Of a stretch of DNA of 64,000 nucleotides, positions 1 to 64,000 are shown one piece after another. Position 1 is the stretch's first letter, and each line of letters begins with the position of its first letter. The notes under the pieces are model-generated. The model was not told the origin of the DNA, ran no database searches, and saw nothing but the letters and a program-made list of their open reading frames with translations. This DNA comes from a virus. A program made the position numbers and the translations under genes. The DNA is taken from the IMG/VR virus record IMGVR_UViG_3300033153_003354, positions 1 to 64,000 of that record. One strand, 5' to 3'.

Positions 1-39
1 GATGATCGTCTTGAACAACTTCGAGAAATAGATGCTAGG

Positions 40-369
40 TTGGGTGCTCTTGGACAAGTTGAAGAAGATATAAAAACTTCTATAAAAAATTGGTTGGAAT
101 CCAATCAAAAAAGGAAAGAAGAATTTGATGCAGCCAATGTCACAATGTGGTCCAGACAAATGAAAAAATATGATCCATCTGTTGTAAAAGCTGTGTTGGA
201 TAGGTATGGATTGTTTTATATGGTTATGGATGTTAAAAAGGGTGAAGTTGATAAGGTCTTAAAGAGTGGAAGATTATCACCAGAAGATAAACAACAAATC
301 ATAGATTCTGGAACAAACGCATTTGGTAAACCATCATTGAGGATAAAATTCAAACCAAAGAAGGAATAA
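40..369 (+). CDS. hypothetical protein (probably the 3' part of a gene starting before the window)
   Basis: Frame is open from the window start; abuts the next gene. Confidence 0.5.
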   Translation: MGALGQVEEDIKTSIKNWLESNQKRKEEFDAANVTMWSRQMKKYDPSVVKAVLDRYGLFYMVMDVKKGEVDKVLKSGRLSPEDKQQIIDSGTNAFGKPSLRIKFKPKKE

Positions 370-371
370 GA

Positions 372-1364
372 ATGGACATACATTATCTTGGAGAGGAAAT
401 ATTTGGTGAGTCACTATTTAATGAACCCAGACGATATTATAATTTTCCACAGCGGAGAAATCATATTCTACATGAACTACAAAGAGGAAAAAATAGAATT
501 TTTATTACACAATTTTCTACACTCTATGGATTCACAAAGAGAATGAATGGTAGGATAGAGAAAAATCATGTAACAATCACAGATAGTCCATTATTTGCAT
601 TTAATGATGGTCCCATAGATGTGTTTGATTTTTCTGTTTGGTATCCAGAAATCCGCAAAGAAGAACATGGAATGGATCGTGGATACCATTTAATGAAACA
701 CAACCTTGAAAAAATATTAAAACGTGTTAAATTGGTTGTTGTTAAAACTGAATGCGGAAAAGAATTTTGTAAAGAATTCAATGATAACATTGAGATCATA
801 CCAACACCAGTAGATACAGAAATGTTCAAACCTGGTGAATCTCCAGATAAATCAGATGTGTTTACAATGATATATGCTGGAAAAATAACAAAGTGGACAC
901 GGAATCTTGTCAATATATGTGATGTAGTGGAAGAATTTGATGGTCAAATCAAGTTTGGTATAGTAGGTGATGGGCCAAGTAAAGAAGCTCTCACAGGTCA
1001 ATATAAACACACTTCTATCATTGGACCATTTTCACATTCTGATATGCCGGATATAATGCAACAAGCTGATGTTGGTATTTATCCTGCTAATGATGATTGT
1101 CCAATGGTTGTTCCAGAATATTTTGCTTCTGGACTTCCAGTTTTTGCATTTGATGGAAAAATTAGTACAAGTGTCGAACACAAGAAAAATGGGTTTTTGA
1201 GTGATACAAGTGTAAATGATATATCATCTACCATAGAAGATATGTTAAATGATAATGATAAATTGAAAGAAATTGGGAAAAATAATAGGGAAGTAGCAAT
1301 TAGGGATTATGATATTAAGAAGATCGGGATGAAATACAACCAAGTTATCCGAGGATTAAGATGA
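372..1364 (+). CDS. GT-B fold glycosyltransferase (GT4-like)
   Basis: IPTPVDTEMFKP, IVGDGP and VPEYFASGLPV motifs. Confidence 0.85.
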   Translation: MDIHYLGEEIFGESLFNEPRRYYNFPQRRNHILHELQRGKNRIFITQFSTLYGFTKRMNGRIEKNHVTITDSPLFAFNDGPIDVFDFSVWYPEIRKEEHGMDRGYHLMKHNLEKILKRVKLVVVKTECGKEFCKEFNDNIEIIPTPVDTEMFKPGESPDKSDVFTMIYAGKITKWTRNLVNICDVVEEFDGQIKFGIVGDGPSKEALTGQYKHTSIIGPFSHSDMPDIMQQADVGIYPANDDCPMVVPEYFASGLPVFAFDGKISTSVEHKKNGFLSDTSVNDISSTIEDMLNDNDKLKEIGKNNREVAIRDYDIKKIGMKYNQVIRGLR

Positions 1365-2701
1365 AGGTTGTAATTCTGAACCCACCTAAACTTTTCAATC
1401 CATACGAAACCTATTTGTTAGTTGGTACTCCATCATATAAACAACATGGCAAGATAGATAATATATCAAATCTCATCATTGGACAAACATTAAAAAATAA
1501 TGGTTATGATGTTGTTCATATAGATGCATACAATGAAAATCTAACAATTGAACAAACCAGAGATAGATTATTGAAAGAAATCCCATTCAATTGGTTAGTT
1601 GTTAATACAGAAACACACCTAGATTATGATACCCCATTAAGTAGTTTTGAAAATATTACAACGTGTTTGTCTAAACCATTTTTAAAATCTTTAAAAACAA
1701 GATCCGTGTTGTTTGGAACACACTCAATGTTTGAGAAACCACCAATTTGGTTTAATTTTAATGTTGCTGGAGAAGGTGAAACAGCAGTACCAAATTTAAT
1801 TCTTCAATTTGATAATGGAATACAAATCAAAAAATTTCAAACTGCATCTCCAGTGAATCAAAATAAGTTGGTTGTTCCTAATGTAGAATCATTTAAATAT
1901 ACAAATTCAATGGATTCTTTGTATTTTTTTGATAATGGTGGAAAAACAATACAGATGTTAACATACCGTGATTCATTTTCAAACAACAGAAATACATTTA
2001 ATCCGAATAATAATTACAATGATAGATATAAATATGAACGAGAAATTATTGACCAACTAAATATAATACATGATATGGGTGGTAAATGTGTTATATTAGA
2101 TGAAATAAATTTCGATTGGGTCAATTTAAATTTACTTCATAAAAATCTCAAAGATTTAGATTTATATTTTGCAGGAAAAATTAATCCAAAACATCTTCAA
2201 AATAAAAAGCAAGTATTAAAACTTCATGATATTGGATATAGAACAATCGAATTAGATGTTTTATCATACAATGATCCAATACATAAAAACATAAATTCAC
2301 CATTGACTAAAACTGTTATTAATAAGGCTATAAACAATTGTAATCGTGAAGGAATAGAATTGGTTGTTAATTTGCTTTTGTTTTTACCTGGAGAAAGAGA
2401 ACAAACACTAAAAAATAATCAAAAATTCATAGAAAATAACAATTTCTTTGGCAATAGTTCTTATATTTGTATGGTATATCCAACATCAATGTTAGCAAAA
2501 GAATTTAGAATTGGTGGGATGATTCCATCAATAGAATCTGCTGGATTAGTTTCTACTCCATGGAAAACAATGAATACAATTAGAAAAAGATGGCGTGATT
2601 TTGATGCAGAATATAATAGTCCATCTATAATTGAAATGTTAAAACACAATCAACCGGAAGCATTTATGAACTGGAGAAATGGCATAAATTTATTTGAATA
2701 G
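1361..2701 (+). CDS. B12-binding/radical-SAM-like protein lacking CxxxCxxC
   Basis: MKVVILNPP start, GEGE motif, LPGE motif; the cysteine triad region reads TYRDSFSNNRNTF. Confidence 0.65.
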   Translation: MKVVILNPPKLFNPYETYLLVGTPSYKQHGKIDNISNLIIGQTLKNNGYDVVHIDAYNENLTIEQTRDRLLKEIPFNWLVVNTETHLDYDTPLSSFENITTCLSKPFLKSLKTRSVLFGTHSMFEKPPIWFNFNVAGEGETAVPNLILQFDNGIQIKKFQTASPVNQNKLVVPNVESFKYTNSMDSLYFFDNGGKTIQMLTYRDSFSNNRNTFNPNNNYNDRYKYEREIIDQLNIIHDMGGKCVILDEINFDWVNLNLLHKNLKDLDLYFAGKINPKHLQNKKQVLKLHDIGYRTIELDVLSYNDPIHKNINSPLTKTVINKAINNCNREGIELVVNLLLFLPGEREQTLKNNQKFIENNNFFGNSSYICMVYPTSMLAKEFRIGGMIPSIESAGLVSTPWKTMNTIRKRWRDFDAEYNSPSIIEMLKHNQPEAFMNWRNGINLFE

Positions 2702-2709
2702 GTGTTGAA

Positions 2710-3432
2710 ATGGAATTACCAGAGTGGTGGAAGCACAAGGAAAATTATGTGATTATGGATTGCTTAGAAGGCATGAAAGACATTCCTGATAACAGTGTGG
2801 ATTTAATATTAACTGATCCACCATTTAATGTTGGTATAGATTATGGTAAAAATACAAATGATGTTATGAATGATTCTGATTATTCATATTGGATAGAAAA
2901 AAGATTATTAGAATTTGAACGTATCATAAAAAATGGAAAACCAATAATAATATTTACTGGCGATAAAAAAATATATTCAATATTAAATGCAGTTAAAAAT
3001 ACCAATTTAATGTTTCATCATCATTTTTTTAAATGGAATAAACCATCTGGTCAACGAGGATTGTCTGGTTGGGTTTTATTTAATCGTACAGAATTAGCAT
3101 TATTATTAACAAAAGGAAAACCACAACAAAATATATTAAACAGAAAAATACTATATTCTGATACACTTATACATGAAAACACAAAACCAAACGATAAAGA
3201 TGCAGTTAATCATCCATGTAGAAGACCAACAAAATTATATTCACATATAATCAAAGGAATGACCAAGAAAAATGATATAATCCTAGACCCGTTCTTGGGT
3301 TCAGGTACTACACTTTTAGCATGTAAGGAAACCAATAGAATAGGGTTGGGATTTGAGATTAACCCAGAGTATGAATCCATTATTAGAGATAGGACAATAT
3401 CTAAATCTGAAACTATAGGAGATTATTTCTAG
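2710..3432 (+). CDS. N4/N6 DNA methyltransferase (beta class) MTase1
   Basis: TDPPF ... HPCRRP ... DPFLGSGTT. Confidence 0.92.
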   Translation: MELPEWWKHKENYVIMDCLEGMKDIPDNSVDLILTDPPFNVGIDYGKNTNDVMNDSDYSYWIEKRLLEFERIIKNGKPIIIFTGDKKIYSILNAVKNTNLMFHHHFFKWNKPSGQRGLSGWVLFNRTELALLLTKGKPQQNILNRKILYSDTLIHENTKPNDKDAVNHPCRRPTKLYSHIIKGMTKKNDIILDPFLGSGTTLLACKETNRIGLGFEINPEYESIIRDRTISKSETIGDYF

Positions 3433-3441
3433 GAGTATTTA

Positions 3442-4833
3442 ATGACAAACGAAACATCTTCCGTATGGCAAGATCTTGTGCCAACATATCATTATCCACC
3501 ATTACCAAGTGAACGACATTTGTATGGTAAACATTTAATAGAAGATTTTGAAGTAGTGTTTGGTAAAAAGGTATGGAATACCCCACATACTGATAAATTA
3601 GTATTGCATGTTGTATCTGGGCAACTTCAAGCAATGAAAAAAGTAAGACTTAATGTGTTAGATACACAACTTGATCTTCGGATTCATGGAACAGTGTTTC
3701 AAAGTTCAGGTAGTGGTAAGGGTAGGGCATTTAATGGTGCTGCTGAATTATGTCAATATTTAGATTTGAATTATCAACCAATCACAGAAATAACAGATGC
3801 TGCATTGATAGGATCATGGGAAAAAAATACAATCTATATTCCAAAAAAGGGAGAAAAAATAGTAAAAACATTATTGCCTGGTTGGTTACATCCATCACAA
3901 AACATACATATAATTGCAATGAATGAAGCCGAAGTTTTATTTTCAACAAAAGTTAGTCCACATGCAAAAAATACCATGACTTACTATCAGATAGCAATGA
4001 ATACAATGGGAACCAAAGATAATGAATTGGTGAAAAAACTCATCTCTGGTCCAGAACCAGTTGTTTGTAATCCAGAATTTTCGTTACTTTTAACTTCTTA
4101 TCTCCCAGAGAATTTACTTAAAGTCATTGTTGAGCGTGGATTTTTACAACGACAAATTAATGTTATCAATGATGTAACTTCTCAAGATCGTCTTGAAACA
4201 GCTCTTTATTCTGTGCATAATCTTGGGAAAAAACCAATAGGAAAATATTCATTGAAAGAAATAGGAGATAGGTTATTGGTGGTTAACCAGCACATTGAAA
4301 GCAACCCACACATTAATATTTCGGATGATGCAATAAATGGTATGGAGGTTGTTGTTAATGATATATTTAATCCACTTGATGAAGTATCTATATTTCCAAA
4401 AAAGAAATTGGAAGAATATGTTCATAGATATTTAGAACACACTTATAAAATTGCAACACATCACATGTTCTTTAGATTGGACAATACAATGAAATCCGAA
4501 GATGTTGCTTATGCAAAGAATTTCATAATTCCAATATGGAACAAAATAGTTTCATATATAGAAGATTCAGTTCAAGATAATCCAAAAGAACATGAAAAAA
4601 GAATAACAGAATATAGAATTATGAAAGAATGTTATGATGCTTTGGTAGCAGAAAAATTCACTACTGGATGGGTTCCATTACCAACACTTTCAAATTTATT
4701 GCAAAATCAATGGGATGTAAGTAGACCACTCACAGAAAAAAGAATAGAACGTGCAATAGAAGCAGGAATGTTTGAAAGAAAAAAGAAAGGACTTACTAAA
4801 TATGTTCATTTTCTTAAATTACCAAAGAAATGA
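3442..4833 (+). CDS. divergent MCM-like AAA+ ATPase, putative replicative helicase
   Basis: SSGSGKG Walker A, TDAALIGS (MCM-like), IAMNEAE Walker B variant, wHTH-like C-terminus; lies in the replication cluster. Confidence 0.55.
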   Translation: MTNETSSVWQDLVPTYHYPPLPSERHLYGKHLIEDFEVVFGKKVWNTPHTDKLVLHVVSGQLQAMKKVRLNVLDTQLDLRIHGTVFQSSGSGKGRAFNGAAELCQYLDLNYQPITEITDAALIGSWEKNTIYIPKKGEKIVKTLLPGWLHPSQNIHIIAMNEAEVLFSTKVSPHAKNTMTYYQIAMNTMGTKDNELVKKLISGPEPVVCNPEFSLLLTSYLPENLLKVIVERGFLQRQINVINDVTSQDRLETALYSVHNLGKKPIGKYSLKEIGDRLLVVNQHIESNPHINISDDAINGMEVVVNDIFNPLDEVSIFPKKKLEEYVHRYLEHTYKIATHHMFFRLDNTMKSEDVAYAKNFIIPIWNKIVSYIEDSVQDNPKEHEKRITEYRIMKECYDALVAEKFTTGWVPLPTLSNLLQNQWDVSRPLTEKRIERAIEAGMFERKKKGLTKYVHFLKLPKK

Positions 4834-4879
4834 GAACAAAGTTTATATTGGTCTAGTAACATAAGAAAAATAACAATAG

Positions 4880-5839
4880 GTGAAAAACATGAAAGTACCA
4901 ACGGATGTAAAAACAGAATTGACAGGAATGGCTACAGCCATGGGAATTGATATGGAAATGATCAAAAAGGAATTTGGACAGATCGTTAAAGAATCATACC
5001 TGGCTGAATATGACATCGATGAACGATGCAGACAAGCAGCAAAAATATTGAAAGCAAGAATGGCAGATTCCTTTAGTGCTATGGGAGATGATTATGATGG
5101 AATAATTGTTCATATGACTGTTCCAAAGGAAATTGATATTAAAGCAAAAGGAGATAAACCAGCCAGAAAAGCAAAGATTGCAAACATATATGGAATATTT
5201 GCAAAGGTTGGTGACAAATCAAAACCAACATTTGCTAAAATAACATGCTGGGATGATGCAACCGAAACCCTTTCTATGATTGAATTGAATAAATCATATA
5301 AAATGAAATTAAATGGTGGACTAAAAGAGGGATACCTTCAGTTGTCATTGAATAACAAAATAATTCCAGAATCAATAGAACTAAACATTCCTCCACTCAA
5401 GGAAGTTGTTCCAAAATTGTTTAGATTGATTCGTTTATCAGAAGCATCACTAAATACTAGCAAGGGAAATGAACTAAAGATGGTTCGTGGTCGTGTTAGA
5501 AGTGAAGCTGTAATCAGTACAAAACTTGGAACTGATTTGGGATTAATCAAAATCATAGATGATACTGTTACTCCAGAAGAGTTAAAGAAGGATCCAGAGG
5601 GGTCAGAAATGACTATTATGTGTGATCCATCACTTGTGAAATGGGAACAAGGTTCTGATTTGTATTTCATTGGTGTTATTACCATGAATGATAAATATCC
5701 AACCCCAAGTATGAGAGCAGAATTGATAGTACCAATCCTTGGTATAGAAAAGTCTGATACATCAGTCATGAGAGAAGCAGCGTCAGAAGCAATATCAGAA
5801 ACAACTTCTGATGATGCAATAGACTTAACAGATTTCTAG
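4880..5839 (+). CDS. putative RPA/SSB (OB folds)
   Basis: AKITCWDD OB-fold motif, acidic tail ending DAIDLTDF, genomic context. Confidence 0.6.
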   Translation: MKNMKVPTDVKTELTGMATAMGIDMEMIKKEFGQIVKESYLAEYDIDERCRQAAKILKARMADSFSAMGDDYDGIIVHMTVPKEIDIKAKGDKPARKAKIANIYGIFAKVGDKSKPTFAKITCWDDATETLSMIELNKSYKMKLNGGLKEGYLQLSLNNKIIPESIELNIPPLKEVVPKLFRLIRLSEASLNTSKGNELKMVRGRVRSEAVISTKLGTDLGLIKIIDDTVTPEELKKDPEGSEMTIMCDPSLVKWEQGSDLYFIGVITMNDKYPTPSMRAELIVPILGIEKSDTSVMREAASEAISETTSDDAIDLTDF

Positions 5840-5847
5840 GTGATGAT

Positions 5848-6927
5848 ATGGGATTTGAAAATTTTAAAGATGAAATCGAAGATGGTACTGAAGAACGAGA
5901 AGAACAAATTGAAGTAATGAATGAGGTTCCAATTGTTAATGGTTCATCATTGGTTGAAGATAGAGTATGGAAAATAATGATAGATGGTGAATCAGCTTCT
6001 GGAAAAACAGATTTCGCTCTTGGATGGATTAATTATGAAATTGAGGACCTTGGAAAAAAACCGGAAGATGTTCTTTTATGTATCATTGATTTAGATGATG
6101 GTGTTACACCATTATTGCAACAAGGAAGGGTAAAACCACAACATCGTGATAGAGTTTTGTATTTACCTTGTAAGGATTTTGCAAGTTTTTTAAGATCGTA
6201 TGAACAATTCAAACCAGTATTGATTGAACACAATGAAAAAACTGGAAATAAAGGAATGTTGTTTGTTGATAATATGCACCAACTTTGGGAATGGGCGAGA
6301 GAAAAATATACCAAAGATTCTTATGGTATGACAATGGAAAAACTTCTTATTTTGCGAAGAAAAAAGGCAATAGAAAATAATACTTTTGTTCCAACATTTG
6401 ATCAAATATCAGATTATGGAATTATAAATCCATTGCATAATGATCCATTGGAAGATATGAAATTTGAATCAAATAGATATTTCCATTATATTTGGGCAAC
6501 ACCAACAAAAAGTGAGTTTGAAACAAGAAAACCAAAACCAGGTGGTCAAAAAGACAACATCCTCCGAGTGGATTATCATCTTCGGAAATATACAGAAGGA
6601 GAAGATGTAAATCTTCGATACTTTGCAGATTTGATAAAGAATCGTGGATTATCAAGAACATTTGTTCATCTTGAAAATCCAACATTCTCACGATTTGCAA
6701 AAGCAATCGAAACCATCAAGGAAGCGGATAAAAATGTTCGTGAAATAGATTTACCAATTTTGCCCAATGACGAAAAGGATGTAGATGGTGAAGATGACAT
6801 TGGATGGAATTCAACATCTTCTGAAAAAGAAACAATTCCAAAAGAAGAAAAGGAACAAATTGAAGTTTCAAATGGAATAACAGAACAAGAAGAAATGACA
6901 GAAGATGAAGAAGATATTGAGTGGTGA
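5848..6927 (+). CDS. RecA/Sak4-like P-loop ATPase
   Basis: GESASGKT, IIDLDDG, LFVDNM; long acidic tail. Confidence 0.65.
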   Translation: MGFENFKDEIEDGTEEREEQIEVMNEVPIVNGSSLVEDRVWKIMIDGESASGKTDFALGWINYEIEDLGKKPEDVLLCIIDLDDGVTPLLQQGRVKPQHRDRVLYLPCKDFASFLRSYEQFKPVLIEHNEKTGNKGMLFVDNMHQLWEWAREKYTKDSYGMTMEKLLILRRKKAIENNTFVPTFDQISDYGIINPLHNDPLEDMKFESNRYFHYIWATPTKSEFETRKPKPGGQKDNILRVDYHLRKYTEGEDVNLRYFADLIKNRGLSRTFVHLENPTFSRFAKAIETIKEADKNVREIDLPILPNDEKDVDGEDDIGWNSTSSEKETIPKEEKEQIEVSNGITEQEEMTEDEEDIEW

Positions 6928-7730
6928 AACGAATGACAAAAACAATAATAACAGCTAAACAATCAACATTTATAAAAATGTTAGATATGTTAGTTGGAGC
7001 AACAAAATCTAGGAAAACATATTTTGGTGAAGTTATTCTGGAGCTTACAACAGATACCATAAACTGTAAAGCTACTGATTCAGACCGAACAATTTTTTTG
7101 GTTTCTGAATTCAGAAATTTCACAGTAAAAACAACAAAGAAAGGAATGTCAATTGCAATCAGTCCTCTTACATGGTTGAAATATATGAACACTCTTTTTT
7201 CACCCGATGATGAAATTACAGTTGAATGTGAAGAACACACGATCAAGATCATCGGACCAAAAGATCAAGCAACAATACCAGCAACGGATCCAGAATTGGT
7301 CAACTCAAAGGTTGATGTTATTCCTTTCAAACTTGATGATAATGTTCCATCATATAAGAAAGGAACAATCAAAGCAACAACAATTGTTGAGATCGATGTA
7401 AATATCATGAGAGAACTCATGAAACGTGCTCAACTGGTAGGACAGTATTTTTATCCATTGAGTTTTCAAACACCAAATAAATTCACACCAACAGTTGGAG
7501 ATGTAACAAGGCGTGATAGTGCAACAATAACGTCTACATTTGATAATCTGGTGGTTGAAGGTGAGAACCTAGATGTTATATTAGCTGAAGGATTTGAAGT
7601 CATATTCAACTCTTTGGACGGTGTTGTGAAATTGCATGGTAAAACCAACTTCCCATTATGGGTAGTGAAAGAAACACAAGATTATACAGTTGGATTCATG
7701 GTAGCACCGAGAAAAGAATTATCTGATTGA
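6921..7730 (+). CDS. pcna: PCNA-like sliding clamp
   Basis: ~265 aa; KATDSDRT motif, FPLWV and C-terminal FMVAPR typical of PCNA; RFC genes nearby. Confidence 0.8.
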   Translation: MVKRMTKTIITAKQSTFIKMLDMLVGATKSRKTYFGEVILELTTDTINCKATDSDRTIFLVSEFRNFTVKTTKKGMSIAISPLTWLKYMNTLFSPDDEITVECEEHTIKIIGPKDQATIPATDPELVNSKVDVIPFKLDDNVPSYKKGTIKATTIVEIDVNIMRELMKRAQLVGQYFYPLSFQTPNKFTPTVGDVTRRDSATITSTFDNLVVEGENLDVILAEGFEVIFNSLDGVVKLHGKTNFPLWVVKETQDYTVGFMVAPRKELSD

Positions 7731-8806
7731 GCTGGTACAGCATGATAGACACATTTTGGAATGAAACCCCAAGAGCAGTTGGATCACCATTCCAAAAAAT
7801 AGTTTGGTCCAAAGATGAATTGGATAAATTTATCAATGATTCTAATGGCCAAACTATTTGTTTTACTTCCCACAATTCTTATCCTAAAGTTGAAAGGGCA
7901 TTTGGAACACCATTAACCACGAATGTATCAAAGATTTTCATTGATCTTGATGATGAAAAGAAACCAGAAAACGCCTTGTTAGATTGTCGATATTTAGTAA
8001 AGTGGGCACAAAAAGAAGGACTTCCATTTGCTTCTGCATTTAGTGGAGGTAAAGGATTTCATTTTTATATTTTATTGGAACCACAAATTTATAATATCAA
8101 CACTGGTCTTGGTGAATATTTTAGAAACATCCAACAATGGGTGACAACAAAATTAAAATTAAGAACAGCAGATAAAAGAATCTTTGGTGATTCAAAACGA
8201 TTGTGTAGAATGTGGTATACTCAATATGCAAAAACCGAGAAAAAAACCAGAAAAATCATCATGGGAGATACAAAATGTGTTCCTCTAACACCTGGACAAA
8301 TCCTTCATTGGTCAATCAATGATATTATTGAATATTCAATAGAACCAGAGAAAATACAAGAAGAATTTCAACCAGCATATTCTGAAAAAACAGAATTGAA
8401 ATTACATGAATTTGCAAAGACGTTTGATATTAAGATCGAAACAGTAAGTCAAAGACAATATGTAAGAGAGGAAGAACAGTCAAAATATGTAAAACCATCC
8501 AATGATTACATAAAGAATTTGTTTCCTCGTAAATGTATGCACAACGAACTTCTTAAAGATAATCCAAATCATGATGCACGTTTTGCAGCAGTTGTTCATC
8601 TAAAATCCTTGGGATTTACTCCTGGGAAAATTTACAAGTTATTTTTATCTTTGAATTGGATCGATATAGGAAACACTGAAACAATGCGTTATCAAGTTAA
8701 TCACATTTATAATCGTGTTCCAGAATATAAATTGCCAACTTGTTATTGGATTAAAAAGAAAGGATTTTGTGTTGGTAAGGAATGCGAAAAATATTGGGAG
8801 GAATAA
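7727..8806 (+). CDS. archaeo-eukaryotic primase, PriS-PriL(C-terminal) fusion
   Basis: FIDLD, FSGGKGFH and RLCR motifs; C-terminal KCM...NHDARF...PTC...C...C Fe-S-like domain. Confidence 0.85.
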   Translation: MSWYSMIDTFWNETPRAVGSPFQKIVWSKDELDKFINDSNGQTICFTSHNSYPKVERAFGTPLTTNVSKIFIDLDDEKKPENALLDCRYLVKWAQKEGLPFASAFSGGKGFHFYILLEPQIYNINTGLGEYFRNIQQWVTTKLKLRTADKRIFGDSKRLCRMWYTQYAKTEKKTRKIIMGDTKCVPLTPGQILHWSINDIIEYSIEPEKIQEEFQPAYSEKTELKLHEFAKTFDIKIETVSQRQYVREEEQSKYVKPSNDYIKNLFPRKCMHNELLKDNPNHDARFAAVVHLKSLGFTPGKIYKLFLSLNWIDIGNTETMRYQVNHIYNRVPEYKLPTCYWIKKKGFCVGKECEKYWEE

Positions 8807-8808
8807 GA

Positions 8809-10893
8809 ATGAATAAATTACCAGAATGGTGGAATGATGATAAATCATATAAAATAATGAATTGTCTTGATGGGATGAAAGAATTACCTGATAATTGTAT
8901 AGATGCAATTGTAACTGATCCACCTTATTTTCTTGTTAACAATAGTGGTTTTGGTTTTATGGGAAAGAAATGGGATAGTTTAAATATTAGTAATGCTTAT
9001 AGTATAGTATGCAAATCAAACGAAATTGCAAAAACTGTGGTTCGATTTTTTATGTCGTGTCGAGCAGAATCAAATTTGGAAGAGGTAAATATTGTTCAAG
9101 AAAATGTCAATATGCATCTAAACCAAGCAAAAACAAAATCCATTGTGAATGTTCAGTGTGTGGAAAAAAATTCACACGATATAAAAGCCAAATCATTAGC
9201 AAATATCAATTCTGTTCACGGGATTGTTCTTACAAAGGTCGAAGTATTGGATATGTTGAAAGAGTCGTATCCAAACCATATGACTGTTATAGAAAACCAG
9301 AACGAAAATGTATTGTTTGCAGTACCAATTTCATTTATAGAAAAAAATCTCAAAAACACTGTAGCAGAACATGTTTTGAAATTTCCCATAGAGGGAATAT
9401 GCTCGGAAAAAGAAACCCATCTTTTATTGATGGAAGAAGTAAGGATAAAAAATGTTATCGGGGGGATGATTGGGAACATATTAGAAAACGAGTATATGAA
9501 CGAGATAATTATACCTGCCAATACTGTGGAAAACACTGTAAAAAAAAGGAAATACAGGCACATCACAAACGAAAATATTGTGAAACACAAGATAATTCAA
9601 TGGATAACCTTATTACTTTATGTAACAAATGTCACCCCAGAATCGAAGCAGGAATTTATACAATCTCTAATAGTACAATTCCACAAAAACTGGACAATTC
9701 AAGCAATTAGAGTGTTAAAACCAGGTGGTTATTTACTTTCATTTGCAGGGACACGAACACATCATCATATGACACAAGCTATAGAGGATGCTGGATTTGA
9801 AATCAGGGATATGATTTGCTGGGTGTATGGTTCAGGATTTCCTAAATCTCACAATATCGGAAAATCGGTTGATAAATTACAAGGGAATGAAAGAGAAATT
9901 GTTGGAGAAAAGATTAGAGGAAATGTTGAGAAAGCAAAACACGGAGTAACTTTTGCAGGAGCAGACGCAAATAAAAATAATAAATGTATTTTCGGATATG
10001 GGAAAGAAATTTTAACAAAAGGAGTAACACAATGGGAAGGATGGGGCACTGCGCTAAAACCCGCCATGGAACCTATAACGGTTGCAAGAAAACCACTTGG
10101 TGAGAAAACTGTTGCAAAGAATGTGCTGAAATGGGAAACTGGTGGAATTAATATTGATGGTTGTAGAGTTGAATATTTAAATAATGATGATAATAGAATA
10201 GGAAAAAACTATTCACATAAAGCTAAAAGTGGATTAGAAATAGGAAAAAATAAAAATAATTCATCTGGTGAAATACAACAATTACATAATACAAAAGGAA
10301 GATTCCCAGCCAACCTAATCCATGATGGAAGTGAAGAAGTTTTAGATTTATTTCCTGATACAAAAAGTGGTAGTGGGAATGGTAATGCATCAATTGGTGA
10401 ACCAGGAAACGTTACACCTTTAAGAAGGGGCAAATTAATTCCAAGAAATGATTCAGGTTCAGCATCACGATTTTTTTATTTAGCCAAAACATCAAAATCT
10501 GAAAGAAATGTTGGTTGTGAAAATCTTTATTGGTTAGATGGAAAATTAATAGAACACCATCTTTGGCAAACTCTAACAGATGAAAATGAACAACATAAAA
10601 ATGAAAAATCATGGAAACAACACAATGTATCAAATGGTAATATTCATCCAACAGTTAAACCACTGAAATTAATAGAATATCTTGTACGATTAGTAACACC
10701 ACCAAAAGGTGTTGTGTTAGATCCATTTTTGGGTAGTGGAACTACTATCGTTGCATGTCAAAACGAAGGATTTATTGGATTGGGTTTTGAAATGTCAGAT
10801 GAATATGCAGATATAATTGATTGCAGAATCAATAATAAAGAAATAACCAAAGATGAACAAATAGAAATACAATCCATGGATAAATTTTGGTGA
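8809..10893 (+). CDS. N4/N6 DNA methyltransferase MTase2 with ~230-aa insertion
   Basis: DPPY, RVLKPGG, YGSGFPKS, HPTVKP, DPFLGSGTT; likely start MNKLPEWW after GGAGG. Confidence 0.9.
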   Translation: MNKLPEWWNDDKSYKIMNCLDGMKELPDNCIDAIVTDPPYFLVNNSGFGFMGKKWDSLNISNAYSIVCKSNEIAKTVVRFFMSCRAESNLEEVNIVQENVNMHLNQAKTKSIVNVQCVEKNSHDIKAKSLANINSVHGIVLTKVEVLDMLKESYPNHMTVIENQNENVLFAVPISFIEKNLKNTVAEHVLKFPIEGICSEKETHLLLMEEVRIKNVIGGMIGNILENEYMNEIIIPANTVENTVKKRKYRHITNENIVKHKIIQWITLLLYVTNVTPESKQEFIQSLIVQFHKNWTIQAIRVLKPGGYLLSFAGTRTHHHMTQAIEDAGFEIRDMICWVYGSGFPKSHNIGKSVDKLQGNEREIVGEKIRGNVEKAKHGVTFAGADANKNNKCIFGYGKEILTKGVTQWEGWGTALKPAMEPITVARKPLGEKTVAKNVLKWETGGINIDGCRVEYLNNDDNRIGKNYSHKAKSGLEIGKNKNNSSGEIQQLHNTKGRFPANLIHDGSEEVLDLFPDTKSGSGNGNASIGEPGNVTPLRRGKLIPRNDSGSASRFFYLAKTSKSERNVGCENLYWLDGKLIEHHLWQTLTDENEQHKNEKSWKQHNVSNGNIHPTVKPLKLIEYLVRLVTPPKGVVLDPFLGSGTTIVACQNEGFIGLGFEMSDEYADIIDCRINNKEITKDEQIEIQSMDKFW
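9009..9710 (+). CDS. HNH endonuclease with N-terminal Zn-binding repeats, nested out of frame in MTase2
   Basis: Three CxxC...CSRxC repeats; RDNYTCQYCG...AHH...NSMDNLITLCNKCH. Confidence 0.88.
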   Translation: MQIKRNCKNCGSIFYVVSSRIKFGRGKYCSRKCQYASKPSKNKIHCECSVCGKKFTRYKSQIISKYQFCSRDCSYKGRSIGYVERVVSKPYDCYRKPERKCIVCSTNFIYRKKSQKHCSRTCFEISHRGNMLGKRNPSFIDGRSKDKKCYRGDDWEHIRKRVYERDNYTCQYCGKHCKKKEIQAHHKRKYCETQDNSMDNLITLCNKCHPRIEAGIYTISNSTIPQKLDNSSN

Positions 10894-10898
10894 TTAAA

Positions 10899-11558
10899 AT
10901 GGAATTAAAAATTGACATACGAGAAACACAAGAACGAATAAATCTTGCAAAATCATTGGTTGATGAAAGTGAAGTTGTAATGTTAGAAGTTGGAGATTAT
11001 GTTTTTGGACCAGTTGGTGTTGAATATAAAGAAGATGATTTTCTATCTTCGGTTACAGGAAGAAAAATGTTTCAACAATTACAAGAATTAGGAGATAATT
11101 ATGAATATCCATTGTTGATTGTAGGAAAGAATTTAGATGAACTATATGAAGAAACAATAAATTCGGATTCTGAAGAAAAAGGAATGCATGAAAACGCTTT
11201 CATTGGCACGATTGCAAGTATGATAGCACGTGGAATTCCACCAATTTTCTTGAGTAACAAAGAATTGGCGATGAAAATCATGATTAAATCTATGGAAAAA
11301 CTAACAGATGGTAAAGATCGTAGAATAAATACTGCAATACGACCAACAGCAAAGGTAGAAGATTATCAACTTGCTATTTTAAAGAGTTTTCCTTTGATGG
11401 GTAGTAAGAAAGCCAATATAGTATTGAATCATTTTGGATCCATAGAAAAATTCATGGGTGCATCCATAGAAGAAATGAAAGAAATAAAAGGCATTGGCAA
11501 ACAAGCAGAAAAATGGTATAATATTATTCATTATGAAGATGATGAAATTGAATGGTAA
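10899..11558 (+). CDS. ERCC4/XPF nuclease with HhH motifs
   Basis: IDIRE, VGDY, VEYK; C-terminal HFGSI...IKGIGK. Confidence 0.88.
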   Translation: MELKIDIRETQERINLAKSLVDESEVVMLEVGDYVFGPVGVEYKEDDFLSSVTGRKMFQQLQELGDNYEYPLLIVGKNLDELYEETINSDSEEKGMHENAFIGTIASMIARGIPPIFLSNKELAMKIMIKSMEKLTDGKDRRINTAIRPTAKVEDYQLAILKSFPLMGSKKANIVLNHFGSIEKFMGASIEEMKEIKGIGKQAEKWYNIIHYEDDEIEW

Positions 11559-11600
11559 AGTTTAAATTGATGATATGAATAACTACAAAGGAGGAATGAA

Positions 11601-11981
11601 ATGACTGAAGATATAAGATTAAAAATATGGGAAAAGGATGAAAAAATTATGTCTGAACCATTTAGTATTTGGGATTTGTGGAATCACGATGATTCAAATC
11701 TAGCAGATTTTCAAAATATTGAATTTCTACAATCATATAATAAAACGGATATGAATGGTGTAGAATTGTTCGAGGAAGATATAATAAAAGATACAACTGA
11801 TGGAACACTATTAATTATAAGATCTGGTATTGGTGAATATAATAAAATTATAATGGTAATGGTTGTTGAAACAATGCATGATGAATGGCCAATATATAAA
11901 CATATGGATTCTAAAACATTTTCAACAAAAATAGTAAAAGTTGGTACATCATTTGAAAACCCAGAATTGCTGGAGGAATGA
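11601..11981 (+). CDS. YopX-family protein
   Basis: DMNGVELFEEDI ... VGTSFENPELL. Confidence 0.75.
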   Translation: MTEDIRLKIWEKDEKIMSEPFSIWDLWNHDDSNLADFQNIEFLQSYNKTDMNGVELFEEDIIKDTTDGTLLIIRSGIGEYNKIIMVMVVETMHDEWPIYKHMDSKTFSTKIVKVGTSFENPELLEE

Positions 11982-11985
11982 AACA

Positions 11986-12396
11986 ATGAAACAAATAAAA
12001 TTTAGAATATTTTTAGGTGAAAACTATTTTTATTGGGGTTTTGTAAAACATGGAAAACATTTGGTATTTAATGGGTTGCCAAGTGATATACATGATACTA
12101 AATCATTAGAAGAAATTCAAGAAAAATCACAACAATATTCTAATCGTAGAGATAAAAATGATGTTAACATATGTGAGGGTGATTATGTTGGACATGTGAT
12201 TGATGGTAAAATTGTTGGTACTATAATGATGGTTAAGCATGGAGAATACGATAATGATGAAAAGTATGGAGATAATATATCTGGTAATGGATGGTATTTG
12301 GAAACCGATGGTTTCATATTACCTTTTTATATAGAAACATATACAGAAGTTGTTGGAAATATTAACGAAGGTATAAAAATTAATAACGGTGAATAA
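11986..12396 (+). CDS. YopX-family protein
   Basis: IKFR, DKNDVNICEGD, EVVGNINE. Confidence 0.75.
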   Translation: MKQIKFRIFLGENYFYWGFVKHGKHLVFNGLPSDIHDTKSLEEIQEKSQQYSNRRDKNDVNICEGDYVGHVIDGKIVGTIMMVKHGEYDNDEKYGDNISGNGWYLETDGFILPFYIETYTEVVGNINEGIKINNGE

Positions 12397-13369
12397 CATG
12401 AACAACATGGCAACAGAATTATACAGACCAACACAACTATCAAACGTCTTTGGACAGGATCATGTGGTAAAGAGATTGAAAGGATATGTTCAACGTGGTA
12501 ATATTCCACATTTCTTGTTTGCCGGACCTCCGGGAACAGGAAAAACAACGTGTGCTATTGCCCTTGCCAAAGAGTTGTATGGAGATGGTTGGAAGAACAA
12601 TTGGTTAGAATTGAATGCTTCAGATGAGCGTGGAATTGATGTTGTACGAACCAAAGTTAAAGGATTTGCTCCAGTATCTTCAATGCACGATGATATAGAA
12701 TTTAAGATAATTTTCCTCGATGAAGCAGATCACATGACCAAAGATGCACAAGCATCATTGAGAAGAGTTATGGAAACATACAGCAAAACTTGCCGTTTTA
12801 TATTATCTTGTAATTATCAAAACAAAATTATATCTCCTTTACAAGATAGATGTGCTATATTTAGATTTGAACCTATTGCAGAAGATAAAATCGTTAAATT
12901 TATAACAACACAATCTACAAACACATTCAACTACAAAATACAAGATGATGCTGTTGATATTGTTGCAAAGGCATGTAAAGGTAGCTTGAGAAGAGCAATG
13001 ACATACTTGGATATGTTCTCTCTTGGTGGAGATATTATTACTACCAAAGATGTTTTGGAAATTCTCAAGGAACCAACTAAGGATGACCTTGAAAAACTCA
13101 AACAAGCAATCATCGGTGGTAACATGAAATTTTGGGAATCAACACTGTTTCAAATGTATTACAAGGGTGGTTTTTCATATATTGAAATATTGGATTCTCT
13201 TTATGATATGATGGTTGGAGATGTCGATGAGAAATTCACTAAAGATCAAAAGATAGCATGTATAATAGCAATTTCTGATACCGATCACTACATTGCTGAA
13301 GGCGGAAATGAACTTCTTCAATTGAGGTGTTTGTTTGGTCGAATAGTCAAAATTATTGGTGGGAAATAG
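12389..13369 (+). CDS. rfcS: replication factor C small subunit
   Basis: YRP, GPPGTGKTT, LELNASDERGIDVVR, LDEAD. Confidence 0.95.
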   Translation: MNNMNNMATELYRPTQLSNVFGQDHVVKRLKGYVQRGNIPHFLFAGPPGTGKTTCAIALAKELYGDGWKNNWLELNASDERGIDVVRTKVKGFAPVSSMHDDIEFKIIFLDEADHMTKDAQASLRRVMETYSKTCRFILSCNYQNKIISPLQDRCAIFRFEPIAEDKIVKFITTQSTNTFNYKIQDDAVDIVAKACKGSLRRAMTYLDMFSLGGDIITTKDVLEILKEPTKDDLEKLKQAIIGGNMKFWESTLFQMYYKGGFSYIEILDSLYDMMVGDVDEKFTKDQKIACIIAISDTDHYIAEGGNELLQLRCLFGRIVKIIGGK

Positions 13370-14020
13370 ATGGAATTACCAAATTGGTGGAAACATAAAG
13401 AACAATATGCAATTATGGATTGCTTGGAAGGGATGAAGGATATTCCTGACAATAGTATTGATTTGGTGTTGACCGATCCACCTTATGGTGTTGGTATTGA
13501 TTACGGTGATACTTATGATGATACAGAAAATAATTGGTTTGAATTGATGGATAAATTTATACCAGAAGCATGTAGAATAGGAAAAATGGTAGCTTTTCCA
13601 GCTGGGAAACAAACAAGACTTGGTTGGTATTTCAATAATCATACACCATATTGGTTAATATGTTGGTACAAAGGCTCACCTGGTACAAGGGGAAACCTTG
13701 GATTTGAAGATTGGGAAGCAATAATTGTATATGGCAAGAACAAAGGTGTTCAAATGCATGATTATTTCTATTGTGGACCAAGACCATTTGATAATGGTCA
13801 TCCATGTCCAAAACCTGTTGGGTGGAGTACATGGTTGATTGAACGAATGACAAAGAAAAATGATATAGTTTTAGATCCATTCCTTGGTAGTGGAACCACC
13901 ATGAGATCATGTAGAGAAACTGGAAGAATTGGATTGGGATTTGAGATAAATCCAGACTATGAATCAATTATAAGAAAACAAGCAACATCTGATGCAGAAA
14001 CATTAAATGATTATTTTTAG
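13370..14020 (+). CDS. N4/N6 DNA methyltransferase MTase3
   Basis: TDPPY, HPCPKP, DPFLGSGTT. Confidence 0.92.
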   Translation: MELPNWWKHKEQYAIMDCLEGMKDIPDNSIDLVLTDPPYGVGIDYGDTYDDTENNWFELMDKFIPEACRIGKMVAFPAGKQTRLGWYFNNHTPYWLICWYKGSPGTRGNLGFEDWEAIIVYGKNKGVQMHDYFYCGPRPFDNGHPCPKPVGWSTWLIERMTKKNDIVLDPFLGSGTTMRSCRETGRIGLGFEINPDYESIIRKQATSDAETLNDYF

Positions 14021-14030
14021 GAGGAAAAGC

Positions 14031-16415
14031 ATGAAAATCCTAGTAACAAAAATGGCAAATACCAACAATAGATCAATATTCAATGGAGTAGATATATTTG
14101 GTAGAGATGAAAATGGTGAAAAATGGTCTGCCACAATCACTGGATTAAAACCATATATGTTTGTTGAAAAGTATGATAAATCAATACCAGAAGTAACACA
14201 TTATGAAGTTGGTGCAGGAAAAACACTTAAAAATGAACCACTCACAAAATTATTTGTAAATCATCCTGGGCAGATTCCAGCAGTAAAAAGTCATTTTTTC
14301 ACTCATTGGGAAGCGGATATTAAATGGGTTGATCGTGTTCGATATGATTGTGGAATAAAAAACACCATTCGTGTTCCAGAAGGTAAAAATTTATTAGAAC
14401 CAAAAGATATAATTCCTATTGCAGATGATTATAGTATAGATTTTCGTTATGCTGTGATTGATATTGAAACTTGGGACGATGGACCCTTTCCAGATCCAGA
14501 AGAAGCTCCACAAAAAATTGTTATGTTCACTCTTTGGGATTCATTTAAAAAGAAATATTTATTGGTTACTTTAGATGAGGTTGATAATGACAAAATCATT
14601 GAAGAATTTAAAAAACAGTTTGGATTTGAACCAGATGTAACGATAAAATCAGTAAAAACAGAATCAGAATTGTTAATATCATTCAAGAATGTTCTTATGA
14701 TGACACAACCTGACATAGTTACTGGTTGGAACTTCAAAAATTTTGATTGGCCATATATTATAAAAAGAATGGAAATAAACAATGTGGAATTCGATCCAAA
14801 ACCATACGCAGTTATGGATGTTATGGGTGGATATAAAATTCTTCGTGAAACACTTGGACCAAATAATCTTGAAGAAGTTGCACAAAATGAATTAGGTGTT
14901 GGTAAACTTCCAATAGAGAGGATTTATAAAATTTGGGAAACAGATCGTGAAAAAATTGCAGCATATAACATTGGAGATGTTTATCTAACAGAAGAAATAA
15001 ACAAACTCAAAGATGTTTTGAATTTTCATACTGCCATGTGCCGTTTTGCTGGATCGCCCTATGAATATTGGAATTATAATTCATTCTTGGTTGATTCTTA
15101 TCTGTTCCATCGTCTTAAAGGACATGTTCAAATTCCATCACGTGGAATAATACAAACCAAAAAAATAGAAGCGGGTGGATTAGTATTTGAACCAAAGAAA
15201 GGGATTTTTGAAAATGTAGCAGTATTAGATAATAAAAGTGAATATCCTTCTGTTATGCGATCACTTAATATGAGTCCAGAAACAGGAGTTGAATCTGGAG
15301 AACACCCCAATGATGAAGTATATACTGCTCCAAGTGGGAATCAATATCTGAAAGAACCACTTGGTTTAATTCCAATGATTATGAATGAAATGATTGAATC
15401 TAGGACTCAAATGAAAGAAGAAATGGTAAAGTTTGATCTTGGAACCAAAGAATATAAAACATGGTGGTCGAAACAAAATGCAACAAAATATTTTATAAAT
15501 TCATTCTATGGTGTATTGGGTGCAGTTGGAAAAGATGGTAAAGCTAATTTCCGTTTGGCCGATGGTGACATTGGTTCTGATGTTACAGAAATTGGTAGAT
15601 TACATGCTAAATGGAATGCTGATTTTCTTATCGATAAAGGATATGATATTATCTATGGTGATACTGACTCTGTTATGTTTCAATTGAAAGAGTTTGACAT
15701 TGAAAAATTAATGAAACTTGAAGATGAAATGAATGATAGTTTTGATGAGTTTGCTGACCAATTTGGTGCAAAGGATAATCATGTTTTTAAGGTAGAATTG
15801 GAAAAAGTATATGAACGATTTCTTCAATCTGGATCAAAAAAGCGATATGCCGGAATATATAAATGGAAAGAAGGAAAAATACGAACAGAATCCATAGAGG
15901 ATAGAATGGATATTAAGGGATATGAAGTTCGTAGATCAAACAGCACAAAGATAACCCAAAAAATACAAAAACAAATACTCATGCTTCTACTTACTGGTGA
16001 AAAGATTGATGTTGTTCGTGAGATAATCATGAATGTTAGACAACAAATTTACAATGGTGAATTAGACAAAGAAATAGCAATTCCATGTGGATTGAGTTCG
16101 AAGGCATACAAAGGAACAATTCCAATACATGCAAGAGCAGCAGCATTTTCTAATGAACATCTTGGAAAGAATTTCAAATATGGTGACAGACCGTATTGGT
16201 GGTATGTTAAAGGTGTTAAGGGTGTTCCAGAAACTAACGTAATAGCCCTAGAATGGACAGACAATCCTTCAGACTATGGAATTGTCATTGACTATGATAA
16301 GATGGTCGAGAGAGCCTTAAAAGGACCGTTAACACCGATCATTGAGACTATGGGGTTGTCATGGGATGAAATTATATCGGGACAAGAACAATCATCTTTG
16401 GAGGAATTTTGGTGA
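14031..16415 (+). CDS. polB: family B DNA polymerase
   Basis: Exo DIET, GWN..FD, YNIGD; KYFINSFYG, YGDTDS, KKRY; C-terminal PIP box QSSLEEFW. Confidence 0.97.
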   Translation: MKILVTKMANTNNRSIFNGVDIFGRDENGEKWSATITGLKPYMFVEKYDKSIPEVTHYEVGAGKTLKNEPLTKLFVNHPGQIPAVKSHFFTHWEADIKWVDRVRYDCGIKNTIRVPEGKNLLEPKDIIPIADDYSIDFRYAVIDIETWDDGPFPDPEEAPQKIVMFTLWDSFKKKYLLVTLDEVDNDKIIEEFKKQFGFEPDVTIKSVKTESELLISFKNVLMMTQPDIVTGWNFKNFDWPYIIKRMEINNVEFDPKPYAVMDVMGGYKILRETLGPNNLEEVAQNELGVGKLPIERIYKIWETDREKIAAYNIGDVYLTEEINKLKDVLNFHTAMCRFAGSPYEYWNYNSFLVDSYLFHRLKGHVQIPSRGIIQTKKIEAGGLVFEPKKGIFENVAVLDNKSEYPSVMRSLNMSPETGVESGEHPNDEVYTAPSGNQYLKEPLGLIPMIMNEMIESRTQMKEEMVKFDLGTKEYKTWWSKQNATKYFINSFYGVLGAVGKDGKANFRLADGDIGSDVTEIGRLHAKWNADFLIDKGYDIIYGDTDSVMFQLKEFDIEKLMKLEDEMNDSFDEFADQFGAKDNHVFKVELEKVYERFLQSGSKKRYAGIYKWKEGKIRTESIEDRMDIKGYEVRRSNSTKITQKIQKQILMLLLTGEKIDVVREIIMNVRQQIYNGELDKEIAIPCGLSSKAYKGTIPIHARAAAFSNEHLGKNFKYGDRPYWWYVKGVKGVPETNVIALEWTDNPSDYGIVIDYDKMVERALKGPLTPIIETMGLSWDEIISGQEQSSLEEFW

Positions 16416-16786
16416 ACAAAAAAATAAGAGATGAAATAAAAAAAGAAGTTATGCGAACAGAAATTGTGAAACCAGCACTATATGCACAAGTATGTGATGC
16501 GTGTGATAAGATATTTGATATGAAATCTTATTGCAACGATGATCCACCAGCCGGAGAAATGATAATAACATTTGATAAAAGAAGGATAAATAAAGGTGGG
16601 AATTTTGGTGTATGGACCGTTTGTTCATTCAATTGTGCTCAAAGAATCTTTGATGGTGAATGGAAAAAATCTGATCATGCAATTGGTTTTAGACAACATT
16701 CAAAACCAGTTAGATTTATAGTTACAATAACACCATTTATCAAAGATGAATTGCAACTTATAAAAGAATGGGAAGAAAAGGATTAA
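16409..16786 (+). CDS. hypothetical Zn-finger protein
   Basis: CDAC ... CSFNC; overlaps its neighbours. Confidence 0.55.
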   Translation: MVNKKIRDEIKKEVMRTEIVKPALYAQVCDACDKIFDMKSYCNDDPPAGEMIITFDKRRINKGGNFGVWTVCSFNCAQRIFDGEWKKSDHAIGFRQHSKPVRFIVTITPFIKDELQLIKEWEEKD

Positions 16787-16788
16787 CA

Positions 16789-17832
16789 ATGAAACATTTT
16801 GCAGAGAAGTATAGACCAAAAAATCTAAAAAACATCATTGGGAATAAAACTGCCCAGAAACTCATTATAGAGTACATGAATTCATGGATGAATGGTAGAA
16901 TACCACCAACAAAAGCATTGCTTCTGTGTGGTCCTCCGGGTATCGGAAAAACAACTATTGCTGAAGCTCTTGCTAATCAATATGATATTCCACTTGCAAC
17001 CTGGAATTCATCTGATGAACGAACAGCAGATGTTTTCAAAGAAATACAAAAATTTATTCAAGTTGGATCTTCCGAAGGAACAGATGGTGTTCGATTAATT
17101 GTTTTGGATGAAGTTGATGGTGTGAGAGGACAAACCCAACGAGCGATAACAAAACTTATAAAATTGTCATATCAACCAATAATATTAATATGTAACAATA
17201 AAAAGAAAGTTACAAAAGGTGTCCAAGGACAATGTTCAGTGATAAACATGAAAGTTCCATCTATTAGAGATACTGCAAACTTTCTTCTACGAATTGCAAA
17301 AACTGAAGGATTAGATATTTCCAAAGATGATTGTACTGCTATAGCTGAAAAAAGCGGTTCTGTTAGAAGTGCTATCACGAATCTTGAGTTGGTTAGTGAA
17401 GGTGAACTTATCGATAATATAGAACCAATCATTTATGATCTTGAAGAAAAACCAGCAATAAATGAATATTTTGCTGGAAACAGAAAATCCCTTGATGTGG
17501 ATCCAGGAAAAGTTATATTTTATCTTCACGATAGTCATCACTACATGGATTTGATACCATCCTTGGATATAATTAAAGGAAGAATAAAGGGAACTGACTA
17601 TAGACCATGGAAATATTTATTTGGTATTTATAAAATGTTAGAAATAAATGAACCCATGAATGTCCCACGAACATTTTGGGATATGAGTCGAGCACGAACA
17701 AAGGTAGCCGGAGATCAACCAAAGATGGAAAAAGAAGATGAAATAAAGATTAGTAAAGTTCAAATAGTAAAAGAAGTATTAGGTGTTAAAAAGAAAGAAT
17801 CTGATTCCAAAGGTTTAGATAATTTCTTTTAA
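16789..17832 (+). CDS. rfcL: replication factor C large subunit
   Basis: EKYRP, GPPGIGKTT, NSSDER, LDEVD; PIP-like end GLDNFF. Confidence 0.9.
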   Translation: MKHFAEKYRPKNLKNIIGNKTAQKLIIEYMNSWMNGRIPPTKALLLCGPPGIGKTTIAEALANQYDIPLATWNSSDERTADVFKEIQKFIQVGSSEGTDGVRLIVLDEVDGVRGQTQRAITKLIKLSYQPIILICNNKKKVTKGVQGQCSVINMKVPSIRDTANFLLRIAKTEGLDISKDDCTAIAEKSGSVRSAITNLELVSEGELIDNIEPIIYDLEEKPAINEYFAGNRKSLDVDPGKVIFYLHDSHHYMDLIPSLDIIKGRIKGTDYRPWKYLFGIYKMLEINEPMNVPRTFWDMSRARTKVAGDQPKMEKEDEIKISKVQIVKEVLGVKKKESDSKGLDNFF

Positions 17833-17833
17833 T

Positions 17834-17895
17834 GGGCATGTAGTCTAAACAATTGGCTTCGTCCATCGTGGGTTCAAGTCCTACCATGCCCGCCA
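17834..17895 (+). ncRNA. tRNA-like RNA lacking an anticodon arm
   Basis: GGGCATG/CATGCCC acceptor stem, GTGGG-TTCAAGT-CCTAC T arm, 3' GCCA; only 62 nt. Confidence 0.7.
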
Positions 17896-17915
17896 AAATA
17901 TAGGAGAGCGAAAAT

Positions 17916-18203
17916 ATGACACAACAAAAAATAACAAGACATCATGAAATAGCAGAAACTGAAGGACCAACAAAAGAAATACTCATTAAAATTAGTAGTG
18001 ATGAGATTATTAAAAATGGAGGGTGTCCATATCAAATAATAACAACAAAATGGTCAATACAAAGAGATGAAATTACTGATGAAATTACTATACAAGATAG
18101 TACATATACAGTATTAAGCAATCATCCAAATGCAATACATTTAATGAAAAAAATATTTCATGAATTAATGACAGTTGATTTTTTTAAAGGAATAATGTAT
18201 TAA
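17916..18203 (+). CDS. hypothetical protein
   Basis: ORF with upstream AGGAG. Confidence 0.6.
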   Translation: MTQQKITRHHEIAETEGPTKEILIKISSDEIIKNGGCPYQIITTKWSIQRDEITDEITIQDSTYTVLSNHPNAIHLMKKIFHELMTVDFFKGIMY

Positions 18204-18210
18204 ATTATTT

Positions 18211-18289
18211 GGCCTCGTAATCTAGTTAGAGAGAGGGTTGTTGACTTCGAATCAACTGTTCATGGGTTCGAATCCCATCATGGCCTCCA
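18211..18289 (+). tRNA. tRNA-Arg(TCG)
   Basis: GTTGA-CTTCGAA-TCAAC anticodon arm, ATGGG-TTCGAAT-CCCAT T arm, encoded CCA; two acceptor-stem mismatches. Confidence 0.8.
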
Positions 18290-18309
18290 ACCAAAAGGAG
18301 AAAGATAAA

Positions 18310-18420
18310 ATGGCAACAAAAGGAAAACCAAAGAAAGATGGAAGCGGAAAAGGAACAAGAGATAATAGAGGTCGTGGTGGGTGTAAAACCACAAATAAAA
18401 AAGGTAAAGGTAAAAATTAA
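18310..18420 (+). CDS. small basic Gly/Lys-rich protein (36 aa)
   Basis: AAGGAG RBS; MATKGKPKKDGSGKGTRDNRGRGGC. Confidence 0.65.
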   Translation: MATKGKPKKDGSGKGTRDNRGRGGCKTTNKKGKGKN

Positions 18421-18472
18421 AGATAGGTTTATATACCACTATCACTATGTGGTACTTGCAACAGGTGAAACA

Positions 18473-20446
18473 TTGCGAGTACCACGAATCGAAATTAAAA
18501 ATGATAAGTTGGCCATTTATGCTCCATATCAACAAGATTTCATAAATGAATTAAAATATGAAACAATAACTAGAACATGGAGAAATGATTATTGGGAAGT
18601 TTCAATGTTAGAAGCTACCATAGCCATAGACATTGTTAAGAAACACTGGCCAAGAATCAAAGATGTTCCAGAAGTAGATGATTTATCAACAATGCCTTTG
18701 GGATCATTGAACATCTCTGGAAATCAATTTATTATTATAGATTATCATGGAATAAATTGCCCAAAATTTAGAACAGAACTTCAGAATGTATTTTCAAGAA
18801 CATTTTATTCTAAAGGAAATTGGACAATTAATATCATTAACAAAAATGTTTTAAAGATTATCATTGGGTTTTGTAACAAATTCAGGATTGCAATATCACG
18901 AAAAATAAAAGATGAAATACAATTCAGACTAGATGAATACAATTTAAATAAAGAAAAACGAAAAGAATTCATGGAAGCATCCAAAGCTACCAGATCAGCA
19001 GATGCAATAGATATTCCTAAACTTGGTGGAACTCTATATCCATTTCAATCTGCTGGTGTAAGATATATTGATAAAACAAGAGGACGTGCTCTCATCGGAG
19101 ATGAAATGGGACTAGGAAAAACAATAATATCTTTGGCGTGGACACAACTTCATAATGAACAAACACCAGTGATTGTTGTTTGTCCAGCTTCACTAAAAAA
19201 TAATTGGGCAAGAGAAATATTAAAATGGACAGAAGCAGATAAAGTAATAATAATTAATGGATCCACCAATATACGAAGTATTACCAAAGATGATTTTAAA
19301 GGAAAAATAATTAAGGGCGATACCCCATTAATGGGTCACAGATACATTATTTTGAATTATGAAATGGTTAGTAAATGGAAAGATAAAATTCTTGAGATCG
19401 ACCCAAAGTGCATCATCCTTGATGAATGTCATTACATTAAAAATTATAAAGCAAAACGAACTATAAGTACAATAGATTTAGCAAAGTCTATTCCACATCA
19501 GATTGCATTAAGTGGAACTCCAATGTTAAATAAACCAATTGAATTATGGACAACGGTTAACCTACTTTCTCCAACAGTGTTTGATAATTTCATGGATTTT
19601 GCATACACCTACTGTAGTGCAAATCGTGGTGGATATGGATGGGATTTTAATGGTGCATCTAATTTGAATGAATTGCATGTTAAACTTGCAGAAAATTGTA
19701 TGTTACGAAGATTGAAGAAGGATGTATTGGATGAACTTCCTGCAAAAACAAGAAACACAATCATCCTTGGTATGGGTGGTGATGGTGAAAGACAATATAA
19801 TAAAGCATATCATAATTTGTTAGATTTTTTGATAGAAGAAAAAAAAAAAACAAAAAAACAAGCAGATAGATCAATGACTGCTGAAGTTCTCGTTAGAATT
19901 GGTGCATTAAGACAAACAATCGCAAAAGCCAAACTTCCAGCAGCAAGAGAGTGGTTACACAACGCACTAGATAGTGGAATGGAAAAAGTTGTTGTGTTTG
20001 TTCATCATCACGATACCGTTGATGCTTTGTATGAAGAATTTAAAGATATTGCTGTTAAGGTTACTGGTCATGAATCAATTAATGATAGGGATTCAAATGT
20101 ACAAGCATTTCAAATGAACGATGATATACGAATGTTAATTGGGACATTTGGTGCTGCTGGAATTGGACTGACTATGACAGCTGCCTCTGATGTTGTAATG
20201 TTGGAACTTCCATGGAGGCCATCAGATTTAACACAAGCTGAAGATCGACTTCATAGGATTGGTCAAGAAAAGAAAGTTACTGCGTGGTACTTGTTAGCAA
20301 GTGACACCATAGATGAATATATGGCAGATTTACTTGAACGAAAAATGGCAATCGCATCACAAGTATTAGATGGAACTTCTGATGAAGTAGTTGAGAATCT
20401 CAAAGGAGAATTCATTAAAATGTTAATGGATAAAGCAGAGGAATGA
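18473..20446 (+). CDS. SNF2/HARP-like helicase
   Basis: DEMGLGKT, DECH, LSGTP, QAEDRLHRIGQ; likely TTG start after GGTGA and a TATA-like box. Confidence 0.93.
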   Translation: MRVPRIEIKNDKLAIYAPYQQDFINELKYETITRTWRNDYWEVSMLEATIAIDIVKKHWPRIKDVPEVDDLSTMPLGSLNISGNQFIIIDYHGINCPKFRTELQNVFSRTFYSKGNWTINIINKNVLKIIIGFCNKFRIAISRKIKDEIQFRLDEYNLNKEKRKEFMEASKATRSADAIDIPKLGGTLYPFQSAGVRYIDKTRGRALIGDEMGLGKTIISLAWTQLHNEQTPVIVVCPASLKNNWAREILKWTEADKVIIINGSTNIRSITKDDFKGKIIKGDTPLMGHRYIILNYEMVSKWKDKILEIDPKCIILDECHYIKNYKAKRTISTIDLAKSIPHQIALSGTPMLNKPIELWTTVNLLSPTVFDNFMDFAYTYCSANRGGYGWDFNGASNLNELHVKLAENCMLRRLKKDVLDELPAKTRNTIILGMGGDGERQYNKAYHNLLDFLIEEKKKTKKQADRSMTAEVLVRIGALRQTIAKAKLPAAREWLHNALDSGMEKVVVFVHHHDTVDALYEEFKDIAVKVTGHESINDRDSNVQAFQMNDDIRMLIGTFGAAGIGLTMTAASDVVMLELPWRPSDLTQAEDRLHRIGQEKKVTAWYLLASDTIDEYMADLLERKMAIASQVLDGTSDEVVENLKGEFIKMLMDKAEE

Positions 20447-20572
20447 AAAACATGTCCATAAACGAAGAATACGGAAAGCAAATGATAAACATGATAGATT
20501 GTGTATGTAAACAACCAGAATTGTCTTATTCTCGTTGTTTGATATGTCAAATGAAGAAATAGAGGGATAAAA

Positions 20573-21010
20573 ATGGTTAGAGTTGGAACATTAACTGGCG
20601 CAAGAAGAGAACGGATAGGAAAAATAACAATGAAAGAATTTTTCAGATTGGGAGAACAAATCAATGGTAAATTGACTGATGATTTCCTTGATCCATTAAA
20701 TTTTGATGAACAAATACATCTACAAATATTCATAGGAAATGAGGTAATATCGACAATGAAAGAAGATTTTGATACATCTACTGTAGAATCAATTTGTAAT
20801 GAATTGATAAAAGAAATGGATTATATGAAAATACACAGAGAATTATTTGATCTTGGTAAAATAAATTATCAATTTGCTCCAAGACAAATTAACATATTCA
20901 TTAAGAGAAACATACCAAAACAATTACTACATACTCGAAAAAACAAGAAAAATTTGTTGTTATTCAGTCCAAAGGGATTTATGAATGACACTCTAGGAAT
21001 TGAGGACTGA
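20573..21010 (+). CDS. hypothetical protein
   Basis: ORF with RBS; converges on the structural block. Confidence 0.55.
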   Translation: MVRVGTLTGARRERIGKITMKEFFRLGEQINGKLTDDFLDPLNFDEQIHLQIFIGNEVISTMKEDFDTSTVESICNELIKEMDYMKIHRELFDLGKINYQFAPRQINIFIKRNIPKQLLHTRKNKKNLLLFSPKGFMNDTLGIED

Positions 21011-22075
21011 TACTAAATTGTATCTTTCTTCTCCAAGAACCAAATCACAAAACCAACCAGAAGAAGAATATTCATGGGTCATAGAAACTACACGATATAT
21101 TCTAGATGGTAATCGTTGTGTTCCATATAATCTATCATCTATGTAAACTATGGATCCAACTTCAACATCGTTCATTCCCCAAGTTTGTAACTCAACATTA
21201 TATAATGGAACAGCAAAAATGTCAATGAATGAATCGGCAGCTAATTGTAATCCACTTTGACTTTGGATAGTATCATCATTGATTGTTTTTTCTCTCCAGA
21301 ATCCATATACATCATGTGAATTTTGTGAATATGAAACAACATCTGTCAAACCAGAAGATGTATATTTAATTCTATTAATGATTGAACTAATATCCAAAGT
21401 TACTTTATCGGAAATCATTTGTGCATAATTTTCAGATGGTAAATAATTATAATATTTTTTACTTCCCAAGATCAATGATTTTGTAACATTTGTTTCAATA
21501 AGTTCCAGTGGTTCTCTTAATAGCATTGTTCCAACCAAAAAAGAATAAAACCACTCATACCCACCAATAGATGCCAATTTTTGAATTATATCCAATGATG
21601 CGTCTCTATCTGTAAAATCATAAGTAATTGAAATGTCTATTCCAGATGCCGAAGATAATAATGATGCTGGTCTTGATGTTTGTGTGTTTATATATTCAAT
21701 GATTGTTTGGATTGTTCCGATTTGTTGTGAATATGGAACCATTAAATCATCTACAGTTAATTCTTTTTCCCAAACTTCTCCAATTCCTTCTAATGGAACA
21801 GATAAAAAAGATCCACCAGAATCTATTGGTATTTCAATGGTTGATATTATTCCTTCAAATATTTTTTGTGGTGTTCCTGGTTCCCATCCAGCATATATTT
21901 TTACCGTTTCTCCACCTATTAATCTCACAGAATTTCTGCCCTTTGTATTATCAATTACTAGTGTGGCATCAGAAAGGGCATTTAAAGTATTATTAACAGT
22001 AAAAGAAACAAAATCAAAAAATGGGTCATCATCAATGAATATTTGTATTTCCGAAACTACTGCTAAATCACTCAT
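20993..22075 (-). CDS. tail tip/baseplate hub protein
   Basis: VKIYAGW...IFEG, YRVVSMTHEYS..GW motifs; last gene of the tail operon. Confidence 0.7.
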   Translation of the reverse strand: MSDLAVVSEIQIFIDDDPFFDFVSFTVNNTLNALSDATLVIDNTKGRNSVRLIGGETVKIYAGWEPGTPQKIFEGIISTIEIPIDSGGSFLSVPLEGIGEVWEKELTVDDLMVPYSQQIGTIQTIIEYINTQTSRPASLLSSASGIDISITYDFTDRDASLDIIQKLASIGGYEWFYSFLVGTMLLREPLELIETNVTKSLILGSKKYYNYLPSENYAQMISDKVTLDISSIINRIKYTSSGLTDVVSYSQNSHDVYGFWREKTINDDTIQSQSGLQLAADSFIDIFAVPLYNVELQTWGMNDVEVGSIVYIDDRLYGTQRLPSRIYRVVSMTHEYSSSGWFCDLVLGEERYNLVSVLNS

Positions 22076-24510
22076 AGTCCATACACCGTTAATCTTTCTG
22101 GATCAATTTCATGAACTTCTACAGAATATACATACACCAGGGGATCATCACTGGATATATCTGATGTATAATTCATCAACACACCCTTTATATCTCCATA
22201 TCCTTCCAAATACCAAATTATTAATTTTCCGTTTGATTCTAGAAAATCAAATAAATCTCGCTCTGTTTCCGCTTGTTCTTTCATTGCTGCATCTACTTCA
22301 TTTCTAGATAATGTTGTAAAATTACAACTACTTCCATGATGTTCTCCACTTACAGAAAATATTCTTCCTCCACTTTTTGTATGTTGTACCAAAGATTGTG
22401 TTGTTTCTGGTAGGTTTGTGTTTGATCCACCGGGATTACGAGATAATTTAATTCCCATTGGTGCAAATGCAGGGTCTATTCTAATGAATATTCCTTCGGA
22501 ATCAAAAATATATATTGTACCAAATATATGTTCACTGTCTTGATTAGTATCATCTTGTACCCAAAATTCCCATGTAAATCCAACATTATTTGGGGATTCC
22601 AACAATGGGTTGTTTGCTGTTTGATATACATATGTAATTAATGGATTGTTTGTTACTATAACACCCGACCCATCTCCTGGATCGAAATAATAAATCAACG
22701 AACCACCTTCTGGATCTTCGGACAAAATTCCATTAAAAAAGGTATCTTGGTCAACAAATCCCGTGATTGGTGCAATTAAATTAGCTACTGGAATTTGATT
22801 TTGTACCCAAAAACTTCTTCCAATATATTGTGATGTTGCCATGAATGTTGGTGAATTATATTTATCAGTAACATATATTTGTAGTGGGAACACAGAAGTA
22901 ATTGCATTTTCTTCAGATGTATAAGCATGTGTAATAGAAGGACTTGTTTGCCAACCATCTGTTATATCATCTCCCCAATCAAAATAAAAGCCTTGGTTCT
23001 CAAGTGGATCACCAGTTTCTAATTGTCCATATAGATTTATTTCATCTACTAACCATTCATCTTTTAATACATATGATGTACTCGTTTCTCCATCATATTC
23101 TAATCTTCCATGCCATAAACCAAATAATCCTCTTGATGGATAAGCATATTCAGATAAATCAAAAGATATAATGGGTGTTTTTGGATCGAGTGTTCCATCA
23201 TCTACATAAATTCTAATTAAATCTATGGTGAATTTTACTATAAGTGTAAATGCACCAGATGTATCAATATCTCCTAATGTATCACTTATTTTTGTTCTTG
23301 CATCGGGTCCATTTATGATCGATATTTCTGCATAATCACCCCACCAAAGACCTAAAAATATTCCAGTGTGCATACCACGATTTGGATAAGATGAAAGAAC
23401 GGTTGTTCTAAATCCGGTTATTGTGTCTGGATTTCCAACGTGTAATGCTATTCCAGTGAATGGATGTTCTGCTATAGATTCATTTATCGTGCATTCCATT
23501 TCAACAGTATAAAATCCAGAATCTAATCCTATATCTGTTTGCTCTATTGTTCTAATCATCCATTTATCTGTACTTGCGGTACTTGATACTTCTGGAAATG
23601 TGATTTCACTTAATATTGGATTTGCCACAGTTTGATCAATTGGTTTATGAATAACATTTTCAAATTTACCCAAATCAGCACCATCAAATAATTCTGTTAA
23701 TGATGGTGTCGGTGAATTTGCTTGTATTGTTTGACTTGCATCAAACGTTTCTAACACACCGCCTTCTAATACAGTTGGAGAACTTAAATGATTCCAAAAT
23801 GATATTTTTGTGGATCTTGGTAAAACTGGAGCAAGACCAAAATTTCCTCTTCTCAATTCTGTTGGAACTTCCAAGGATGTAGCATATAAATATTGCCAAG
23901 GATATACTGCATAATCATTACCACCAGTATCTGCTGCTGTATTATCGGTTTCTATAAATATAGTTAATTTTCCAGGGTTTATTCTTCCATCTATTTTGAT
24001 GTTTCTCCATTCATCTTCTGGAATACCACCATCAGAACGAGCTTCACCCAAGTTAGAAACCGGAGAATCTGGGAATTGTAATAAACTATTAAATTCGTGA
24101 TAATAATAAAACGTTTCTGTTAGTGAGAAATGAATTCTCATTGCAGTAAATGGTTCATCATCACCAATATATCCAATTATCACCCATAAATCTTTATCTT
24201 CAACTCCACCAGATACAAAATTCAATCCAAATTCCAAAGATGGATTCCAATTATCATATATATATGGTGATGTTGGTGTGTTTGATTCTGTTATTTTTGT
24301 TGTATCATCTGTTCCCCCGGTGATTGTTAAATATCCAGATCCTTCAACATACGAAGCACCACCAAGAACATCATAATCCCATACGGCTGTGTCTGGTGCT
24401 CCTGTTCCACCAAAATCATCATATACTATTATGTCTTTTTCTGTGTTATTCCATCCAACAATAGGTTGGACACTAGAAGTAGTTTCTACATAGTCTTTGG
24501 TATATGCCAT
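22072..24510 (-). CDS. tail protein with lectin-like and PKD domains, possible C-terminal Dit-like domain
   Basis: FDWGDD..HAY, SEDPEG..Y.FDPGDG PKD motifs. Confidence 0.65.
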   Translation of the reverse strand: MAYTKDYVETTSSVQPIVGWNNTEKDIIVYDDFGGTGAPDTAVWDYDVLGGASYVEGSGYLTITGGTDDTTKITESNTPTSPYIYDNWNPSLEFGLNFVSGGVEDKDLWVIIGYIGDDEPFTAMRIHFSLTETFYYYHEFNSLLQFPDSPVSNLGEARSDGGIPEDEWRNIKIDGRINPGKLTIFIETDNTAADTGGNDYAVYPWQYLYATSLEVPTELRRGNFGLAPVLPRSTKISFWNHLSSPTVLEGGVLETFDASQTIQANSPTPSLTELFDGADLGKFENVIHKPIDQTVANPILSEITFPEVSSTASTDKWMIRTIEQTDIGLDSGFYTVEMECTINESIAEHPFTGIALHVGNPDTITGFRTTVLSSYPNRGMHTGIFLGLWWGDYAEISIINGPDARTKISDTLGDIDTSGAFTLIVKFTIDLIRIYVDDGTLDPKTPIISFDLSEYAYPSRGLFGLWHGRLEYDGETSTSYVLKDEWLVDEINLYGQLETGDPLENQGFYFDWGDDITDGWQTSPSITHAYTSEENAITSVFPLQIYVTDKYNSPTFMATSQYIGRSFWVQNQIPVANLIAPITGFVDQDTFFNGILSEDPEGGSLIYYFDPGDGSGVIVTNNPLITYVYQTANNPLLESPNNVGFTWEFWVQDDTNQDSEHIFGTIYIFDSEGIFIRIDPAFAPMGIKLSRNPGGSNTNLPETTQSLVQHTKSGGRIFSVSGEHHGSSCNFTTLSRNEVDAAMKEQAETERDLFDFLESNGKLIIWYLEGYGDIKGVLMNYTSDISSDDPLVYVYSVEVHEIDPERLTVYGL

Positions 24511-27500
24511 TATGGTCCCTCCGCTGAAAATCTCTTTAATCCACCTGTATCTACACCCACTACACCAACTGTGATGTAATCGAATGGATTATCTGTTGTT
24601 AAAATACCTTCTGAATCTTCTCCTACATCTGACCATGTAGATGTTGTTCCCAAAATAGGACTATCTATTATTGGAACCAATGTTTCTTCTATTACACCAA
24701 CCAAATCCCATCTAACAAAATCTTCTTCTGGTGTTACATCATCTGTCCAATCCCATATAGCCCTTGTTTGTCCAAATGCAGTTGCATACCATGGAGTGGC
24801 ATCTATTGCCACTGGTTGAATTGGAATATTTGTTTGCCAATTTTCAATATCAGAATCTATATTGTTTCCACTTCCATCTAACAGTTTTACATAATATTCC
24901 ATGTCTCTTCCAGATGGCCAAGTATCTTGTGTTGGATCAAATTCATGAATATCTGTTTGTAAAACAATCTCATGATAAAATTCTTCATAATATGTTGGTT
25001 CTATTTCTATGTTTTTAATATCCATATATTTGAAAACAGAATATGAATTTCTGGCATTAAATAATAATCGTCCTTTTGAATCACTAATATTTGATGCATC
25101 AATATCAATATATTTTGTACTGTTTGCCCATATTTCAAAATGATCTTCTTTTTTTATGTATTCTATGGATATGAATCCAGCAACTGGATCCAAAGGAATT
25201 GTTCCAGCAATTATGAAAGAAGAATCAATACCAGTTCTTAAATATCTTACAGTAAATGTATTATTATTATTTACAGTAAATCTAACATAAAATGATGGGG
25301 TTACATCATTATCAAAATCATCATCTGTTTGTAGTTGCAAAATTGTTGCTCCTGATTCAGCTTGCCAATCAAATGTTAAATTAAAATCTCTCATTTGTGA
25401 TGTGTGTGTCATATATTTTTTTGGTGCAACAATAATATTATTTATATCAATAGCACCCTTTGCAAATAATCGTATGGTATCTACTGCATTATATTCAAAA
25501 TATCCTACTCCAGTGATAGTTAATTGTTCAATTAATTCTAACATTGCATCTTCATTTGCAAAATCAATATTCCAATTAGTAAATGTCGTCCATCCCGGAG
25601 CACCAACATCACGAAAATATATTTCTGTTGTATCTGATTCTCCAGAAAAAGCACCCCATTCAATATTTATAAACGCAGAATTTATATCTAATAATACTAA
25701 TGTTGGTTTTGAAGGATCGAAATTTGCTAATATACTAAACGAACTTAATCCAATTTCCCATTTATGTGTATTATTATCATACGGAACTATTGCATACCAA
25801 TATGTATTTCCAGAAATAGCAGAACTATCTTCCCATGTTTTATTTGTTGCTCCAACTATAGTATAAATTGGTGTCAATAAACTAACATCACTGAAACTTC
25901 CATTTTCTCTATAAATTAAATAACCACCTGTATCAGAATCATGTGTATATATATTCCAATCTAATTCTACTTCGTTTGAAAATATATTATTTGATAATAT
26001 CAATGAAGTTACTCTTGGTGGTTTGAAATCTGTTGTTAAATTAAATGTTGTTAGTCCAGTAATGTGTTTATTTGTTTCATCATCATATGGAACAACAGCA
26101 TAATAATAAAGTGTTGCGTCAGATGGTGGGAAACCAGTTCCTTGATCGTTCAAATAAAGTTTCAAACTACCAGGAGTTATTGTATCAATTAATGTAGCCC
26201 CTGATGTGGCACTAAAATTTATTGTGTTTCTATATACTTCATACCCCAATACATCAGAATCTTGGGAATATCCACCCCAATCAAGATAAACACCATCTAA
26301 TTCACGTTCATTTGTTATTATTAAAGAAGTTATCTTTGGTGGGCTAAAATCAGATGTGATGTTTACATTAGTTAATCCTTCATCTATATAATTTCCTGAA
26401 GTATCATATGGAATTACTGCATAATAATAAATCTGATTATTATTTGGTCCATCTATAGCTGATTGTAAATCTTCAAATGTTTTAGTATTTGGGTTTGTTA
26501 TATCTAGTAATTCTCCAGACATGGGAGTTGGTACAGTTGAAAATGGTGAAGTATCACGATATATATAATAACCATCTAGATCAGCCAAAGATGAATCGTA
26601 TGTTGTCCAAGAAAGAACGAGTTTATTATCATCCCTATCATTGGTCAATATCATATCAGTTACTTTTGGGGGACTCATTTCAGCAAGAACTGATTTTGTT
26701 TCAAGTAAATCTACATGTTTATAACCATCTATATCTATTGGTATAATAGCATAGTAATATAAAGTTCCATTCACTGGAGTTGTATCTGTCCATTCTTTAT
26801 CTGGTGGTGTTGCTGGACCAACAGTATGTATTGGTGTTAATACACTAGGAGTTGTGACATCTATGAAATTTGTTGTTTCTCTATAAATTTCATAACTTCC
26901 AGTGTTCATATCAGATGGTGGTGAATATAATGGCCACTCTAAAAGAATTGAGTTTGTTCCATTCTGAACAGTTGGTTCTATTTGAGTAGAAGTCATTCTT
27001 ATTGGTGACCAATCTGTTAGAACTTCCTCTACATTTAAATCTGTTAAATGTACCCCACCTTCTAAATCTTCACATACAACAGCAATATAATAATATTTAT
27101 CATTATCAAATGTATCTAGATTTGAATTCCAAACAACACCAGCATCAATATCATATGTTTTTGTAGCTGGATTTGTTATTGTACTTCCAGTAACTTCATA
27201 TACTCCAGAATCAGTAGTAGCACTAAATGATGATTCACTCATATAAAGTCGATAATGATCGAAATCAGCTGGTGGTGTGTATGTAGACCAAATAACTGTA
27301 ACTTTATTTTCATCATTCACATTAGTTGCTGTTGGATCTACTCTGTCTGGAGCTGGATCTGTATATGTTATTTTTATGTATGGTTTAAGTACTGCATTTT
27401 CTTTGGTATAAAAATAAGCATTATTATTTATCAAAACATCTTCTGATTCAGATTTAATTAAAACAAAATATTCATCTTCCCAGTCTGTTATTATATCTGT

Positions 27501-27935
27501 TATGTCAAAAGACACCCAAGTATCACTAGGAACAACAATTGGATTATCCATAGCAACTGAAGCAAAATCTCCACCAGCAATTATCCAATTTTGTGATGAT
27601 GTACTTTTATTCCAAGTTACTTCATCTTCAACAAAATCTTTTGTGATTCCAACATTTAATTCATATATTCCTAAAGTTATACTTGTTGCAATTTGATCTC
27701 CACCTTTATATATGAATAATTCTACTTTATCAATTGTTGCATTTGGTGCTGGAATTGATGGAATTTCTCCACGTAATACAAGTCTTGATTTGGATGTTCC
27801 AACACCAAAATGACCAACATACATTGTATTAAGAGTTCCAAAATTAGTATCTGGATTGATTGATTGAATATATGAATCCGCTAATATATATGCTGTTCCG
27901 GTGAGTTCTTTTTGTGGTGGTACTGGTGATGCCAT
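24510..27935 (-). CDS. tail adhesin: DNRLRE-like domain plus FN3 repeats
   Basis: DSYI...PDTNFG, VTWN, KPY; repeated W..Y...Y.IYR...YYYA(V/I)xPxD units. Confidence 0.75.
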   Translation of the reverse strand: MASPVPPQKELTGTAYILADSYIQSINPDTNFGTLNTMYVGHFGVGTSKSRLVLRGEIPSIPAPNATIDKVELFIYKGGDQIATSITLGIYELNVGITKDFVEDEVTWNKSTSSQNWIIAGGDFASVAMDNPIVVPSDTWVSFDITDIITDWEDEYFVLIKSESEDVLINNNAYFYTKENAVLKPYIKITYTDPAPDRVDPTATNVNDENKVTVIWSTYTPPADFDHYRLYMSESSFSATTDSGVYEVTGSTITNPATKTYDIDAGVVWNSNLDTFDNDKYYYIAVVCEDLEGGVHLTDLNVEEVLTDWSPIRMTSTQIEPTVQNGTNSILLEWPLYSPPSDMNTGSYEIYRETTNFIDVTTPSVLTPIHTVGPATPPDKEWTDTTPVNGTLYYYAIIPIDIDGYKHVDLLETKSVLAEMSPPKVTDMILTNDRDDNKLVLSWTTYDSSLADLDGYYIYRDTSPFSTVPTPMSGELLDITNPNTKTFEDLQSAIDGPNNNQIYYYAVIPYDTSGNYIDEGLTNVNITSDFSPPKITSLIITNERELDGVYLDWGGYSQDSDVLGYEVYRNTINFSATSGATLIDTITPGSLKLYLNDQGTGFPPSDATLYYYAVVPYDDETNKHITGLTTFNLTTDFKPPRVTSLILSNNIFSNEVELDWNIYTHDSDTGGYLIYRENGSFSDVSLLTPIYTIVGATNKTWEDSSAISGNTYWYAIVPYDNNTHKWEIGLSSFSILANFDPSKPTLVLLDINSAFINIEWGAFSGESDTTEIYFRDVGAPGWTTFTNWNIDFANEDAMLELIEQLTITGVGYFEYNAVDTIRLFAKGAIDINNIIVAPKKYMTHTSQMRDFNLTFDWQAESGATILQLQTDDDFDNDVTPSFYVRFTVNNNNTFTVRYLRTGIDSSFIIAGTIPLDPVAGFISIEYIKKEDHFEIWANSTKYIDIDASNISDSKGRLLFNARNSYSVFKYMDIKNIEIEPTYYEEFYHEIVLQTDIHEFDPTQDTWPSGRDMEYYVKLLDGSGNNIDSDIENWQTNIPIQPVAIDATPWYATAFGQTRAIWDWTDDVTPEEDFVRWDLVGVIEETLVPIIDSPILGTTSTWSDVGEDSEGILTTDNPFDYITVGVVGVDTGGLKRFSAEGP

Positions 27936-27939
27936 TTTA

Positions 27940-30516
27940 TTATCTCCCTATATTTCCTAGTCCTCTTTTCTTTTTTCTATTTACATCTTCGGCTATTTTA
28001 TCACCTAGTTTTTCAATATCTGTGTTATTATCCAAGGATTTTACATTTATTTCCACTTTAATAGTATCATGAGAATCTATTGTTTGTGTTGTTGATGGTG
28101 AAGTCAATGGAACATTAACACCATAACCAATTGGTTGTGGCATTATTGTCATTTCCATTCCAGTAGATATAGCACCCAAAGTATTAAATAGTTGTGGTAA
28201 CGCAGAAGTTATTCCTTGTGTAAAAAATTCCATCATGTCTGATCCTTCTTTAACTTTTTGTCTATCATTTGATGGTTTATCATAATCCATAACATTACCA
28301 ATTGATCCACCAATTTTAGATAATACATTTTCCAATCTATGAAATGGTTTCAACATACCATCTATGAAATTATCAAGCAAATCTTTTCCCCAATCAAATG
28401 CACTATCTACCATATCTGTAAACACATTTCCAACAGTAATCCAAAATCCTGTTATTTTATCTCCTAACCAGAATATTGAATCTCCAACAGATAACAACAC
28501 ATTTCTTGCAATTTCACCAAACCATTCAAACATATTACCAAGGATTGACATTATATCGTTCCATTCTTTTATAATGATTATAATTGACCATAATGGTCCA
28601 CCAATCAGGAACAAAAGAATTTTTGATAATGCCTGGTTTCCACCAGTTAATTTATTTGTTATATTAACTAGATCATCATACCAAACCCACATTATTGCAA
28701 ATATTGCAATCAATGCAACAAGTGCTAAAACTGTTGCTCCTATGGGATTTGCTAGCATTGCAAAATTTAAATTCCATTGTAAACCAGTTGTTACCTTTGT
28801 TGATATTCCTAATGCAATCATTCCTCCTTCAACTGCTTTTATTAATGATAAAATTCCCATTGCGCCCTTTAATCCAATATATGAATACATTAATAATTCA
28901 ACAGCTCCTTCATGTTCATTAATCCATTTTGTTAATGGTCTAATCGCCCTTGATATATCTATTATGGCAGTTGCAAATGCAACAAATAATGGAATTCCAA
29001 CCTCTTGAATCAATGGAAACAAGTCTTCTTCCATTATTGGCATTAATTCTTCAAGTGCAGGAAATAGTGCTTCACCAATTGATATTTGTAATGCTTCTAC
29101 TGCTGACGTGAATTTTTTCATTCTTAACCCAGCACCATCTTCCATTATTTTAAATGTTTTATCTGCTACACCAGCAGAATTTTCTAAATCTTCAGTAAAA
29201 CCAGCAATTGCATCTGATCCGGTTCCATATGCTTCTATTGTTGCACTCATCATAACTTGCATTGCAGCCAAGGATCGAACATTAAATATTGTTCTCAATG
29301 ATTGTGTTTCTTCTGCAACAGACAAATCTTCCATTGCAGTTGTAAAGTTACGAACAATCTCGGATAAAGGAAGGAGTTCTCCTTTTAAAGAATTAAATTC
29401 TGCTTCATTTTCCTTGATTGTTTCTTTTTGTGTATCCATTGATCTTGTATTTTCTTCAATTACTATTCTTGCTTCATCTCGTTCTATAGATAATTCTGTT
29501 TCAGATTCTCTTAATCTATTATTTTGAATTTCTAAACTTCGTATTTTTCTTTCTTCTGACGCTGTTAATTCTCTATTTGATTCCATTGCATCATTACGAA
29601 TTTTCATTATTTCTAAACTATTTTTTTTCTGATCGAGTGCAAGTTTAGACATAGCATCATCCAAATCTTTGGTTGCATTTTCTAAATCTTCTGTTGCCAT
29701 TTTTGTTTCATCTAATCTTATTCTATTTTGTCTTAATGTTGTTTGAACATCTCTTGCTGCACCATCTAATACAAACAATTCTATATTTAATTTATCAATC
29801 ATTGCTGCTGCACCACCAGACGGAGCTTGTAATGATAATAAAATTTGTCGCAACATAACACCAGAACGAGATCCTTTGATACCAGCATTTCCCAATATAC
29901 CAATGACTGCTGCTACTTCTTCGAGTGATATACCAGCATTTCTAGCAATAGGAGCAATGTAACTCATGGATTGTGCTAATTCGCCCATTGTTACATTAGA
30001 TGAAGTAAATGCTAATGCCATAACATCAACAACGTGTGCCATATTTTCTGCATCAAGACCAAATCCTCTTAATACATTAGCAGAAAAATTAGCAGCTTCG
30101 CTCATACTCATCATACCAATTTGTGCAAGTTTTAAAACTTGTGGTGTTGATATTAAAACTTCATTAACTTCAAATCCAGCAAACGATAAAATTTTCATGG
30201 ATTCAGCAGCTTCTGTTGCAGTAAAAGCACCCATTGTTGCCCCCAACTTTTTGGCCAATCCATCTAATTGAGCAAATTCTCCTGATGTTGCACCAGTAGT
30301 TGCTTGAACTGCTTGCATCTGATTACTATAATTTCCCCAAAGCTGAATACTTTCTTTCAAAAAACTAAATGCTGCTAATACAGCTAATCCCTTTAATTGT
30401 GCAGAAACCTTGGAAATTGCTGAACCAAATCCTTTTAATCCACCATCAGCTTTGTTGAAAGCATCTGCTCCCTTGAATACAGTAGAAATTATCAAAGCAA
30501 GTTTAAGATCGGTCAT
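27940..30516 (-). CDS. tape measure protein (TP901 family)
   Basis: FTATEAA, LGNAGIKGSRSG, ANPIG; follows the chaperone genes. Confidence 0.92.
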   Translation of the reverse strand: MTDLKLALIISTVFKGADAFNKADGGLKGFGSAISKVSAQLKGLAVLAAFSFLKESIQLWGNYSNQMQAVQATTGATSGEFAQLDGLAKKLGATMGAFTATEAAESMKILSFAGFEVNEVLISTPQVLKLAQIGMMSMSEAANFSANVLRGFGLDAENMAHVVDVMALAFTSSNVTMGELAQSMSYIAPIARNAGISLEEVAAVIGILGNAGIKGSRSGVMLRQILLSLQAPSGGAAAMIDKLNIELFVLDGAARDVQTTLRQNRIRLDETKMATEDLENATKDLDDAMSKLALDQKKNSLEIMKIRNDAMESNRELTASEERKIRSLEIQNNRLRESETELSIERDEARIVIEENTRSMDTQKETIKENEAEFNSLKGELLPLSEIVRNFTTAMEDLSVAEETQSLRTIFNVRSLAAMQVMMSATIEAYGTGSDAIAGFTEDLENSAGVADKTFKIMEDGAGLRMKKFTSAVEALQISIGEALFPALEELMPIMEEDLFPLIQEVGIPLFVAFATAIIDISRAIRPLTKWINEHEGAVELLMYSYIGLKGAMGILSLIKAVEGGMIALGISTKVTTGLQWNLNFAMLANPIGATVLALVALIAIFAIMWVWYDDLVNITNKLTGGNQALSKILLFLIGGPLWSIIIIIKEWNDIMSILGNMFEWFGEIARNVLLSVGDSIFWLGDKITGFWITVGNVFTDMVDSAFDWGKDLLDNFIDGMLKPFHRLENVLSKIGGSIGNVMDYDKPSNDRQKVKEGSDMMEFFTQGITSALPQLFNTLGAISTGMEMTIMPQPIGYGVNVPLTSPSTTQTIDSHDTIKVEINVKSLDNNTDIEKLGDKIAEDVNRKKKRGLGNIGR

Positions 30517-30719
30517 TATTTACCTCCCTTGTTTTGTTGTTTTTTGATTTCTCTTGCTTTGGTGTGTTCTATTGTGTTGTGTATATACAGTAATATATCT
30601 ACTTTACATAGGGGTTGTTCTTCGGCTACGTCTATTGACCAACCGAATTTCTCGCACAAGAGGTACAAGTCAATTTCTGGATGGTGTTTCCCTCGTTTTA
30701 TTGCTGATACCAGTTTTTT
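30516..30719 (-). CDS. tail assembly chaperone gpT part, via -1 frameshift
   Basis: A AAA AAC at 30719-30713; -1 frame reads LVSAIKRGKHHPEIDLYLLCEKFGWS... to a TAA overlapping the TMP ATG. Confidence 0.8.
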   Translation of the reverse strand, partial: KKLVSAIKRGKHHPEIDLYLLCEKFGWSIDVAEEQPLCKVDILLYIHNTIEHTKAREIKKQQNKGGK

Positions 30720-31180
30720 CGGTCTGCCAGGGATAACATTCCTTCCTTTATTGCGAAAATTCCAGGTTGCATCAATTTTATAGCGTCTGTATATTCAAGT
30801 TCCTCTTCAAGAACAGTTGCATTGATTGTTTTGAATGGAGATTCTTTTAATGTACACAATAAAATTTCAGTCAATAGATCAGATACCTTTTCAATATCAT
30901 TATTAGAAGATAAAATTTCCTTTTCCGTTTCTGAAAACTTATCTTCATCAACAGTATCTAACTCATCAACATCAACACCATGAGTATCCGCAATCATTTT
31001 TAATTGTTTTGTTGTTTCGGGACTTGGTTGTATAGATTTTAGAATCTTCGCAACCAATTTTCTATGTTTCAACTTTGGTCGTCCAAAAACAAAATCACCC
31101 ACGTTTGGTAATGTAACATGAATGTTTCCATTTTCATCGGTTTTCCAATCTTCTTTTATTTCAGTTACTTCATCAGTCAT
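30698..31180 (-). CDS. tail assembly chaperone gpG
   Basis: Located between tail tube and TMP genes; slippery site at 3' end. Confidence 0.8.
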   Translation of the reverse strand: MTDEVTEIKEDWKTDENGNIHVTLPNVGDFVFGRPKLKHRKLVAKILKSIQPSPETTKQLKMIADTHGVDVDELDTVDEDKFSETEKEILSSNNDIEKVSDLLTEILLCTLKESPFKTINATVLEEELEYTDAIKLMQPGIFAIKEGMLSLADRKNWYQQ

Positions 31181-31193
31181 TTATTTATCCTCC

Positions 31194-32390
31194 TTACCAA
31201 CCAGCAGGAACATCAAACATTTTAATGTCTTTTGCTGTATAATCCAAAGATTCATCTATTAAATCTGCTTCTGTAAGTGGTGGCGGTGTTCCAGAATTCC
31301 ATTTTGCATATGTTGGACACACTAATTTTAATTGTCCAAGTTCAATGAAAACATGAAAATCTTCATTGTTATACAGTTGTGTGAATTGTTCTATTCCAGT
31401 AAAGTTTAATGTTAAACTTCCAGTAACATCAAATCCTTGAACTCGAATTTCACCAGGAACCGATAATCCATTATCTAAATGGTATCTTCCAAGAGTGTTG
31501 TTGTTTCCTGCAATTGTATATGCAGAAGCATTTATAAATTTATCAATATAATGGTATGTAACTAAAACAGTAGTAGCTCCACCAGGTGGTGCAGATAATG
31601 TAATTGTATTATCTGTAATATCTGTAACTGTAGCTGGTGTTCCATCTACTGTAACTGTAATATCTGTAACTTGTGCATCCGTTGGATCTGCTTCACTTAA
31701 AGCCCAATTCATTGGATCATTTACAACATCACATGAAGATTCCGATCCAGTAAATTGTGAACTTACATCTTCATTTTGAATCCGTCTTGTAATTTTGATC
31801 GCACCTTCATAGAACATTAATACTCCACAATCGGGTTTGAGTGGCATTGCACCAACAACAACACTCTGATAATCAGCATAAGTTACTGTATCACTTGGTT
31901 CCATATAAACACCAACAACTTCTTCGGAGAATTTCACAGATTCATCCAAAGAACATTCTATTGTCCATGAAACAGTTTTGCATCCATTAAACAAAAAATG
32001 TCTTTCTTTTGCGTTTGGTGCAACTCTATTCCAAACAAGTTCAATTGAATTTGATGGAAGATAATTTAATCTTTCTGTTGCACTACCAATCATATATGCG
32101 ATTCTATTCATGTTGGTGGGCCAATATGAAATAGACAACATAGATTCATATCTACCATGATTAATACAATTTATTGTTCTTCCGCCAACTCCACGTTTTG
32201 TTGAATTATTTGGATTAAAATTTGGGGTAGCATTTTCTACCAATCCAAACGACCAAAACCGTTTTGTTCCATCACTATCATCATACTCCGTTCCCGGAGT
32301 CACATCTGGAGTCACTGCACAGTCTGTTTCGGGAACGTATCCTATCATTCCGTCAAAACCAGCAAATGACTCAACACATCCTTCTGCCAT
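31194..32390 (-). CDS. major tail tube protein with inserted Ig-like domain
   Basis: Position; GYVPET...TP, FNGCK motifs; VTVDG..TVT...TITLS insert. Confidence 0.78.
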   Translation of the reverse strand: MAEGCVESFAGFDGMIGYVPETDCAVTPDVTPGTEYDDSDGTKRFWSFGLVENATPNFNPNNSTKRGVGGRTINCINHGRYESMLSISYWPTNMNRIAYMIGSATERLNYLPSNSIELVWNRVAPNAKERHFLFNGCKTVSWTIECSLDESVKFSEEVVGVYMEPSDTVTYADYQSVVVGAMPLKPDCGVLMFYEGAIKITRRIQNEDVSSQFTGSESSCDVVNDPMNWALSEADPTDAQVTDITVTVDGTPATVTDITDNTITLSAPPGGATTVLVTYHYIDKFINASAYTIAGNNNTLGRYHLDNGLSVPGEIRVQGFDVTGSLTLNFTGIEQFTQLYNNEDFHVFIELGQLKLVCPTYAKWNSGTPPPLTEADLIDESLDYTAKDIKMFDVPAGW

Positions 32391-32391
32391 T

Positions 32392-32643
32392 TTATTCTAC
32401 CTCCTCATCGGATTTTTCCTTTTTGGGTTTTTTCTTTTTTGGTTTTTTAGAAGTTTTCTCTTCTTTTGGTACTGGTTTTTCTCCTGCACCAGATTCTATC
32501 TTTGGTTTTTCTTTTCTAAAACCAAGTTTAAGTTCTATTTGTTCTATTCTCGATTCTAAATTTTTCTTTTGTTCTTTATCAACAGTTGTATTTAATGTAA
32601 ATCTCAATCGTTGCAACTGTTGAATATCGTGTTGTTTCGTCAT
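32392..32643 (-). CDS. hypothetical Lys/Glu-rich protein
   Basis: In operon, with GGAGG RBS. Confidence 0.55.
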   Translation of the reverse strand: MTKQHDIQQLQRLRFTLNTTVDKEQKKNLESRIEQIELKLGFRKEKPKIESGAGEKPVPKEEKTSKKPKKKKPKKEKSDEEVE

Positions 32644-33134
32644 GTTCCTCCCTCCGAATTTCTTTTAACTAGAAGTGTAATTATACATTCACTGATTACT
32701 ATTTCATTTTCCATGAATGGATTAAATTCAACATTTGTTACAGATGTACTAATTACACATACCAAACCTAATCTTCTATTATTACGAATTAATCTTTGAA
32801 CAACTTCAGCAAAACATTCTAGTTCTTCTAATTTATATCTCATTAAATGTTTTGCATAATATGTAATCCTGATTTGAATATTTGCACGATCTGTGTTTGC
32901 TGGTGCTCTTTCTGGTGTATCGTTTTCCGAACCTGTAAATACAGTTGGAAATTGTTCATCTGATACTACCAAAACAGGGTCATCAAACCATGTACTAACA
33001 TGGTCTAATTCACCAGATTCTTTCATTAATGTTATAAGTGCTTGTCGAATGGGTTTGTAATATGTGCTAACCAAAGATGATTGATAACCATCTTCTGGTG
33101 GTGTTGCATCTGGATCTTCAATCAGTTTCGGCAT
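32640..33134 (-). CDS. putative tail terminator
   Basis: Synteny and size. Confidence 0.5.
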   Translation of the reverse strand: MPKLIEDPDATPPEDGYQSSLVSTYYKPIRQALITLMKESGELDHVSTWFDDPVLVVSDEQFPTVFTGSENDTPERAPANTDRANIQIRITYYAKHLMRYKLEELECFAEVVQRLIRNNRRLGLVCVISTSVTNVEFNPFMENEIVISECIITLLVKRNSEGGT

Positions 33135-33669
33135 TTTTCTTGGCCTCCTTTGTTACATCATTTATATACCAATCAACAGTTTTTTCAATTTGTTTGAGAT
33201 CTTTATTATTAAGATAAAAGAATTTTCTTGCTGGCACATTGATGTTTTTCTTGAATGGACTCAATGTAACCCCTTGATGTTTGAACCATCCCCACATTTT
33301 TGGGGTAACTGGAATTGTTGCACCATAATTTTGTGCTCTTGCATATTTAACTCTTGTTCCAAAATGAAATCTGGTTTTATATTTCCTTCTAAATCTCCAC
33401 TTTCCATTTGATAAACCTAAAGACCCTTTCAACATACCACTATCAACCAATGGTTTATGTTTTTGTTTTGCAATTAAATTTGTAATTGGATTAAGTGCCA
33501 ACCATTTTTCTGGATTTTCAAACCTTCTCATAAATATCTGTTGCAAGGTTATTTGTACTGTTGGCCATGCACCACGAAAATCTTTTAAATTATCTTCGGT
33601 CAGTTTTATCGTCTTTAAGGCCGTTTCTTCGCCTTCCAGGGTTATACTCATGTCAGGCATCTTCAACAT
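33118..33669 (-). CDS. virion morphogenesis/tail completion protein (Mu gpG-like)
   Basis: PLVDSGML, GTRVKYARAQNYG, VPARKF. Confidence 0.8.
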   Translation of the reverse strand: MLKMPDMSITLEGEETALKTIKLTEDNLKDFRGAWPTVQITLQQIFMRRFENPEKWLALNPITNLIAKQKHKPLVDSGMLKGSLGLSNGKWRFRRKYKTRFHFGTRVKYARAQNYGATIPVTPKMWGWFKHQGVTLSPFKKNINVPARKFFYLNNKDLKQIEKTVDWYINDVTKEAKKNAETD

Positions 33670-34211
33670 CCATAAATTGCACGCAAGAGTGACCAGTAGT
33701 CATATATTCCTAATCCATCTATTCCCTCAACTGATTCCAATCCATCCATTCCATGTACAGATTCGACAAAAGCAGCATCTTTGTATGGTCCAAGATCAAA
33801 TATTGCCATTGTATGTTGAGTGTTTGTTATAATTGATGGGGTTGAATTCAGTACAACTTGACCAGGAAGGTTTTCTTCACCTTCTGCTAATCTTTTAAGT
33901 TGTGCCATAGATTTATCAAAAAGAATTTTTCCATATGGTGTTTCATTTGGACTCATTCCGGTATAAACTTTAGCAAGGATAATTGATGCTGCCAAATCTG
34001 AACACAACCATCTTATCTTTGGTGGTATGTTCCCATAAGTGAATGGAACTGCATATGTATCATACAAAAAAGAATCTATTTCTGCCTGTGCATTTAATAT
34101 CGCAAGGATAAAATCATCCGGTGATGATTCATCAATTTTAAGATTGGCTTTCCATCTTGCATCTGATGTAGTACAATAATATGCTTCTTCAATTAAATCC
34201 ATTTCAGGCAA
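33663..34211 (-). CDS. head-tail adaptor (Mu gp36-like)
   Basis: YCT..D, AEIDSFL..Y.VP, LKRLAEG. Confidence 0.75.
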   Translation of the reverse strand: MPEMDLIEEAYYCTTSDARWKANLKIDESSPDDFILAILNAQAEIDSFLYDTYAVPFTYGNIPPKIRWLCSDLAASIILAKVYTGMSPNETPYGKILFDKSMAQLKRLAEGEENLPGQVVLNSTPSIITNTQHTMAIFDLGPYKDAAFVESVHGMDGLESVEGIDGLGIYDYWSLLRAIYGC

Positions 34212-34803
34212 CTATAACACCTACCGAATCTACTCTTTCAAAATTCCATTTATAGAAATTAATTGTATATGTACCAGCTAACAAATAAAGAATGAAATTA
34301 CCATTTGCATCTGATAATGTTTCATCTGCAATATTATCATCTGTATCCATTGCTCTCACACGAACATTTATTACAACAATTCCATCATTTTCTGTTTTTC
34401 CACCAACACCAGTATAATCTTGATTAACTTGTGTTCTTGAACCTTCTGGTGATATTGTTCCAACACCAACAACAGAAATCATAGTATATGCAACGATTGC
34501 ACCAGTTACATTTTCTGTCCAGTTAATTTCTGCTCTATAAAATCCAGGTTCAACAAATTCATCTGAATCATCTTTGGAATCCCAATCAACCTCAAATGAT
34601 GAAACTGAACCAGGATCTGCTAATGTTATTGTTCTAACCAATGCATCTAATGAATCATATATATTAACTGTTATTCCAGATCGTATATCTGTTGATATTC
34701 CAGCAGCACCACCAAAAAATAATACTCTTATTTTGTAAATTGTTGATTCTAGTCCATATGGTATATTCCCTTCTCCTTCTACTTTAAATGATGTAAATGA
34801 CAT
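34204..34803 (-). CDS. Ig-like/beta-sandwich structural protein
   Basis: WDSKDD..FVEPGFY (FlgD-like), SDANGNF...GTY. Confidence 0.6.
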   Translation of the reverse strand: MSFTSFKVEGEGNIPYGLESTIYKIRVLFFGGAAGISTDIRSGITVNIYDSLDALVRTITLADPGSVSSFEVDWDSKDDSDEFVEPGFYRAEINWTENVTGAIVAYTMISVVGVGTISPEGSRTQVNQDYTGVGGKTENDGIVVINVRVRAMDTDDNIADETLSDANGNFILYLLAGTYTINFYKWNFERVDSVGVIVA

Positions 34804-34806
34804 ATT

Positions 34807-35250
34807 TTATCCTCCAAATATTCTTGGTAATGCTTCTGTTATAACAAAATATCCTATTGTTCCTGCTCCGCTTGAACCACTAACTACGATAAATGTAAAT
34901 AAATATGGGTGTCTTTTTGCCCAACCCCATTTTCCATCTAAATCTGGATCTCTATAATGTTCCTTTTCATTGTTCATGTGACCTTCTATTGAATCAGAAA
35001 CCCCTTTATTTATTACTGCTTGTTTCCCTTTATCTTTTTCTGTTTTTAATCTCATATTATCAATTTTAGAATCTTGGTTTTCAGATTTTCTTCGGAGTAT
35101 ATGTATTTCTTGTTTTGATGTTTTACTTACTTCTCCTTGGGCTTTTATGAATGTTTCAAGGGTTCCTTCAATATTGGCAACCGAAGATGATATATCACTT
35201 ATATCCCCTTTCATATCGAGTATTTCTTTTATTGGGTCAACCTTATTCAT
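34807..35250 (-). CDS. coiled-coil protein with C-terminal transmembrane segment (possible lysis protein)
   Basis: Hydrophobic C-terminus. Confidence 0.45.
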   Translation of the reverse strand: MNKVDPIKEILDMKGDISDISSSVANIEGTLETFIKAQGEVSKTSKQEIHILRRKSENQDSKIDNMRLKTEKDKGKQAVINKGVSDSIEGHMNNEKEHYRDPDLDGKWGWAKRHPYLFTFIVVSGSSGAGTIGYFVITEALPRIFGG

Positions 35251-35464
35251 CTTTGTCCACCACTTTAACTTTTAATTGGATTTTTTTATTCCCTGCATTA
35301 AATAATACATAATCATTGAACATTTCAACGTTGTGTATTTTGTCAACTTTCATATCTAATTCTGTTTTTTCTTCCAGTATAATATTCAATGCACCGCCCA
35401 TAATTTCATCTTTGGTTGGTATCCTATGGACATATACTACAAAGTTAACTTCTTCAACATTCAT
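35243..35464 (-). CDS. hypothetical protein
   Basis: Overlapping start/stop codons within the operon. Confidence 0.55.
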   Translation of the reverse strand: MNVEEVNFVVYVHRIPTKDEIMGGALNIILEEKTELDMKVDKIHNVEMFNDYVLFNAGNKKIQLKVKVVDKDE

Positions 35465-36657
35465 TAGCTCACCCCATTTATTTTGGATATATTTCCAGAT
35501 AAAATTGAATTTACTGATGATGGATTTGTAACTCCGTTAACTTTGCCAGTCCATCCTGCCCCTGTTGGTGTATCGTTCCACTCTATCTCTGTGACCGTTG
35601 GTGTGTTGTCCCCGTCACCCACCATGTAAACTTTAATTGTGAAATTTGCATTTACGTCATCAAACGAGCCACTTGTAGGTGTCGTTATTGTTGTTGATGC
35701 TCCTGTGATGATGTTGGTATCGTAAGTTGCCTTGACCACGTCTGAAACGAGCCATTCAATCTTGTCGATGTAGTAAGTTGCAGATAGTCCTGAATGTGTG
35801 ATAATTGAGTTGAGTAATTTGGAGGATGCCGTGATGGTCTGTTCGAGAGATTTCCATAGACCTGTTGAAGTGTGTTGTTTGTTTGAATTGTAAAGTGCGG
35901 TTATTTCTGCCGGTGAAAGTGCCGTGTCGTACATCTTCATTTCATCAATGATACCATCAAAAAATAAATCCTCAGAACCCGCATTATATCTGGCTCCCAT
36001 CGAGCAATGTTCTGTAACATTAGCAATACTCGTTGGCGAACCGTCGCCCGTAACCGTGCCATGCGTAAATGTCTTAGATACCCCATTAACATACAGTGAT
36101 GCCGAGCTTCCGCCACTCCACACTACGGCGACCATCTGCATACTCGTACTCAACTCACCATTCCCACTATCCCAGCGGGCGAAGTTTGTTCCGTCATATA
36201 CCATTAATTTCATACCTGTGAACGGCGAACCAACGCTCGTGTCTACAAGCCCTATACTAAAAGCCCAAGAACTCGATTTTAATTTTCGAAGTATAGCTGC
36301 ATCAGCGGTGAATGTATCGGGTTTAATCCAAAACACCCATGTGGCAGCGGTTTTTCCATCCATACTCGTAATATCACCCATATCAATGATGTCGTCTATC
36401 CCGTCAAAATCAAAAGCACCATCAAATCTTCCTGATGGCGTATAAGTTGCACCACTCACATTACCATCATTGTTTCCAGTTTCGTCTGTGGCATTATTCT
36501 CTAGTCGCCAATACGACATCAAGTTAGCACCTTTCTTTGCATAGGGGAATGATAGTTTCAACTGTCCGGTTGTTACATCATACTCATCTGATGGGTCGGC
36601 TGTGTCGGTGTACGTGCCACCGCTAAAGTCGGTTATCGTTCCACTACCCAAGTTCAA
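35464..36657 (-). CDS. LamG/concanavalin-like domain virion protein
   Basis: YWRLE, FDFDGIDD, WIKP, FDGIIDEMKMYDTALS..EI..LY. Confidence 0.85.
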   Translation of the reverse strand: MNLGSGTITDFSGGTYTDTADPSDEYDVTTGQLKLSFPYAKKGANLMSYWRLENNATDETGNNDGNVSGATYTPSGRFDGAFDFDGIDDIIDMGDITSMDGKTAATWVFWIKPDTFTADAAILRKLKSSSWAFSIGLVDTSVGSPFTGMKLMVYDGTNFARWDSGNGELSTSMQMVAVVWSGGSSASLYVNGVSKTFTHGTVTGDGSPTSIANVTEHCSMGARYNAGSEDLFFDGIIDEMKMYDTALSPAEITALYNSNKQHTSTGLWKSLEQTITASSKLLNSIITHSGLSATYYIDKIEWLVSDVVKATYDTNIITGASTTITTPTSGSFDDVNANFTIKVYMVGDGDNTPTVTEIEWNDTPTGAGWTGKVNGVTNPSSVNSILSGNISKINGVS

Positions 36658-36862
36658 TTACCTCGCATGGTTTATTTTCTTCGTGATAGTGAATGTGTAT
36701 TCTTGCAATATGATCAATGCCTTCAAAAATAGGTTTGTAAATTTCATACCATTCTCGTCCCATCTCTTCATCAACTACCTCTAAACACAACATCTGTGGT
36801 TGTGGTTGTAGTGAATCATCTATACCCAAATTTTCTTTAAATTCCAAATAATATTGCATCAA
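36644..36862 (-). CDS. hypothetical protein
   Basis: GGAGG RBS; in operon. Confidence 0.55.
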   Translation of the reverse strand: MMQYYLEFKENLGIDDSLQPQPQMLCLEVVDEEMGREWYEIYKPIFEGIDHIARIHIHYHEENKPCEVIELG

Positions 36863-36907
36863 ACTTTCCTCCCATCATATTTTTCATTTATTCAACTCCT
36901 TTATTAT

Positions 36908-37633
36908 TTATGCTGACACCTCAACTAAACTTAATCCTGTTCTAAAATCAATTCTGTCAGCATGAGTAGCTATACCAACAACCTGAACTTGATCTCCAGT
37001 AGCAGATGGTGCTGTTTGTGTCATTGCCCCAGGGGTTCCAGAAGCATATAAAATTCCACCAACTGTCCATGCCCATGTATCATCCCTAGCAAAACCAGTT
37101 CGCAAAAATGTTCCAGATGCATCTGCATTTATTGTACCAAGTGCTAAATACATCCCTGGCATTGTTGCAACAGCATTTGCATCCGATTTCCAGTTTTTAC
37201 CATCTGATTTCATGTAACACAATTCACCAAAAACCAAATTTTCTCCTGCTGTAAATGTAACAACATCCCCGGACCATGTATGGTCACTAGATAGGGATTC
37301 AGTTAATGTTCTAAAAAATGTTTTAAGTGTAGATATTAATGTTTTCTTTTTGTTGTTTCCATCTGCTTGATCTTCGATTAAAAGTATATCCGAAGATGTT
37401 ACTGTTGTTTTTTCAGTAACTCCAGCAATTTCTCCTGCAATATTCGTAAAAAAAGCTGTTACATCACTAACTTTTGTAATTAGATTGGCAAGAGTATCAG
37501 AACCATGCTCGGAACCACCAAGATTGTGTGTTTTTGGTGGCTGTGCATCTGCTAATTCACCAGAAAGTCCGGCCACACTAATTTCGTCTTCTCCGCTGTT
37601 TTCATGTTCACTTGCGTGATATTCTTCGTGCAT
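36908..37633 (-). CDS. fibre/capsid-cement-like virion protein
   Basis: HASEHENSGEDEI; TAGENL...G.MTQTAPS..QVVGIA. Confidence 0.6.
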   Translation of the reverse strand: MHEEYHASEHENSGEDEISVAGLSGELADAQPPKTHNLGGSEHGSDTLANLITKVSDVTAFFTNIAGEIAGVTEKTTVTSSDILLIEDQADGNNKKKTLISTLKTFFRTLTESLSSDHTWSGDVVTFTAGENLVFGELCYMKSDGKNWKSDANAVATMPGMYLALGTINADASGTFLRTGFARDDTWAWTVGGILYASGTPGAMTQTAPSATGDQVQVVGIATHADRIDFRTGLSLVEVSA

Positions 37634-37662
37634 GATTCTTCAACTCCTTATTCTACTCTATT

Positions 37663-38964
37663 CTACGACAATTGTACTGTTACAATTACTTCTGCTCCAG
37701 TTTTTCGTACCAGCCAAACTGTGCTGTCCAATCCTATTCCCATTCCGGTATCTCCAACAGCCCAACCAGAAAAATCACCATGAACTGGTGTATTTCCTGC
37801 ACATGATATATCTGCTCTTAAATGTAGAGCATAAGCACCAGAATATCTTTGGTTTTGCACATCATCATGATCTACATCTGCACTATTTATCATGGTAGCA
37901 TCTATGTCACCATCCGCATCCAATTTCACTGGTTTTCCTGCATCGCCAGCTCCGGCAGATACATTCAAATGTTCACTTTCTTGGAAATACTGATTGTCCA
38001 ATTGTCCTGCATCAAGTTCCGTTTCGGTGTAATACCTTGCATCCCCACGTGTATCATTATGATACTGTGAATGGTCATCGTCAGCTAATCCACCAACTGA
38101 TCCGTGGTCAATATCAGCATCGTTCACCATAGTTGCGTCAACATTTCCGTCAGCATCTAACTTAACAGGTTTTCCAGCATCTCCGGCTCCTGCTGAAACA
38201 TTGATGTGTTCAGATTGTTGGAAATATCTAGCATCTCCTCTTGTATCATTATGATATTGAGTGTGATCATCATCTCCAAGTCCAAGGAGGTTTCCATGGT
38301 CTGTTGTTTGACCCCAATATTTGAACTCAAGAGCATCGGTATTAACAATATCAGAAGCACTATTATTGATACATCTGAATGTTGAATCCCCATTCAATGT
38401 TCCAGCTTCAACTGCCAAAAATGCACCAGCAGCACTATCTCCACCATCTAAATCTGATCTTCGTGTTAAAGCCCATGGTGTTTCTGCATCTCCGAGTGTG
38501 GTAAGTGTATAAATACCATCATTGATATGACTTGCTCCACCACCTTCATCTTTTACAAGATATTCTTGGTTAAGTGCTGGTGGAATGGCATCAACTGTTG
38601 GAAATGCTCCATTAGCGGAAGCAGTAAGAACATCTAATGTTCTTGTATTTGCTGGTAATGCTTCTGTTGTAGCAACATCCACATTATCTTTACTCACCAT
38701 CGCTTCTATACTAGCAGCAACATAATCTTCCATCTGTTTAACAGATGAAACATCTTGTGTTCCTGCTCCACCATCACCAAGATTGGTAATTTTCTTCGTT
38801 CCGGCACTCAAATCCCCAGACAATGCACGTGAACCATCTTCTAGAAGGTATTGTGTGTGATCGTCATCGCCCAGACCTTGGACATTTCCATGGTCTATGA
38901 CACTGTGTATGTCATCTTCTTCGCTTACTCCATGCTTTGTTGCATGTTTATCTGTGTGTCCCAT
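37663..38964 (-). CDS. fibre-like virion protein with DHG..GL.DDDH.QY repeats
   Basis: Internal repeats; LVKD...GIY...W.LTR fibre motif. Confidence 0.65.
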   Translation of the reverse strand: MGHTDKHATKHGVSEEDDIHSVIDHGNVQGLGDDDHTQYLLEDGSRALSGDLSAGTKKITNLGDGGAGTQDVSSVKQMEDYVAASIEAMVSKDNVDVATTEALPANTRTLDVLTASANGAFPTVDAIPPALNQEYLVKDEGGGASHINDGIYTLTTLGDAETPWALTRRSDLDGGDSAAGAFLAVEAGTLNGDSTFRCINNSASDIVNTDALEFKYWGQTTDHGNLLGLGDDDHTQYHNDTRGDARYFQQSEHINVSAGAGDAGKPVKLDADGNVDATMVNDADIDHGSVGGLADDDHSQYHNDTRGDARYYTETELDAGQLDNQYFQESEHLNVSAGAGDAGKPVKLDADGDIDATMINSADVDHDDVQNQRYSGAYALHLRADISCAGNTPVHGDFSGWAVGDTGMGIGLDSTVWLVRKTGAEVIVTVQLS

Positions 38965-39447
38965 TTAACTCATCTCCATTTTTCGTTGATCTTCGGATGC
39001 TACCTTAAAGATGATCCACATTGTATCATCATTGGTATCATACCAATAGCACCAATCATCGACCAACGTGATAACTGGTTCTGTGTCTTGTCTAAAAACC
39101 TGTCCTCTCAATACTACATCATTTGTATTTGGTGAATCTACCAATGTACCTTCATGTTCACAACACTGACAATCGGTTGGTTCTAACAAAGATGGTATGT
39201 GTTGTACTAAAGCACAACATCGACAGAATTTCTCATAATAGATTGGTGGCTGTCCATCATGACTTGATATTAAACTATCTAATGAAATTTCTTCCTCACC
39301 AGATAATTCCCCATCAAAAAATATAGAAAGATTTGGATCGGTGTAATTTGTGTATTGAAGTGTTGTAACTATTGTTTCATCTGCTTCAATTTCCAGTTCT
39401 AATTTAGTTAGATTTACTGGTGTTATTTCATATTGATATTCAGTCAT
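38965..39447 (-). CDS. hypothetical virion-associated protein
   Basis: In operon; Cys cluster. Confidence 0.55.
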   Translation of the reverse strand: MTEYQYEITPVNLTKLELEIEADETIVTTLQYTNYTDPNLSIFFDGELSGEEEISLDSLISSHDGQPPIYYEKFCRCCALVQHIPSLLEPTDCQCCEHEGTLVDSPNTNDVVLRGQVFRQDTEPVITLVDDWCYWYDTNDDTMWIIFKVASEDQRKMEMS

Positions 39448-39448
39448 C

Positions 39449-39958
39449 TTATTCCACCACCTTTGATATTATCAACCTTTTTCTTCTGACATTTACAGAA
39501 GTTCCAGTTTCACTCCAGAAATAAAAATCAAAATCATAATCACCAGCAGTAGCATCAAGAAAGAAAATCCCCGACTGAATAGAATATTCGGAACTTAAAT
39601 TAGCAAAACGTGCAACCTCAACAGAATCAATTTCAATAGAACCAAAACAGCATCGTTCAGTAAAACCAGAGGTGATTCCATCTCCTTCCATCTCCATTTG
39701 ATATTCAACTTTATATTTGGCTGTTTCAAGTGTCTTGGTTGTGGTCCACGCTAGTTGAGGAGACGTAGAAGATGTGCTATCAACAGCATCTTCACTATCT
39801 TGAATTATTTTAGTGCCAAGATTTTGAATGTCTCCACTATGTTGTGTTACCGAAGATGAACTGATTTGTGCATCAGGAACTTCAACACTAGCATTTAATT
39901 CTGCTATACCATTTGCTACACCTTTAAGTGCATCCGTTAAAATTGTTACTAAACTCAT
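39449..39958 (-). CDS. hypothetical fibre-like protein
   Basis: KGVANGIAELN motif, related to DVANGYCPLD in the upstream gene. Confidence 0.55.
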   Translation of the reverse strand: MSLVTILTDALKGVANGIAELNASVEVPDAQISSSSVTQHSGDIQNLGTKIIQDSEDAVDSTSSTSPQLAWTTTKTLETAKYKVEYQMEMEGDGITSGFTERCCFGSIEIDSVEVARFANLSSEYSIQSGIFFLDATAGDYDFDFYFWSETGTSVNVRRKRLIISKVVE

Positions 39959-41532
39959 ATTATCTCTCCTTCATTAACAAACGCAAAGATGTTGATGGTA
40001 ACATCGTCAGTGGCACATTCTTCAACAGCCAACCCGCCAACACCATCATCGTACATTTTATTCACTCTCACATTAGTTTCCCAATGATCTGTGACCCAAT
40101 TGTTCTTGATAATAGGTACAAACATTAACTGATCATCATATGTAAGATTCTTAGGTTCTACTGTTACATACACACTGAACAACTCATTGGCAATCAGACC
40201 CGTGAGTTGACTATTATAATCAATGGTAATTCCTGTTGTTTTGACATAATCAAATATCCCGAATCGGGTTTCAATATCGTCTGCAATCACGCCATCCATT
40301 GTCTTTGCAAGAACTATATAATCATCAATTCTATCAAGTGCTTTCTGGACAGTGTCTTCACTGGCAGTTAGCACCCTATTGAAATTACCAACAGTAGTAT
40401 TAATCTGACTAGCAAGATAATCACCAGCCACAGCAATAATTGCACCGATACGTCCAAATACAGAACTTACTGCATGAGAATTAAGAATCTTCTCATAGGT
40501 TGTTCCATTATGTAACGCCCAGTCACCCACATCAAATGAGATGTTACCAGAACCAAGATCTTGTGTTCCAGCTACATTAACGATGTAGAACCACCCTGCA
40601 CTACCAGTAGCATCTGCAATTGCTGGTGTGTTAGTTGTAGCGTTCCATCCTCCTTTGGGTTCGAGTTGGTTTAAAATTGCATCTGGAATGTTGGCAGTGG
40701 GTATAAGTGCAGCAGCATCCAACGGACAATAACCATTAGCAACATCACGTTCACTCTCTTTTTGATATTGAATATGTGGGTCAGATAATGCAACGTGATC
40801 GGCCACAGAAGCATCAGCAACAACATCTGCTTCTGCATCTGTATATCTCTGACCAAACGCCATACCATCATCCAATGCTGTTCCATCTGTTACTTTCTCT
40901 ACTTTTCCGTTGGCTTTTATCCCACCAGTTGTCACAATTTTACCTGTTGATGGTACTATAAAAAATCCTGATTTGGTTGCAAAAAACATACTCGTCCATA
41001 CAGATTCAGTCATTAATGTGCCAAAGAAATGTGCTTCAACATTTGGATTATTATGTACCGAACCCTGCACAGTCCCACCATACATCCAAATCTCTGCCCA
41101 TGTAACAGAACCAGATTCGGAAGAATTTTGAAGAATCACATTATGGTTTATAGTGATTGACCAGTTATTCCCAAAAGTGAGTGTACTGATGCCACCCCAC
41201 CAAGACGTTGAAAGTATTGATGCGGATTTATAAATTCCGGCATCTGGTAGTGTGACATTTTGTGAAGAACTTCCTTCATCATCATCAACCATGATGTTTC
41301 TGTGTTCGTTTTCAGCTATCTGGTCAATGGCGTGTTGAATTGTTTCATACGGTTTATAAAGTGTCCCTTCTCCATCTACATCACTACCCCTTGATTGTGA
41401 ACACCATACAAAACTTGAAGGATCACCAAATTTGTTACCATCTATTGATGTATCAACTGGAAAAGCAACTGAATCAGTATAAGTGTGTGGCAATTGATCT
41501 TCAAAATGTGTCCACCCATGAAATTTAACCAC
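39955..41532 (-). CDS. fibre-like virion protein
   Basis: GTLYKPYETIQHAID, GGWNATTNTP, VSSVFGRIGAI motifs. Confidence 0.65.
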   Translation of the reverse strand: MVKFHGWTHFEDQLPHTYTDSVAFPVDTSIDGNKFGDPSSFVWCSQSRGSDVDGEGTLYKPYETIQHAIDQIAENEHRNIMVDDDEGSSSQNVTLPDAGIYKSASILSTSWWGGISTLTFGNNWSITINHNVILQNSSESGSVTWAEIWMYGGTVQGSVHNNPNVEAHFFGTLMTESVWTSMFFATKSGFFIVPSTGKIVTTGGIKANGKVEKVTDGTALDDGMAFGQRYTDAEADVVADASVADHVALSDPHIQYQKESERDVANGYCPLDAAALIPTANIPDAILNQLEPKGGWNATTNTPAIADATGSAGWFYIVNVAGTQDLGSGNISFDVGDWALHNGTTYEKILNSHAVSSVFGRIGAIIAVAGDYLASQINTTVGNFNRVLTASEDTVQKALDRIDDYIVLAKTMDGVIADDIETRFGIFDYVKTTGITIDYNSQLTGLIANELFSVYVTVEPKNLTYDDQLMFVPIIKNNWVTDHWETNVRVNKMYDDGVGGLAVEECATDDVTINIFAFVNEGEII

Positions 41533-41535
41533 GTA

Positions 41536-42087
41536 TTAACCCCCAGAAACTTCCATAACATCACTGGCAGTACCAATAACATATATCATATCAGTATTAT
41601 CAACTTTAATATCTTTGGATTCTCCTGGCATTAATTCAATACCATTTGAAGCACCAGTTAATCCTGCACTAAATGAATAATACATTGGCAACGAATTTCC
41701 TACTCTTGCAGATAATGTTATTTCTTTATGAATTTGATTTGGAGGAACTTGATTTGCACTACCATTAGCTGTCATTATTTCTACAATTCCAGCAGTTGGT
41801 AATTCATCTACACCAAAGATGCTTCCATTTGCATTTCCCTTAACGACAAAATATGTTGTTCCTCCATCATTGGATACCCATATTCCAACACCATCTTCAT
41901 CAGCAACACTTCCACCAGGTGGTTGTAAATTTACTGTACCCGAAAACGTTGCGGATGTTTTTATAGCCCCAGTAACTTCATCTATAGTTATTGGATATAA
42001 ACTTCCATCTGAACCAACTGCTACAGCACCCACAAATTTCTTTGCTTGGTTTTCTATTGGTTGTGTAGGATCTATAGGGTATCCCAT
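41536..42087 (-). CDS. hypothetical structural protein
   Basis: In operon; GIELMPGES. Confidence 0.55.
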   Translation of the reverse strand: MGYPIDPTQPIENQAKKFVGAVAVGSDGSLYPITIDEVTGAIKTSATFSGTVNLQPPGGSVADEDGVGIWVSNDGGTTYFVVKGNANGSIFGVDELPTAGIVEIMTANGSANQVPPNQIHKEITLSARVGNSLPMYYSFSAGLTGASNGIELMPGESKDIKVDNTDMIYVIGTASDVMEVSGG

Positions 42088-42088
42088 T

Positions 42089-42487
42089 TTATTCCACCAC
42101 CCTTATTATAATATGGCGTTTTATAGCCATTTGAATATTAGTTGTAATTCTTTTTGGTAATTCAAATTTACTATCTTTAGTAATAAACATCTCTAAACCA
42201 CCACCATCTTCTGTTCTACATTTTAAACAGTAATCATCATCTCTAAAATCTGGATTTAAAATCCAGTATTCTATATCTGGCGTAACTTCTTCTATTACCT
42301 CTACATTTTCCTCTTCAGTAATTTCATTTTCTATTTTCTCATCTATTACTTCAATTTCTTCATCTTTAACATCATCTTTATCAGATAGTTCAAATGAATT
42401 ATATTCATCCATGGTTAAACTATGAGTTCCTACATGACTTGAAGTAATTTTTTTGTATTTCTTTCCGCAAACTTTGCATTTTTCCAT
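42089..42487 (-). CDS. C2H2-like Zn-finger protein
   Basis: CKVCGKKYKKITSSHVGTH. Confidence 0.6.
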   Translation of the reverse strand: MEKCKVCGKKYKKITSSHVGTHSLTMDEYNSFELSDKDDVKDEEIEVIDEKIENEITEEENVEVIEEVTPDIEYWILNPDFRDDDYCLKCRTEDGGGLEMFITKDSKFELPKRITTNIQMAIKRHIIIRVVE

Positions 42488-42505
42488 GGTTACGCCTCCT
42501 TTTTT

Positions 42506-42540
42506 AAAAAAAAGAAAAGGGAAGACTTATTGCCTTCCCT
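42506..42540 (-). terminator. hairpin plus T-tract after the capsid gene
   Basis: - strand AGGGAAG...CTTCCCT followed by TTTCTTTTTTTT. Confidence 0.7.
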
Positions 42541-42551
42541 AAAAACGGTGC

Positions 42552-42998
42552 TTAAATCACCGTCCCATCGATAACATATGCAGCGTCTGTTTGTACTGCC
42601 TTTGTTTTGAAGAACTTTCTCATGTATGCCAAATCGACACCACGTGAGCCAACTCTTTCAAGTTCAATAGATGTTGCTCTTTGTGAGAAAACAGCATACG
42701 CTGGTTTATCAAAGACCAAAATTTCATCTACTGGAGTAAACAATACAACAGCATTTCCATCTTTATCCTTGTAAGAAACCTTTTTTGTTCTTACAAGTTC
42801 CATGTCCCAAACTTCTTTAATGTAGTCTTTTGCTAACATTTTAGAATTAATAACCCATTCGAATTGAGAAATTCTATTATATTGAGCTGTGTTTAGGCAT
42901 ATATGAGATGCATCGAATCCAGCATCTTCAATAGTAAGTTGTGCTGCTGTTATGTCATCCAATATATCTTGATCTGATGCAGTAACCCATGAATTCAT
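42552..42998 (-). CDS. major capsid protein, C-terminal part
   Basis: HK97-like W....ILDDI..A...I; position after protease and decoration genes. Confidence 0.65.
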   Translation of the reverse strand: MNSWVTASDQDILDDITAAQLTIEDAGFDASHICLNTAQYNRISQFEWVINSKMLAKDYIKEVWDMELVRTKKVSYKDKDGNAVVLFTPVDEILVFDKPAYAVFSQRATSIELERVGSRGVDLAYMRKFFKTKAVQTDAAYVIDGTVI

Positions 42999-43357
42999 AG
43001 CTGCAACAGGTGTTGGTCCACCATAGTAATTTTGGCTTCATCGGTGATTGCAATTCTTTCTTCCCACTGTTCTAGCTGATAAGTAACCCCTTCTTCGAGA
43101 TTAACTTTCTGTTCTCCAGTTTCTGCTCCTTCTGGCTTTTTCATTGCAGTTAGATTTGACCAAATTACAAATTTACCAATCAATCCCATTGATGGGGGTA
43201 GTGGGTTATTAATTGTAATATTCCCAATTATACTATAGTCTGCTGCAACTTTAAGTACACTGTCCAGCATTTGAGAAAACTGCGCTCTAGTTCTTTTGTC
43301 CACGGCATCTGCATGTAGCCATTTGCCAGGAACTCCTTCATTTCCACTTGTAGGCAT
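42995..43357 (-). CDS. major capsid protein, N-terminal part
   Basis: E-loop-like KKPEGAE...IAITDEA. Confidence 0.65.
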   Translation of the reverse strand: MPTSGNEGVPGKWLHADAVDKRTRAQFSQMLDSVLKVAADYSIIGNITINNPLPPSMGLIGKFVIWSNLTAMKKPEGAETGEQKVNLEEGVTYQLEQWEERIAITDEAKITMVDQHLLQL

Positions 43358-43360
43358 TTA

Positions 43361-43765
43361 TTACACCAACCTTATTTCTAGCTCACCAGTAGTAGCATCA
43401 ACAATACGTTCTACATATGCATATAATACATCTGCTGTATCTGCGCCACCAACCCACAAGGCTAGTTCTCCTGCTGCACTTGGCTTAACAGGGTCATCAT
43501 TCGCAAGGGTTCCAGGAGTATCATCCCACCCTTTTACTATTCCAGTGTGTAATACAGCAAGTTCTTCATTAATATCTGGATCTGCTTGTGCAGTTCCGTA
43601 AGGCTTAATACTAGCAGTACACAAAATAACTGGATTGAGTTTTCCTAGATTACTAACAGAATCAGTAACACCCTCTCTGGAAACCACTAGGCCTTCCACA
43701 AAGTCTGTTGCTGTCGCTGAAGAATCTACAACTCCCCCAGTTGCTTTTCCAATTTCATAAGACAT
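43361..43765 (-). CDS. head decoration/cement protein
   Basis: Small gene between scaffold and MCP. Confidence 0.55.
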   Translation of the reverse strand: MSYEIGKATGGVVDSSATATDFVEGLVVSREGVTDSVSNLGKLNPVILCTASIKPYGTAQADPDINEELAVLHTGIVKGWDDTPGTLANDDPVKPSAAGELALWVGGADTADVLYAYVERIVDATTGELEIRLV

Positions 43766-43779
43766 TTTTCATCTCTCCT

Positions 43780-45390
43780 TTATGTTACGGTAAATTTACC
43801 GTCTTCTTTTGTTTCTTCATCTTCTTTAACATCCTCGTTTAATGATTGTTCCATAAACAAATCATTTTGTCCAGCTGTTAGGATATTAATGAATGATGGT
43901 TTGTCTTCGTCACTCATAGACAACAAGAGCTTTTTTGTGTCCTCTGCTTTTGTTGGTGGTATTACACCATTATTTAATAGAGATTCAACTACCTCATCTA
44001 CTTCTTTTGTAGATAGTGCGTTCTCAAGCTCCTTTATTCTACTATCCTTTTCCGACAAAGATGTAGTTACATCATTGAGTTTTGATTCAAATTCCTTTCT
44101 CAATAATTCAACTGCATCTGGCGTTTCAGATAGTTTTTCTTCTTTTGTCACATCAGGTGTTTCCTGAACATCTTCTTCCTTTGAGACTTCTTCGGACATT
44201 TCTTCCTCCCGTTCTTCGGGTTTTTTAACATCTTCTGGTTCACCTTTGGTGACGTTAAGTGTTGATTCTAAAGTTGCAATGAAAGAATCTGGTTTGCCTT
44301 CGGTTTTAGCTACCTCGATTGCTTGTTTTATGCAATCGGTTGAAGACAACTTTGCTTCTTCCTCCTTTTTTTCTTCTACTGATTCCTTTGTTTCCTCTGG
44401 AGTTTCATCAGTTTCAGAAAGTTGTTCTTTAGTTTCTTGCTCATCGTCCTCCGGTGTTACCTTTGTTTCAGTTTCAGAAAGTTTTTCTTCCTTAACTTCT
44501 TCAACAATCTCTTCCGAAGTCTCTTCCTTTTTCTTTTCATCGGACATTTCCCGATCTCCTTTGTTTTCGCTCAACGTTCTTATTATTCCACCATCAATAT
44601 GACAAATTGTACATGCTGGTGAAGTTGTAAGACTAATTTCATCATATTCAAAATTAGATCCTACCCAAATCCCGTCTTGCTTTGTTGCTTGACATCTTAC
44701 TGTCACTGAAAATCCTAAACTCTTATTTTTAAAGAATTCTGGATTTCCTGATTTTAATTCTTTTAATTTATTGACAAACCATCCATCAAAAATAAGAACT
44801 GTTGCTCTTATTCCTAGAACAGTATCGTCCCATCTAACATTTGATAAGAATCCCTTGACTTTGTCTTTGGATCCATCTTCATGTTCATATAAAGTGTGAA
44901 TACGTAGCATTTTAGACATTGATTCCTTTAAGTCTTGCCAAGGATAGAATAACCCCTTCCATGTCCCTTCTGCCAAAGCGATTCCAGTTAATTCTGCTAC
45001 CTCGATACCATCCTGCTCTGTAATACTTATATCAACACTACCAAATGACAATTTATCATTTAATTCAAATGTTTCTTCTTCATTGCTGTTTTTAGCAAAT
45101 ATTTCACATGGAGTGCATCCTTCATTAACATCATTATTTGACACCTCTTTTGCTGCTTCGAATTCAATTGGTCTAAATTCATGATCCTTCAACCATTTTT
45201 TAGCTTGTTCTGGAGTAAATTTACTTGAGTCGAATCTAATTGTTTGAATTTCACTTATTTTCTTTCCACCTTTTGTGAATATTCCAAAGATAACATCTAT
45301 ACCAGAACCAAATTTATCATTAACTCTTCTAAATTCATCGTATTTAGATGGGCTGTTGATTCTTGCTGCGTGTTCTCCTTTCAATGGCAT
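43780..45390 (-). CDS. prohead protease-scaffold fusion
   Basis: LYEH, GFSV, EISLTTSPAC; acidic coiled-coil C-terminal half. Confidence 0.8.
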   Translation of the reverse strand: MPLKGEHAARINSPSKYDEFRRVNDKFGSGIDVIFGIFTKGGKKISEIQTIRFDSSKFTPEQAKKWLKDHEFRPIEFEAAKEVSNNDVNEGCTPCEIFAKNSNEEETFELNDKLSFGSVDISITEQDGIEVAELTGIALAEGTWKGLFYPWQDLKESMSKMLRIHTLYEHEDGSKDKVKGFLSNVRWDDTVLGIRATVLIFDGWFVNKLKELKSGNPEFFKNKSLGFSVTVRCQATKQDGIWVGSNFEYDEISLTTSPACTICHIDGGIIRTLSENKGDREMSDEKKKEETSEEIVEEVKEEKLSETETKVTPEDDEQETKEQLSETDETPEETKESVEEKKEEEAKLSSTDCIKQAIEVAKTEGKPDSFIATLESTLNVTKGEPEDVKKPEEREEEMSEEVSKEEDVQETPDVTKEEKLSETPDAVELLRKEFESKLNDVTTSLSEKDSRIKELENALSTKEVDEVVESLLNNGVIPPTKAEDTKKLLLSMSDEDKPSFINILTAGQNDLFMEQSLNEDVKEDEETKEDGKFTVT

Positions 45391-47438
45391 TATAATCCCG
45401 CCTCTATTGCTCTTTCAAATCCCTCTTGGGGGGATGTTTCTCCTTCTGTCCAATCCCATACCACATTTTCATCAATCACTGTAACTGCTATCCAATATGA
45501 TCTACACTGAAAATGATTTGGTGGTGTTACTTCTTGAACCCTTGGTGAATTTAATGGTAATGTCATACCATCATGTTCAACACAAAATGGTGTGGTTCTG
45601 GTATCTATGATTGCAGAATATTGTACACCCCTAACAAAATCTGAATTTTCATTATACATTCTTAATCTTGCTTCATTAAATGCAGCATTTATATTTGTTC
45701 TTGTTATTGCTCTAATTCCTTGTGGAGATGTTTTTCTAAATTCAACTCTTTCTGCTAATTGTGAACTTAATTCATCAACCGATGTACCTTCTTCAATAGC
45801 AAGATTTATTATAATCATTGCATCTGCCGTCATTGTTATATTAAATTGATTAAGAATTAATGCTGCTCGTATTGAAGCCCATTCCTCTTCTCCCTGCAAA
45901 GATAATTTTACATTTCCTTTTAATTGTGAAATTGCATTTGCTGCTAAAATAGTTCCAGCAATTTGAGTATCCAATAAACTATCTTTAACATCATCCACCA
46001 AAGATTGTTTTGCTTTTGGTATGACTACTTTTTCATCATCCAATATTTTTTGAGCATTATCTTTGAGATATTTCTTTACAAAATTAATATATTTTAAAAG
46101 GGGTTGCTTTAATTTATTTTCACCAGAATCCATGACAGATTCAACTTTTCTAACATCTTCGGGCCATTTTAAAGAAGTTAATTTTGCAGACAAGCCACTA
46201 TCTGGATTCCCTGTTACGTCCTCTTGTTCTGGTACATCTGCAATGACGGGTGGTTTATCATCAACATCTGTTATTGGACTAGTACCATCATTTTTCTTTT
46301 CTGGAATACCAAGTTCTTTTCTAATCCATTTTTCATCTGGACTTATTACTTGTCCATCAATAAGAACTTTAATAACATCTGCCATTTCTTTCTTTTCCCT
46401 GATAGTAAAATCTGGAAATACCAATTCTGGATATTTGTCTATTTTTCCATAATTTAAATCAACTAATAATCTAATAAGTTGTTGCATCATATCAGATGCC
46501 ATTTTTTGAGCACGTTGAATTCTCCACATAAATATTTTCAAATGGGTTTCACCAAGTGCTCTTGCTCCAACATCTTCCTGACCCAGAAGTAAAGTAGGAA
46601 CTAACAATCCTCTCATAATCATTGTATCGTGATAACCAACAGCACGTGAAAAATTTTCACCTTCTGATACTGCATCGATCTTTTTAACGTCGTCACCTTT
46701 TAAAACTGAAAGATTTGTTTTTGTTCTAACACTATCTAACGCAGAATTCATTGATGCTAAATCATTTTTCTTACGAACAAAACCAATGAGTAATGGTGTT
46801 CCATACCTTTCAAGTGCAATGTTCCAAAATTTAGTAACAACATCTTTGATGAACCAGTGTTTGTACACTGATTGTAATTGACTTCTGCCAAGTGAAATTA
46901 ATAATTTATCTGGATTTAATGGAACAGCACCAGAAAGATCTTGTTTAACTGATGTTACATTTCCAAATTTATCCCGTTTAATACCAGTTTCTATTGTTTC
47001 TGGATTAATAACTTTAAGTTTATCTAAATGAACTTGTTTATCTTCTTTGGAATAGGATAATACTGGTTCTGATACAGCCAAACCATAAGATATTCTATTA
47101 TCCATTATTTCTTCAAGAACTTCTTCTAATCCAGATACCATATAATTAGAACACGAATTAACATTTTCAAATTCACCTTCCAAATATTCTACAATCTCTG
47201 ATCCACGTTTATCGTTACCAGTATAATAAATCTTATACCCTTTTGATAATGAAGCTAAAACAATTACTTGAACAGCTGCTTTAACTTGAGCGTCTTCATA
47301 TCTCATTTCAGTATAAGAAGCAAAGGTTATATCGTCATCGATTGAACCAATATTATTTACTCCCCAATAATCATTATACACAAATGATTGTTCTTCGTAG
47401 TAACTACGATCAACATTTGGTCTTTCATCTTTTAGCAT
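45390..47438 (-). CDS. portal (Mu gp29/DUF935-like) fused to MuF-like minor head domain
   Basis: W.IALERYGTP, GARALGETH; C-terminal SAIIDTRTTPFC...PPNHFQCRS. Confidence 0.85.
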   Translation of the reverse strand: MLKDERPNVDRSYYEEQSFVYNDYWGVNNIGSIDDDITFASYTEMRYEDAQVKAAVQVIVLASLSKGYKIYYTGNDKRGSEIVEYLEGEFENVNSCSNYMVSGLEEVLEEIMDNRISYGLAVSEPVLSYSKEDKQVHLDKLKVINPETIETGIKRDKFGNVTSVKQDLSGAVPLNPDKLLISLGRSQLQSVYKHWFIKDVVTKFWNIALERYGTPLLIGFVRKKNDLASMNSALDSVRTKTNLSVLKGDDVKKIDAVSEGENFSRAVGYHDTMIMRGLLVPTLLLGQEDVGARALGETHLKIFMWRIQRAQKMASDMMQQLIRLLVDLNYGKIDKYPELVFPDFTIREKKEMADVIKVLIDGQVISPDEKWIRKELGIPEKKNDGTSPITDVDDKPPVIADVPEQEDVTGNPDSGLSAKLTSLKWPEDVRKVESVMDSGENKLKQPLLKYINFVKKYLKDNAQKILDDEKVVIPKAKQSLVDDVKDSLLDTQIAGTILAANAISQLKGNVKLSLQGEEEWASIRAALILNQFNITMTADAMIIINLAIEEGTSVDELSSQLAERVEFRKTSPQGIRAITRTNINAAFNEARLRMYNENSDFVRGVQYSAIIDTRTTPFCVEHDGMTLPLNSPRVQEVTPPNHFQCRSYWIAVTVIDENVVWDWTEGETSPQEGFERAIEAGL

Positions 47439-47460
47439 AGATAAATTAAAAATTCAATTT

Positions 47461-47513
47461 CATACTATATAAAGGTTTGGGAAAGGTTTATATCCTACTA
47501 TATAAAGGTTTTG
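47461..47513 (-). promoter_or_regulatory. duplicated TATA-like promoter upstream of portal
   Basis: AAACCTTTATATAGTA twice on the - strand; similar motif at 49876-49892. Confidence 0.6.
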
Positions 47514-47514
47514 G

Positions 47515-49095
47515 TTAACCCTTTCTGAAAAATTTATCTATTTTACTGGAAACACCATTTCTTATTCCCGGCAACATTGCAGAGATTAAATTAGATCCGG
47601 CTGTTCCTGCACTCATGTCTGTACCCAAAGCAAATTCTGAAGATGAATCATTCCACAAGTTATGACCATGAACCATTAAAATAACAGCGTTTACAATATC
47701 ATCTCTATATCCTTTTTCATGTTTATACCTAAATCTTCCAGAAGGGAGTTTTTTCTTTGTGAATTTCTCAAATTGATTGGTTTGTTCTTCATCCATCATT
47801 AAATTAATCCCTGGTTGTGGTTGTTGCTCTGCCAAAATTGTAAATTCATCTACCATCATTGCTTTTAATTCATTATTATATGTTATTGGTTCCAAATAAT
47901 CTATTTTTTCATCTAACAAATCATAAACTGGAGTACCAACACCAGTATAATCAACACATGCAACAACAGGATTATACATATTCAAATCTTCTTCGATCTC
48001 ATCAATTATCCTTGCATAAGATTTATCACCTATTCTATTTAAATATATTTGATTTAATGAAAATTTATCATTTGGTAACTTTACTTTTTTACCAATTGAT
48101 ACAACTGTTTCTGCTGGTGATTTACCTATATCAATTCCAGCATAATATTCTTGACCATCTATATATGGTTCTTCACAATTGATTGTAGTAAGTTCTTTTA
48201 ATAATAAATATCTCCAAACATTACCAACATCAAAATTCCATTTAAGTAAAAATTCCTGATCAAAAGATGCTTTTGGCGTGGTTGCTTTCATCGTGTTAAC
48301 ATAATTTAAATTTGTAAGAGGACTTTCTAAATATGTTTGTGTAACAACTCTCATGTCTGTTTTTCCTGCTCGTTCTGCTTTTTGATATTCGATAAATGTA
48401 TCATGAAAATGATTTTTCCCAGCGGGTGTTCCTGTTTCAAAAACACGTGCATTAGTAGTTGAACCAGACGGTTTTATATCTTCATGATATACCCTATCTG
48501 ATATATCCTGGGATTCGTCCAGTCTTATTTTTGTTGGTGAAAATCCCCTAACATGTGATTGATCTGAAGCAGAAAGAACTGTAATTTTATTTCCATTTCT
48601 AAACTGAACCAATTCTTTAGTGAATTCTTCTGTAAATCCCATTAATATATTGTTCCCCTTTATAAACTTTCTAATATGCCCAAAGATGATGTCTGCTTGT
48701 TTTTTTATTGGAGCATATATGATGGTTTCTTCTGTATCATCTTCGGCATAAATATCTTCATGTATTTCATCTACAGCAACAATAAATGATTTTCCGCCTT
48801 GTCTATTAAATAAAAACAAACCAAACTGACAATTTCTAGTAACATTTACAACATCCATTTGTTTTGGTGTTATTTCTACTGGTTTATTTCTTACAGTTAA
48901 TAAATTTCTAGCAAAAACATCAATATAATTTTCCATACTATCTAAAAATATTTGAAAATCATCTTTGGTTATAGAGTGTTTTGTATTTGGTATATGACTT
49001 CCTTTAACATCTCTAACATCAAAGTAATCAGCAAATTCCTCATCTTTACTAGCTTCTGCCACCGCACGTGGAACATCGTTGGTTCTAAAACTCAT
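47515..49095 (-). CDS. terL: terminase large subunit
   Basis: NRQGGKS, LDESQ, TGTP, AGIDIG, DDIVNA. Confidence 0.92.
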   Translation of the reverse strand: MSFRTNDVPRAVAEASKDEEFADYFDVRDVKGSHIPNTKHSITKDDFQIFLDSMENYIDVFARNLLTVRNKPVEITPKQMDVVNVTRNCQFGLFLFNRQGGKSFIVAVDEIHEDIYAEDDTEETIIYAPIKKQADIIFGHIRKFIKGNNILMGFTEEFTKELVQFRNGNKITVLSASDQSHVRGFSPTKIRLDESQDISDRVYHEDIKPSGSTTNARVFETGTPAGKNHFHDTFIEYQKAERAGKTDMRVVTQTYLESPLTNLNYVNTMKATTPKASFDQEFLLKWNFDVGNVWRYLLLKELTTINCEEPYIDGQEYYAGIDIGKSPAETVVSIGKKVKLPNDKFSLNQIYLNRIGDKSYARIIDEIEEDLNMYNPVVACVDYTGVGTPVYDLLDEKIDYLEPITYNNELKAMMVDEFTILAEQQPQPGINLMMDEEQTNQFEKFTKKKLPSGRFRYKHEKGYRDDIVNAVILMVHGHNLWNDSSSEFALGTDMSAGTAGSNLISAMLPGIRNGVSSKIDKFFRKG

Positions 49096-49319
49096 ATTAG
49101 ACCAAATTTAAATGCTAATCCAACACCAATAGATATTGCAACTATTACACCAGTTACAATAGCAACTATTTTTTTGTTTTTAGTTGTCAATGTAATTTCT
49201 GGTTCTGGATCATCATCAAGATTTATTTTAAATCCAACTTCATCTTCTGTACTTATAACTTCTATTGATGGATCAATTCCAATATCTTTCAATTCTTCTG
49301 ATATAGTTTTATCTGTCAT
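49092..49319 (-). CDS. small membrane protein
   Basis: C-terminal hydrophobic helix. Confidence 0.6.
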   Translation of the reverse strand: MTDKTISEELKDIGIDPSIEVISTEDEVGFKINLDDDPEPEITLTTKNKKIVAIVTGVIVAISIGVGLAFKFGLI

Positions 49320-49436
49320 TTTATCACCTATGTTATCTCACAGCTTGGATTCCATTGTTCCTTTTTTCTTTTCTTATGTCCTTGACTTATCATTTCACCT
49401 TTAGTTTGTTGGACATAATCACTTAAAGAAATTGTT

Positions 49437-49877
49437 CTATTTTCCTTTTTCTTTGTCATTTCCATCACCCCGAACATTAAAATATTGTGACATTGCTGTT
49501 GCCATTAATTCTTTGAAATCTTTTGATGGGTCGATCTCAACTCTGCTTTTATCTCCTCTAATGGAACGGATTGATACTTGCATTTGTTCTTGAACTCCTG
49601 CTAAATGTGATCTTTCTTTTGATAGATGTTTTAATGTAGCTGTTCCTTCAGTATCATTTGCTACCATACGTTCCAATCTATCTATTATAATTTCGCTGCG
49701 TGCTATTTGAGTAATATACCAATCATGTAATACTGAATCATATTCTCCATAAAGTTCAATGAATTTGTTTTTTAGTTCATTAATTCTATTAATATATCGT
49801 GATTGTTCATCTGGATCATCAAAAAAATCATCATCCGTGTTGACCATTTTTATCAGTGAAACAGTATTATAACTCAT
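49437..49877 (-). CDS. putative terminase small subunit
   Basis: Helical protein first in the packaging operon; true start may be 49847. Confidence 0.5.
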   Translation of the reverse strand: MSYNTVSLIKMVNTDDDFFDDPDEQSRYINRINELKNKFIELYGEYDSVLHDWYITQIARSEIIIDRLERMVANDTEGTATLKHLSKERSHLAGVQEQMQVSIRSIRGDKSRVEIDPSKDFKELMATAMSQYFNVRGDGNDKEKGK

Positions 49878-49936
49878 ACTATATAAACTTTTTGGTTAAA
49901 ATGGGATAAAGTTTTAATACTTGTTATATATTACCA

Positions 49937-50560
49937 ATGTTAATGATTGGAAATACCATTCTTAAACTAACAGATTCAGAATTCTTGGAAAAACTAGAAA
50001 AGATAATACAACTTCTTGGTAATGATAACAAACTAGAATTTATTTGGCTAACTTCATCAAATAAAGAAATCAGTACTGATTTCCCATTAATTGTTTTTGA
50101 AGAAAAAGATTCTGGTGATATGAAAACAATGAAATATACAGAATTTTCAACATGGCAAAGTGCTAGACATGAAAAGAAAATTAGAGTAAAACTTAAAAAC
50201 ACAAGATCAGAATATAGTACATTAAAACCATCTTCGGTCAAATTAAAAATTATATCAACAAAGTTAAAATCATCAATTTCTAAACCAAAGATGAATAAAT
50301 ATGTTTGTAAAAAATGTCAATCTATACGAACATATTATAAAGAACAAGAAGGATTATATAGGGTTTTGAAACCAGAAGATGATGTTGTTAAAGGTATTAT
50401 ACCCAAACGATGCCATTCATGTTTAGATTGGTTATTTAGAGGATCACAAATGACTGAAGGAACATGTCCCTTACCTAGAATACTTGAACGATATACACCA
50501 CAATTAATGTTTGAATACGAAAAAGACATTGAAGAAAATGAAATGTCCGATTTTTTCTAG
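49937..50560 (+). CDS. hypothetical Zn-finger protein with PIP-like tail
   Basis: CKKC, CHSC; ends EMSDFF. Confidence 0.6.
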   Translation: MLMIGNTILKLTDSEFLEKLEKIIQLLGNDNKLEFIWLTSSNKEISTDFPLIVFEEKDSGDMKTMKYTEFSTWQSARHEKKIRVKLKNTRSEYSTLKPSSVKLKIISTKLKSSISKPKMNKYVCKKCQSIRTYYKEQEGLYRVLKPEDDVVKGIIPKRCHSCLDWLFRGSQMTEGTCPLPRILERYTPQLMFEYEKDIEENEMSDFF

Positions 50561-50612
50561 TTCCACCACTAATTAGGAAAGGTTTATATAGTTTGAAGTA
50601 TATACAACATTT

Positions 50613-50750
50613 ATGGTATCATATATCAAAAGAGCAAGAAAAATAGGAGGATCCTTGGTTGTAACAATACCAATGGAAATAGCAGAAATATTAGAAATAA
50701 AAGATCGTGACTTTGTTAAAGTTGTATTGGAAAAGGTAAATGAAAAATGA
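50613..50750 (+). CDS. AbrB/MazE/SpoVT-family DNA-binding protein (45 aa)
   Basis: ARKIGGSLVVTIPMEIAEILEIK; TATA-like box upstream; ATGA overlap with tnpB. Confidence 0.8.
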   Translation: MVSYIKRARKIGGSLVVTIPMEIAEILEIKDRDFVKVVLEKVNEK

Positions 50751-51757
50751 TATTGACATTCAAGATTAGACATAACCGAGATTTCACTGATGAATTGGTA
50801 AAAGCCAAAAAGATAGCAGAATTTGGAATAAAAACAAAGGCTTTATCTTCTGCTGCTGTTAAACATATTGGGTTAAAATCTGCAATAGCATGTCAAATTT
50901 TACGTAAATATTCTAAAAATAAAAAATGTAAATCTGCATCAAACGTATTATTAACAATCCCTGGACAAGTTATAAAACACGATAAAGAAAAACAAACAAT
51001 ATGGATTGCTTGTTTAAAACTGAATTTGGATTATTATTTTCGTAATGATTTTGAAAAAATAAATCAAATTGAAATTAATGATAAATATGCATTTGTATCA
51101 ATAACAATACCAGATGAAAAACAAATAAAACCAGAGGGATATATTGGTGTAGATCTAAATACAACTGGTCATTCGGTTGTTATTGGAAATCCAGAAACAG
51201 GAAAGGTTGTCAAGATGGGTAAAAATGCTCATCATATTCATAAAAAATATAGTAAGATAAGAAAAAATTTACAGAAAAAAGGCAAATTTGGGAGATTGAA
51301 AAAACACAAAAATAAAGAAAATAGAATAATTAAAGATATGAATCATAAGATGAGTAGAAAAATTGTCAATATGGCAAATGAAAATAATAATGGTATAAAA
51401 TTGGAAGATTTAAAAGGAATAAAAAATAGAGTTAAATCATCAAAATCATTCAAATATTCTTTGAACAGTTGGTCATTTTATCAGTTACAGAAAATGATAG
51501 AATATAAAGCCAAGATGCTAGGAATACCAGTAATTTATATTGAACCACAATACACAAGTCAGTTGTGTTCAAGATGTGGTCTTATAGGTAACAGAAATGG
51601 TAAGAAATTTAAATGTCCAAGTTGTAACCATGTTGATAATGCCGATGTAAATGCTTCATTCAATATAGCACTACGTCCAGAAGGTATGTATCAATTCGAT
51701 GCAGACAGAGATGTATCGGAAGGGTTTAATGGTAATCCTAAAGAGGAAATGGTATGA
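50747..51757 (+). CDS. tnpB: TnpB RNA-guided nuclease (IS200/IS605 family)
   Basis: RuvC GVDL, LEDL, ADVNAS; Zn finger CSRC/CPSC; YTSQ. Confidence 0.93.
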   Translation: MILTFKIRHNRDFTDELVKAKKIAEFGIKTKALSSAAVKHIGLKSAIACQILRKYSKNKKCKSASNVLLTIPGQVIKHDKEKQTIWIACLKLNLDYYFRNDFEKINQIEINDKYAFVSITIPDEKQIKPEGYIGVDLNTTGHSVVIGNPETGKVVKMGKNAHHIHKKYSKIRKNLQKKGKFGRLKKHKNKENRIIKDMNHKMSRKIVNMANENNNGIKLEDLKGIKNRVKSSKSFKYSLNSWSFYQLQKMIEYKAKMLGIPVIYIEPQYTSQLCSRCGLIGNRNGKKFKCPSCNHVDNADVNASFNIALRPEGMYQFDADRDVSEGFNGNPKEEMV

Positions 51758-51775
51758 ATGATACTAACCTTAAAT

Positions 51776-51797
51776 ATTGATAAATTAATTTATCAAT
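51776..51797. repeat. perfect 22-bp palindrome, candidate right-end hairpin
   Basis: ATTGATAAATT|AATTTATCAAT. Confidence 0.75.
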
Positions 51798-51812
51798 GAA
51801 CCATTTGTTTAC

Positions 51813-52151
51813 ATGAGACACCCAGAAATAATTTTTAAAATTTACGCAATCTGCGGAGATGATGTTTTTAATACGAATGATATTTTATTAGATTTGAAGG
51901 ATACTGGATATACAAGAACACCAACAAGTAAGGCTTTGGGTAGACACTTGAGGGGTTGTCCACTTTTTGAATTTAAAGGACATATAAGATATGTAAAATC
52001 ACACAGAACATATCAAATTTCAACATGGAAAAGAATCAACATTGATGAATTAAATGGAAAATATGATAAGGAAACAATAAATGAATGGAAAAGGAAAATT
52101 GCAAAAACCCCCAAAGCGGGGTCTTCTTCTAAAAATAACACCAGAAGATAG
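51813..52151 (+). CDS. hypothetical protein, possibly wHTH
   Basis: PTSKALGRHLR helix pattern. Confidence 0.5.
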   Translation: MRHPEIIFKIYAICGDDVFNTNDILLDLKDTGYTRTPTSKALGRHLRGCPLFEFKGHIRYVKSHRTYQISTWKRINIDELNGKYDKETINEWKRKIAKTPKAGSSSKNNTRR

Positions 52152-52225
52152 AAAATTATTAGATGAAGGATATACAATAATGTTTGAATTTGCAAATGGA
52201 ATGAATATAGGAATAAGGATAGAAG

Positions 52226-52765
52226 ATGAACAATTTTGAAATTAATAATCTTTTAAACATACCAAAACGAATGGGTGTACAAATAGATTTAATAGATTTT
52301 GATGCTCATATAGATTCTACTCTTTCTTATAATGAAAATAAATTAATAATTACAAATTTATGTATTCCACTTTCTGAACAACCAATTAATAATAAATATT
52401 TAGATCGACAAAATTCAAAAATTGTTCGGGCAATGAATAAAATAGTATGTTGTGTATATTGTAATGAAATTACCGAGAAAACCAAAGATGGATATAAACA
52501 CCGTCTTGGGTGTCAGATGATACACACAGCATGTAAAAAATTTAATGTTCCAAAAATTATAGAAGAACAAATTCGTGAAAAAACAATTGATTGTTTTGAA
52601 GAATTGAAACCAAAAGATTGGAAACAGAAAAAGATTATTATAGGTGTACTTCTTTGGCAACTTGGAAACATCAAACAAAATGCAATAAAACGCAGGATTG
52701 ATGTTTCACCAAGATCCCTCTCAAGATGGAGGGATAAAGTGATGAAAATAGTCAACGGGGAATAA
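52226..52765 (+). CDS. possible minimal TFB-like regulator
   Basis: CxxC, cyclin-like helix segment, C-terminal HTH-like sequence. Confidence 0.4.
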   Translation: MNNFEINNLLNIPKRMGVQIDLIDFDAHIDSTLSYNENKLIITNLCIPLSEQPINNKYLDRQNSKIVRAMNKIVCCVYCNEITEKTKDGYKHRLGCQMIHTACKKFNVPKIIEEQIREKTIDCFEELKPKDWKQKKIIIGVLLWQLGNIKQNAIKRRIDVSPRSLSRWRDKVMKIVNGE

Positions 52766-52767
52766 AA

Positions 52768-53172
52768 ATGTCTAAAACAGCAAAAGAAGAAGATAATTTT
52801 GCAGAAGTTAGAAAAAAATTATTGGAAAAAGGATTTACAGAAGATGAAATTGAAGCAACAATACAAAAATATAAAGATGATGGTATTGTTTATTTAAATA
52901 ATCCAGATACCATTGATGCCTTGAAAGCTAACTTGGAACCAATTGACGAAGAAGATGTTGATCCAGAACACACAGAACAATCAACCCATCCACAAACAGA
53001 AAAGAATTTTGTATCATTATCAATTTCTTTTGGTGATATAGAAATTGGAATACATGAACAAAGCGATGATGAAGTTGAAGAACTTATGGAAATTGCTGTT
53101 AATGGTGTTGCTAAAATAATGAAATTAATTCCTAAAAAAGAATCTCCAGAGTTCGACCCCATGTATGTGTGA
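52768..53172 (+). CDS. hypothetical acidic protein
   Basis: ORF directly following the previous gene. Confidence 0.55.
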   Translation: MSKTAKEEDNFAEVRKKLLEKGFTEDEIEATIQKYKDDGIVYLNNPDTIDALKANLEPIDEEDVDPEHTEQSTHPQTEKNFVSLSISFGDIEIGIHEQSDDEVEELMEIAVNGVAKIMKLIPKKESPEFDPMYV

Positions 53173-53345
53173 TGTTATGAGATGTGCTGGGTGTGGGAAA
53201 AAATTAAAACCCACAAAGGAACCCAAAGATGCTGTTGTTTACTGTGTTCGTTGTAGCAGAGATGAGTTTCAATCTTTGGAAAAAGAATTACACGATATGC
53301 AATATTAGTCCATCTTTGGAAAACTTTATATACTTATAATAGTAT

Positions 53346-54167
53346 GTGACATTACGTGAAACAATGAAAGTTTGGAAAAGACCACATGACAATCTCACTT
53401 ACCGAGATAGGTGTGTTGAAGATACTGCTCGGCATCAATGTGAAATCATTAATCGACCTAACAAAACATTATTTTTTGCGTGTGAAAACGGAAGTAGAAC
53501 ATATGGATTTATGCGTGAAGATAGTGATGTTGATATTCGTGGTGTATATTTGGAATCTTCTAGTTCACTAATTGGATTACACAAACCAAAAGACACCATC
53601 ACTGGTATAGATCAAACTGGATATTTGGATTGGCAATTATTTGAAATTCGTAAATTTATGAATTTAATTCTGAAGTCAAATTTAAATTGTTTAGAGTGGA
53701 TATTTAATCATCAATCTTACGTTAATCTTCAATGTCACAATGAATTTAGAGATCTGATGAAACTTTCAAAACAATGTATTACTCGAAAATTAGGAAATCA
53801 TGCCAGAGGATGGGCATATCAAATATATAAAATGGATTGGAATGAACCAAAAAAGTGTCTATATGCCATTCGACCTCTTATGTTATATATTATTCTAATG
53901 AGAGATGAACTATTCATATCGGACATTAGAGAGCTTGGTAGGCGAATGGAAATAGAAGATCATATCAACAATCTGATTAATGTTAGAAATGAAAATCTAC
54001 CAACACCAAGACATTTAAAAGATAAGAATGTCAAAATATATGAAGAATTTGTTGAATTGAGTAGAAAATTAGAATCAGATTGTTGGATCCCGAAAAAACT
54101 ACCAGACAGTATTGAAAATGAAATGAATGAACAACTTCTTTGGTTAAGAATGAAACCATTTACGTAG
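53346..54167 (+). CDS. Pol-beta-like nucleotidyltransferase (YcgL/RlaP-like)
   Basis: GSRTYG..REDSDVDIRGVY, KSNLNCLEWI. Confidence 0.85.
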   Translation: MTLRETMKVWKRPHDNLTYRDRCVEDTARHQCEIINRPNKTLFFACENGSRTYGFMREDSDVDIRGVYLESSSSLIGLHKPKDTITGIDQTGYLDWQLFEIRKFMNLILKSNLNCLEWIFNHQSYVNLQCHNEFRDLMKLSKQCITRKLGNHARGWAYQIYKMDWNEPKKCLYAIRPLMLYIILMRDELFISDIRELGRRMEIEDHINNLINVRNENLPTPRHLKDKNVKIYEEFVELSRKLESDCWIPKKLPDSIENEMNEQLLWLRMKPFT

Positions 54168-55336
54168 GTGAAAAAATGAGTAGAAAAATGAGTGAAGAAA
54201 ATGCATCTCCATCAAAAGAAAAAATGGAAGATATAATTTTAATTAAATCTAATAGTCAATTTCTTATTGAAAATATAGAATATATTAAAGATAAATATAA
54301 ACCACACATTAAAAACAAACCAATAATAAATGCTATAAATAATTCACCTTCTTTGATAGGTATAATTAAGTGGGCGATTAAAAATACAAAAGAATTACAT
54401 GATGTTATATATAGAAATTATGAAGATTCATATGGAAACAAAACTCTACCGACACATTTTGTTGCGGTTGGGGACAATTGGACATTAATTATATCTCCAA
54501 TGTATCATGAAAGAATATCACTTTTGTTTACAGATACCAAAGAAACATATGATAAAATAACAGATATTACACCAGAATATTATAATCCTGGAAACTACCG
54601 CATTAATAGTTGTATTGGTGGTTTTTATTTAGACCCAATTGATATAAAACCTGGAACATCACCAATTTTAGATAATGATTTGCAAACAACTGTAATCGAA
54701 GATATAAAAAGATTTTATGATTTTGCTGATTTTTACAAAGAACACGAATTACCACATATGCGTGGTATTTTGTTTCATGGTCCACCTGGAAATGGAAAAA
54801 CCAGTTTAATTTTATCTACAATTAAGGAAATAAAAGATTCTTATAATATAATAATGCCACTTGATATTGTTGGTCTTGATGTTATGAAATATTTATCAAC
54901 GGTTTTAAAACCAGAAGATAAAAAAATCATTATATTAGAAGATATAGATGGTGTAGATAAATATGAAAGAAGTAACATTTTAAATTTTCTTGATGGTATA
55001 AATGGCATGGAAAACACAATTATCCTTGGAACAACCAATTATATTCACTTGGTAGATGCAGCAATGGTAGATAGACCAAGTAGATTTGATAGAATATATC
55101 ATATTGATCTACCATCTGCCAGTTCTAGAAAGAAATTAATAAAACAATTCTTTCCTGATGTTACCGAAGATGAACTTAAATCTGCTGTTATTAACACAGA
55201 TGAATTTCCTGGTTGTTTTTTTAAAGAGATTTTCCTTGTTTCTAATTTACAAAACCTATCATTGGGAGAAGCGATTAAAGAACTGAAAATACATTTACAA
55301 AATCATAAGAAAAACACCAGAGTTGAATGTGTATGA
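54140..55336 (+). CDS. AAA+ ATPase
   Basis: GILFHGPPGNGKT, LEDID, TTNY, DRPSRFD. Confidence 0.9.
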   Translation: MVKNETIYVGEKMSRKMSEENASPSKEKMEDIILIKSNSQFLIENIEYIKDKYKPHIKNKPIINAINNSPSLIGIIKWAIKNTKELHDVIYRNYEDSYGNKTLPTHFVAVGDNWTLIISPMYHERISLLFTDTKETYDKITDITPEYYNPGNYRINSCIGGFYLDPIDIKPGTSPILDNDLQTTVIEDIKRFYDFADFYKEHELPHMRGILFHGPPGNGKTSLILSTIKEIKDSYNIIMPLDIVGLDVMKYLSTVLKPEDKKIIILEDIDGVDKYERSNILNFLDGINGMENTIILGTTNYIHLVDAAMVDRPSRFDRIYHIDLPSASSRKKLIKQFFPDVTEDELKSAVINTDEFPGCFFKEIFLVSNLQNLSLGEAIKELKIHLQNHKKNTRVECV

Positions 55337-55445
55337 CAAAATGGAAAGATATAACAGATGGAGAATAAAATGTTACCAATACAATATGATTATGAAACAT
55401 TATATGTGTATAGCATATCAGTTGGATGGCCGGAGGATGATGAAG

Positions 55446-55979
55446 ATGAGTAACATCTTTTTTGTGGCAGATGAACATTACCAGCATCACAACATAATCG
55501 GCTACACGAATCGACCATTCAAAGATTTGTCAACAATGCACAACGCATTGATAAGAAATTTCAACGAATTCGTATCCGAAGATGATTTGACATATCATCT
55601 TGGGGATTTTTCTGTAACAAGACAAGTGGAACAAGAACACAAGCTAATGAAAATCCTAGATCGACTGAATGGAAGACATATTCTTATCATGGGGAATCAT
55701 GATTATCTGAAAGCCCAACATTATATTGATATTGGTTTTCAAGAATTTCATTCATATCTATATCTTGAAGAGTATAAGTTACATTTAACACACGATCCAG
55801 CAGTTACCCAAGTCTTACCAGATGCCAATTGGCTCTGTGGACATGTCCACGGACTGTTCAAGCAAGTTGGTAATGTTATCAATGTTGGAGTAGATGTTTG
55901 GGATTACAAGCCCGTATCGTTGGAAGTAGTGCAGAGTATGTTAATGTTTGCGGAGGATGAATATGGCAACATGTTATAA
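55446..55979 (+). CDS. calcineurin-like metallophosphoesterase
   Basis: DEH, LGDF, GNHD, GHVH, NVGVD. Confidence 0.9.
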   Translation: MSNIFFVADEHYQHHNIIGYTNRPFKDLSTMHNALIRNFNEFVSEDDLTYHLGDFSVTRQVEQEHKLMKILDRLNGRHILIMGNHDYLKAQHYIDIGFQEFHSYLYLEEYKLHLTHDPAVTQVLPDANWLCGHVHGLFKQVGNVINVGVDVWDYKPVSLEVVQSMLMFAEDEYGNML

Positions 55980-56163
55980 ATCCCCAAACCCGACATGTAA
56001 ATGCGGAAAACACATGAAGGTAGAAATGTATTTACATGAAAAACCCAATCAAATAACTAGAATTGTGTGGAAATGTAAATGTGGTTTAGCAACCAAAGAA
56101 GATAGAGATGAATATATTGAACGAATTAACAAAATTATAGATGAACAAATGGTGAGATCATGA
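55960..56163 (+). CDS. small Zn-ribbon protein
   Basis: CKCG...CKCG; GGAGG RBS. Confidence 0.55.
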   Translation, partial: NMATCYKSPNPTCKCGKHMKVEMYLHEKPNQITRIVWKCKCGLATKEDRDEYIERINKIIDEQMVRS

Positions 56164-56420
56164 ACGAAGGAGATATTAAAATAGAACAGGTGTCAAATGG
56201 ATTTATAGTATCGTATATGTGTGTAGATTGTGAAGAAATTCCTTATGTTAGAAAAGAATTGTTCACCGATGATAAAGATGAATATACCAAAAATCTACCA
56301 GAAGACAACATCTCTGGATACAAATTATTACATGCTATAATGGAGCATTTTTGTTTTGGTGGATCCAAGCACGATAAAGCACGAATACAAATAGAAATTG
56401 AACAACTGGAGAGTGAATAA
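56160..56420 (+). CDS. hypothetical protein
   Basis: IKIEQVSNGFIV; ATGA overlap. Confidence 0.6.
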   Translation: MNEGDIKIEQVSNGFIVSYMCVDCEEIPYVRKELFTDDKDEYTKNLPEDNISGYKLLHAIMEHFCFGGSKHDKARIQIEIEQLESE

Positions 56421-56581
56421 AATGACAGAAGAATATAAATCAAGTGTATATTTAGAAGAAACAGAAAGAGACGCTGCTACAGGAATGATAATGAAACAAA
56501 AAGCATGTGTTTTGAAAGGTCAAGAAGATACTAAAAAACTTCTTAAAATGGCCAAGAAAGAGATAAAATGGAAGTGATATA

Positions 56582-57124
56582 ATGTGGCCGTTTAGTAAGA
56601 AAGAAAAAAAGGAAACTCGACAAATGTTCAGTGATAGAAAAGATAAAGAAGATAAACCAAAGAAAGACAAAATCACTGGTAATTATGTTAAATTTAGTGT
56701 TGAAACAGCAAAAGTTAATCCAGATATGATCTTGGATGCTTATAAAAAACTGATAGATGAAATTACTAATAAAATTTTAAATTTGTCTGATGTAAAGAAA
56801 TTTAAAATGTGTATTTCCTCTGAAAATTTTGATGAAATAAAACAATTAATGGAAAATCCAAATGAAGATGATAATCAAGATATAAACGAAAATGACGGAT
56901 TTATAAAATGTTATATTGATGTTTCTAAATTTATATATTCTAAAAAAGCTAACCACAATGGATATGGTGGTATGTATTTTACTAATATAACAGCAGATAG
57001 AATAAAACAACTGATAGACGATGAAACAACATACAAAGCAATTGAAATAAATAAATTAATTGTTAAATTAAAAAATGTAGAGAAAGAAAAAGAATGGTTT
57101 TATAATACATATAAAAGGTGGTAA
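56582..57124 (+). CDS. hypothetical protein
   Basis: MWPF start; 180 aa ORF. Confidence 0.55.
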   Translation: MWPFSKKEKKETRQMFSDRKDKEDKPKKDKITGNYVKFSVETAKVNPDMILDAYKKLIDEITNKILNLSDVKKFKMCISSENFDEIKQLMENPNEDDNQDINENDGFIKCYIDVSKFIYSKKANHNGYGGMYFTNITADRIKQLIDDETTYKAIEINKLIVKLKNVEKEKEWFYNTYKRW

Positions 57125-57319
57125 GTATGGTAAATACTGATGAATTTAATTATCTGATAGATGGAATTTATTTGGCTTTTGACGAAGAAGGTAGTGTCTA
57201 CTTCAGATGTGATTGTAAAATGCCCGAAACTAGATTGTGCCAATCCTGCCAATTAAAGATCGGTAGATTTTTAGGTAATGGAATTCATTTCTATGGGAGA
57301 GAATAGGAGGAGAAATAAA

Positions 57320-57562
57320 ATGACAGAAGAAACAAGTGAAACAATTAATACCGAAGATAGATGTAAAACATGTGGATTGCTGAAATATTACATAGGAGAT
57401 GCCACAGATTCTCAAATTTTATGTCAGTGTAACACAACCAATCTTGGGTGGATATGTCCCGTTTGTGGAGCTGATAATTCTCCTTGGACATCAACATGTC
57501 CATGTGTAACAGTTACTAATTATTCATGGTCATACATAGATGGTACTTGGTATCAAGAATAG
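57320..57562 (+). CDS. small Cys-rich protein
   Basis: GWICPVCGADNSPWTSTCPC; AGGAGG RBS. Confidence 0.6.
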   Translation: MTEETSETINTEDRCKTCGLLKYYIGDATDSQILCQCNTTNLGWICPVCGADNSPWTSTCPCVTVTNYSWSYIDGTWYQE

Positions 57563-57572
57563 GAGAGATAAT

Positions 57573-57850
57573 ATGGATGAAGATAGAGATAAAATCAGAG
57601 AATACAGAAAAATACCAGTAAAGATACACGCAGTTCGATGGAATGGACAGAATCTTGATGAAGTTAAAAAACTCAATACTCTTGGAAGGAAAATTAAAAG
57701 AATGATGGGTCAGGATGGAATTTTGTTAATTGAAACCCTTGAAGGAATACATGAATGTAAAAAGGAAATTGGGTGATCCGAGGAGTGGCAGGAGAAATCT
57801 ATCCTTGTAGAGATGATATTTTCAAGAAAACATATAATTTGGTGACTTAA
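57573..57850 (+). pseudogene. conserved phage protein (YRKxPV...GExYPC type) broken by a frameshift
   Basis: YRKIPV...IETLEG in frame 0; GNWVIRGVAGEIYPCRDDIFKKTY in the -1 frame. Confidence 0.7.
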
Positions 57851-58011
57851 TGACTGAAAAAAGTGATACTAAAATATGGGAGATAAAACAAAACATCATT
57901 GCTACTTATTGTAGAATTTTTAATAAATGTAATGGGTGTAGAGGTAGTGGCATATACAAACACTTATTATATGGTAAAAAAACATGTCCTCGTTGTGGAG
58001 GTAAAGGATGA
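57850..58011 (+). CDS. DnaJ-type Zn-finger microprotein (53 aa)
   Basis: CNGCRGSG...CPRCGGKG; TAATG overlap with the preceding stop. Confidence 0.65.
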   Translation: MTEKSDTKIWEIKQNIIATYCRIFNKCNGCRGSGIYKHLLYGKKTCPRCGGKG

Positions 58012-58015
58012 TAAA

Positions 58016-58162
58016 ATGACTAAAATTTGCACACGATGTAAGAAAGAACGTGGTCCAGTGATATTAGATAATAATGCTCTATCAATTGCCTATCATTTAG
58101 ATTTTATGGAAGATAATCCAAAGGAATTGTGCATAGATTGTTGGTTGAAGGATCGTGAATAA
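58016..58162 (+). CDS. small Zn-finger protein
   Basis: CTRC...CIDC. Confidence 0.55.
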   Translation: MTKICTRCKKERGPVILDNNALSIAYHLDFMEDNPKELCIDCWLKDRE

Positions 58163-58370
58163 AATGACAATACAAACACAAAAACTAATAGACAAGATCG
58201 AGGACAAATTAAAATCATTCTTTTCATATTTAAAAGAAAAATGGAATGATAAATGGTATTCATTCAATCATTGGACAAGAATGCTGGAAAGAAATTATCC
58301 ATATACTTCATTACTTACCTTAATAGGCATAGCTATTGTTTTATCAATTATATTTTGGGTGACCTTATGA
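58155..58370 (+). CDS. small membrane protein
   Basis: C-terminal hydrophobic helix. Confidence 0.55.
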   Translation: MNKMTIQTQKLIDKIEDKLKSFFSYLKEKWNDKWYSFNHWTRMLERNYPYTSLLTLIGIAIVLSIIFWVTL

Positions 58371-58371
58371 G

Positions 58372-58767
58372 GTGAATAAAATGGATGTATATATACCATA
58401 TGAAAAGACTGTCAAGGAAATAAAAGCACCAACAGACGAAAGTGTGAAATTATTGAATGAAATGTCAGAGGAAGTTATTAAGAATATTATGCATGAATAT
58501 AAAGTAGAAAATACGAATATTGATACTGCTATTCTTATCCATGATGATCCAAAGAGAAGAATGAAAGTTGTTGTCCTGAAAATTGTTGTAAATGGAGAAG
58601 AAAGAATATATTCAACTGGAATGAATGACGTTAGTATCATTGAAGAGGGTGTTGAGATCTTTCAACTTGCTATATTTGATTTGGTTAAGGATGCTGTCAC
58701 AGATATTGTCAGTGGATTGGTAGTGGAAAACATGACTGAATATAATAAATTATTTAAGAGGTTTTAA
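58372..58767 (+). CDS. hypothetical protein
   Basis: APTDESVKLLNEM; GAGGTGA near the start. Confidence 0.6.
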   Translation: MNKMDVYIPYEKTVKEIKAPTDESVKLLNEMSEEVIKNIMHEYKVENTNIDTAILIHDDPKRRMKVVVLKIVVNGEERIYSTGMNDVSIIEEGVEIFQLAIFDLVKDAVTDIVSGLVVENMTEYNKLFKRF

Positions 58768-58937
58768 AATGAATGAAGAAGACAAACGATTTTTTAAAAT
58801 AATTGATGATATGAGTGATGTAAAACTCACCGACTTGCAAAAAGAGCAGATATTGGAGATGGGCAAACGAGAGGAGCGAAAGCTGGTTTTCATGAGAAGA
58901 GGACCAATGCGGTGGATGAACATAGGAGGAAAAAAGA

Positions 58938-59339
58938 ATGACCGATTTTAACCTGAAGTGCGAGAAGGCGTTTGAGTATTTGTTGCCAGATAGGGATAGG
59001 TGGTTTGACGGTGATAAATTCATTATGAAAAGCCACCCGAACAAGGTCAATACATTCTGCACGGAATGTGATTCAAAAAATATACCAATGAATGATAGTG
59101 AATGGGTATACATTTTCACACAGGAACAGTTGCAGGAGATGGCATTTAATCATTATTCCAAAATGTATCCAAGATGGGAAAAAGAAGCAATATTTGACCT
59201 TGTATTAGTTATGTTTAGAAAATTTACTGAAAGATTAGATACTGGTCATATTCACAATTGGAATAAGATGTGGTTATGTTTTGTTATGGAAATTATACAT
59301 GGAAAATCATGGTCATGCGAGAAGGAGGATTGGATATGA
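58938..59339 (+). CDS. hypothetical protein, paralog A
   Basis: TQEQLQEM...MWLCFVM...W..EK.DWI. Confidence 0.65.
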   Translation: MTDFNLKCEKAFEYLLPDRDRWFDGDKFIMKSHPNKVNTFCTECDSKNIPMNDSEWVYIFTQEQLQEMAFNHYSKMYPRWEKEAIFDLVLVMFRKFTERLDTGHIHNWNKMWLCFVMEIIHGKSWSCEKEDWI

Positions 59340-59683
59340 GTGATTTTAATATGATGATGGATAAGGCGTATGAATATCTGGGTTTATGTGAGGACAAAAC
59401 ACTCATGAGTACGGAGCCACTAACACAACAGAGGATAGATGAATGGGCGAGGAGTATATTCGAAAAAAGATATGGTGGAAAATACACCCAAGAGCAGTTG
59501 CAAGATATGGTAATGGATAAGAAAGGTTGGAACTCATATACAACGCTGAATTATTTCATTGATTTCATGTCTATACAATCTGCATCAATGATAATATCTG
59601 AAATGTGGTTACGATTTGCTATGTATGTTCTTCACAGGAAACAATGGTCAGATGAAAAGGGAGATTGGATATGCAACACATAG
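59336..59683 (+). CDS. hypothetical protein, paralog B
   Basis: TQEQLQDM...MWLRFAM...W..EK.DWI. Confidence 0.65.
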   Translation: MSDFNMMMDKAYEYLGLCEDKTLMSTEPLTQQRIDEWARSIFEKRYGGKYTQEQLQDMVMDKKGWNSYTTLNYFIDFMSIQSASMIISEMWLRFAMYVLHRKQWSDEKGDWICNT

Positions 59684-59898
59684 ATCAAGAAACTGGATGG
59701 AGCATCGAGGATATAACCTATGGTGGTATTGTATGGAGAGTTATAACATCAAATAACCAACCAAGAGGATTCATTTTTCGACCTACCAAAGATGTGCCTT
59801 TTGCATATCGACCAGGAAGTGAATACGAATTATTGCAAGAAGAAGATTTGATTGCTATATCCAAACTGTTTAAATTTGTTAATGGGATGATAAAATGA
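59665..59898 (+). CDS. hypothetical protein
   Basis: Overlaps its neighbours. Confidence 0.5.
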   Translation: MDMQHIDQETGWSIEDITYGGIVWRVITSNNQPRGFIFRPTKDVPFAYRPGSEYELLQEEDLIAISKLFKFVNGMIK

Positions 59899-62039
59899 AA
59901 AGTGAATATTTAATTGGTGATGCCAAAGATGTGTTGAAAACACTACCAGATAAACATTTTCAGTGTGTTGTTACAAGTCCTCCTTATTGGGGGTTGCGAT
60001 CATATTTGCCCGATGATGATGCAGAGAAAAAGAACGAACTTGGTACTGAACAAACACCAGAAGAATATGTTGCCAACCTAGTTGATGTTTTTCGTGAAGT
60101 AAAAAGGGTGTTACGTGACGATGGAAATGTTTGGTTGAACCTGGGCGATAGTTATGCTTCATCTGCTACTGGATCATTTAATGGAGGAGGATTCAAAGAT
60201 TCTTCTGCAAAATCGGGTGGTAGAAATTTATCTGGAGTAGAATCAAGTGGAAAAATGGATAAATTAAAAGCAAGTGGACTCAAACCAAAAGATTTGGTTG
60301 GAATCCCGTGGCGTGTCGCATTTGCACTTCAGCAGGACGGTTGGTGGTTACGCCAGGATATAATATGGTGTCTATCAGGAGGAACCTATCTATACGTCAA
60401 ATCACAGAAGGGAATCATGCCGATGACGGTGAAAGATTTATACCGACTCGATTTGACAAAATGTCAATTATGGAACGGTGATAAATGGACTAATATACTC
60501 GGTATGAACAAATCTAAACGAAAAGGCGATGAGTTGGAAATGGTTTTACGAAGCGGAGAAAGAATATCATGTACACCAAATCATAAATTCCCAACCGAAA
60601 GAGGAAATATAGAAGCATTGGAAATCGAAATTGGGGATGTAATTGAATCTGTTATGTTGCCCGATGGGAACACACCAGAATATATCAATGCTGAAATGGC
60701 ATGGTTTATTGGCATCTATTTGGCGGAAGGGTCTAAAAGCGGAAGTGCGTTGCAGATAGCGGGACATGTCAAAGAAAAAACTCGGTGGGAACGCATACAG
60801 CAAATGGTGAAGTATTATGGGGGCTCTTGTACCCGTACAATATCCGGCAATAAAATGGACATCCGGGTTTATGGTAGAATCATTCATGCTATCATAACTG
60901 AACATATTTCTGGAAGAATAGCAAAGAACAAAGGACTGTCTAATAAATGTTGGCAATACGATAACAAGTTTTTGGATAACTTACTAACTGGGTATCTGGA
61001 AGGTGACGGTCATTGGGACAAGGAAAATAAAAGGTGGCGACTCGGATTCACACGAAACTATAATCTTGAACGTGATTTGAGATCGTTGTCTGCAAGGCTG
61101 GGATATTCCATAACATTAAAACCCAACATATCGGAAAATACCGTAACAGGGAAAAAACACCCATCATTCAGAGGCGAAATTAGGAAAACCGTATCTAATC
61201 ACCACAATAATAAATCAAGAAATGAAGTGGTTGAAATTCGTAAAGCAAGATGTAGGTATGTGTATGACTTGGGTGTTGAGGATTACCCACATACATTTTC
61301 GTTGGCAAGTGGTATATTAACACACAACTCAAAGCCCAATCCTATGCCAGAAAGTGTTACCGACAGATGCACAAAATCCCACGAATACGTCTTTTTGTTG
61401 ACTAAATCGGCAAGATATTATTACGATTCTGATGCAATAAGGGAAAACCACGACCACCCATCAATAAATCATAAATCGGATAGAAAAACCACTGAACAAG
61501 AAAAATCGTTCATCGGAAAAGCACCAACAAATTTAGGTAGATGTGGTAACAACCCAAACGGCAGAAACAAACGCTCGGTGTGGACAATTAATACAAAACC
61601 GTATAAGGAAGCTCATTTCGCAGTATTTCCGCCAGAATTACCAGAACTGTGCATAAAAGCTGGAACAAGTGCCAAAGGACAATGCTCGAAATGTGGAAAT
61701 CCTTGGATTAGAGAAATTGAGAAAATACAAACCAACAAAAGCAACGAAAAAGGTATAACTGAAATGATAGAAAAAGGTGTTCCAAGACAAAAAGCAAATT
61801 TATATGTTACACAAAAAAGAGGAACAAATAAAACAATCGGATGGAAACCAACATGTGATTGCAATGCAAAAATCGTACCACAAATCGTTCTAGATCCCTT
61901 TGCCGGAAGTGGGACAACAATTATGGTTGCAAAGGAACTTGGCAGACATGGTATTGGAATTGATCTCAATGATAAATATCGTGAAATTGCTGTCCGAAGA
62001 TGTAATTTAGATGTTGAATCAGTGGAGGATTTCTTTTGA
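59895..62039 (+). CDS. N4/N6 DNA methyltransferase MTase4 containing an intein
   Basis: TSPPYWGLR, KPNPMPES, HFAVFP, DPFAGSGTT. Confidence 0.93.
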   Translation: MKSEYLIGDAKDVLKTLPDKHFQCVVTSPPYWGLRSYLPDDDAEKKNELGTEQTPEEYVANLVDVFREVKRVLRDDGNVWLNLGDSYASSATGSFNGGGFKDSSAKSGGRNLSGVESSGKMDKLKASGLKPKDLVGIPWRVAFALQQDGWWLRQDIIWCLSGGTYLYVKSQKGIMPMTVKDLYRLDLTKCQLWNGDKWTNILGMNKSKRKGDELEMVLRSGERISCTPNHKFPTERGNIEALEIEIGDVIESVMLPDGNTPEYINAEMAWFIGIYLAEGSKSGSALQIAGHVKEKTRWERIQQMVKYYGGSCTRTISGNKMDIRVYGRIIHAIITEHISGRIAKNKGLSNKCWQYDNKFLDNLLTGYLEGDGHWDKENKRWRLGFTRNYNLERDLRSLSARLGYSITLKPNISENTVTGKKHPSFRGEIRKTVSNHHNNKSRNEVVEIRKARCRYVYDLGVEDYPHTFSLASGILTHNSKPNPMPESVTDRCTKSHEYVFLLTKSARYYYDSDAIRENHDHPSINHKSDRKTTEQEKSFIGKAPTNLGRCGNNPNGRNKRSVWTINTKPYKEAHFAVFPPELPELCIKAGTSAKGQCSKCGNPWIREIEKIQTNKSNEKGITEMIEKGVPRQKANLYVTQKRGTNKTIGWKPTCDCNAKIVPQIVLDPFAGSGTTIMVAKELGRHGIGIDLNDKYREIAVRRCNLDVESVEDFF
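60369..61328 (+). mobile_element. intein with LAGLIDADG homing endonuclease (320 aa)
   Basis: Starts CLSGGT; block B TPNH; GIYLAEG and GYLEGDG; VYDL...ILTHN followed by Ser. Confidence 0.93.
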
Positions 62040-62064
62040 AAATAATAGAATTATTTAATATAAG

Positions 62065-63024
62065 GTGAAAATGAAAGTTCTTTTGATACAAATTGATGGG
62101 AAACTCCCAAATCTAGCCCTTATGAAGTTATCACAATACCATAAAGATCGTGGTGATATAGTTGTTCTTGAAAAATATAATCGTGCTCCAGGATGGGATA
62201 TTCATAACCCAGATATGGTATATATTTCTTGTATTTGGAAAGAAAATCGTTTAGGTGCATTGGATGCACGAGATTTTTACCAACAACGTGGGATAAAAAC
62301 AATCATTGGTGGATCCGGTGTTGATTTAACTACAAAACTTGATCCAGACATTGAAAGATTGAAACCCGACTATTCATTATATCCAGACAACGACAAATCA
62401 ATGGGCTTTACAACGAGAGGGTGCATAAGGAAATGTGGTTTTTGTATAGTGCCAAAGAAAGAGGGCAAGATATGTAAATGGCAACATCCGAGAGAGTTTC
62501 ATAACGAGGACTTTAACAAGATAACTTTACTTGATAGTAATGGTTATGCTATGAAAGATTGGTTCTTTGAGGTTACAGATTGGTATATGGAACAAGGATT
62601 AAAAATCGCTTACAATCAAGGGTTTGATATTAGGATATTGACAGAAGAAATCGCAGGAAGATTGGCAGATTTAAAATATTATGAAACCTTACATTTTGCC
62701 TTTGATGGTATGGAGTATGAAGAAAAGGTGGTTGATGGTATTCAAATGTTGAAAGATGCAGGGATAAATATAAGATCAATGGTTCAATTTTTTGTATTGG
62801 TAGGTTACAATACCACCAAAGATGAAGATAAATATAGATGTCGATTATTGAAGGAATTAGGTACTGGTGCGTATGTCATGAGATATAAAACCACTCCTTG
62901 GACAAAGAAAATATATCGTTGGGCTAACAGAAAAGAATTGTTTTGGTCTATTGATATAGATGATTACGATAGAAATCCAAAACCAATTATCCCAGAAGCA
63001 GATAGTATAATGGAATTTATGTAA
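62065..63024 (+). CDS. radical SAM protein
   Basis: PNLALMKLS, TTRGCIRKCGFC...EG. Confidence 0.88.
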   Translation: MKMKVLLIQIDGKLPNLALMKLSQYHKDRGDIVVLEKYNRAPGWDIHNPDMVYISCIWKENRLGALDARDFYQQRGIKTIIGGSGVDLTTKLDPDIERLKPDYSLYPDNDKSMGFTTRGCIRKCGFCIVPKKEGKICKWQHPREFHNEDFNKITLLDSNGYAMKDWFFEVTDWYMEQGLKIAYNQGFDIRILTEEIAGRLADLKYYETLHFAFDGMEYEEKVVDGIQMLKDAGINIRSMVQFFVLVGYNTTKDEDKYRCRLLKELGTGAYVMRYKTTPWTKKIYRWANRKELFWSIDIDDYDRNPKPIIPEADSIMEFM

Positions 63025-63105
63025 TTTGATTTATAGATTTGAAAAACCTACAAAACAACATAAAAGTATAAATAGAAGTTAACCAATGATGAATTAGGTG
63101 AGAAA

Positions 63106-63426
63106 ATGACTAAAAAAGTAATTGAAGGTATATTTTGCAACATGTGTGGTCGTTTTATTAAATATACATATGATAAATATACAAAATCTTCAGAATGTAT
63201 AGGATGTGGAAAACATCTATGTGAAAAGTGTACTTGTGAGATCAATGTAACAACAATCAAAAGACATTGGAAAGAATCTACTGGTACACTGCCTTATGGA
63301 GCTGGTGGTACAATAACATCACCATTTAGAGAGATAAAAATATGTGAAGATTGTCTTCCTAGTGACAACGAGGTTTTGGATGCAATCACTACATATATCA
63401 AAGGCGTTGGTGAGAATGATGACTGA
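63106..63426 (+). CDS. Cys-rich Zn-finger protein
   Basis: Four CxxC pairs; GGTGA RBS. Confidence 0.65.
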   Translation: MTKKVIEGIFCNMCGRFIKYTYDKYTKSSECIGCGKHLCEKCTCEINVTTIKRHWKESTGTLPYGAGGTITSPFREIKICEDCLPSDNEVLDAITTYIKGVGENDD

Positions 63427-63579
63427 AGATTGTAAATCATCTCTTAATAAATTTATTCGCAAACTTACTCATAGACCACTCCTTACCTATGTAAATATAT
63501 AAAAGAGTTACTTCACACGTAAGGAGAAATTAATCGCCTTGCAAAGTCGAGTAACCCGAAGATGTATAAATATGTTTAG

Positions 63580-63600
63580 AAAAGTTTATATAGTTTGACA
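63580..63600 (+). promoter_or_regulatory. BRE/TATA-like promoter; similar motifs near 4838, 11557, 18426, 50578 and 53320
   Basis: AAAAGTTTATATAGTTTGA, nearly identical to AAAGGTTTATATAGTTTGA at 50578. Confidence 0.65.
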
Positions 63601-63613
63601 ACATACTTGTTTT

Positions 63614-63750
63614 GATATAACGGGAAACCAACATGTCGCTTGGTTCATTGTTTCACCTCAACTTAATTTTATCCCGTTATGTCTACTATATGATCTTGTG
63701 AGTTACACCACTAACAAGTGGGTTTTTCAAAAATTGACCTCACGGTTTTT
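63614..63750 (+). ncRNA. candidate structured non-coding RNA
   Basis: 12-bp stem GATATAACGGGA/TCCCGTTATGTC with inner hairpin, second GTGAG/CTCAC domain; starts ~22 nt after the TATA-like box. Confidence 0.4.
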
Positions 63751-64000
63751 CTAGGGTGACAATGACAAGGAAAAAGCTGTCGAGAAAAAGTGAATTTAAT
63801 AATAAGATATTAACATTTAAATAATCTTGGATCGAGAGATTTAATTAACTTCAACTTTCAAGTTCACTTTCACCCTACTTGCTTCCAAAATGAAGTGGAA
63901 CTTATTTTTATGTGTTTGACTAGGGATCATCAACCTTGAATTGGAACTTAAAGGATATACTATTATATAGTCACACAGGTATAGAGTGGTAGAGGTGTAA

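Follow-up and report, generated by a model that had tools for sequence, protein, structure and literature searches.

PIP-box-like C-terminal tails on the DNA methyltransferases, replication proteins and radical-SAM enzyme of a clamp-encoding virus: candidate sliding-clamp docking peptides

Why should four DNA methyltransferases, a DNA polymerase, a clamp loader subunit and a radical-SAM enzyme, all encoded by one virus, end in nearly the same few residues? The question is raised by the first 64,000 nucleotides (hereafter the window) of IMG/VR record IMGVR_UViG_3300033153_003354, an uncultured, archaeal-type tailed virus whose record runs to 81,382 bases (about 32% G+C, estimated completeness 60%). 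Reading the sequence, we find the pattern hydrophobic-x-x-aromatic-aromatic/Met at the free C-terminus of 8 of 77 open reading frames (ORFs), the eighth carrier being an orphan ORF. We think it probable, from the sequence comparisons that follow, that all eight tails serve to dock their proteins on a sliding clamp in the manner of a PIP box. The features concerned are these:

2710..3432, plus strand: MTase1, beta-class N6/N4 DNA methyltransferase, DPPF (PF01555, E 4.1e-36); tail SETIGDYF at 3406-3429, plus strand
6921..7730, plus strand: PCNA-family sliding clamp, very divergent (homologue profile and Atlas model)
8782..10893, plus strand: MTase2, DPPY, with a long insert (PF01555, E 3.9e-33); tail IQSMDKFW at 10867-10890, plus strand
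9009-9710: HNH ORF in another frame than MTase2 (PF01844, E 3.1e-7)
12389..13369, plus strand: RFC small subunit, lacking the tail (AAA, E 1.6e-17; Rep_fac_C, E 7.4e-11)
13370..14020, plus strand: MTase3, DPPY, paralogue of MTase1 (45% identical) (PF01555, E 4.4e-23); tail AETLNDYF at 13994-14017, plus strand
14007..16415, plus strand: family B DNA polymerase, PolB (DNA_pol_B, E 5.8e-42; exonuclease domain, E 4.2e-20); canonical PIP tail QSSLEEFW at 16389-16412, plus strand
16768..17832, plus strand: RFC large-subunit-like clamp loader ATPase (AAA, E 2.2e-11; Rad17 P-loop, E 1.2e-6); tail SKGLDNFF at 17806-17829, plus strand
47515..49095, minus strand: large terminase (Terminase_6N, E 1.5e-9), with near-terminal PIP-like SSKIDKFF followed by RKG
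49937..50560, plus strand: orphan ORF, 207 aa; tail ENEMSDFF at 50534-50557, plus strand
59895..62039, plus strand: MTase4, SPPY, with an intein carrying a LAGLIDADG-like domain (PF01555, E 5.4e-43, in three stretches); tail VESVEDFF at 62013-62036, plus strand
62065..63024, plus strand: radical-SAM enzyme of phage family phrog_9298 ('radical SAM domain protein', E 6.4e-61); tail ADSIMEFM at 62998-63021, plus strand, ending an appended 16-residue extension

The eight C-termini are exactly as a preliminary description had given them, and its gene identities (four methyltransferases, PolB, RFC-large and the radical-SAM enzyme) hold by domain or family matches. A short polar linker precedes each tail, and the tails take the form h-x-[acidic or polar]-aromatic-aromatic. 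Seven of the eight match the PIP box in full at hydrophobic position 4 and aromatic positions 7 and 8; in the radical-SAM tail the latter two read Phe-Met. Gln at PIP position 1 is found only in PolB; the other seven have S, S, I, A, V, A or E there, and the Gln of the MTase2 tail lies one residue too near the hydrophobic position for a canonical PIP box. None of the eight has the bacterial beta-clamp motif QxxLF.

The tails are strongly non-random. Among the 77 non-overlapping ORFs of at least 50 aa, [LIMV]xx[FYW][FYW] is terminal in 7, against 0.21 expected from its internal rate (56 in 20,292 positions; binomial P 2.5e-9), and with a final Met allowed the count is 8 against 0.26 (69 in 20,292; P 3.1e-10). 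None of the eight carriers is shorter than 100 aa, a length reached by 61 of the ORFs. Elsewhere in IMG/VR, 6 of 2,618 ORFs from 129 loci end in the tail, and no locus has two. An AT-rich genome might have many genes whose last codon is for Phe, Tyr or Trp, and a G+C content this low does favour Phe, Tyr, Ile, Asn and Lys codons, but the tails are restricted to DNA-metabolism proteins and one orphan, and the remaining 47 ORFs of the record, whose C-termini were read by eye, have none. Given the internal-rate test and the background in other loci, we reject chance or composition as a barely conceivable explanation.

A clamp that such tails could bind is encoded in the window. The product of 6921..7730 is a PCNA-family two-domain clamp protomer, real but very divergent: as a single sequence it has no match in Pfam (PCNA_N, PCNA_C), NCBIfam or the PDB, while a profile of 56 homologues (14 of 70 having been excluded as fragments, odd lengths or partial matches) finds archaeal PCNA chains in the PDB at E 1.9e-13 to 2.2e-11. 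The best of these, 6t7x_A, is aligned from position 24 to 256 of 257, so that the C-terminal ...APR.. strand is covered; T4 gp45 is matched more weakly (E 3e-4). The ESM Atlas model of the protein has a TM score of 0.80 over 233 residues to archaeal PCNA_N/PCNA_C clusters. The true start of this reading frame may be the Met at residue 5. The virus also encodes a PriL-like primase subunit beside the clamp, both RFC subunits and PolB. The earlier proposal that it has its own PCNA-family clamp and RFC is thus borne out by the profile, the Atlas model and the AAA and Rep_fac_C matches. Relatives of the clamp were scarce: among 384 candidate proteins only the clamp itself was recovered, the clamp and two of its homologues led to no related loci in viral contigs, and homologue, locus and alignment searches found no related virus whose clamp belongs to this family. 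Two giant-virus contigs found through the RFC small subunit have no tails and were dropped as unrelated.

PolB and RFC-large carry their tails where the archaeal proteins have a PCNA-binding PIP box, and thereby provide built-in positive controls for the clamp-docking reading. The halovirus orthologues of PolB end at the same place in ...GQSQTGLAAFC and ...GQHQTGLGAFV, of the form Q-x-x-L-x-x-F-x.

The four methyltransferases all score above the PF01555 cut-off (E 4e-23 to 5e-43), and share a motif order in which motif IV (DPPF, DPPY, DPPY and SPPY) is N-terminal and motif I (FLGSG/FAGSG) is C-terminal. The intein of MTase4 is recognised by Intein_splicing (E 1.8e-8) and, in its C-terminal region, by TIGR01443 (E 5.1e-5). 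PF01555 is found in these four open frames only, and PF00145, PF02086 and PF02384 have no match; the statement that all of the virus's DNA methyltransferases are tailed is therefore true of the detectable ones in a record estimated at 60% completeness. The enzymes had also been assigned to different subfamilies, which is incorrect, as all four are beta-class PF01555 proteins whose N- and C-terminal modules are about 44-58% identical and run to the last residue. Because the C-terminal module is common to them, the methylase tails were largely inherited together rather than gained four times, and the independent instances of the tail number about five or six, not eight.

The methylase tails lie outside the Pfam domain, which stops 9-24 residues short of the C-terminus (its last residue is 225 of 240 in MTase1 and 679 of 703 in MTase2). 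In the radical-SAM enzyme the tail is an added extension. When the enzyme is aligned with eight named phage homologues, the domain common to them stops about 16 residues before the C-terminus; the homologue from Clostridium phage phiCT453B lacks the 16-residue extension, none of the eight homologues has the tail motif, and the tail is absent from the two archaeal-virus homologues. The Pfam Radical_SAM model gives this ORF 20 bits, below the cut-off of 29.5, the B12-binding model is likewise below its cut-off, and NCBIfam has no match. Members of this phage family are often encoded beside DNA methylases. For the orphan, searches of Pfam, PHROG, NCBIfam and the PDB gave no match, and the Atlas gave no usable neighbour; ORF 5848 and ORF 4880 drew nothing informative from the PDB, Pfam or NCBIfam. 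The large terminase, which was outside the earlier list, has its PIP-like motif three residues from the C-terminus and is a possible ninth client. That the tails appear to sit outside catalytic folds, and are found on unrelated folds, counts for clamp docking.

We compared the tails of methylase relatives and controls after de-replication by identical tails. Among the best homologues of MTase1, which are uncultured relatives, h-x-x-aromatic occurs in 69 of 106 non-redundant post-domain tails, about twice as often as in shuffled tails (32.7 +/- 4.4, maximum 46 in 500 shuffles), whereas the tails of generic phage methylases have it at nearly the shuffled frequency (17 of 66, against 14.8 +/- 3.0). 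The motif is terminal in 12 of 117 non-redundant MTase1 homologues and in 0 of 91 generic phage methylases (Fisher P 0.0014; 0 of 102 in a further count of such enzymes), and lies at most six residues from the end in 25 of 117 and 6 of 91, respectively. What the phage enzymes have at this position is QxxLF, at most three residues from the end in 14 of 91 (e.g. ...SRQLSLF); its internal frequency is 2 in 23,429. Both kinds of ending occur among the best 120 homologues of MTase2: nine PIP-like (MTase2 included), nine QxxLF-like and 102 with neither. The 80 loci retrieved with the methylase alignment serve here as a control set rather than as relatives, because only generic methylase patterns came out; the alignment itself holds 18 sequences picked for having tails, a biased sample used for profile and display only. 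Degenerate DNA patterns for family-specific peptides recovered two family loci in viral contigs, two stretches in genome contigs and 23 in metagenome contigs. On one metagenome contig, a family methylase ending in ...IPKIDEWF adjoins a PolB fragment ending in ...STLDEYFEGAF.

Cellular methylases lend the clamp-docking reading little support: in a DPANN archaeal phylum, none of the best 30 PF01555 ORFs ends in the motif and six have a loose version near the end, and a bacterial phylum yields 0 of 30. PF01555 is carried by 0 of 5 haloviruses and 0 of 2 Methanomassiliicoccales viruses, so these named archaeal viruses have no such methylase tail for comparison. The clamp profile had no match in the virus records of two relatives, a result that carries little weight because the same profile missed the PCNA that an archaeal MAG must encode; Pfam matches for ten of their ORFs gave these two records no host-domain assignment. 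The suggestion that the missing Gln confers specificity for the viral clamp is unsupported, as Gln-less tails are also present on relatives in records where this insensitive search found no clamp.

Might the methylase tails instead be part of the C-terminal module that this family inherits, contacting DNA or acting within the molecule, with only a coincidental likeness to the PIP boxes of PolB and RFC-large? The conserved C-terminal block common to the four methylases does extend to the last residue, and the endings ...IPxIExWF or ...LEEYF kept by many uncultured family members could equally be a fold element. The linker before the motif, however, differs in both length and sequence, and h-x-x-aromatic persists although its distance from the end shifts, as is typical of a short linear motif rather than a packed helix; the radical-SAM enzyme bears the same tail as an appended extension, and the orphan has it too; and other PF01555 lineages have QxxLF at that position. 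We regard this alternative as quite unlikely, and the comparative evidence favours a clamp-docking short motif. A different objection is that a shared tail proves a shared reader without identifying it. Some other common partner might read the tails and so mark the proteins for packaging, turnover or co-localisation: a viral hub or adaptor, a chaperone, a single-strand-binding protein, a capsid-loading receptor, or a protease or degradation receptor. The absence of the PIP Gln from seven of eight tails would fit such a partner, as would the presence of the orphan and, near-terminally, the large terminase among the carriers, neither being a classical clamp client. Yet PolB and RFC-large, which in archaea bind PCNA through their C-termini, have the very same motif, the PolB tail is orthologous to those of haloviruses, and the window yielded no alternative hub candidate, so that we consider another partner unlikely.

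The virus brings a replisome of its own (PCNA, both RFC subunits, a PriL-like subunit and PolB), and on the clamp-docking reading the methylases, radical-SAM enzyme and orphan are most likely hooked onto PCNA, with new viral DNA modified at the fork. The tailed enzymes would ride on PCNA loaded on viral DNA, be it the viral clamp, the host clamp or both, and newly made DNA would be modified directly behind the fork, before host nucleases see it unmodified. The motif with its non-randomness, the gene identities, the clamp itself and the pattern among relatives are what we show; physical binding, the choice of clamp and the biological pay-off are what we infer. If the tails do bind PCNA, the virus has a simple means of keeping ahead of restriction, marking DNA while it is made; prokaryote-type DNA methyltransferases and a radical-SAM enzyme would join the list of PCNA clients, and DNMT1-PCNA coupling would have a non-eukaryotic counterpart.

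The terminal motif of the methylases appears to be matched to the type of clamp, PIP or QxxLF, the assignment of PIP to archaeal viruses and of the beta motif to phages being inferred from motif type and not from named hosts. Taken together, the viral tails, if they do bind PCNA, and the phage QxxLF tails suggest that orphan viral methylases are often replication-coupled, in which case viral methylomes and anti-restriction strategies would read differently. A bolder extension, which we offer as speculation and think rather doubtful, is that clamp-tethered modification is a general, unrecognised rule for prokaryote viruses: small beta-class methylases would have at their free C-terminus a swappable slot, taking PIP in archaeal viruses and QxxLF in bacteriophages, and the virus's own PCNA would be a tool-belt carrying the four methylases, the radical-SAM enzyme, the orphan and perhaps the terminase behind the polymerase, coupling replication, self-marking and packaging.

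Among the closest known systems are archaeal ones. PolB, PolD DP2, the RFC large subunit, Fen1, RNase HII, NucS, NreA and Hef are listed as C-terminal PIP clients in passages of PMC4929162 and PMC7776575, which describe PolB, RFC-large, Fen1 and others as binding PCNA through C-terminal QxxhxxΩΩ motifs and give the bound consensus peptide as KTTQSTLDSFFK. Like these, the viral tails present one hydrophobic and two aromatic positions, C-terminally after a linker, on DNA-handling enzymes encoded with PCNA and RFC. Unlike them, seven of the eight viral tails lack the Gln, the clamp is virus-encoded and missed by Pfam PCNA models, and the client lists in those passages contain no DNA methyltransferase or radical-SAM enzyme. 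The nearest published hint is a NucS pull-down in which PCNA, RFC and a putative adenine methyltransferase co-purified, mentioned in a passage of PMC4929162. Among the matches listed in our searches, no publication connects a DNA methyltransferase of archaea or viruses with a PIP box or clamp motif, and none states that a methylase uses the bacterial beta-clamp motif. The bacterial beta-clamp-binding consensus is QL[SD]LF; the QxxLF of generic phage PF01555 methylases resembles it and occupies the same C-terminal position as the viral tails, which themselves do not match it.

In eukaryotes, methylation of new DNA at the fork is achieved by bringing DNMT1 to PCNA; the enzyme is a C5 maintenance methyltransferase with its PCNA-binding region in the N-terminal part. 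The abstract of PMC5264654 mentions the interaction between DNMT1 and PCNA. The virus resembles this system in that a DNA methyltransferase is brought to PCNA, here as a prediction from tails; it differs in having four small prokaryote-type beta-class N6/N4 methylases with the tail at the C-terminus. Among viruses, phage T4 has the gp45 clamp, whose C-terminal-tail clients are the polymerase gp43 and the late transcription proteins gp55 and gp33. The clamp described here is nearer to PCNA than to gp45. As in T4, a virus-encoded clamp would serve as a tool-belt for viral proteins with a common hydrophobic C-terminal tail, but where the T4 clients are a polymerase and transcription factors, those proposed here include DNA-modifying enzymes.

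The IMG/VR virus record from which the window comes is 81,382 bases long, with an estimated completeness of 60%; the window is its initial 64 kb and has a G+C content of about 32%. Its minus strand carries a tailed-virus morphogenesis block, including the large terminase (Terminase_6N, E 1.5e-9), and its plus strand carries a replication block of archaeal type. The closest named relatives of the window PolB are from haloarchaeal tailed viruses, at 27-29% identity. Eight plus-strand proteins end in a hydrophobic-x-x-aromatic-aromatic motif, or its variant with a final Met, at the free C-terminus (the tail): the four methylases, PolB, the RFC-large-like ATPase, the radical-SAM enzyme and one orphan.

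Plus-strand features of the window
2710-3432, +, methylase MTase1
6921-7730, +, clamp
7727-8806, +, PriL-like primase subunit (NCBIfam PriL models E 3.9e-10, under curated cut-offs)
8782-10893, +, methylase MTase2
10887-11558, +, ERCC4/XPF nuclease
12389-13369, +, RFC small subunit (Rep_fac_C E 7.4e-11)
13370-14020, +, methylase MTase3
14007-16415, +, family B polymerase, PolB (E 5.8e-42)
16768-17832, +, RFC-large-like ATPase (AAA E 2.2e-11, Rad17 P-loop E 1.2e-6)
18338-20446, +, SNF2 helicase
49937-50560, +, orphan ORF
50747-51757, +, transposase-like ORF without the tail (phrog_506, E 6.3e-40)
54140-55336, +, second clamp-loader-like AAA ATPase without the tail (phrog_7485, weak match to the phrog_168 clamp loader)
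59895-62039, +, methylase MTase4
62065-63024, +, radical-SAM enzyme

Reading the ORF ends confirmed all eight C-termini given in the preliminary description. Of the non-overlapping ORFs, 77 reach 50 aa or more, and seven of these end in [LIMV]xx[FYW][FYW], a pattern found at 56 of 20,292 internal positions, giving an expectation of 0.21 (P 2.5e-9); with a final Met permitted, eight of the 77 match, and the internal count of 69 in 20,292 gives an expectation of 0.26 (P 3.1e-10). When the minimum length is raised to 100 aa, 61 ORFs are left, and all eight carriers are among them. As an empirical background, 129 other IMG/VR loci with identical ORF calling contain six motif-ended ORFs in 2,618, with a maximum of one per locus, and the motif is absent from the ends, read by eye, of 47 further ORFs beyond the window in the same record. 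As a set, the tails fall outside a strict definition of the PIP box (PCNA-binding QxxhxxΩΩ), because the PIP Gln is missing in seven of the eight and is present in PolB only.

Other C-termini in the window also drew our attention. The large terminase (47515-49095, minus strand) ends ...SSKIDKFFRKG, placing a hydrophobic-x-x-aromatic-aromatic motif three residues before the C-terminus; a tie between packaging and the clamp has been reported in T4, and by analogy this motif could reflect something similar. The ERCC4/XPF nuclease, ending ...EDDEIEW, and an ORF of unknown function upstream of the clamp (5848-6927, +), ending ...EDEEDIEW, have a second type of tail in common, in which I-E-W comes after a stretch of acidic residues and for which no reader is known.

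The clamp, ORF 6921-7730, has no match in Pfam, NCBIfam or a single-sequence PDB search, and a word-indexed protein search returned only the ORF itself. An exhaustive HMMER scan with a cut-off of E 1e-3 gave 70 relatives, 23 of them at E up to 1e-10. A profile built from 56 of the 70 (14 were excluded as fragments or odd lengths) matches the archaeal PCNA chain 6t7x_A in the PDB at E 1.9e-13 over positions 24-256 of 257, six further archaeal PCNA sequences at E 2.2e-12 to 2.2e-11 and, more weakly, human PCNA (1.5e-5), beta clamps (about 4e-5) and T4 gp45 (3e-4). The archaeal PCNA matches span nearly the full length, and the alignment reaches the C-terminal strand (...liaPRvee / LLAPRVEE). Against 98-99% PCNA_N clusters, the ESM Atlas model of the ORF reaches a TM of 0.80 over 233 residues. 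The profile match and the model therefore bear out the earlier proposal that the virus encodes its own PCNA, in the form of a very divergent clamp of the PCNA family; a clamp loader is present as well. The searches for relatives brought up no sister virus carrying this clamp family.

All four methylases are beta-class PF01555 enzymes (E 4e-23 to 5e-43). Since PF01555 matches exactly four open frames and no matches were found for PF00145, PF02086 or PF02384, the statement that all DNA methyltransferases carry the tail is correct for all detectable ones. MTase1, MTase2 and MTase3 have the motif DPP[FY] and MTase4 has SPPY, the usual mark of N4-cytosine enzymes. MTase4 is interrupted at about residues 159-479, where an intein that includes a LAGLIDADG-like domain is inserted, and MTase2 has a long insert containing, in another frame, a 233-aa ORF (9009-9710, +) with an HNH endonuclease domain (PF01844, E 3.1e-7).

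The preliminary description took the methylases to come from different subfamilies, which overstates their independence. They have in common an N-terminal module, about 58% identical over 38 residues, and a C-terminal module, about 43-45% identical over 51-74 residues, with unrelated middles. The C-terminal alignments of MTase1 with MTase4 and of MTase3 with MTase4 extend to the last residue, as is also seen in an alignment of the methylases with uncultured relatives, and thus the methylase tails were largely inherited as one module. In that wider alignment, too, the middles are unrelated and lie between strongly conserved modules, one N-terminal (LP[DE]WW...TDPP) and one C-terminal, an arrangement suggesting that the target-recognition cores have been swapped by recombination.

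Domain limits and an alignment with homologues indicate that the tail probably lies outside the catalytic folds of the methylases and of the radical-SAM enzyme. The Pfam methylase domain ends at residue 225 of 240, 679 of 703 and 202 of 216. The closest uncultured relatives of MTase1 keep a hydrophobic-x-x-aromatic motif at a shifting distance from the end, after variable linkers (for example ...PKLERWF, ...LGSWFE, ...SLDDFME, ...TLDEFI, ...RLDFYFGGRDNGE and ...TLDSFDNIGEL). This motif is present in 69 of 106 non-redundant post-domain tails of MTase1 relatives, versus 32.7 +/- 4.4 after residue shuffling (maximum 46 in 500 shuffles), and the stricter hydrophobic-x-x-aromatic-hydrophobic form in 29 of the 106 versus 10.0 +/- 3.0. 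By the same measure the tails of methylases from 80 generic IMG/VR loci show no enrichment (17 of 66 versus 14.8 +/- 3.0 shuffled), and the terminal motif occurs in none of the 102 methylases (0 of 91 non-redundant) at those loci; the tail motif is not general to PF01555.

The generic phage methylases have another kind of ending. QxxLF lies no more than three residues from the end in 14 of the 91 non-redundant enzymes (...SRQLSLF and ...LSQEVLF are two cases); internally the pattern occurs at a rate of 2 in 23,429. Such tails resemble the bacterial beta-clamp-binding consensus and are candidate beta-clamp-docking peptides. Among the 120 best homologues of MTase2, nine have PIP-like tails (one terminal, that of MTase2 itself, and eight near-terminal, such as ...ESTLEAFFE), nine have QxxLF-like tails and 102 have neither, so one methylase lineage holds both tail kinds.

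Among metagenome contigs, L156 has a PolB fragment ending ...STLDEYFEGAF alongside a family methylase ending ...IPKIDEWF. On L155 (1244-1807, +) this type of tail recurs, as ...RRINEWF, in a 187-residue non-methylase protein that has two family methylases as neighbours. Halovirus PolB orthologue ends, ...GQSQTGLAAFC and ...GQHQTGLGAFV, fall in the same place as ...GQEQSSLEEFW of the window PolB. These ends fit the Haloferax consensus Q-x-x-L-x-x-F-x stated in PMC7776575; the general rule QXXhXXaa, with the peptide KTTQSTLDSFFK bound to Archaeoglobus PCNA, is given in PMC4929162.

The radical-SAM protein matches phrog_9298 (E 6.4e-61), and its Pfam Radical_SAM and B12-binding matches are under cut-off. 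An alignment with eight named phage homologues leaves about 16 C-terminal residues of it beyond the domain; the homologue in Clostridium phage phiCT453B terminates where the shared domain ends, and none of the eight, including two from Methanomassiliicoccales viruses, has the tail motif. The window gene adjoins MTase4, and phrog_9298 adjoins DNA methyltransferase genes in three named phages, Bacteroides phage LoVEphage, Oscillospiraceae phage NatCom_21982 and Dulem virus 39. This methylase neighbourhood hints at a DNA-modification role for the family, and the two genes may form a conserved DNA-modification pair. The tailed ORF 49937-50560 remains an orphan, with no informative match in Pfam, PHROG, NCBIfam, PDB or Atlas.

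Two other virus records with family methylases bear on which clamp is read. Of the 65 ORFs of G001 (43.8 kb, estimated 40% complete), one is a family methylase with the tail; G002 (37.6 kb, complete) has two with degenerate tails, ...KIDEWGIA and ...IFDWRNEPEPEVVSK. The clamp profile has no match in either, a weak negative because the same profile also failed to pick up PCNA in an archaeal MAG, where one must be present. Taken at face value, these negatives argue against the suggestion that tails lacking Gln are specific to the viral clamp, and host PCNA would be a possible partner. Pfam matches of ten ORFs from the two records do not settle the host domain. Cellular PF01555 enzymes add little support: the 30 best ORFs from a DPANN archaeal phylum (301 genomes) include none with the terminal motif and six with a loose near-terminal form, and 30 from a bacterial phylum (121 genomes) include neither. 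Four other DPANN ORFs among the 30 end ...IKPLExF[VLT], resembling ...IKPLEEYF of the viral family; the loose pattern counted one of these four (...KIKPLEGFL).

In the portions available of the literature on PIP boxes and clamp motifs, PIP boxes are nowhere ascribed to DNA methyltransferases of archaea or viruses; what comes closest is a NucS pull-down in which a putative adenine methyltransferase accompanied PCNA and RFC (PMC4929162). In the best-supported reading of the comparisons, one we consider reasonably likely, a PCNA ring loaded on viral DNA during replication reads the tails as peptides of PIP type. The tails of PolB and RFC-large would serve as they do in the cellular and halovirus counterparts, and the same slot on PCNA, whether viral or host, would also take the four methylases, the radical-SAM enzyme and the orphan. 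This would concentrate them on newly made DNA, the first place where modification is required. In its way of working such a system would be like the archaeal PIP tool-belt, although the eight window tails differ in that seven lack the Gln, and, by analogy, like the coupling of DNMT1 to PCNA. It would also resemble that of phage T4 gp45, a viral clamp with several tail-bearing clients.

What the first reader, a model, noticed from the sequence alone, without database searches (positions are those of the whole stretch)
8980..9710. Dual-frame selfish element: HNH endonuclease hidden inside a stop-free insertion in a DNA methyltransferase
Seen: MTase2 has ~230 extra codons between the family motifs FMGKKWD and F..W...RVLKPGG, which are normally close together. 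In the MTase frame the insert has no stop codon, no intein signature (no Cys1/HN-Ser junction) and looks like off-frame text. A different frame on the same strand (9009-9710) encodes a complete HNH nuclease with three Zn-binding repeats. In DNA this AT-rich, an unselected frame should hit a stop quickly, so both frames look selected. Inference: a homing element that avoids killing its host gene without intein splicing, by being tolerated as a protein loop or removed by RNA splicing or bypassing. From memory, it resembles the out-of-frame HNH 'ShiLan' insertion in actinobacteriophage methylases; that link needs verifying. An archaeal-virus case would extend the class.
Basis: partly seen in the sequence, partly recalled or inferred. 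Interest (0 to 1): 0.88.

Follow-up and report, generated by a model that had tools for sequence, protein, structure and literature searches.

The report
Hidden HNH nuclease inside methyltransferase gene
A DNA-cutting enzyme gene lies in a shifted reading frame inside a virus's DNA-methylase gene, whose own frame stays open across it; this splicing-free way for a selfish gene to lodge in a host gene was so far described only in mycobacteriophages.

Summary
A beta-class N6/N4 DNA methyltransferase gene (8809-10893) carries about 693 extra bases (8977-9669) after FMGKKWD. These bases have no stop in the methylase frame. An intact HNH nuclease ORF (9009-9710, three zinc-ribbon repeats plus an HNH core) nearly fills them in the +2 frame.

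Openness is not chance. All 5 DNA copies I could obtain (GC 0.31-0.51) are open, against 5.6-10.1 stops expected from the window's codon usage. Free-standing HNH relatives show 7-12 stops per 85-186 codons in that frame. In one copy the HNH has decayed but the methylase frame is still open.

I found no intron, intein or junction pairing. The likeliest mechanism is translation straight through the insertion as a loop at a naturally length-variable site, with the HNH made from its own, probably leaderless, start.

ShiLan gp65 belongs to the same methylase family and has the same architecture and relative frame, but a different site and a different HNH.

This is a new member of a kind published in 2023 and 2025, here in a probably archaeal tailed virus and in 62 protein clusters. 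Evidence for mobility is mixed.

The parts
8809..10893 (+). DNA methyltransferase gene (beta-class N6/N4, PF01555), 694 aa including the insertion. The likely start is ATG 8809, with GGGAGG at 8796-8801.
   Evidence: the database protein P0001 is 694 aa. All family-invariant residues are kept.
8809..8976 (+). Methylase part upstream of the insertion, ending in FMGKKWD. It holds the DPPY motif and the 7-residue FLVNNSG segment found only in filled alleles.
   Evidence: DPPYF[LI] occurs in 20 of 20 filled and 0 of 99 unfilled proteins.
8977..9669 (+). Insertion (about 693 nt, 231 codons), stop-free in the methylase frame and with no recognisable family in that frame.
   Evidence: Boundaries come from alignment to unfilled relatives. 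0 stops. No Pfam match. No structural neighbour in the ESM Atlas, TM at most 0.30.
9009..9710 (+). HNH endonuclease ORF (233 aa) in the +2 frame. It has three CxxC...CSxxC zinc-ribbon repeats followed by an HNH core (EIQAHH...N...CNKCH). The stop TAG 9708-9710 overlaps the I-R codons of AIRVLKPGG.
8979..8986 (+). TTTAAATA box at -30 to -23 from the HNH ATG. It is a candidate archaeal TATA box for a leaderless HNH transcript (inference).
   Evidence: The spacing is identical in all 5 copies, which carry the A/T-rich 8-mers TTTAAATA, TTTAAATA, CTTAAATA, TTTATATG and TATTAAAA.
9000..9002 (+). Stop codon (TAG) in the HNH frame, two codons before the HNH ATG. It rules out an upstream methylase-HNH fusion by frameshift before this point.
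   Evidence: A stop lies at the same place in all 5 copies.
9670..10893 (+). Methylase part downstream of the insertion (FHKNW...RVLKPGG, SGFPKS, GWGTALKP, HPTVKP, DPFLGSGTT). Its first 13 codons are overlapped by the HNH tail.

Best explanation
This is a ShiLan-type element. An HNH homing-endonuclease gene has lodged inside a viral PF01555 DNA methyltransferase gene, in the +2 frame, and nearly fills a 693-nt insertion.

The element is not removed. Ribosomes read the methylase frame straight through it, and selection keeps that frame free of stops. The product is a 694-aa methylase with about 230 extra residues in the linker between the catalytic DPPY loop and the next helix. That linker varies naturally in length across the family.

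The HNH is made separately from its own ATG at 9009. It has no Shine-Dalgarno sequence, so it is probably translated from a leaderless transcript driven by a TATA-like box 30 nt upstream.

By analogy with other homing endonucleases, the HNH would cut insertion-free alleles. Repair would then copy in the insertion together with a short upstream flank.

Shown: the architecture, the selection for an open host frame, an intact HNH and an intact set of methylase motifs, the existence of empty alleles, and the absence of recognisable intron or intein features.

Inferred: read-through translation, activity of the full-length methylase, leaderless expression of the HNH, cleavage of empty alleles, and current mobility.
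For: (1) Architecture.

(2) The host frame is open in all 5 of 5 DNA copies (window, L081-L084; GC 0.31-0.51). Synonymous permutation of the HNH codons leaves the frame open in 49, 8, 115, 46 and 30 of 3000 trials. Drawing codons from the window's codon usage leaves it open in 0, 0, 2, 0 and 0 of 3000. Replacing 26-47% of degenerate codons, which is the observed synonymous divergence, leaves it open in 294 down to 14 of 5000 trials. Three free-standing HNH relatives have 7, 12 and 10 stops in that frame over 96, 186 and 85 codons.

(3) In L082 the HNH frame carries an insertion of about 8 codons with a stop, yet the methylase frame is still open.

(4) The HNH ORF occupies the insertion from 32 nt after its start to beyond its end, leaving no room for an intron core. 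Rfam shows no intron at E up to 10 in the window or E up to 1 in 4 relatives. Pairing between the two junctions is no better than in shuffles, z from -0.06 to 1.09. There are no intein features.

(5) The site tolerates length. Unfilled relatives have 23 to 100 aa there, some with in-frame zinc ribbons. ShiLan gp65 has about 85 aa there. The solved relative CcrM has 20 more residues there than P0014.

(6) All residues invariant across 23 filled and unfilled methylases are kept.

(7) There is no SD-like word before the HNH ATG in any of the 5 copies, whereas 37 of 50 long ORFs in the window have one. The ORFs without one include those just downstream of the ccaaaacc-TTTATATA boxes.

(8) The same gene family carries out-of-frame HNHs at two other sites, also in the +2 frame: ShiLan and a second, HNH_3-type insertion in L082.

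(9) The window's methylase backbone resembles unfilled relatives. In variable segments it is 85%, 70% and 75% identical to unfilled proteins, against at most 31%, 27% and 47% to any filled one.
Against: There is no expression data of any kind, so read-through and separate HNH translation are inferred.

The protein-level sample of filled alleles is biased towards open frames, because it consists of called ORFs. Only the 4 extra DNA loci are free of that bias.

About 19 close HNH relatives (40-62% identity, P0121-P0139) were called as separate genes. I could not see their context. Some may sit in broken methylase genes, which would weaken the selection argument. P0290 and P0295 look truncated or derailed inside the insert.

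The raised synonymous conservation inside the insert fits dual-frame constraint, but it equally fits a younger age.

Mobility is not secure. On full-length columns, a single clade of filled alleles is not rejected (p-AU 0.84 with a quick tree; 0.37 with a careful tree).

The TATA-like box is also the codons S-L-N, and it is absent from the GIMGLW subgroup of filled proteins.
Confidence: 0.65

Rival explanations
1. The insertion is removed at the RNA level or skipped by the ribosome. This could be an unrecognised self-splicing intron, an archaeal endonuclease-spliced intron, or translational bypassing. The mature methylase would then lack the insert.
For: Homing HNH genes classically ride in group I introns (established knowledge, also stated in PMC11855218). 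The host may be archaeal, and archaea splice bulge-helix-bulge introns. No experiment excludes it.
Against: Selection for an open host frame has no purpose if the insert is removed. The HNH ORF fills the insertion, leaving 32 nt at the 5' side and none at the 3' side. No Rfam intron was found. No junction pairing beyond shuffles was found.
Confidence: 0.07
2. The element is no longer (or never was) a mobile parasite. It is a fixed, vertically inherited dual-coding module, and the HNH serves the virus. For example, it could act as a nuclease partnered with the methylase, like a restriction-modification pair nested in one locus, cutting unmodified host or rival DNA.
For: A single clade of filled alleles is not rejected on full-length columns. 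The 7-residue FLxNxxG segment is perfectly linked to the insert, in 20 of 20 filled against 0 of 99 unfilled proteins. The family is old and diverse, with 62 clusters at 50% identity, and the HNH is conserved (53-65% identity) more than the methylase core (37-51%). HNH restriction enzymes exist (established knowledge).
Against: On the C-terminal core, a single clade is rejected (log-likelihood lower by 116, p-AU 0.0035). The window's backbone matches unfilled relatives in its variable segments. The HNH has decayed in L082 while the methylase lives on, as expected for a dispensable parasite. P0134 shows the HNH with a methylase 5' remnant placed ahead of an intact methylase, which is a mobile-element footprint. 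Three zinc-ribbon repeats suit a long homing-type target.
Confidence: 0.15
3. The methylase-frame reading of the insert is itself a selected protein domain, born by overprinting on the HNH gene. It would contribute to methylase function rather than being inert filler.
For: Codons of identical residues are identical more often inside the insert (0.53-0.74 in the HNH frame, 0.68-0.79 in the methylase frame) than in the methylase core of the same pairs (0.33-0.52; Fisher p from 0.04 to 1.5e-10). Differences are nearly flat over codon positions.
Against: The conserved methylase-frame stretches (GIVLTK, IIQWITLLL) sit exactly over the conserved HNH motifs, so they need no selection of their own. 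The insert has no family or fold match. The Atlas model of the whole protein is poor (pLDDT 0.57). A younger age for the insert gives the same statistic.
Confidence: 0.1
4. The methylase gene is dead and its open frame across the insert is luck.
For: The single window on its own gives only p of about 0.016 under the most conservative null (49 of 3000).
Against: 5 of 5 diverged copies are open. All invariant methylase residues are kept. 42 of 62 representative proteins with the insert are 500 aa or longer.
Confidence: 0.03

Closest known systems
ShiLan domain / hidden HNH endonuclease in Mycobacterium phage ShiLan gp65 and relatives (Gosselin et al. 2023, PMC9957025; Arsenault, Gosselin and Gogarten 2025, PMC11855218)
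   Same: The host gene family is the same: gp65 aligns over DPPY, RVLKPGG, SGFPKS, GWGTALKP, EPIVVARKP and GRxP, and the window's core is 39-40% identical to mycobacteriophage methylases. In both, the insertion is stop-free in the host frame. In both, the HNH ORF sits in the third (+2) frame, starts a few codons into the insertion and stops at its end. Neither shows an intron or intein signature. Both have empty alleles.
   Different: The site differs: here after FMGKKWD, between motif IV and the RVLKPGG helix; in ShiLan inside ALKP|EPIVVARKP. The HNH differs: here PF01844 with three zinc-ribbon repeats; ShiLan's has an HNH_3-like core and was not hit at E 1e-5. The start codon is ATG here and GTG there. 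The DNA is AT-rich and the virus probably archaeal, not a GC-rich actinophage. The clear duplication of the downstream 11 residues at the insert's 5' end in ShiLan is at best faint here.
Pacc40 gp60 methylase insertion with an alternate-frame HNH-like ORF (PMC11855218, section 3.6)
   Same: An out-of-frame DNA-binding or HNH-like ORF inside a stop-free insertion in a phage methylase. Related free-standing HNH genes lie just upstream of uninvaded methylases. Compare P0134 here, where the HNH precedes an intact methylase.
   Different: Different methylase pham and site. Its HNH assignment is uncertain according to the authors. I did not compare the sequences.
Inteins whose homing endonuclease is encoded out of frame (frame 3) or antisense (bioRxiv 10.1101/2025.01.02.630785, passages read)
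   Same: The host-frame text is kept open over a nuclease ORF read in another frame, again frame 3.
   Different: Those elements have intein splicing domains and are removed from the protein. This insert has none.
Free-standing and intron-borne phage HNH homing endonucleases (I-HmuI, T4 Mob/Seg type 'intronless homing'; recalled knowledge, I-HmuI also cited in PMC11855218)
   Same: An HNH core with modular DNA-binding repeats. Presumed spread by cleavage of the empty allele with co-conversion of flanks.
   Different: Those genes lie between genes or in spliced introns. This one lies inside a coding sequence that is read through.

Membership tests
ShiLan-type hidden (out-of-frame) HNH insertion | Insertion inside a DNA methylase gene that is absent from close homologues | tested here: met
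   20 filled against 99 unfilled among 119 scored hits. Boundaries.
ShiLan-type hidden (out-of-frame) HNH insertion | No stop codon in the host frame across the insertion | tested here: met
   0 stops in 5 of 5 DNA copies.
ShiLan-type hidden (out-of-frame) HNH insertion | HNH ORF on the same strand in the third frame, starting a few codons into the insertion and ending at its 3' end | tested here: met
   ATG 9009 lies 32 nt into the insert and the stop is at 9708-9710. ShiLan's ORF is in frame +2 as well.
ShiLan-type hidden (out-of-frame) HNH insertion | No detectable intron or intein machinery | tested here: met
   Rfam, junction pairing, Pfam and residue checks.
ShiLan-type hidden (out-of-frame) HNH insertion | Disjunct distribution: filled methylases do not form one clade | tested here: inconclusive
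   C-terminal core: 9 changes, p-AU 0.0035. Full-length columns: 3 changes, p-AU 0.37, and quick tree p-AU 0.84. The window's backbone is nearest to unfilled relatives.
ShiLan-type hidden (out-of-frame) HNH insertion | Homology to the ShiLan insert itself (same site, same HNH) | tested here: not met
   Different site. ShiLan is not among 57 phage records hit by the HNH at E 1e-5. It is therefore a member by architecture and host family, not by descent of the insert.
Intein | Nucleophile (C/S/T) at the first residue, Hint splicing blocks, C-terminal HN followed by C/S/T | tested here: not met
   The first residue is S in 42 but G in 23 of 65 relatives. 0 of 20 filled proteins have HN[CST]. No Pfam Hint or Intein family at E 0.01.
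Group I / group II intron | Conserved catalytic RNA core flanking or surrounding the ORF | tested here: not met
   No Rfam intron match. Only 32 nt of the insertion lie outside the HNH ORF.
Archaeal bulge-helix-bulge intron | The two splice junctions pair into a helix with two 3-nt bulges | tested here: inconclusive
   Junction-to-junction duplex energy is no better than in shuffles in 5 of 5 copies. No dedicated motif search was run.
HNH endonuclease (PF01844) | Beta-beta-alpha-metal core with H...N...H and CxxC pairs | tested here: met
   Pfam 3.1e-7 above the cut-off. H185, H186, N196, N200, H209 and C170/C173/C205/C208 are invariant in 21 sequences. Catalysis was not tested.
N6_N4 DNA methyltransferase (PF01555, beta class) | DPPY motif ahead of the FxGxG (DPFxGSGTT) motif, and family-invariant residues | tested here: met
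   Pfam 3.9e-33. Invariant columns are kept. Solved relatives include CcrM, DpnA, RsrI and MboIIA. Activity was not tested.

The most novel reading that the evidence does not exclude
Reading-frame-transparent insertion may be a general third lifestyle of homing endonuclease genes, beside introns and inteins. It would be widespread in PF01555 methylases of both bacterial and archaeal viruses, at three or more sites. It would always use the +2 frame because that arrangement is the easiest to keep stop-free. The read-through polypeptide, first tolerated as filler, would then come under selection of its own, giving birth to a methylase domain by overprinting.
Probability: 0.2. Interest if true: 0.8.

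Novelty: new member of a known kind. Interest (0 to 1): 0.55.

Why it matters
Homing endonuclease genes are thought to survive inside essential or useful genes only by hiding in self-splicing introns or inteins. The ShiLan papers proposed a third way, from GC-rich mycobacteriophage sequences in which open frames are cheap.

This locus shows the same trick in AT-rich DNA, where an open off-frame is costly. That allowed a direct statistical demonstration that the host frame is kept open by selection, and that it stays open after the nuclease decays.

It also shows that one methylase family carries such elements at three or more sites, and in a virus whose replication genes point to archaea.

It offers a compact test case for three questions. 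How much foreign polypeptide can an enzyme loop bear? How is an internal overlapping gene expressed? How do overlapping genes arise? Practically, annotation pipelines will miss these nucleases and will mis-size the methylases.

Tried and rejected
Intein: rejected.

Group I or II intron: no Rfam match in the window or in L081-L084.

Junction pairing of the bulge-helix-bulge kind: duplex energies no better than in shuffles.

Direct or inverted repeats at the junctions: only short chance-level matches.

-1 frameshift fusion of the methylase N-terminus to the HNH: an HNH-frame stop lies two codons before the ATG in 5 of 5 copies. I saw no X_XXY_YYZ heptamer by eye in the first 30 nt. This was not searched systematically.

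The long match spans in viral loci L012, L015, L016, L025, L037, L042, L044, L045, L047, L054, L065 and L073 proved to be tandem methylase genes, not insertions. None of the 80 viral loci holds this insert.

Scans that found nothing useful:
- HNH as a single query in viral contigs.
- A4 and A5 in genome contigs.
- A4 and A5 in viral contigs gave only the L083 contig again, plus distant HNHs.
- A7 in viral contigs.

Public sequencing runs: none was listed and no RNA holder was listed.

The word-index search with the insert region found only 5 proteins. The exhaustive search found 62.

The FastTree result of at least 4 changes and the quick tree were superseded by the careful trees.

The idea that the +2 frame is intrinsically poorer in stops is not borne out by the free-standing controls (7 vs 7, 12 vs 15, 10 vs 12 stops). 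The 'frame rule' rests on 3 of 3 elements only.

Supplements, and the GitHub repository of PMC11855218, which lists further similar elements 'in other phages and prokaryotes', could not be seen. They may already include relatives of this family.
Full report
WHAT IS THERE. The window holds a 703-codon open frame at 8782-10893 and, on the same strand, a 233-codon ORF at 9009-9710. The long frame is a PF01555 N6/N4 DNA methyltransferase (3.9e-33). Its Pfam match resumes only at residue 293. PHROGs gives DNA methyltransferase at 6.8e-59. The real start is probably ATG 8809. It lies 2 nt after the stop of the upstream gene, GGGAGG sits 7 nt before it, and the database protein identical to it has 694 aa. 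The short ORF is an HNH endonuclease (Pfam 3.1e-7; phrog_1271 3.7e-27). The HNH frame is +2 (= -1) relative to the methylase frame.

BOUNDARIES AND EMPTY ALLELES. A search of 5.8 billion proteins returned two classes among its 120 best hits. In 99 of the 119 that could be scored, DPPY and RVLKPGG are mostly 23-25 residues apart, reaching 100 in a minority. In 20 they are 250-270 apart. Alignment places the extra 693 nt after FMGKKWD (8977) and before FHKNW (about 9669). The HNH ATG lies 32 nt into the insertion. The HNH stop overlaps the I-R codons of AIRVLKPGG, so the nuclease ORF fills the insertion and runs 13 codons into conserved methylase sequence. An exhaustive HMMER scan of 1.84 billion cluster representatives with the methylase-frame insert found 62 proteins at E up to 0.001, 44 at up to 1e-10 and 19 at up to 1e-30. 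Of the 62, 42 are 500 aa or longer and 20 are shorter, being fragments or possibly broken genes. All 20 filled proteins of the first search, and none of the 99 unfilled ones, carry an extra FLxNxxG after DPPY.

IS THE OPEN FRAME MORE THAN CHANCE? I therefore found DNA of relatives by a pattern scan of JGI metagenomes with an alignment of the insert. Of 220 pattern matches, 4 were confirmed as loci L081-L084, with GC 0.32-0.51. In all 4 and in the window the methylase frame is open across the insert.

I counted stops in the methylase frame over the HNH ORF. None were observed in any of the five. Permuting synonymous HNH codons gives means of 1.2-3.2 stops and an open frame in 49, 8, 115, 46 and 30 of 3000 trials. 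Drawing codons from the window's usage gives means of 5.6-10.1 and an open frame in 0, 0, 2, 0 and 0 of 3000 trials. The third frame has 17-26 stops. Starting from the window's sequence, replacing 26-47% of degenerate codons (the range of synonymous difference seen between copies) leaves the frame open in 294, 86, 53 and 14 of 5000 trials. Three free-standing HNH relatives of similar GC have 7, 12 and 10 stops in that frame over 96, 186 and 85 codons. So the host frame is kept open by selection.

A telling case is L082. Its HNH frame has gained about 8 codons that include a stop, so the nuclease is broken. The methylase frame runs on.

BOTH PROTEINS LOOK FUNCTIONAL. The four intact embedded HNHs are 53-65% identical and share 94 invariant columns, including every cysteine of the three CxxC...CSxxC repeats and the HNH core. 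In a 21-sequence alignment with database relatives, the cysteines of the second and third repeats and the whole HNH core stay invariant or at least 90% conserved. The methylase keeps every residue that is invariant across 23 filled and unfilled relatives.

WHAT IT IS NOT.
- Not an intein. The methylase-frame insert matches no Pfam family. It begins with Gly in 23 of 65 relatives. It never ends in HN followed by C, S or T (0 of 20).
- Not a recognisable intron. Rfam gives no intron match in the window at E up to 10 or in L081-L084 at E up to 1. Only 32 nt of the insertion lie outside the ORF.
- No bulge-helix-bulge support. The two junctions pair no better than shuffled sequence, z from -0.06 to 1.09 in 5 of 5 copies.
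- No fusion by frameshift before the HNH start. A stop in the HNH frame sits two codons before the ATG in all five copies.

WHY READ-THROUGH IS PLAUSIBLE. The insertion site is a natural length-variable linker. Unfilled relatives have 23 to 100 residues there, several with in-frame zinc ribbons (P0077, P0089, P0120). ShiLan gp65 has about 85 residues there. The solved relative CcrM (6PBD) has 20 more residues than P0014 exactly there. The ESM Atlas holds a model of this very protein with pTM 0.58 and pLDDT 0.57, and the insert has no structural neighbour above TM 0.30. That fits filler rather than a known domain.

HOW THE HNH MIGHT BE MADE (inference). No Shine-Dalgarno-like word precedes its ATG in any copy. 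By contrast, 37 of 50 long ORFs in the window have one. An A/T-rich 8-mer occupies -30 to -23 in all five copies at fixed spacing. It is TTTAAATA in the window and L082, CTTAAATA in the GC-rich L083, TTTATATG in L084 and TATTAAAA in L081. The virus's own intergenic regions show ccaaaacc-TTTATATA-gta boxes 35-40 nt before ATGs that lack an SD (portal, and ORFs at 49887 and 53325). This is the pattern of archaeal BRE/TATA promoters with short or absent leaders. A leaderless HNH transcript starting at 9009 is thus a concrete, testable guess. The box is also the codons S-L-N, and it is missing from one subgroup of filled proteins.

HOST. The record is an 81,382-bp IMG/VR virus contig, estimated 60% complete. 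Its family-B polymerase and RFC small subunit hit haloarchaeal tailed viruses best (29% identity, E 1e-88; 35% identity, E 9e-55, against 1e-19 for T4-like clamp loaders). An XPF/ERCC4-HhH nuclease follows the methylase. The portal is nearest to Bacillus and Geobacillus phages. An archaeal host is likely, I would say two in three, but not shown.

MOBILITY. The evidence is mixed.
- For movement: on the C-terminal core (369 columns, careful IQ-TREE) the filled alleles need 9 changes, and a single clade is rejected (log-likelihood lower by 116, p-AU 0.0035). In 40-column windows, the window's methylase is 85%, 70% and 75% identical to unfilled proteins in its variable segments, against at most 31%, 27% and 47% to any filled one. 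The HNH is more conserved between copies (53-65%) than the methylase core (37-51%). P0134 shows a methylase 5' remnant fused in frame to the HNH, followed by an intact methylase start.
- Against: on full-length columns (427) the careful tree needs only 3 changes and a single clade is not rejected (p-AU 0.37; quick tree 0.84).
- The rows were 20 filled and 26 unfilled proteins, chosen by me from the 120. L084 and the rest were left out.

DUAL-FRAME CONSTRAINT. Among codons of identical residues, identical codons make up 0.53-0.74 in the HNH frame and 0.68-0.79 in the methylase frame of the insert. In the methylase core of the same six pairs they make up 0.33-0.52 (Fisher p from 0.04 to 1.5e-10). 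Differences are nearly flat over codon positions. This is what overlap predicts, but a younger insert would look the same. The conserved methylase-frame stretches lie over conserved HNH motifs. I therefore claim selection against stops, not selection on the filler's residues.

COMPARISON WITH THE KNOWN. For PMC11855218 I read the abstract, introduction, results, discussion, figure legends and tables. It describes the 202-aa ShiLan domain of mycobacteriophage methylases. That domain is stop-free in the host frame and encodes a 195-aa HNH in the third frame, from a GTG 18 nt in to a TAA at the end. It has no detectable intron or intein, and nothing was tested at the bench. For PMC9957025 I read passages. 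It reports the domain's disjunct distribution and an AU test rejecting a clade.

I fetched ShiLan gp65 (accession from PMC10453261; locus L093) and aligned it. It is the same methylase family. The hidden HNH is again in frame +2. The insertion sits inside ALKP|EPIVVARKP, not after FMGKKWD. The HNH is of another type, and ShiLan was not hit by this HNH at E 1e-5.

L082 carries, besides the element studied here, a second stop-free insertion between IDG.R and GRFPAN. It holds an HNH_3 ORF (Pfam 5.7e-14), also in frame +2. Thus one methylase family hosts such elements at three sites.

A preprint reports inteins with frame-3 nucleases (passages read). Full-text searches for 'ShiLan domain', 'hidden HNH' and 'out-of-frame HNH' returned 3 papers, all on actinophages. 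A broader search added that preprint and a cyanobacterial dnaX intein preprint, of which I saw the listing only. I found no report from an archaeal virus in these searches. The 2025 paper's repository of further examples was not visible to me.

VERDICT. The finding is real and is correctly read by the first stage. It is a new member of a kind published in 2023 and 2025, in the same host gene family. The site, the nuclease and the probable host domain are new. It comes with statistical evidence, not given in the parts of those papers that I read, that the host frame is held open by selection. The mechanism (read-through loop plus separately expressed HNH) is the best-supported reading at about 0.65. 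It remains untested.

Noticed in passing
L082:1911-2285 (+), inside the methylase ORF L082:490-2670: A second, unrelated out-of-frame nuclease sits in the same gene. It is an HNH_3 ORF (Pfam 5.7e-14) in frame +2, inside a stop-free insertion of about 145 codons between IDG.R and GRFPAN. Under synonymous permutation 899 of 3000 trials stay open, so this one case alone is not significant.
   Followed up: partly
window 59895-62036 (+): Another PF01555 methylase (714 aa, 5.4e-43) is split into three Pfam stretches. It has an Intein_splicing match (1.8e-8; 34.8 bits, just under the 35.8 cut-off). The methylases of this virus seem to collect selfish inserts.
   Followed up: no
protein P0134 (324 aa): A degenerate methylase N-terminus (through ...VVTDYF..KKWD) is fused in frame to the HNH. 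It is followed by a fresh, intact methylase start (LPLNQIILGDC...DPPY). This looks like a footprint of the HNH moving together with its 5' flank.
   Followed up: partly
proteins P0006, P0007, P0008, P0012, P0015, P0017, P0024, P0036, P0059, P0062, P0073, P0092: The stretch between SRFF and HPTVKP is 156-348 aa instead of about 45-55 in 12 of the 120 hits. This is a further insertion hot spot, whose DNA I could not inspect for hidden ORFs.
   Followed up: no
window 47473, 47506 and 49887 (- strand), 53325 (+ strand): Repeated ccaaaacc/ccaaaaag-TTTATATA-gta boxes lie 35-40 nt before ATGs that lack a Shine-Dalgarno word. They look like archaeal BRE/TATA promoters.
   Followed up: partly
phage records (Brucella phages about 3383-3721; Gordonia phage Clown 2769-3371; Synechococcus phage S-EIVl 55032-55520): HNH matches lie under features annotated as terminase large subunit. 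These may be further nucleases embedded in or fused to host genes.
   Followed up: no
proteins P0077, P0089, P0120 and ShiLan gp65: In-frame zinc-ribbon-like inserts (C..C...C.C) of 55-85 aa occupy the very linker where the window's element sits.
   Followed up: no
window 50747-51754 (+): A TnpB/Cas12f-like protein (Cas12f1-like_TNB, 9.5e-26) is encoded in the virus genome.
   Followed up: no
L081:3709-3821: A long AT-rich hairpin at the end of the contig matches several miRNA precursor models below their gathering scores. It is probably a terminal or intergenic palindrome.
   Followed up: no
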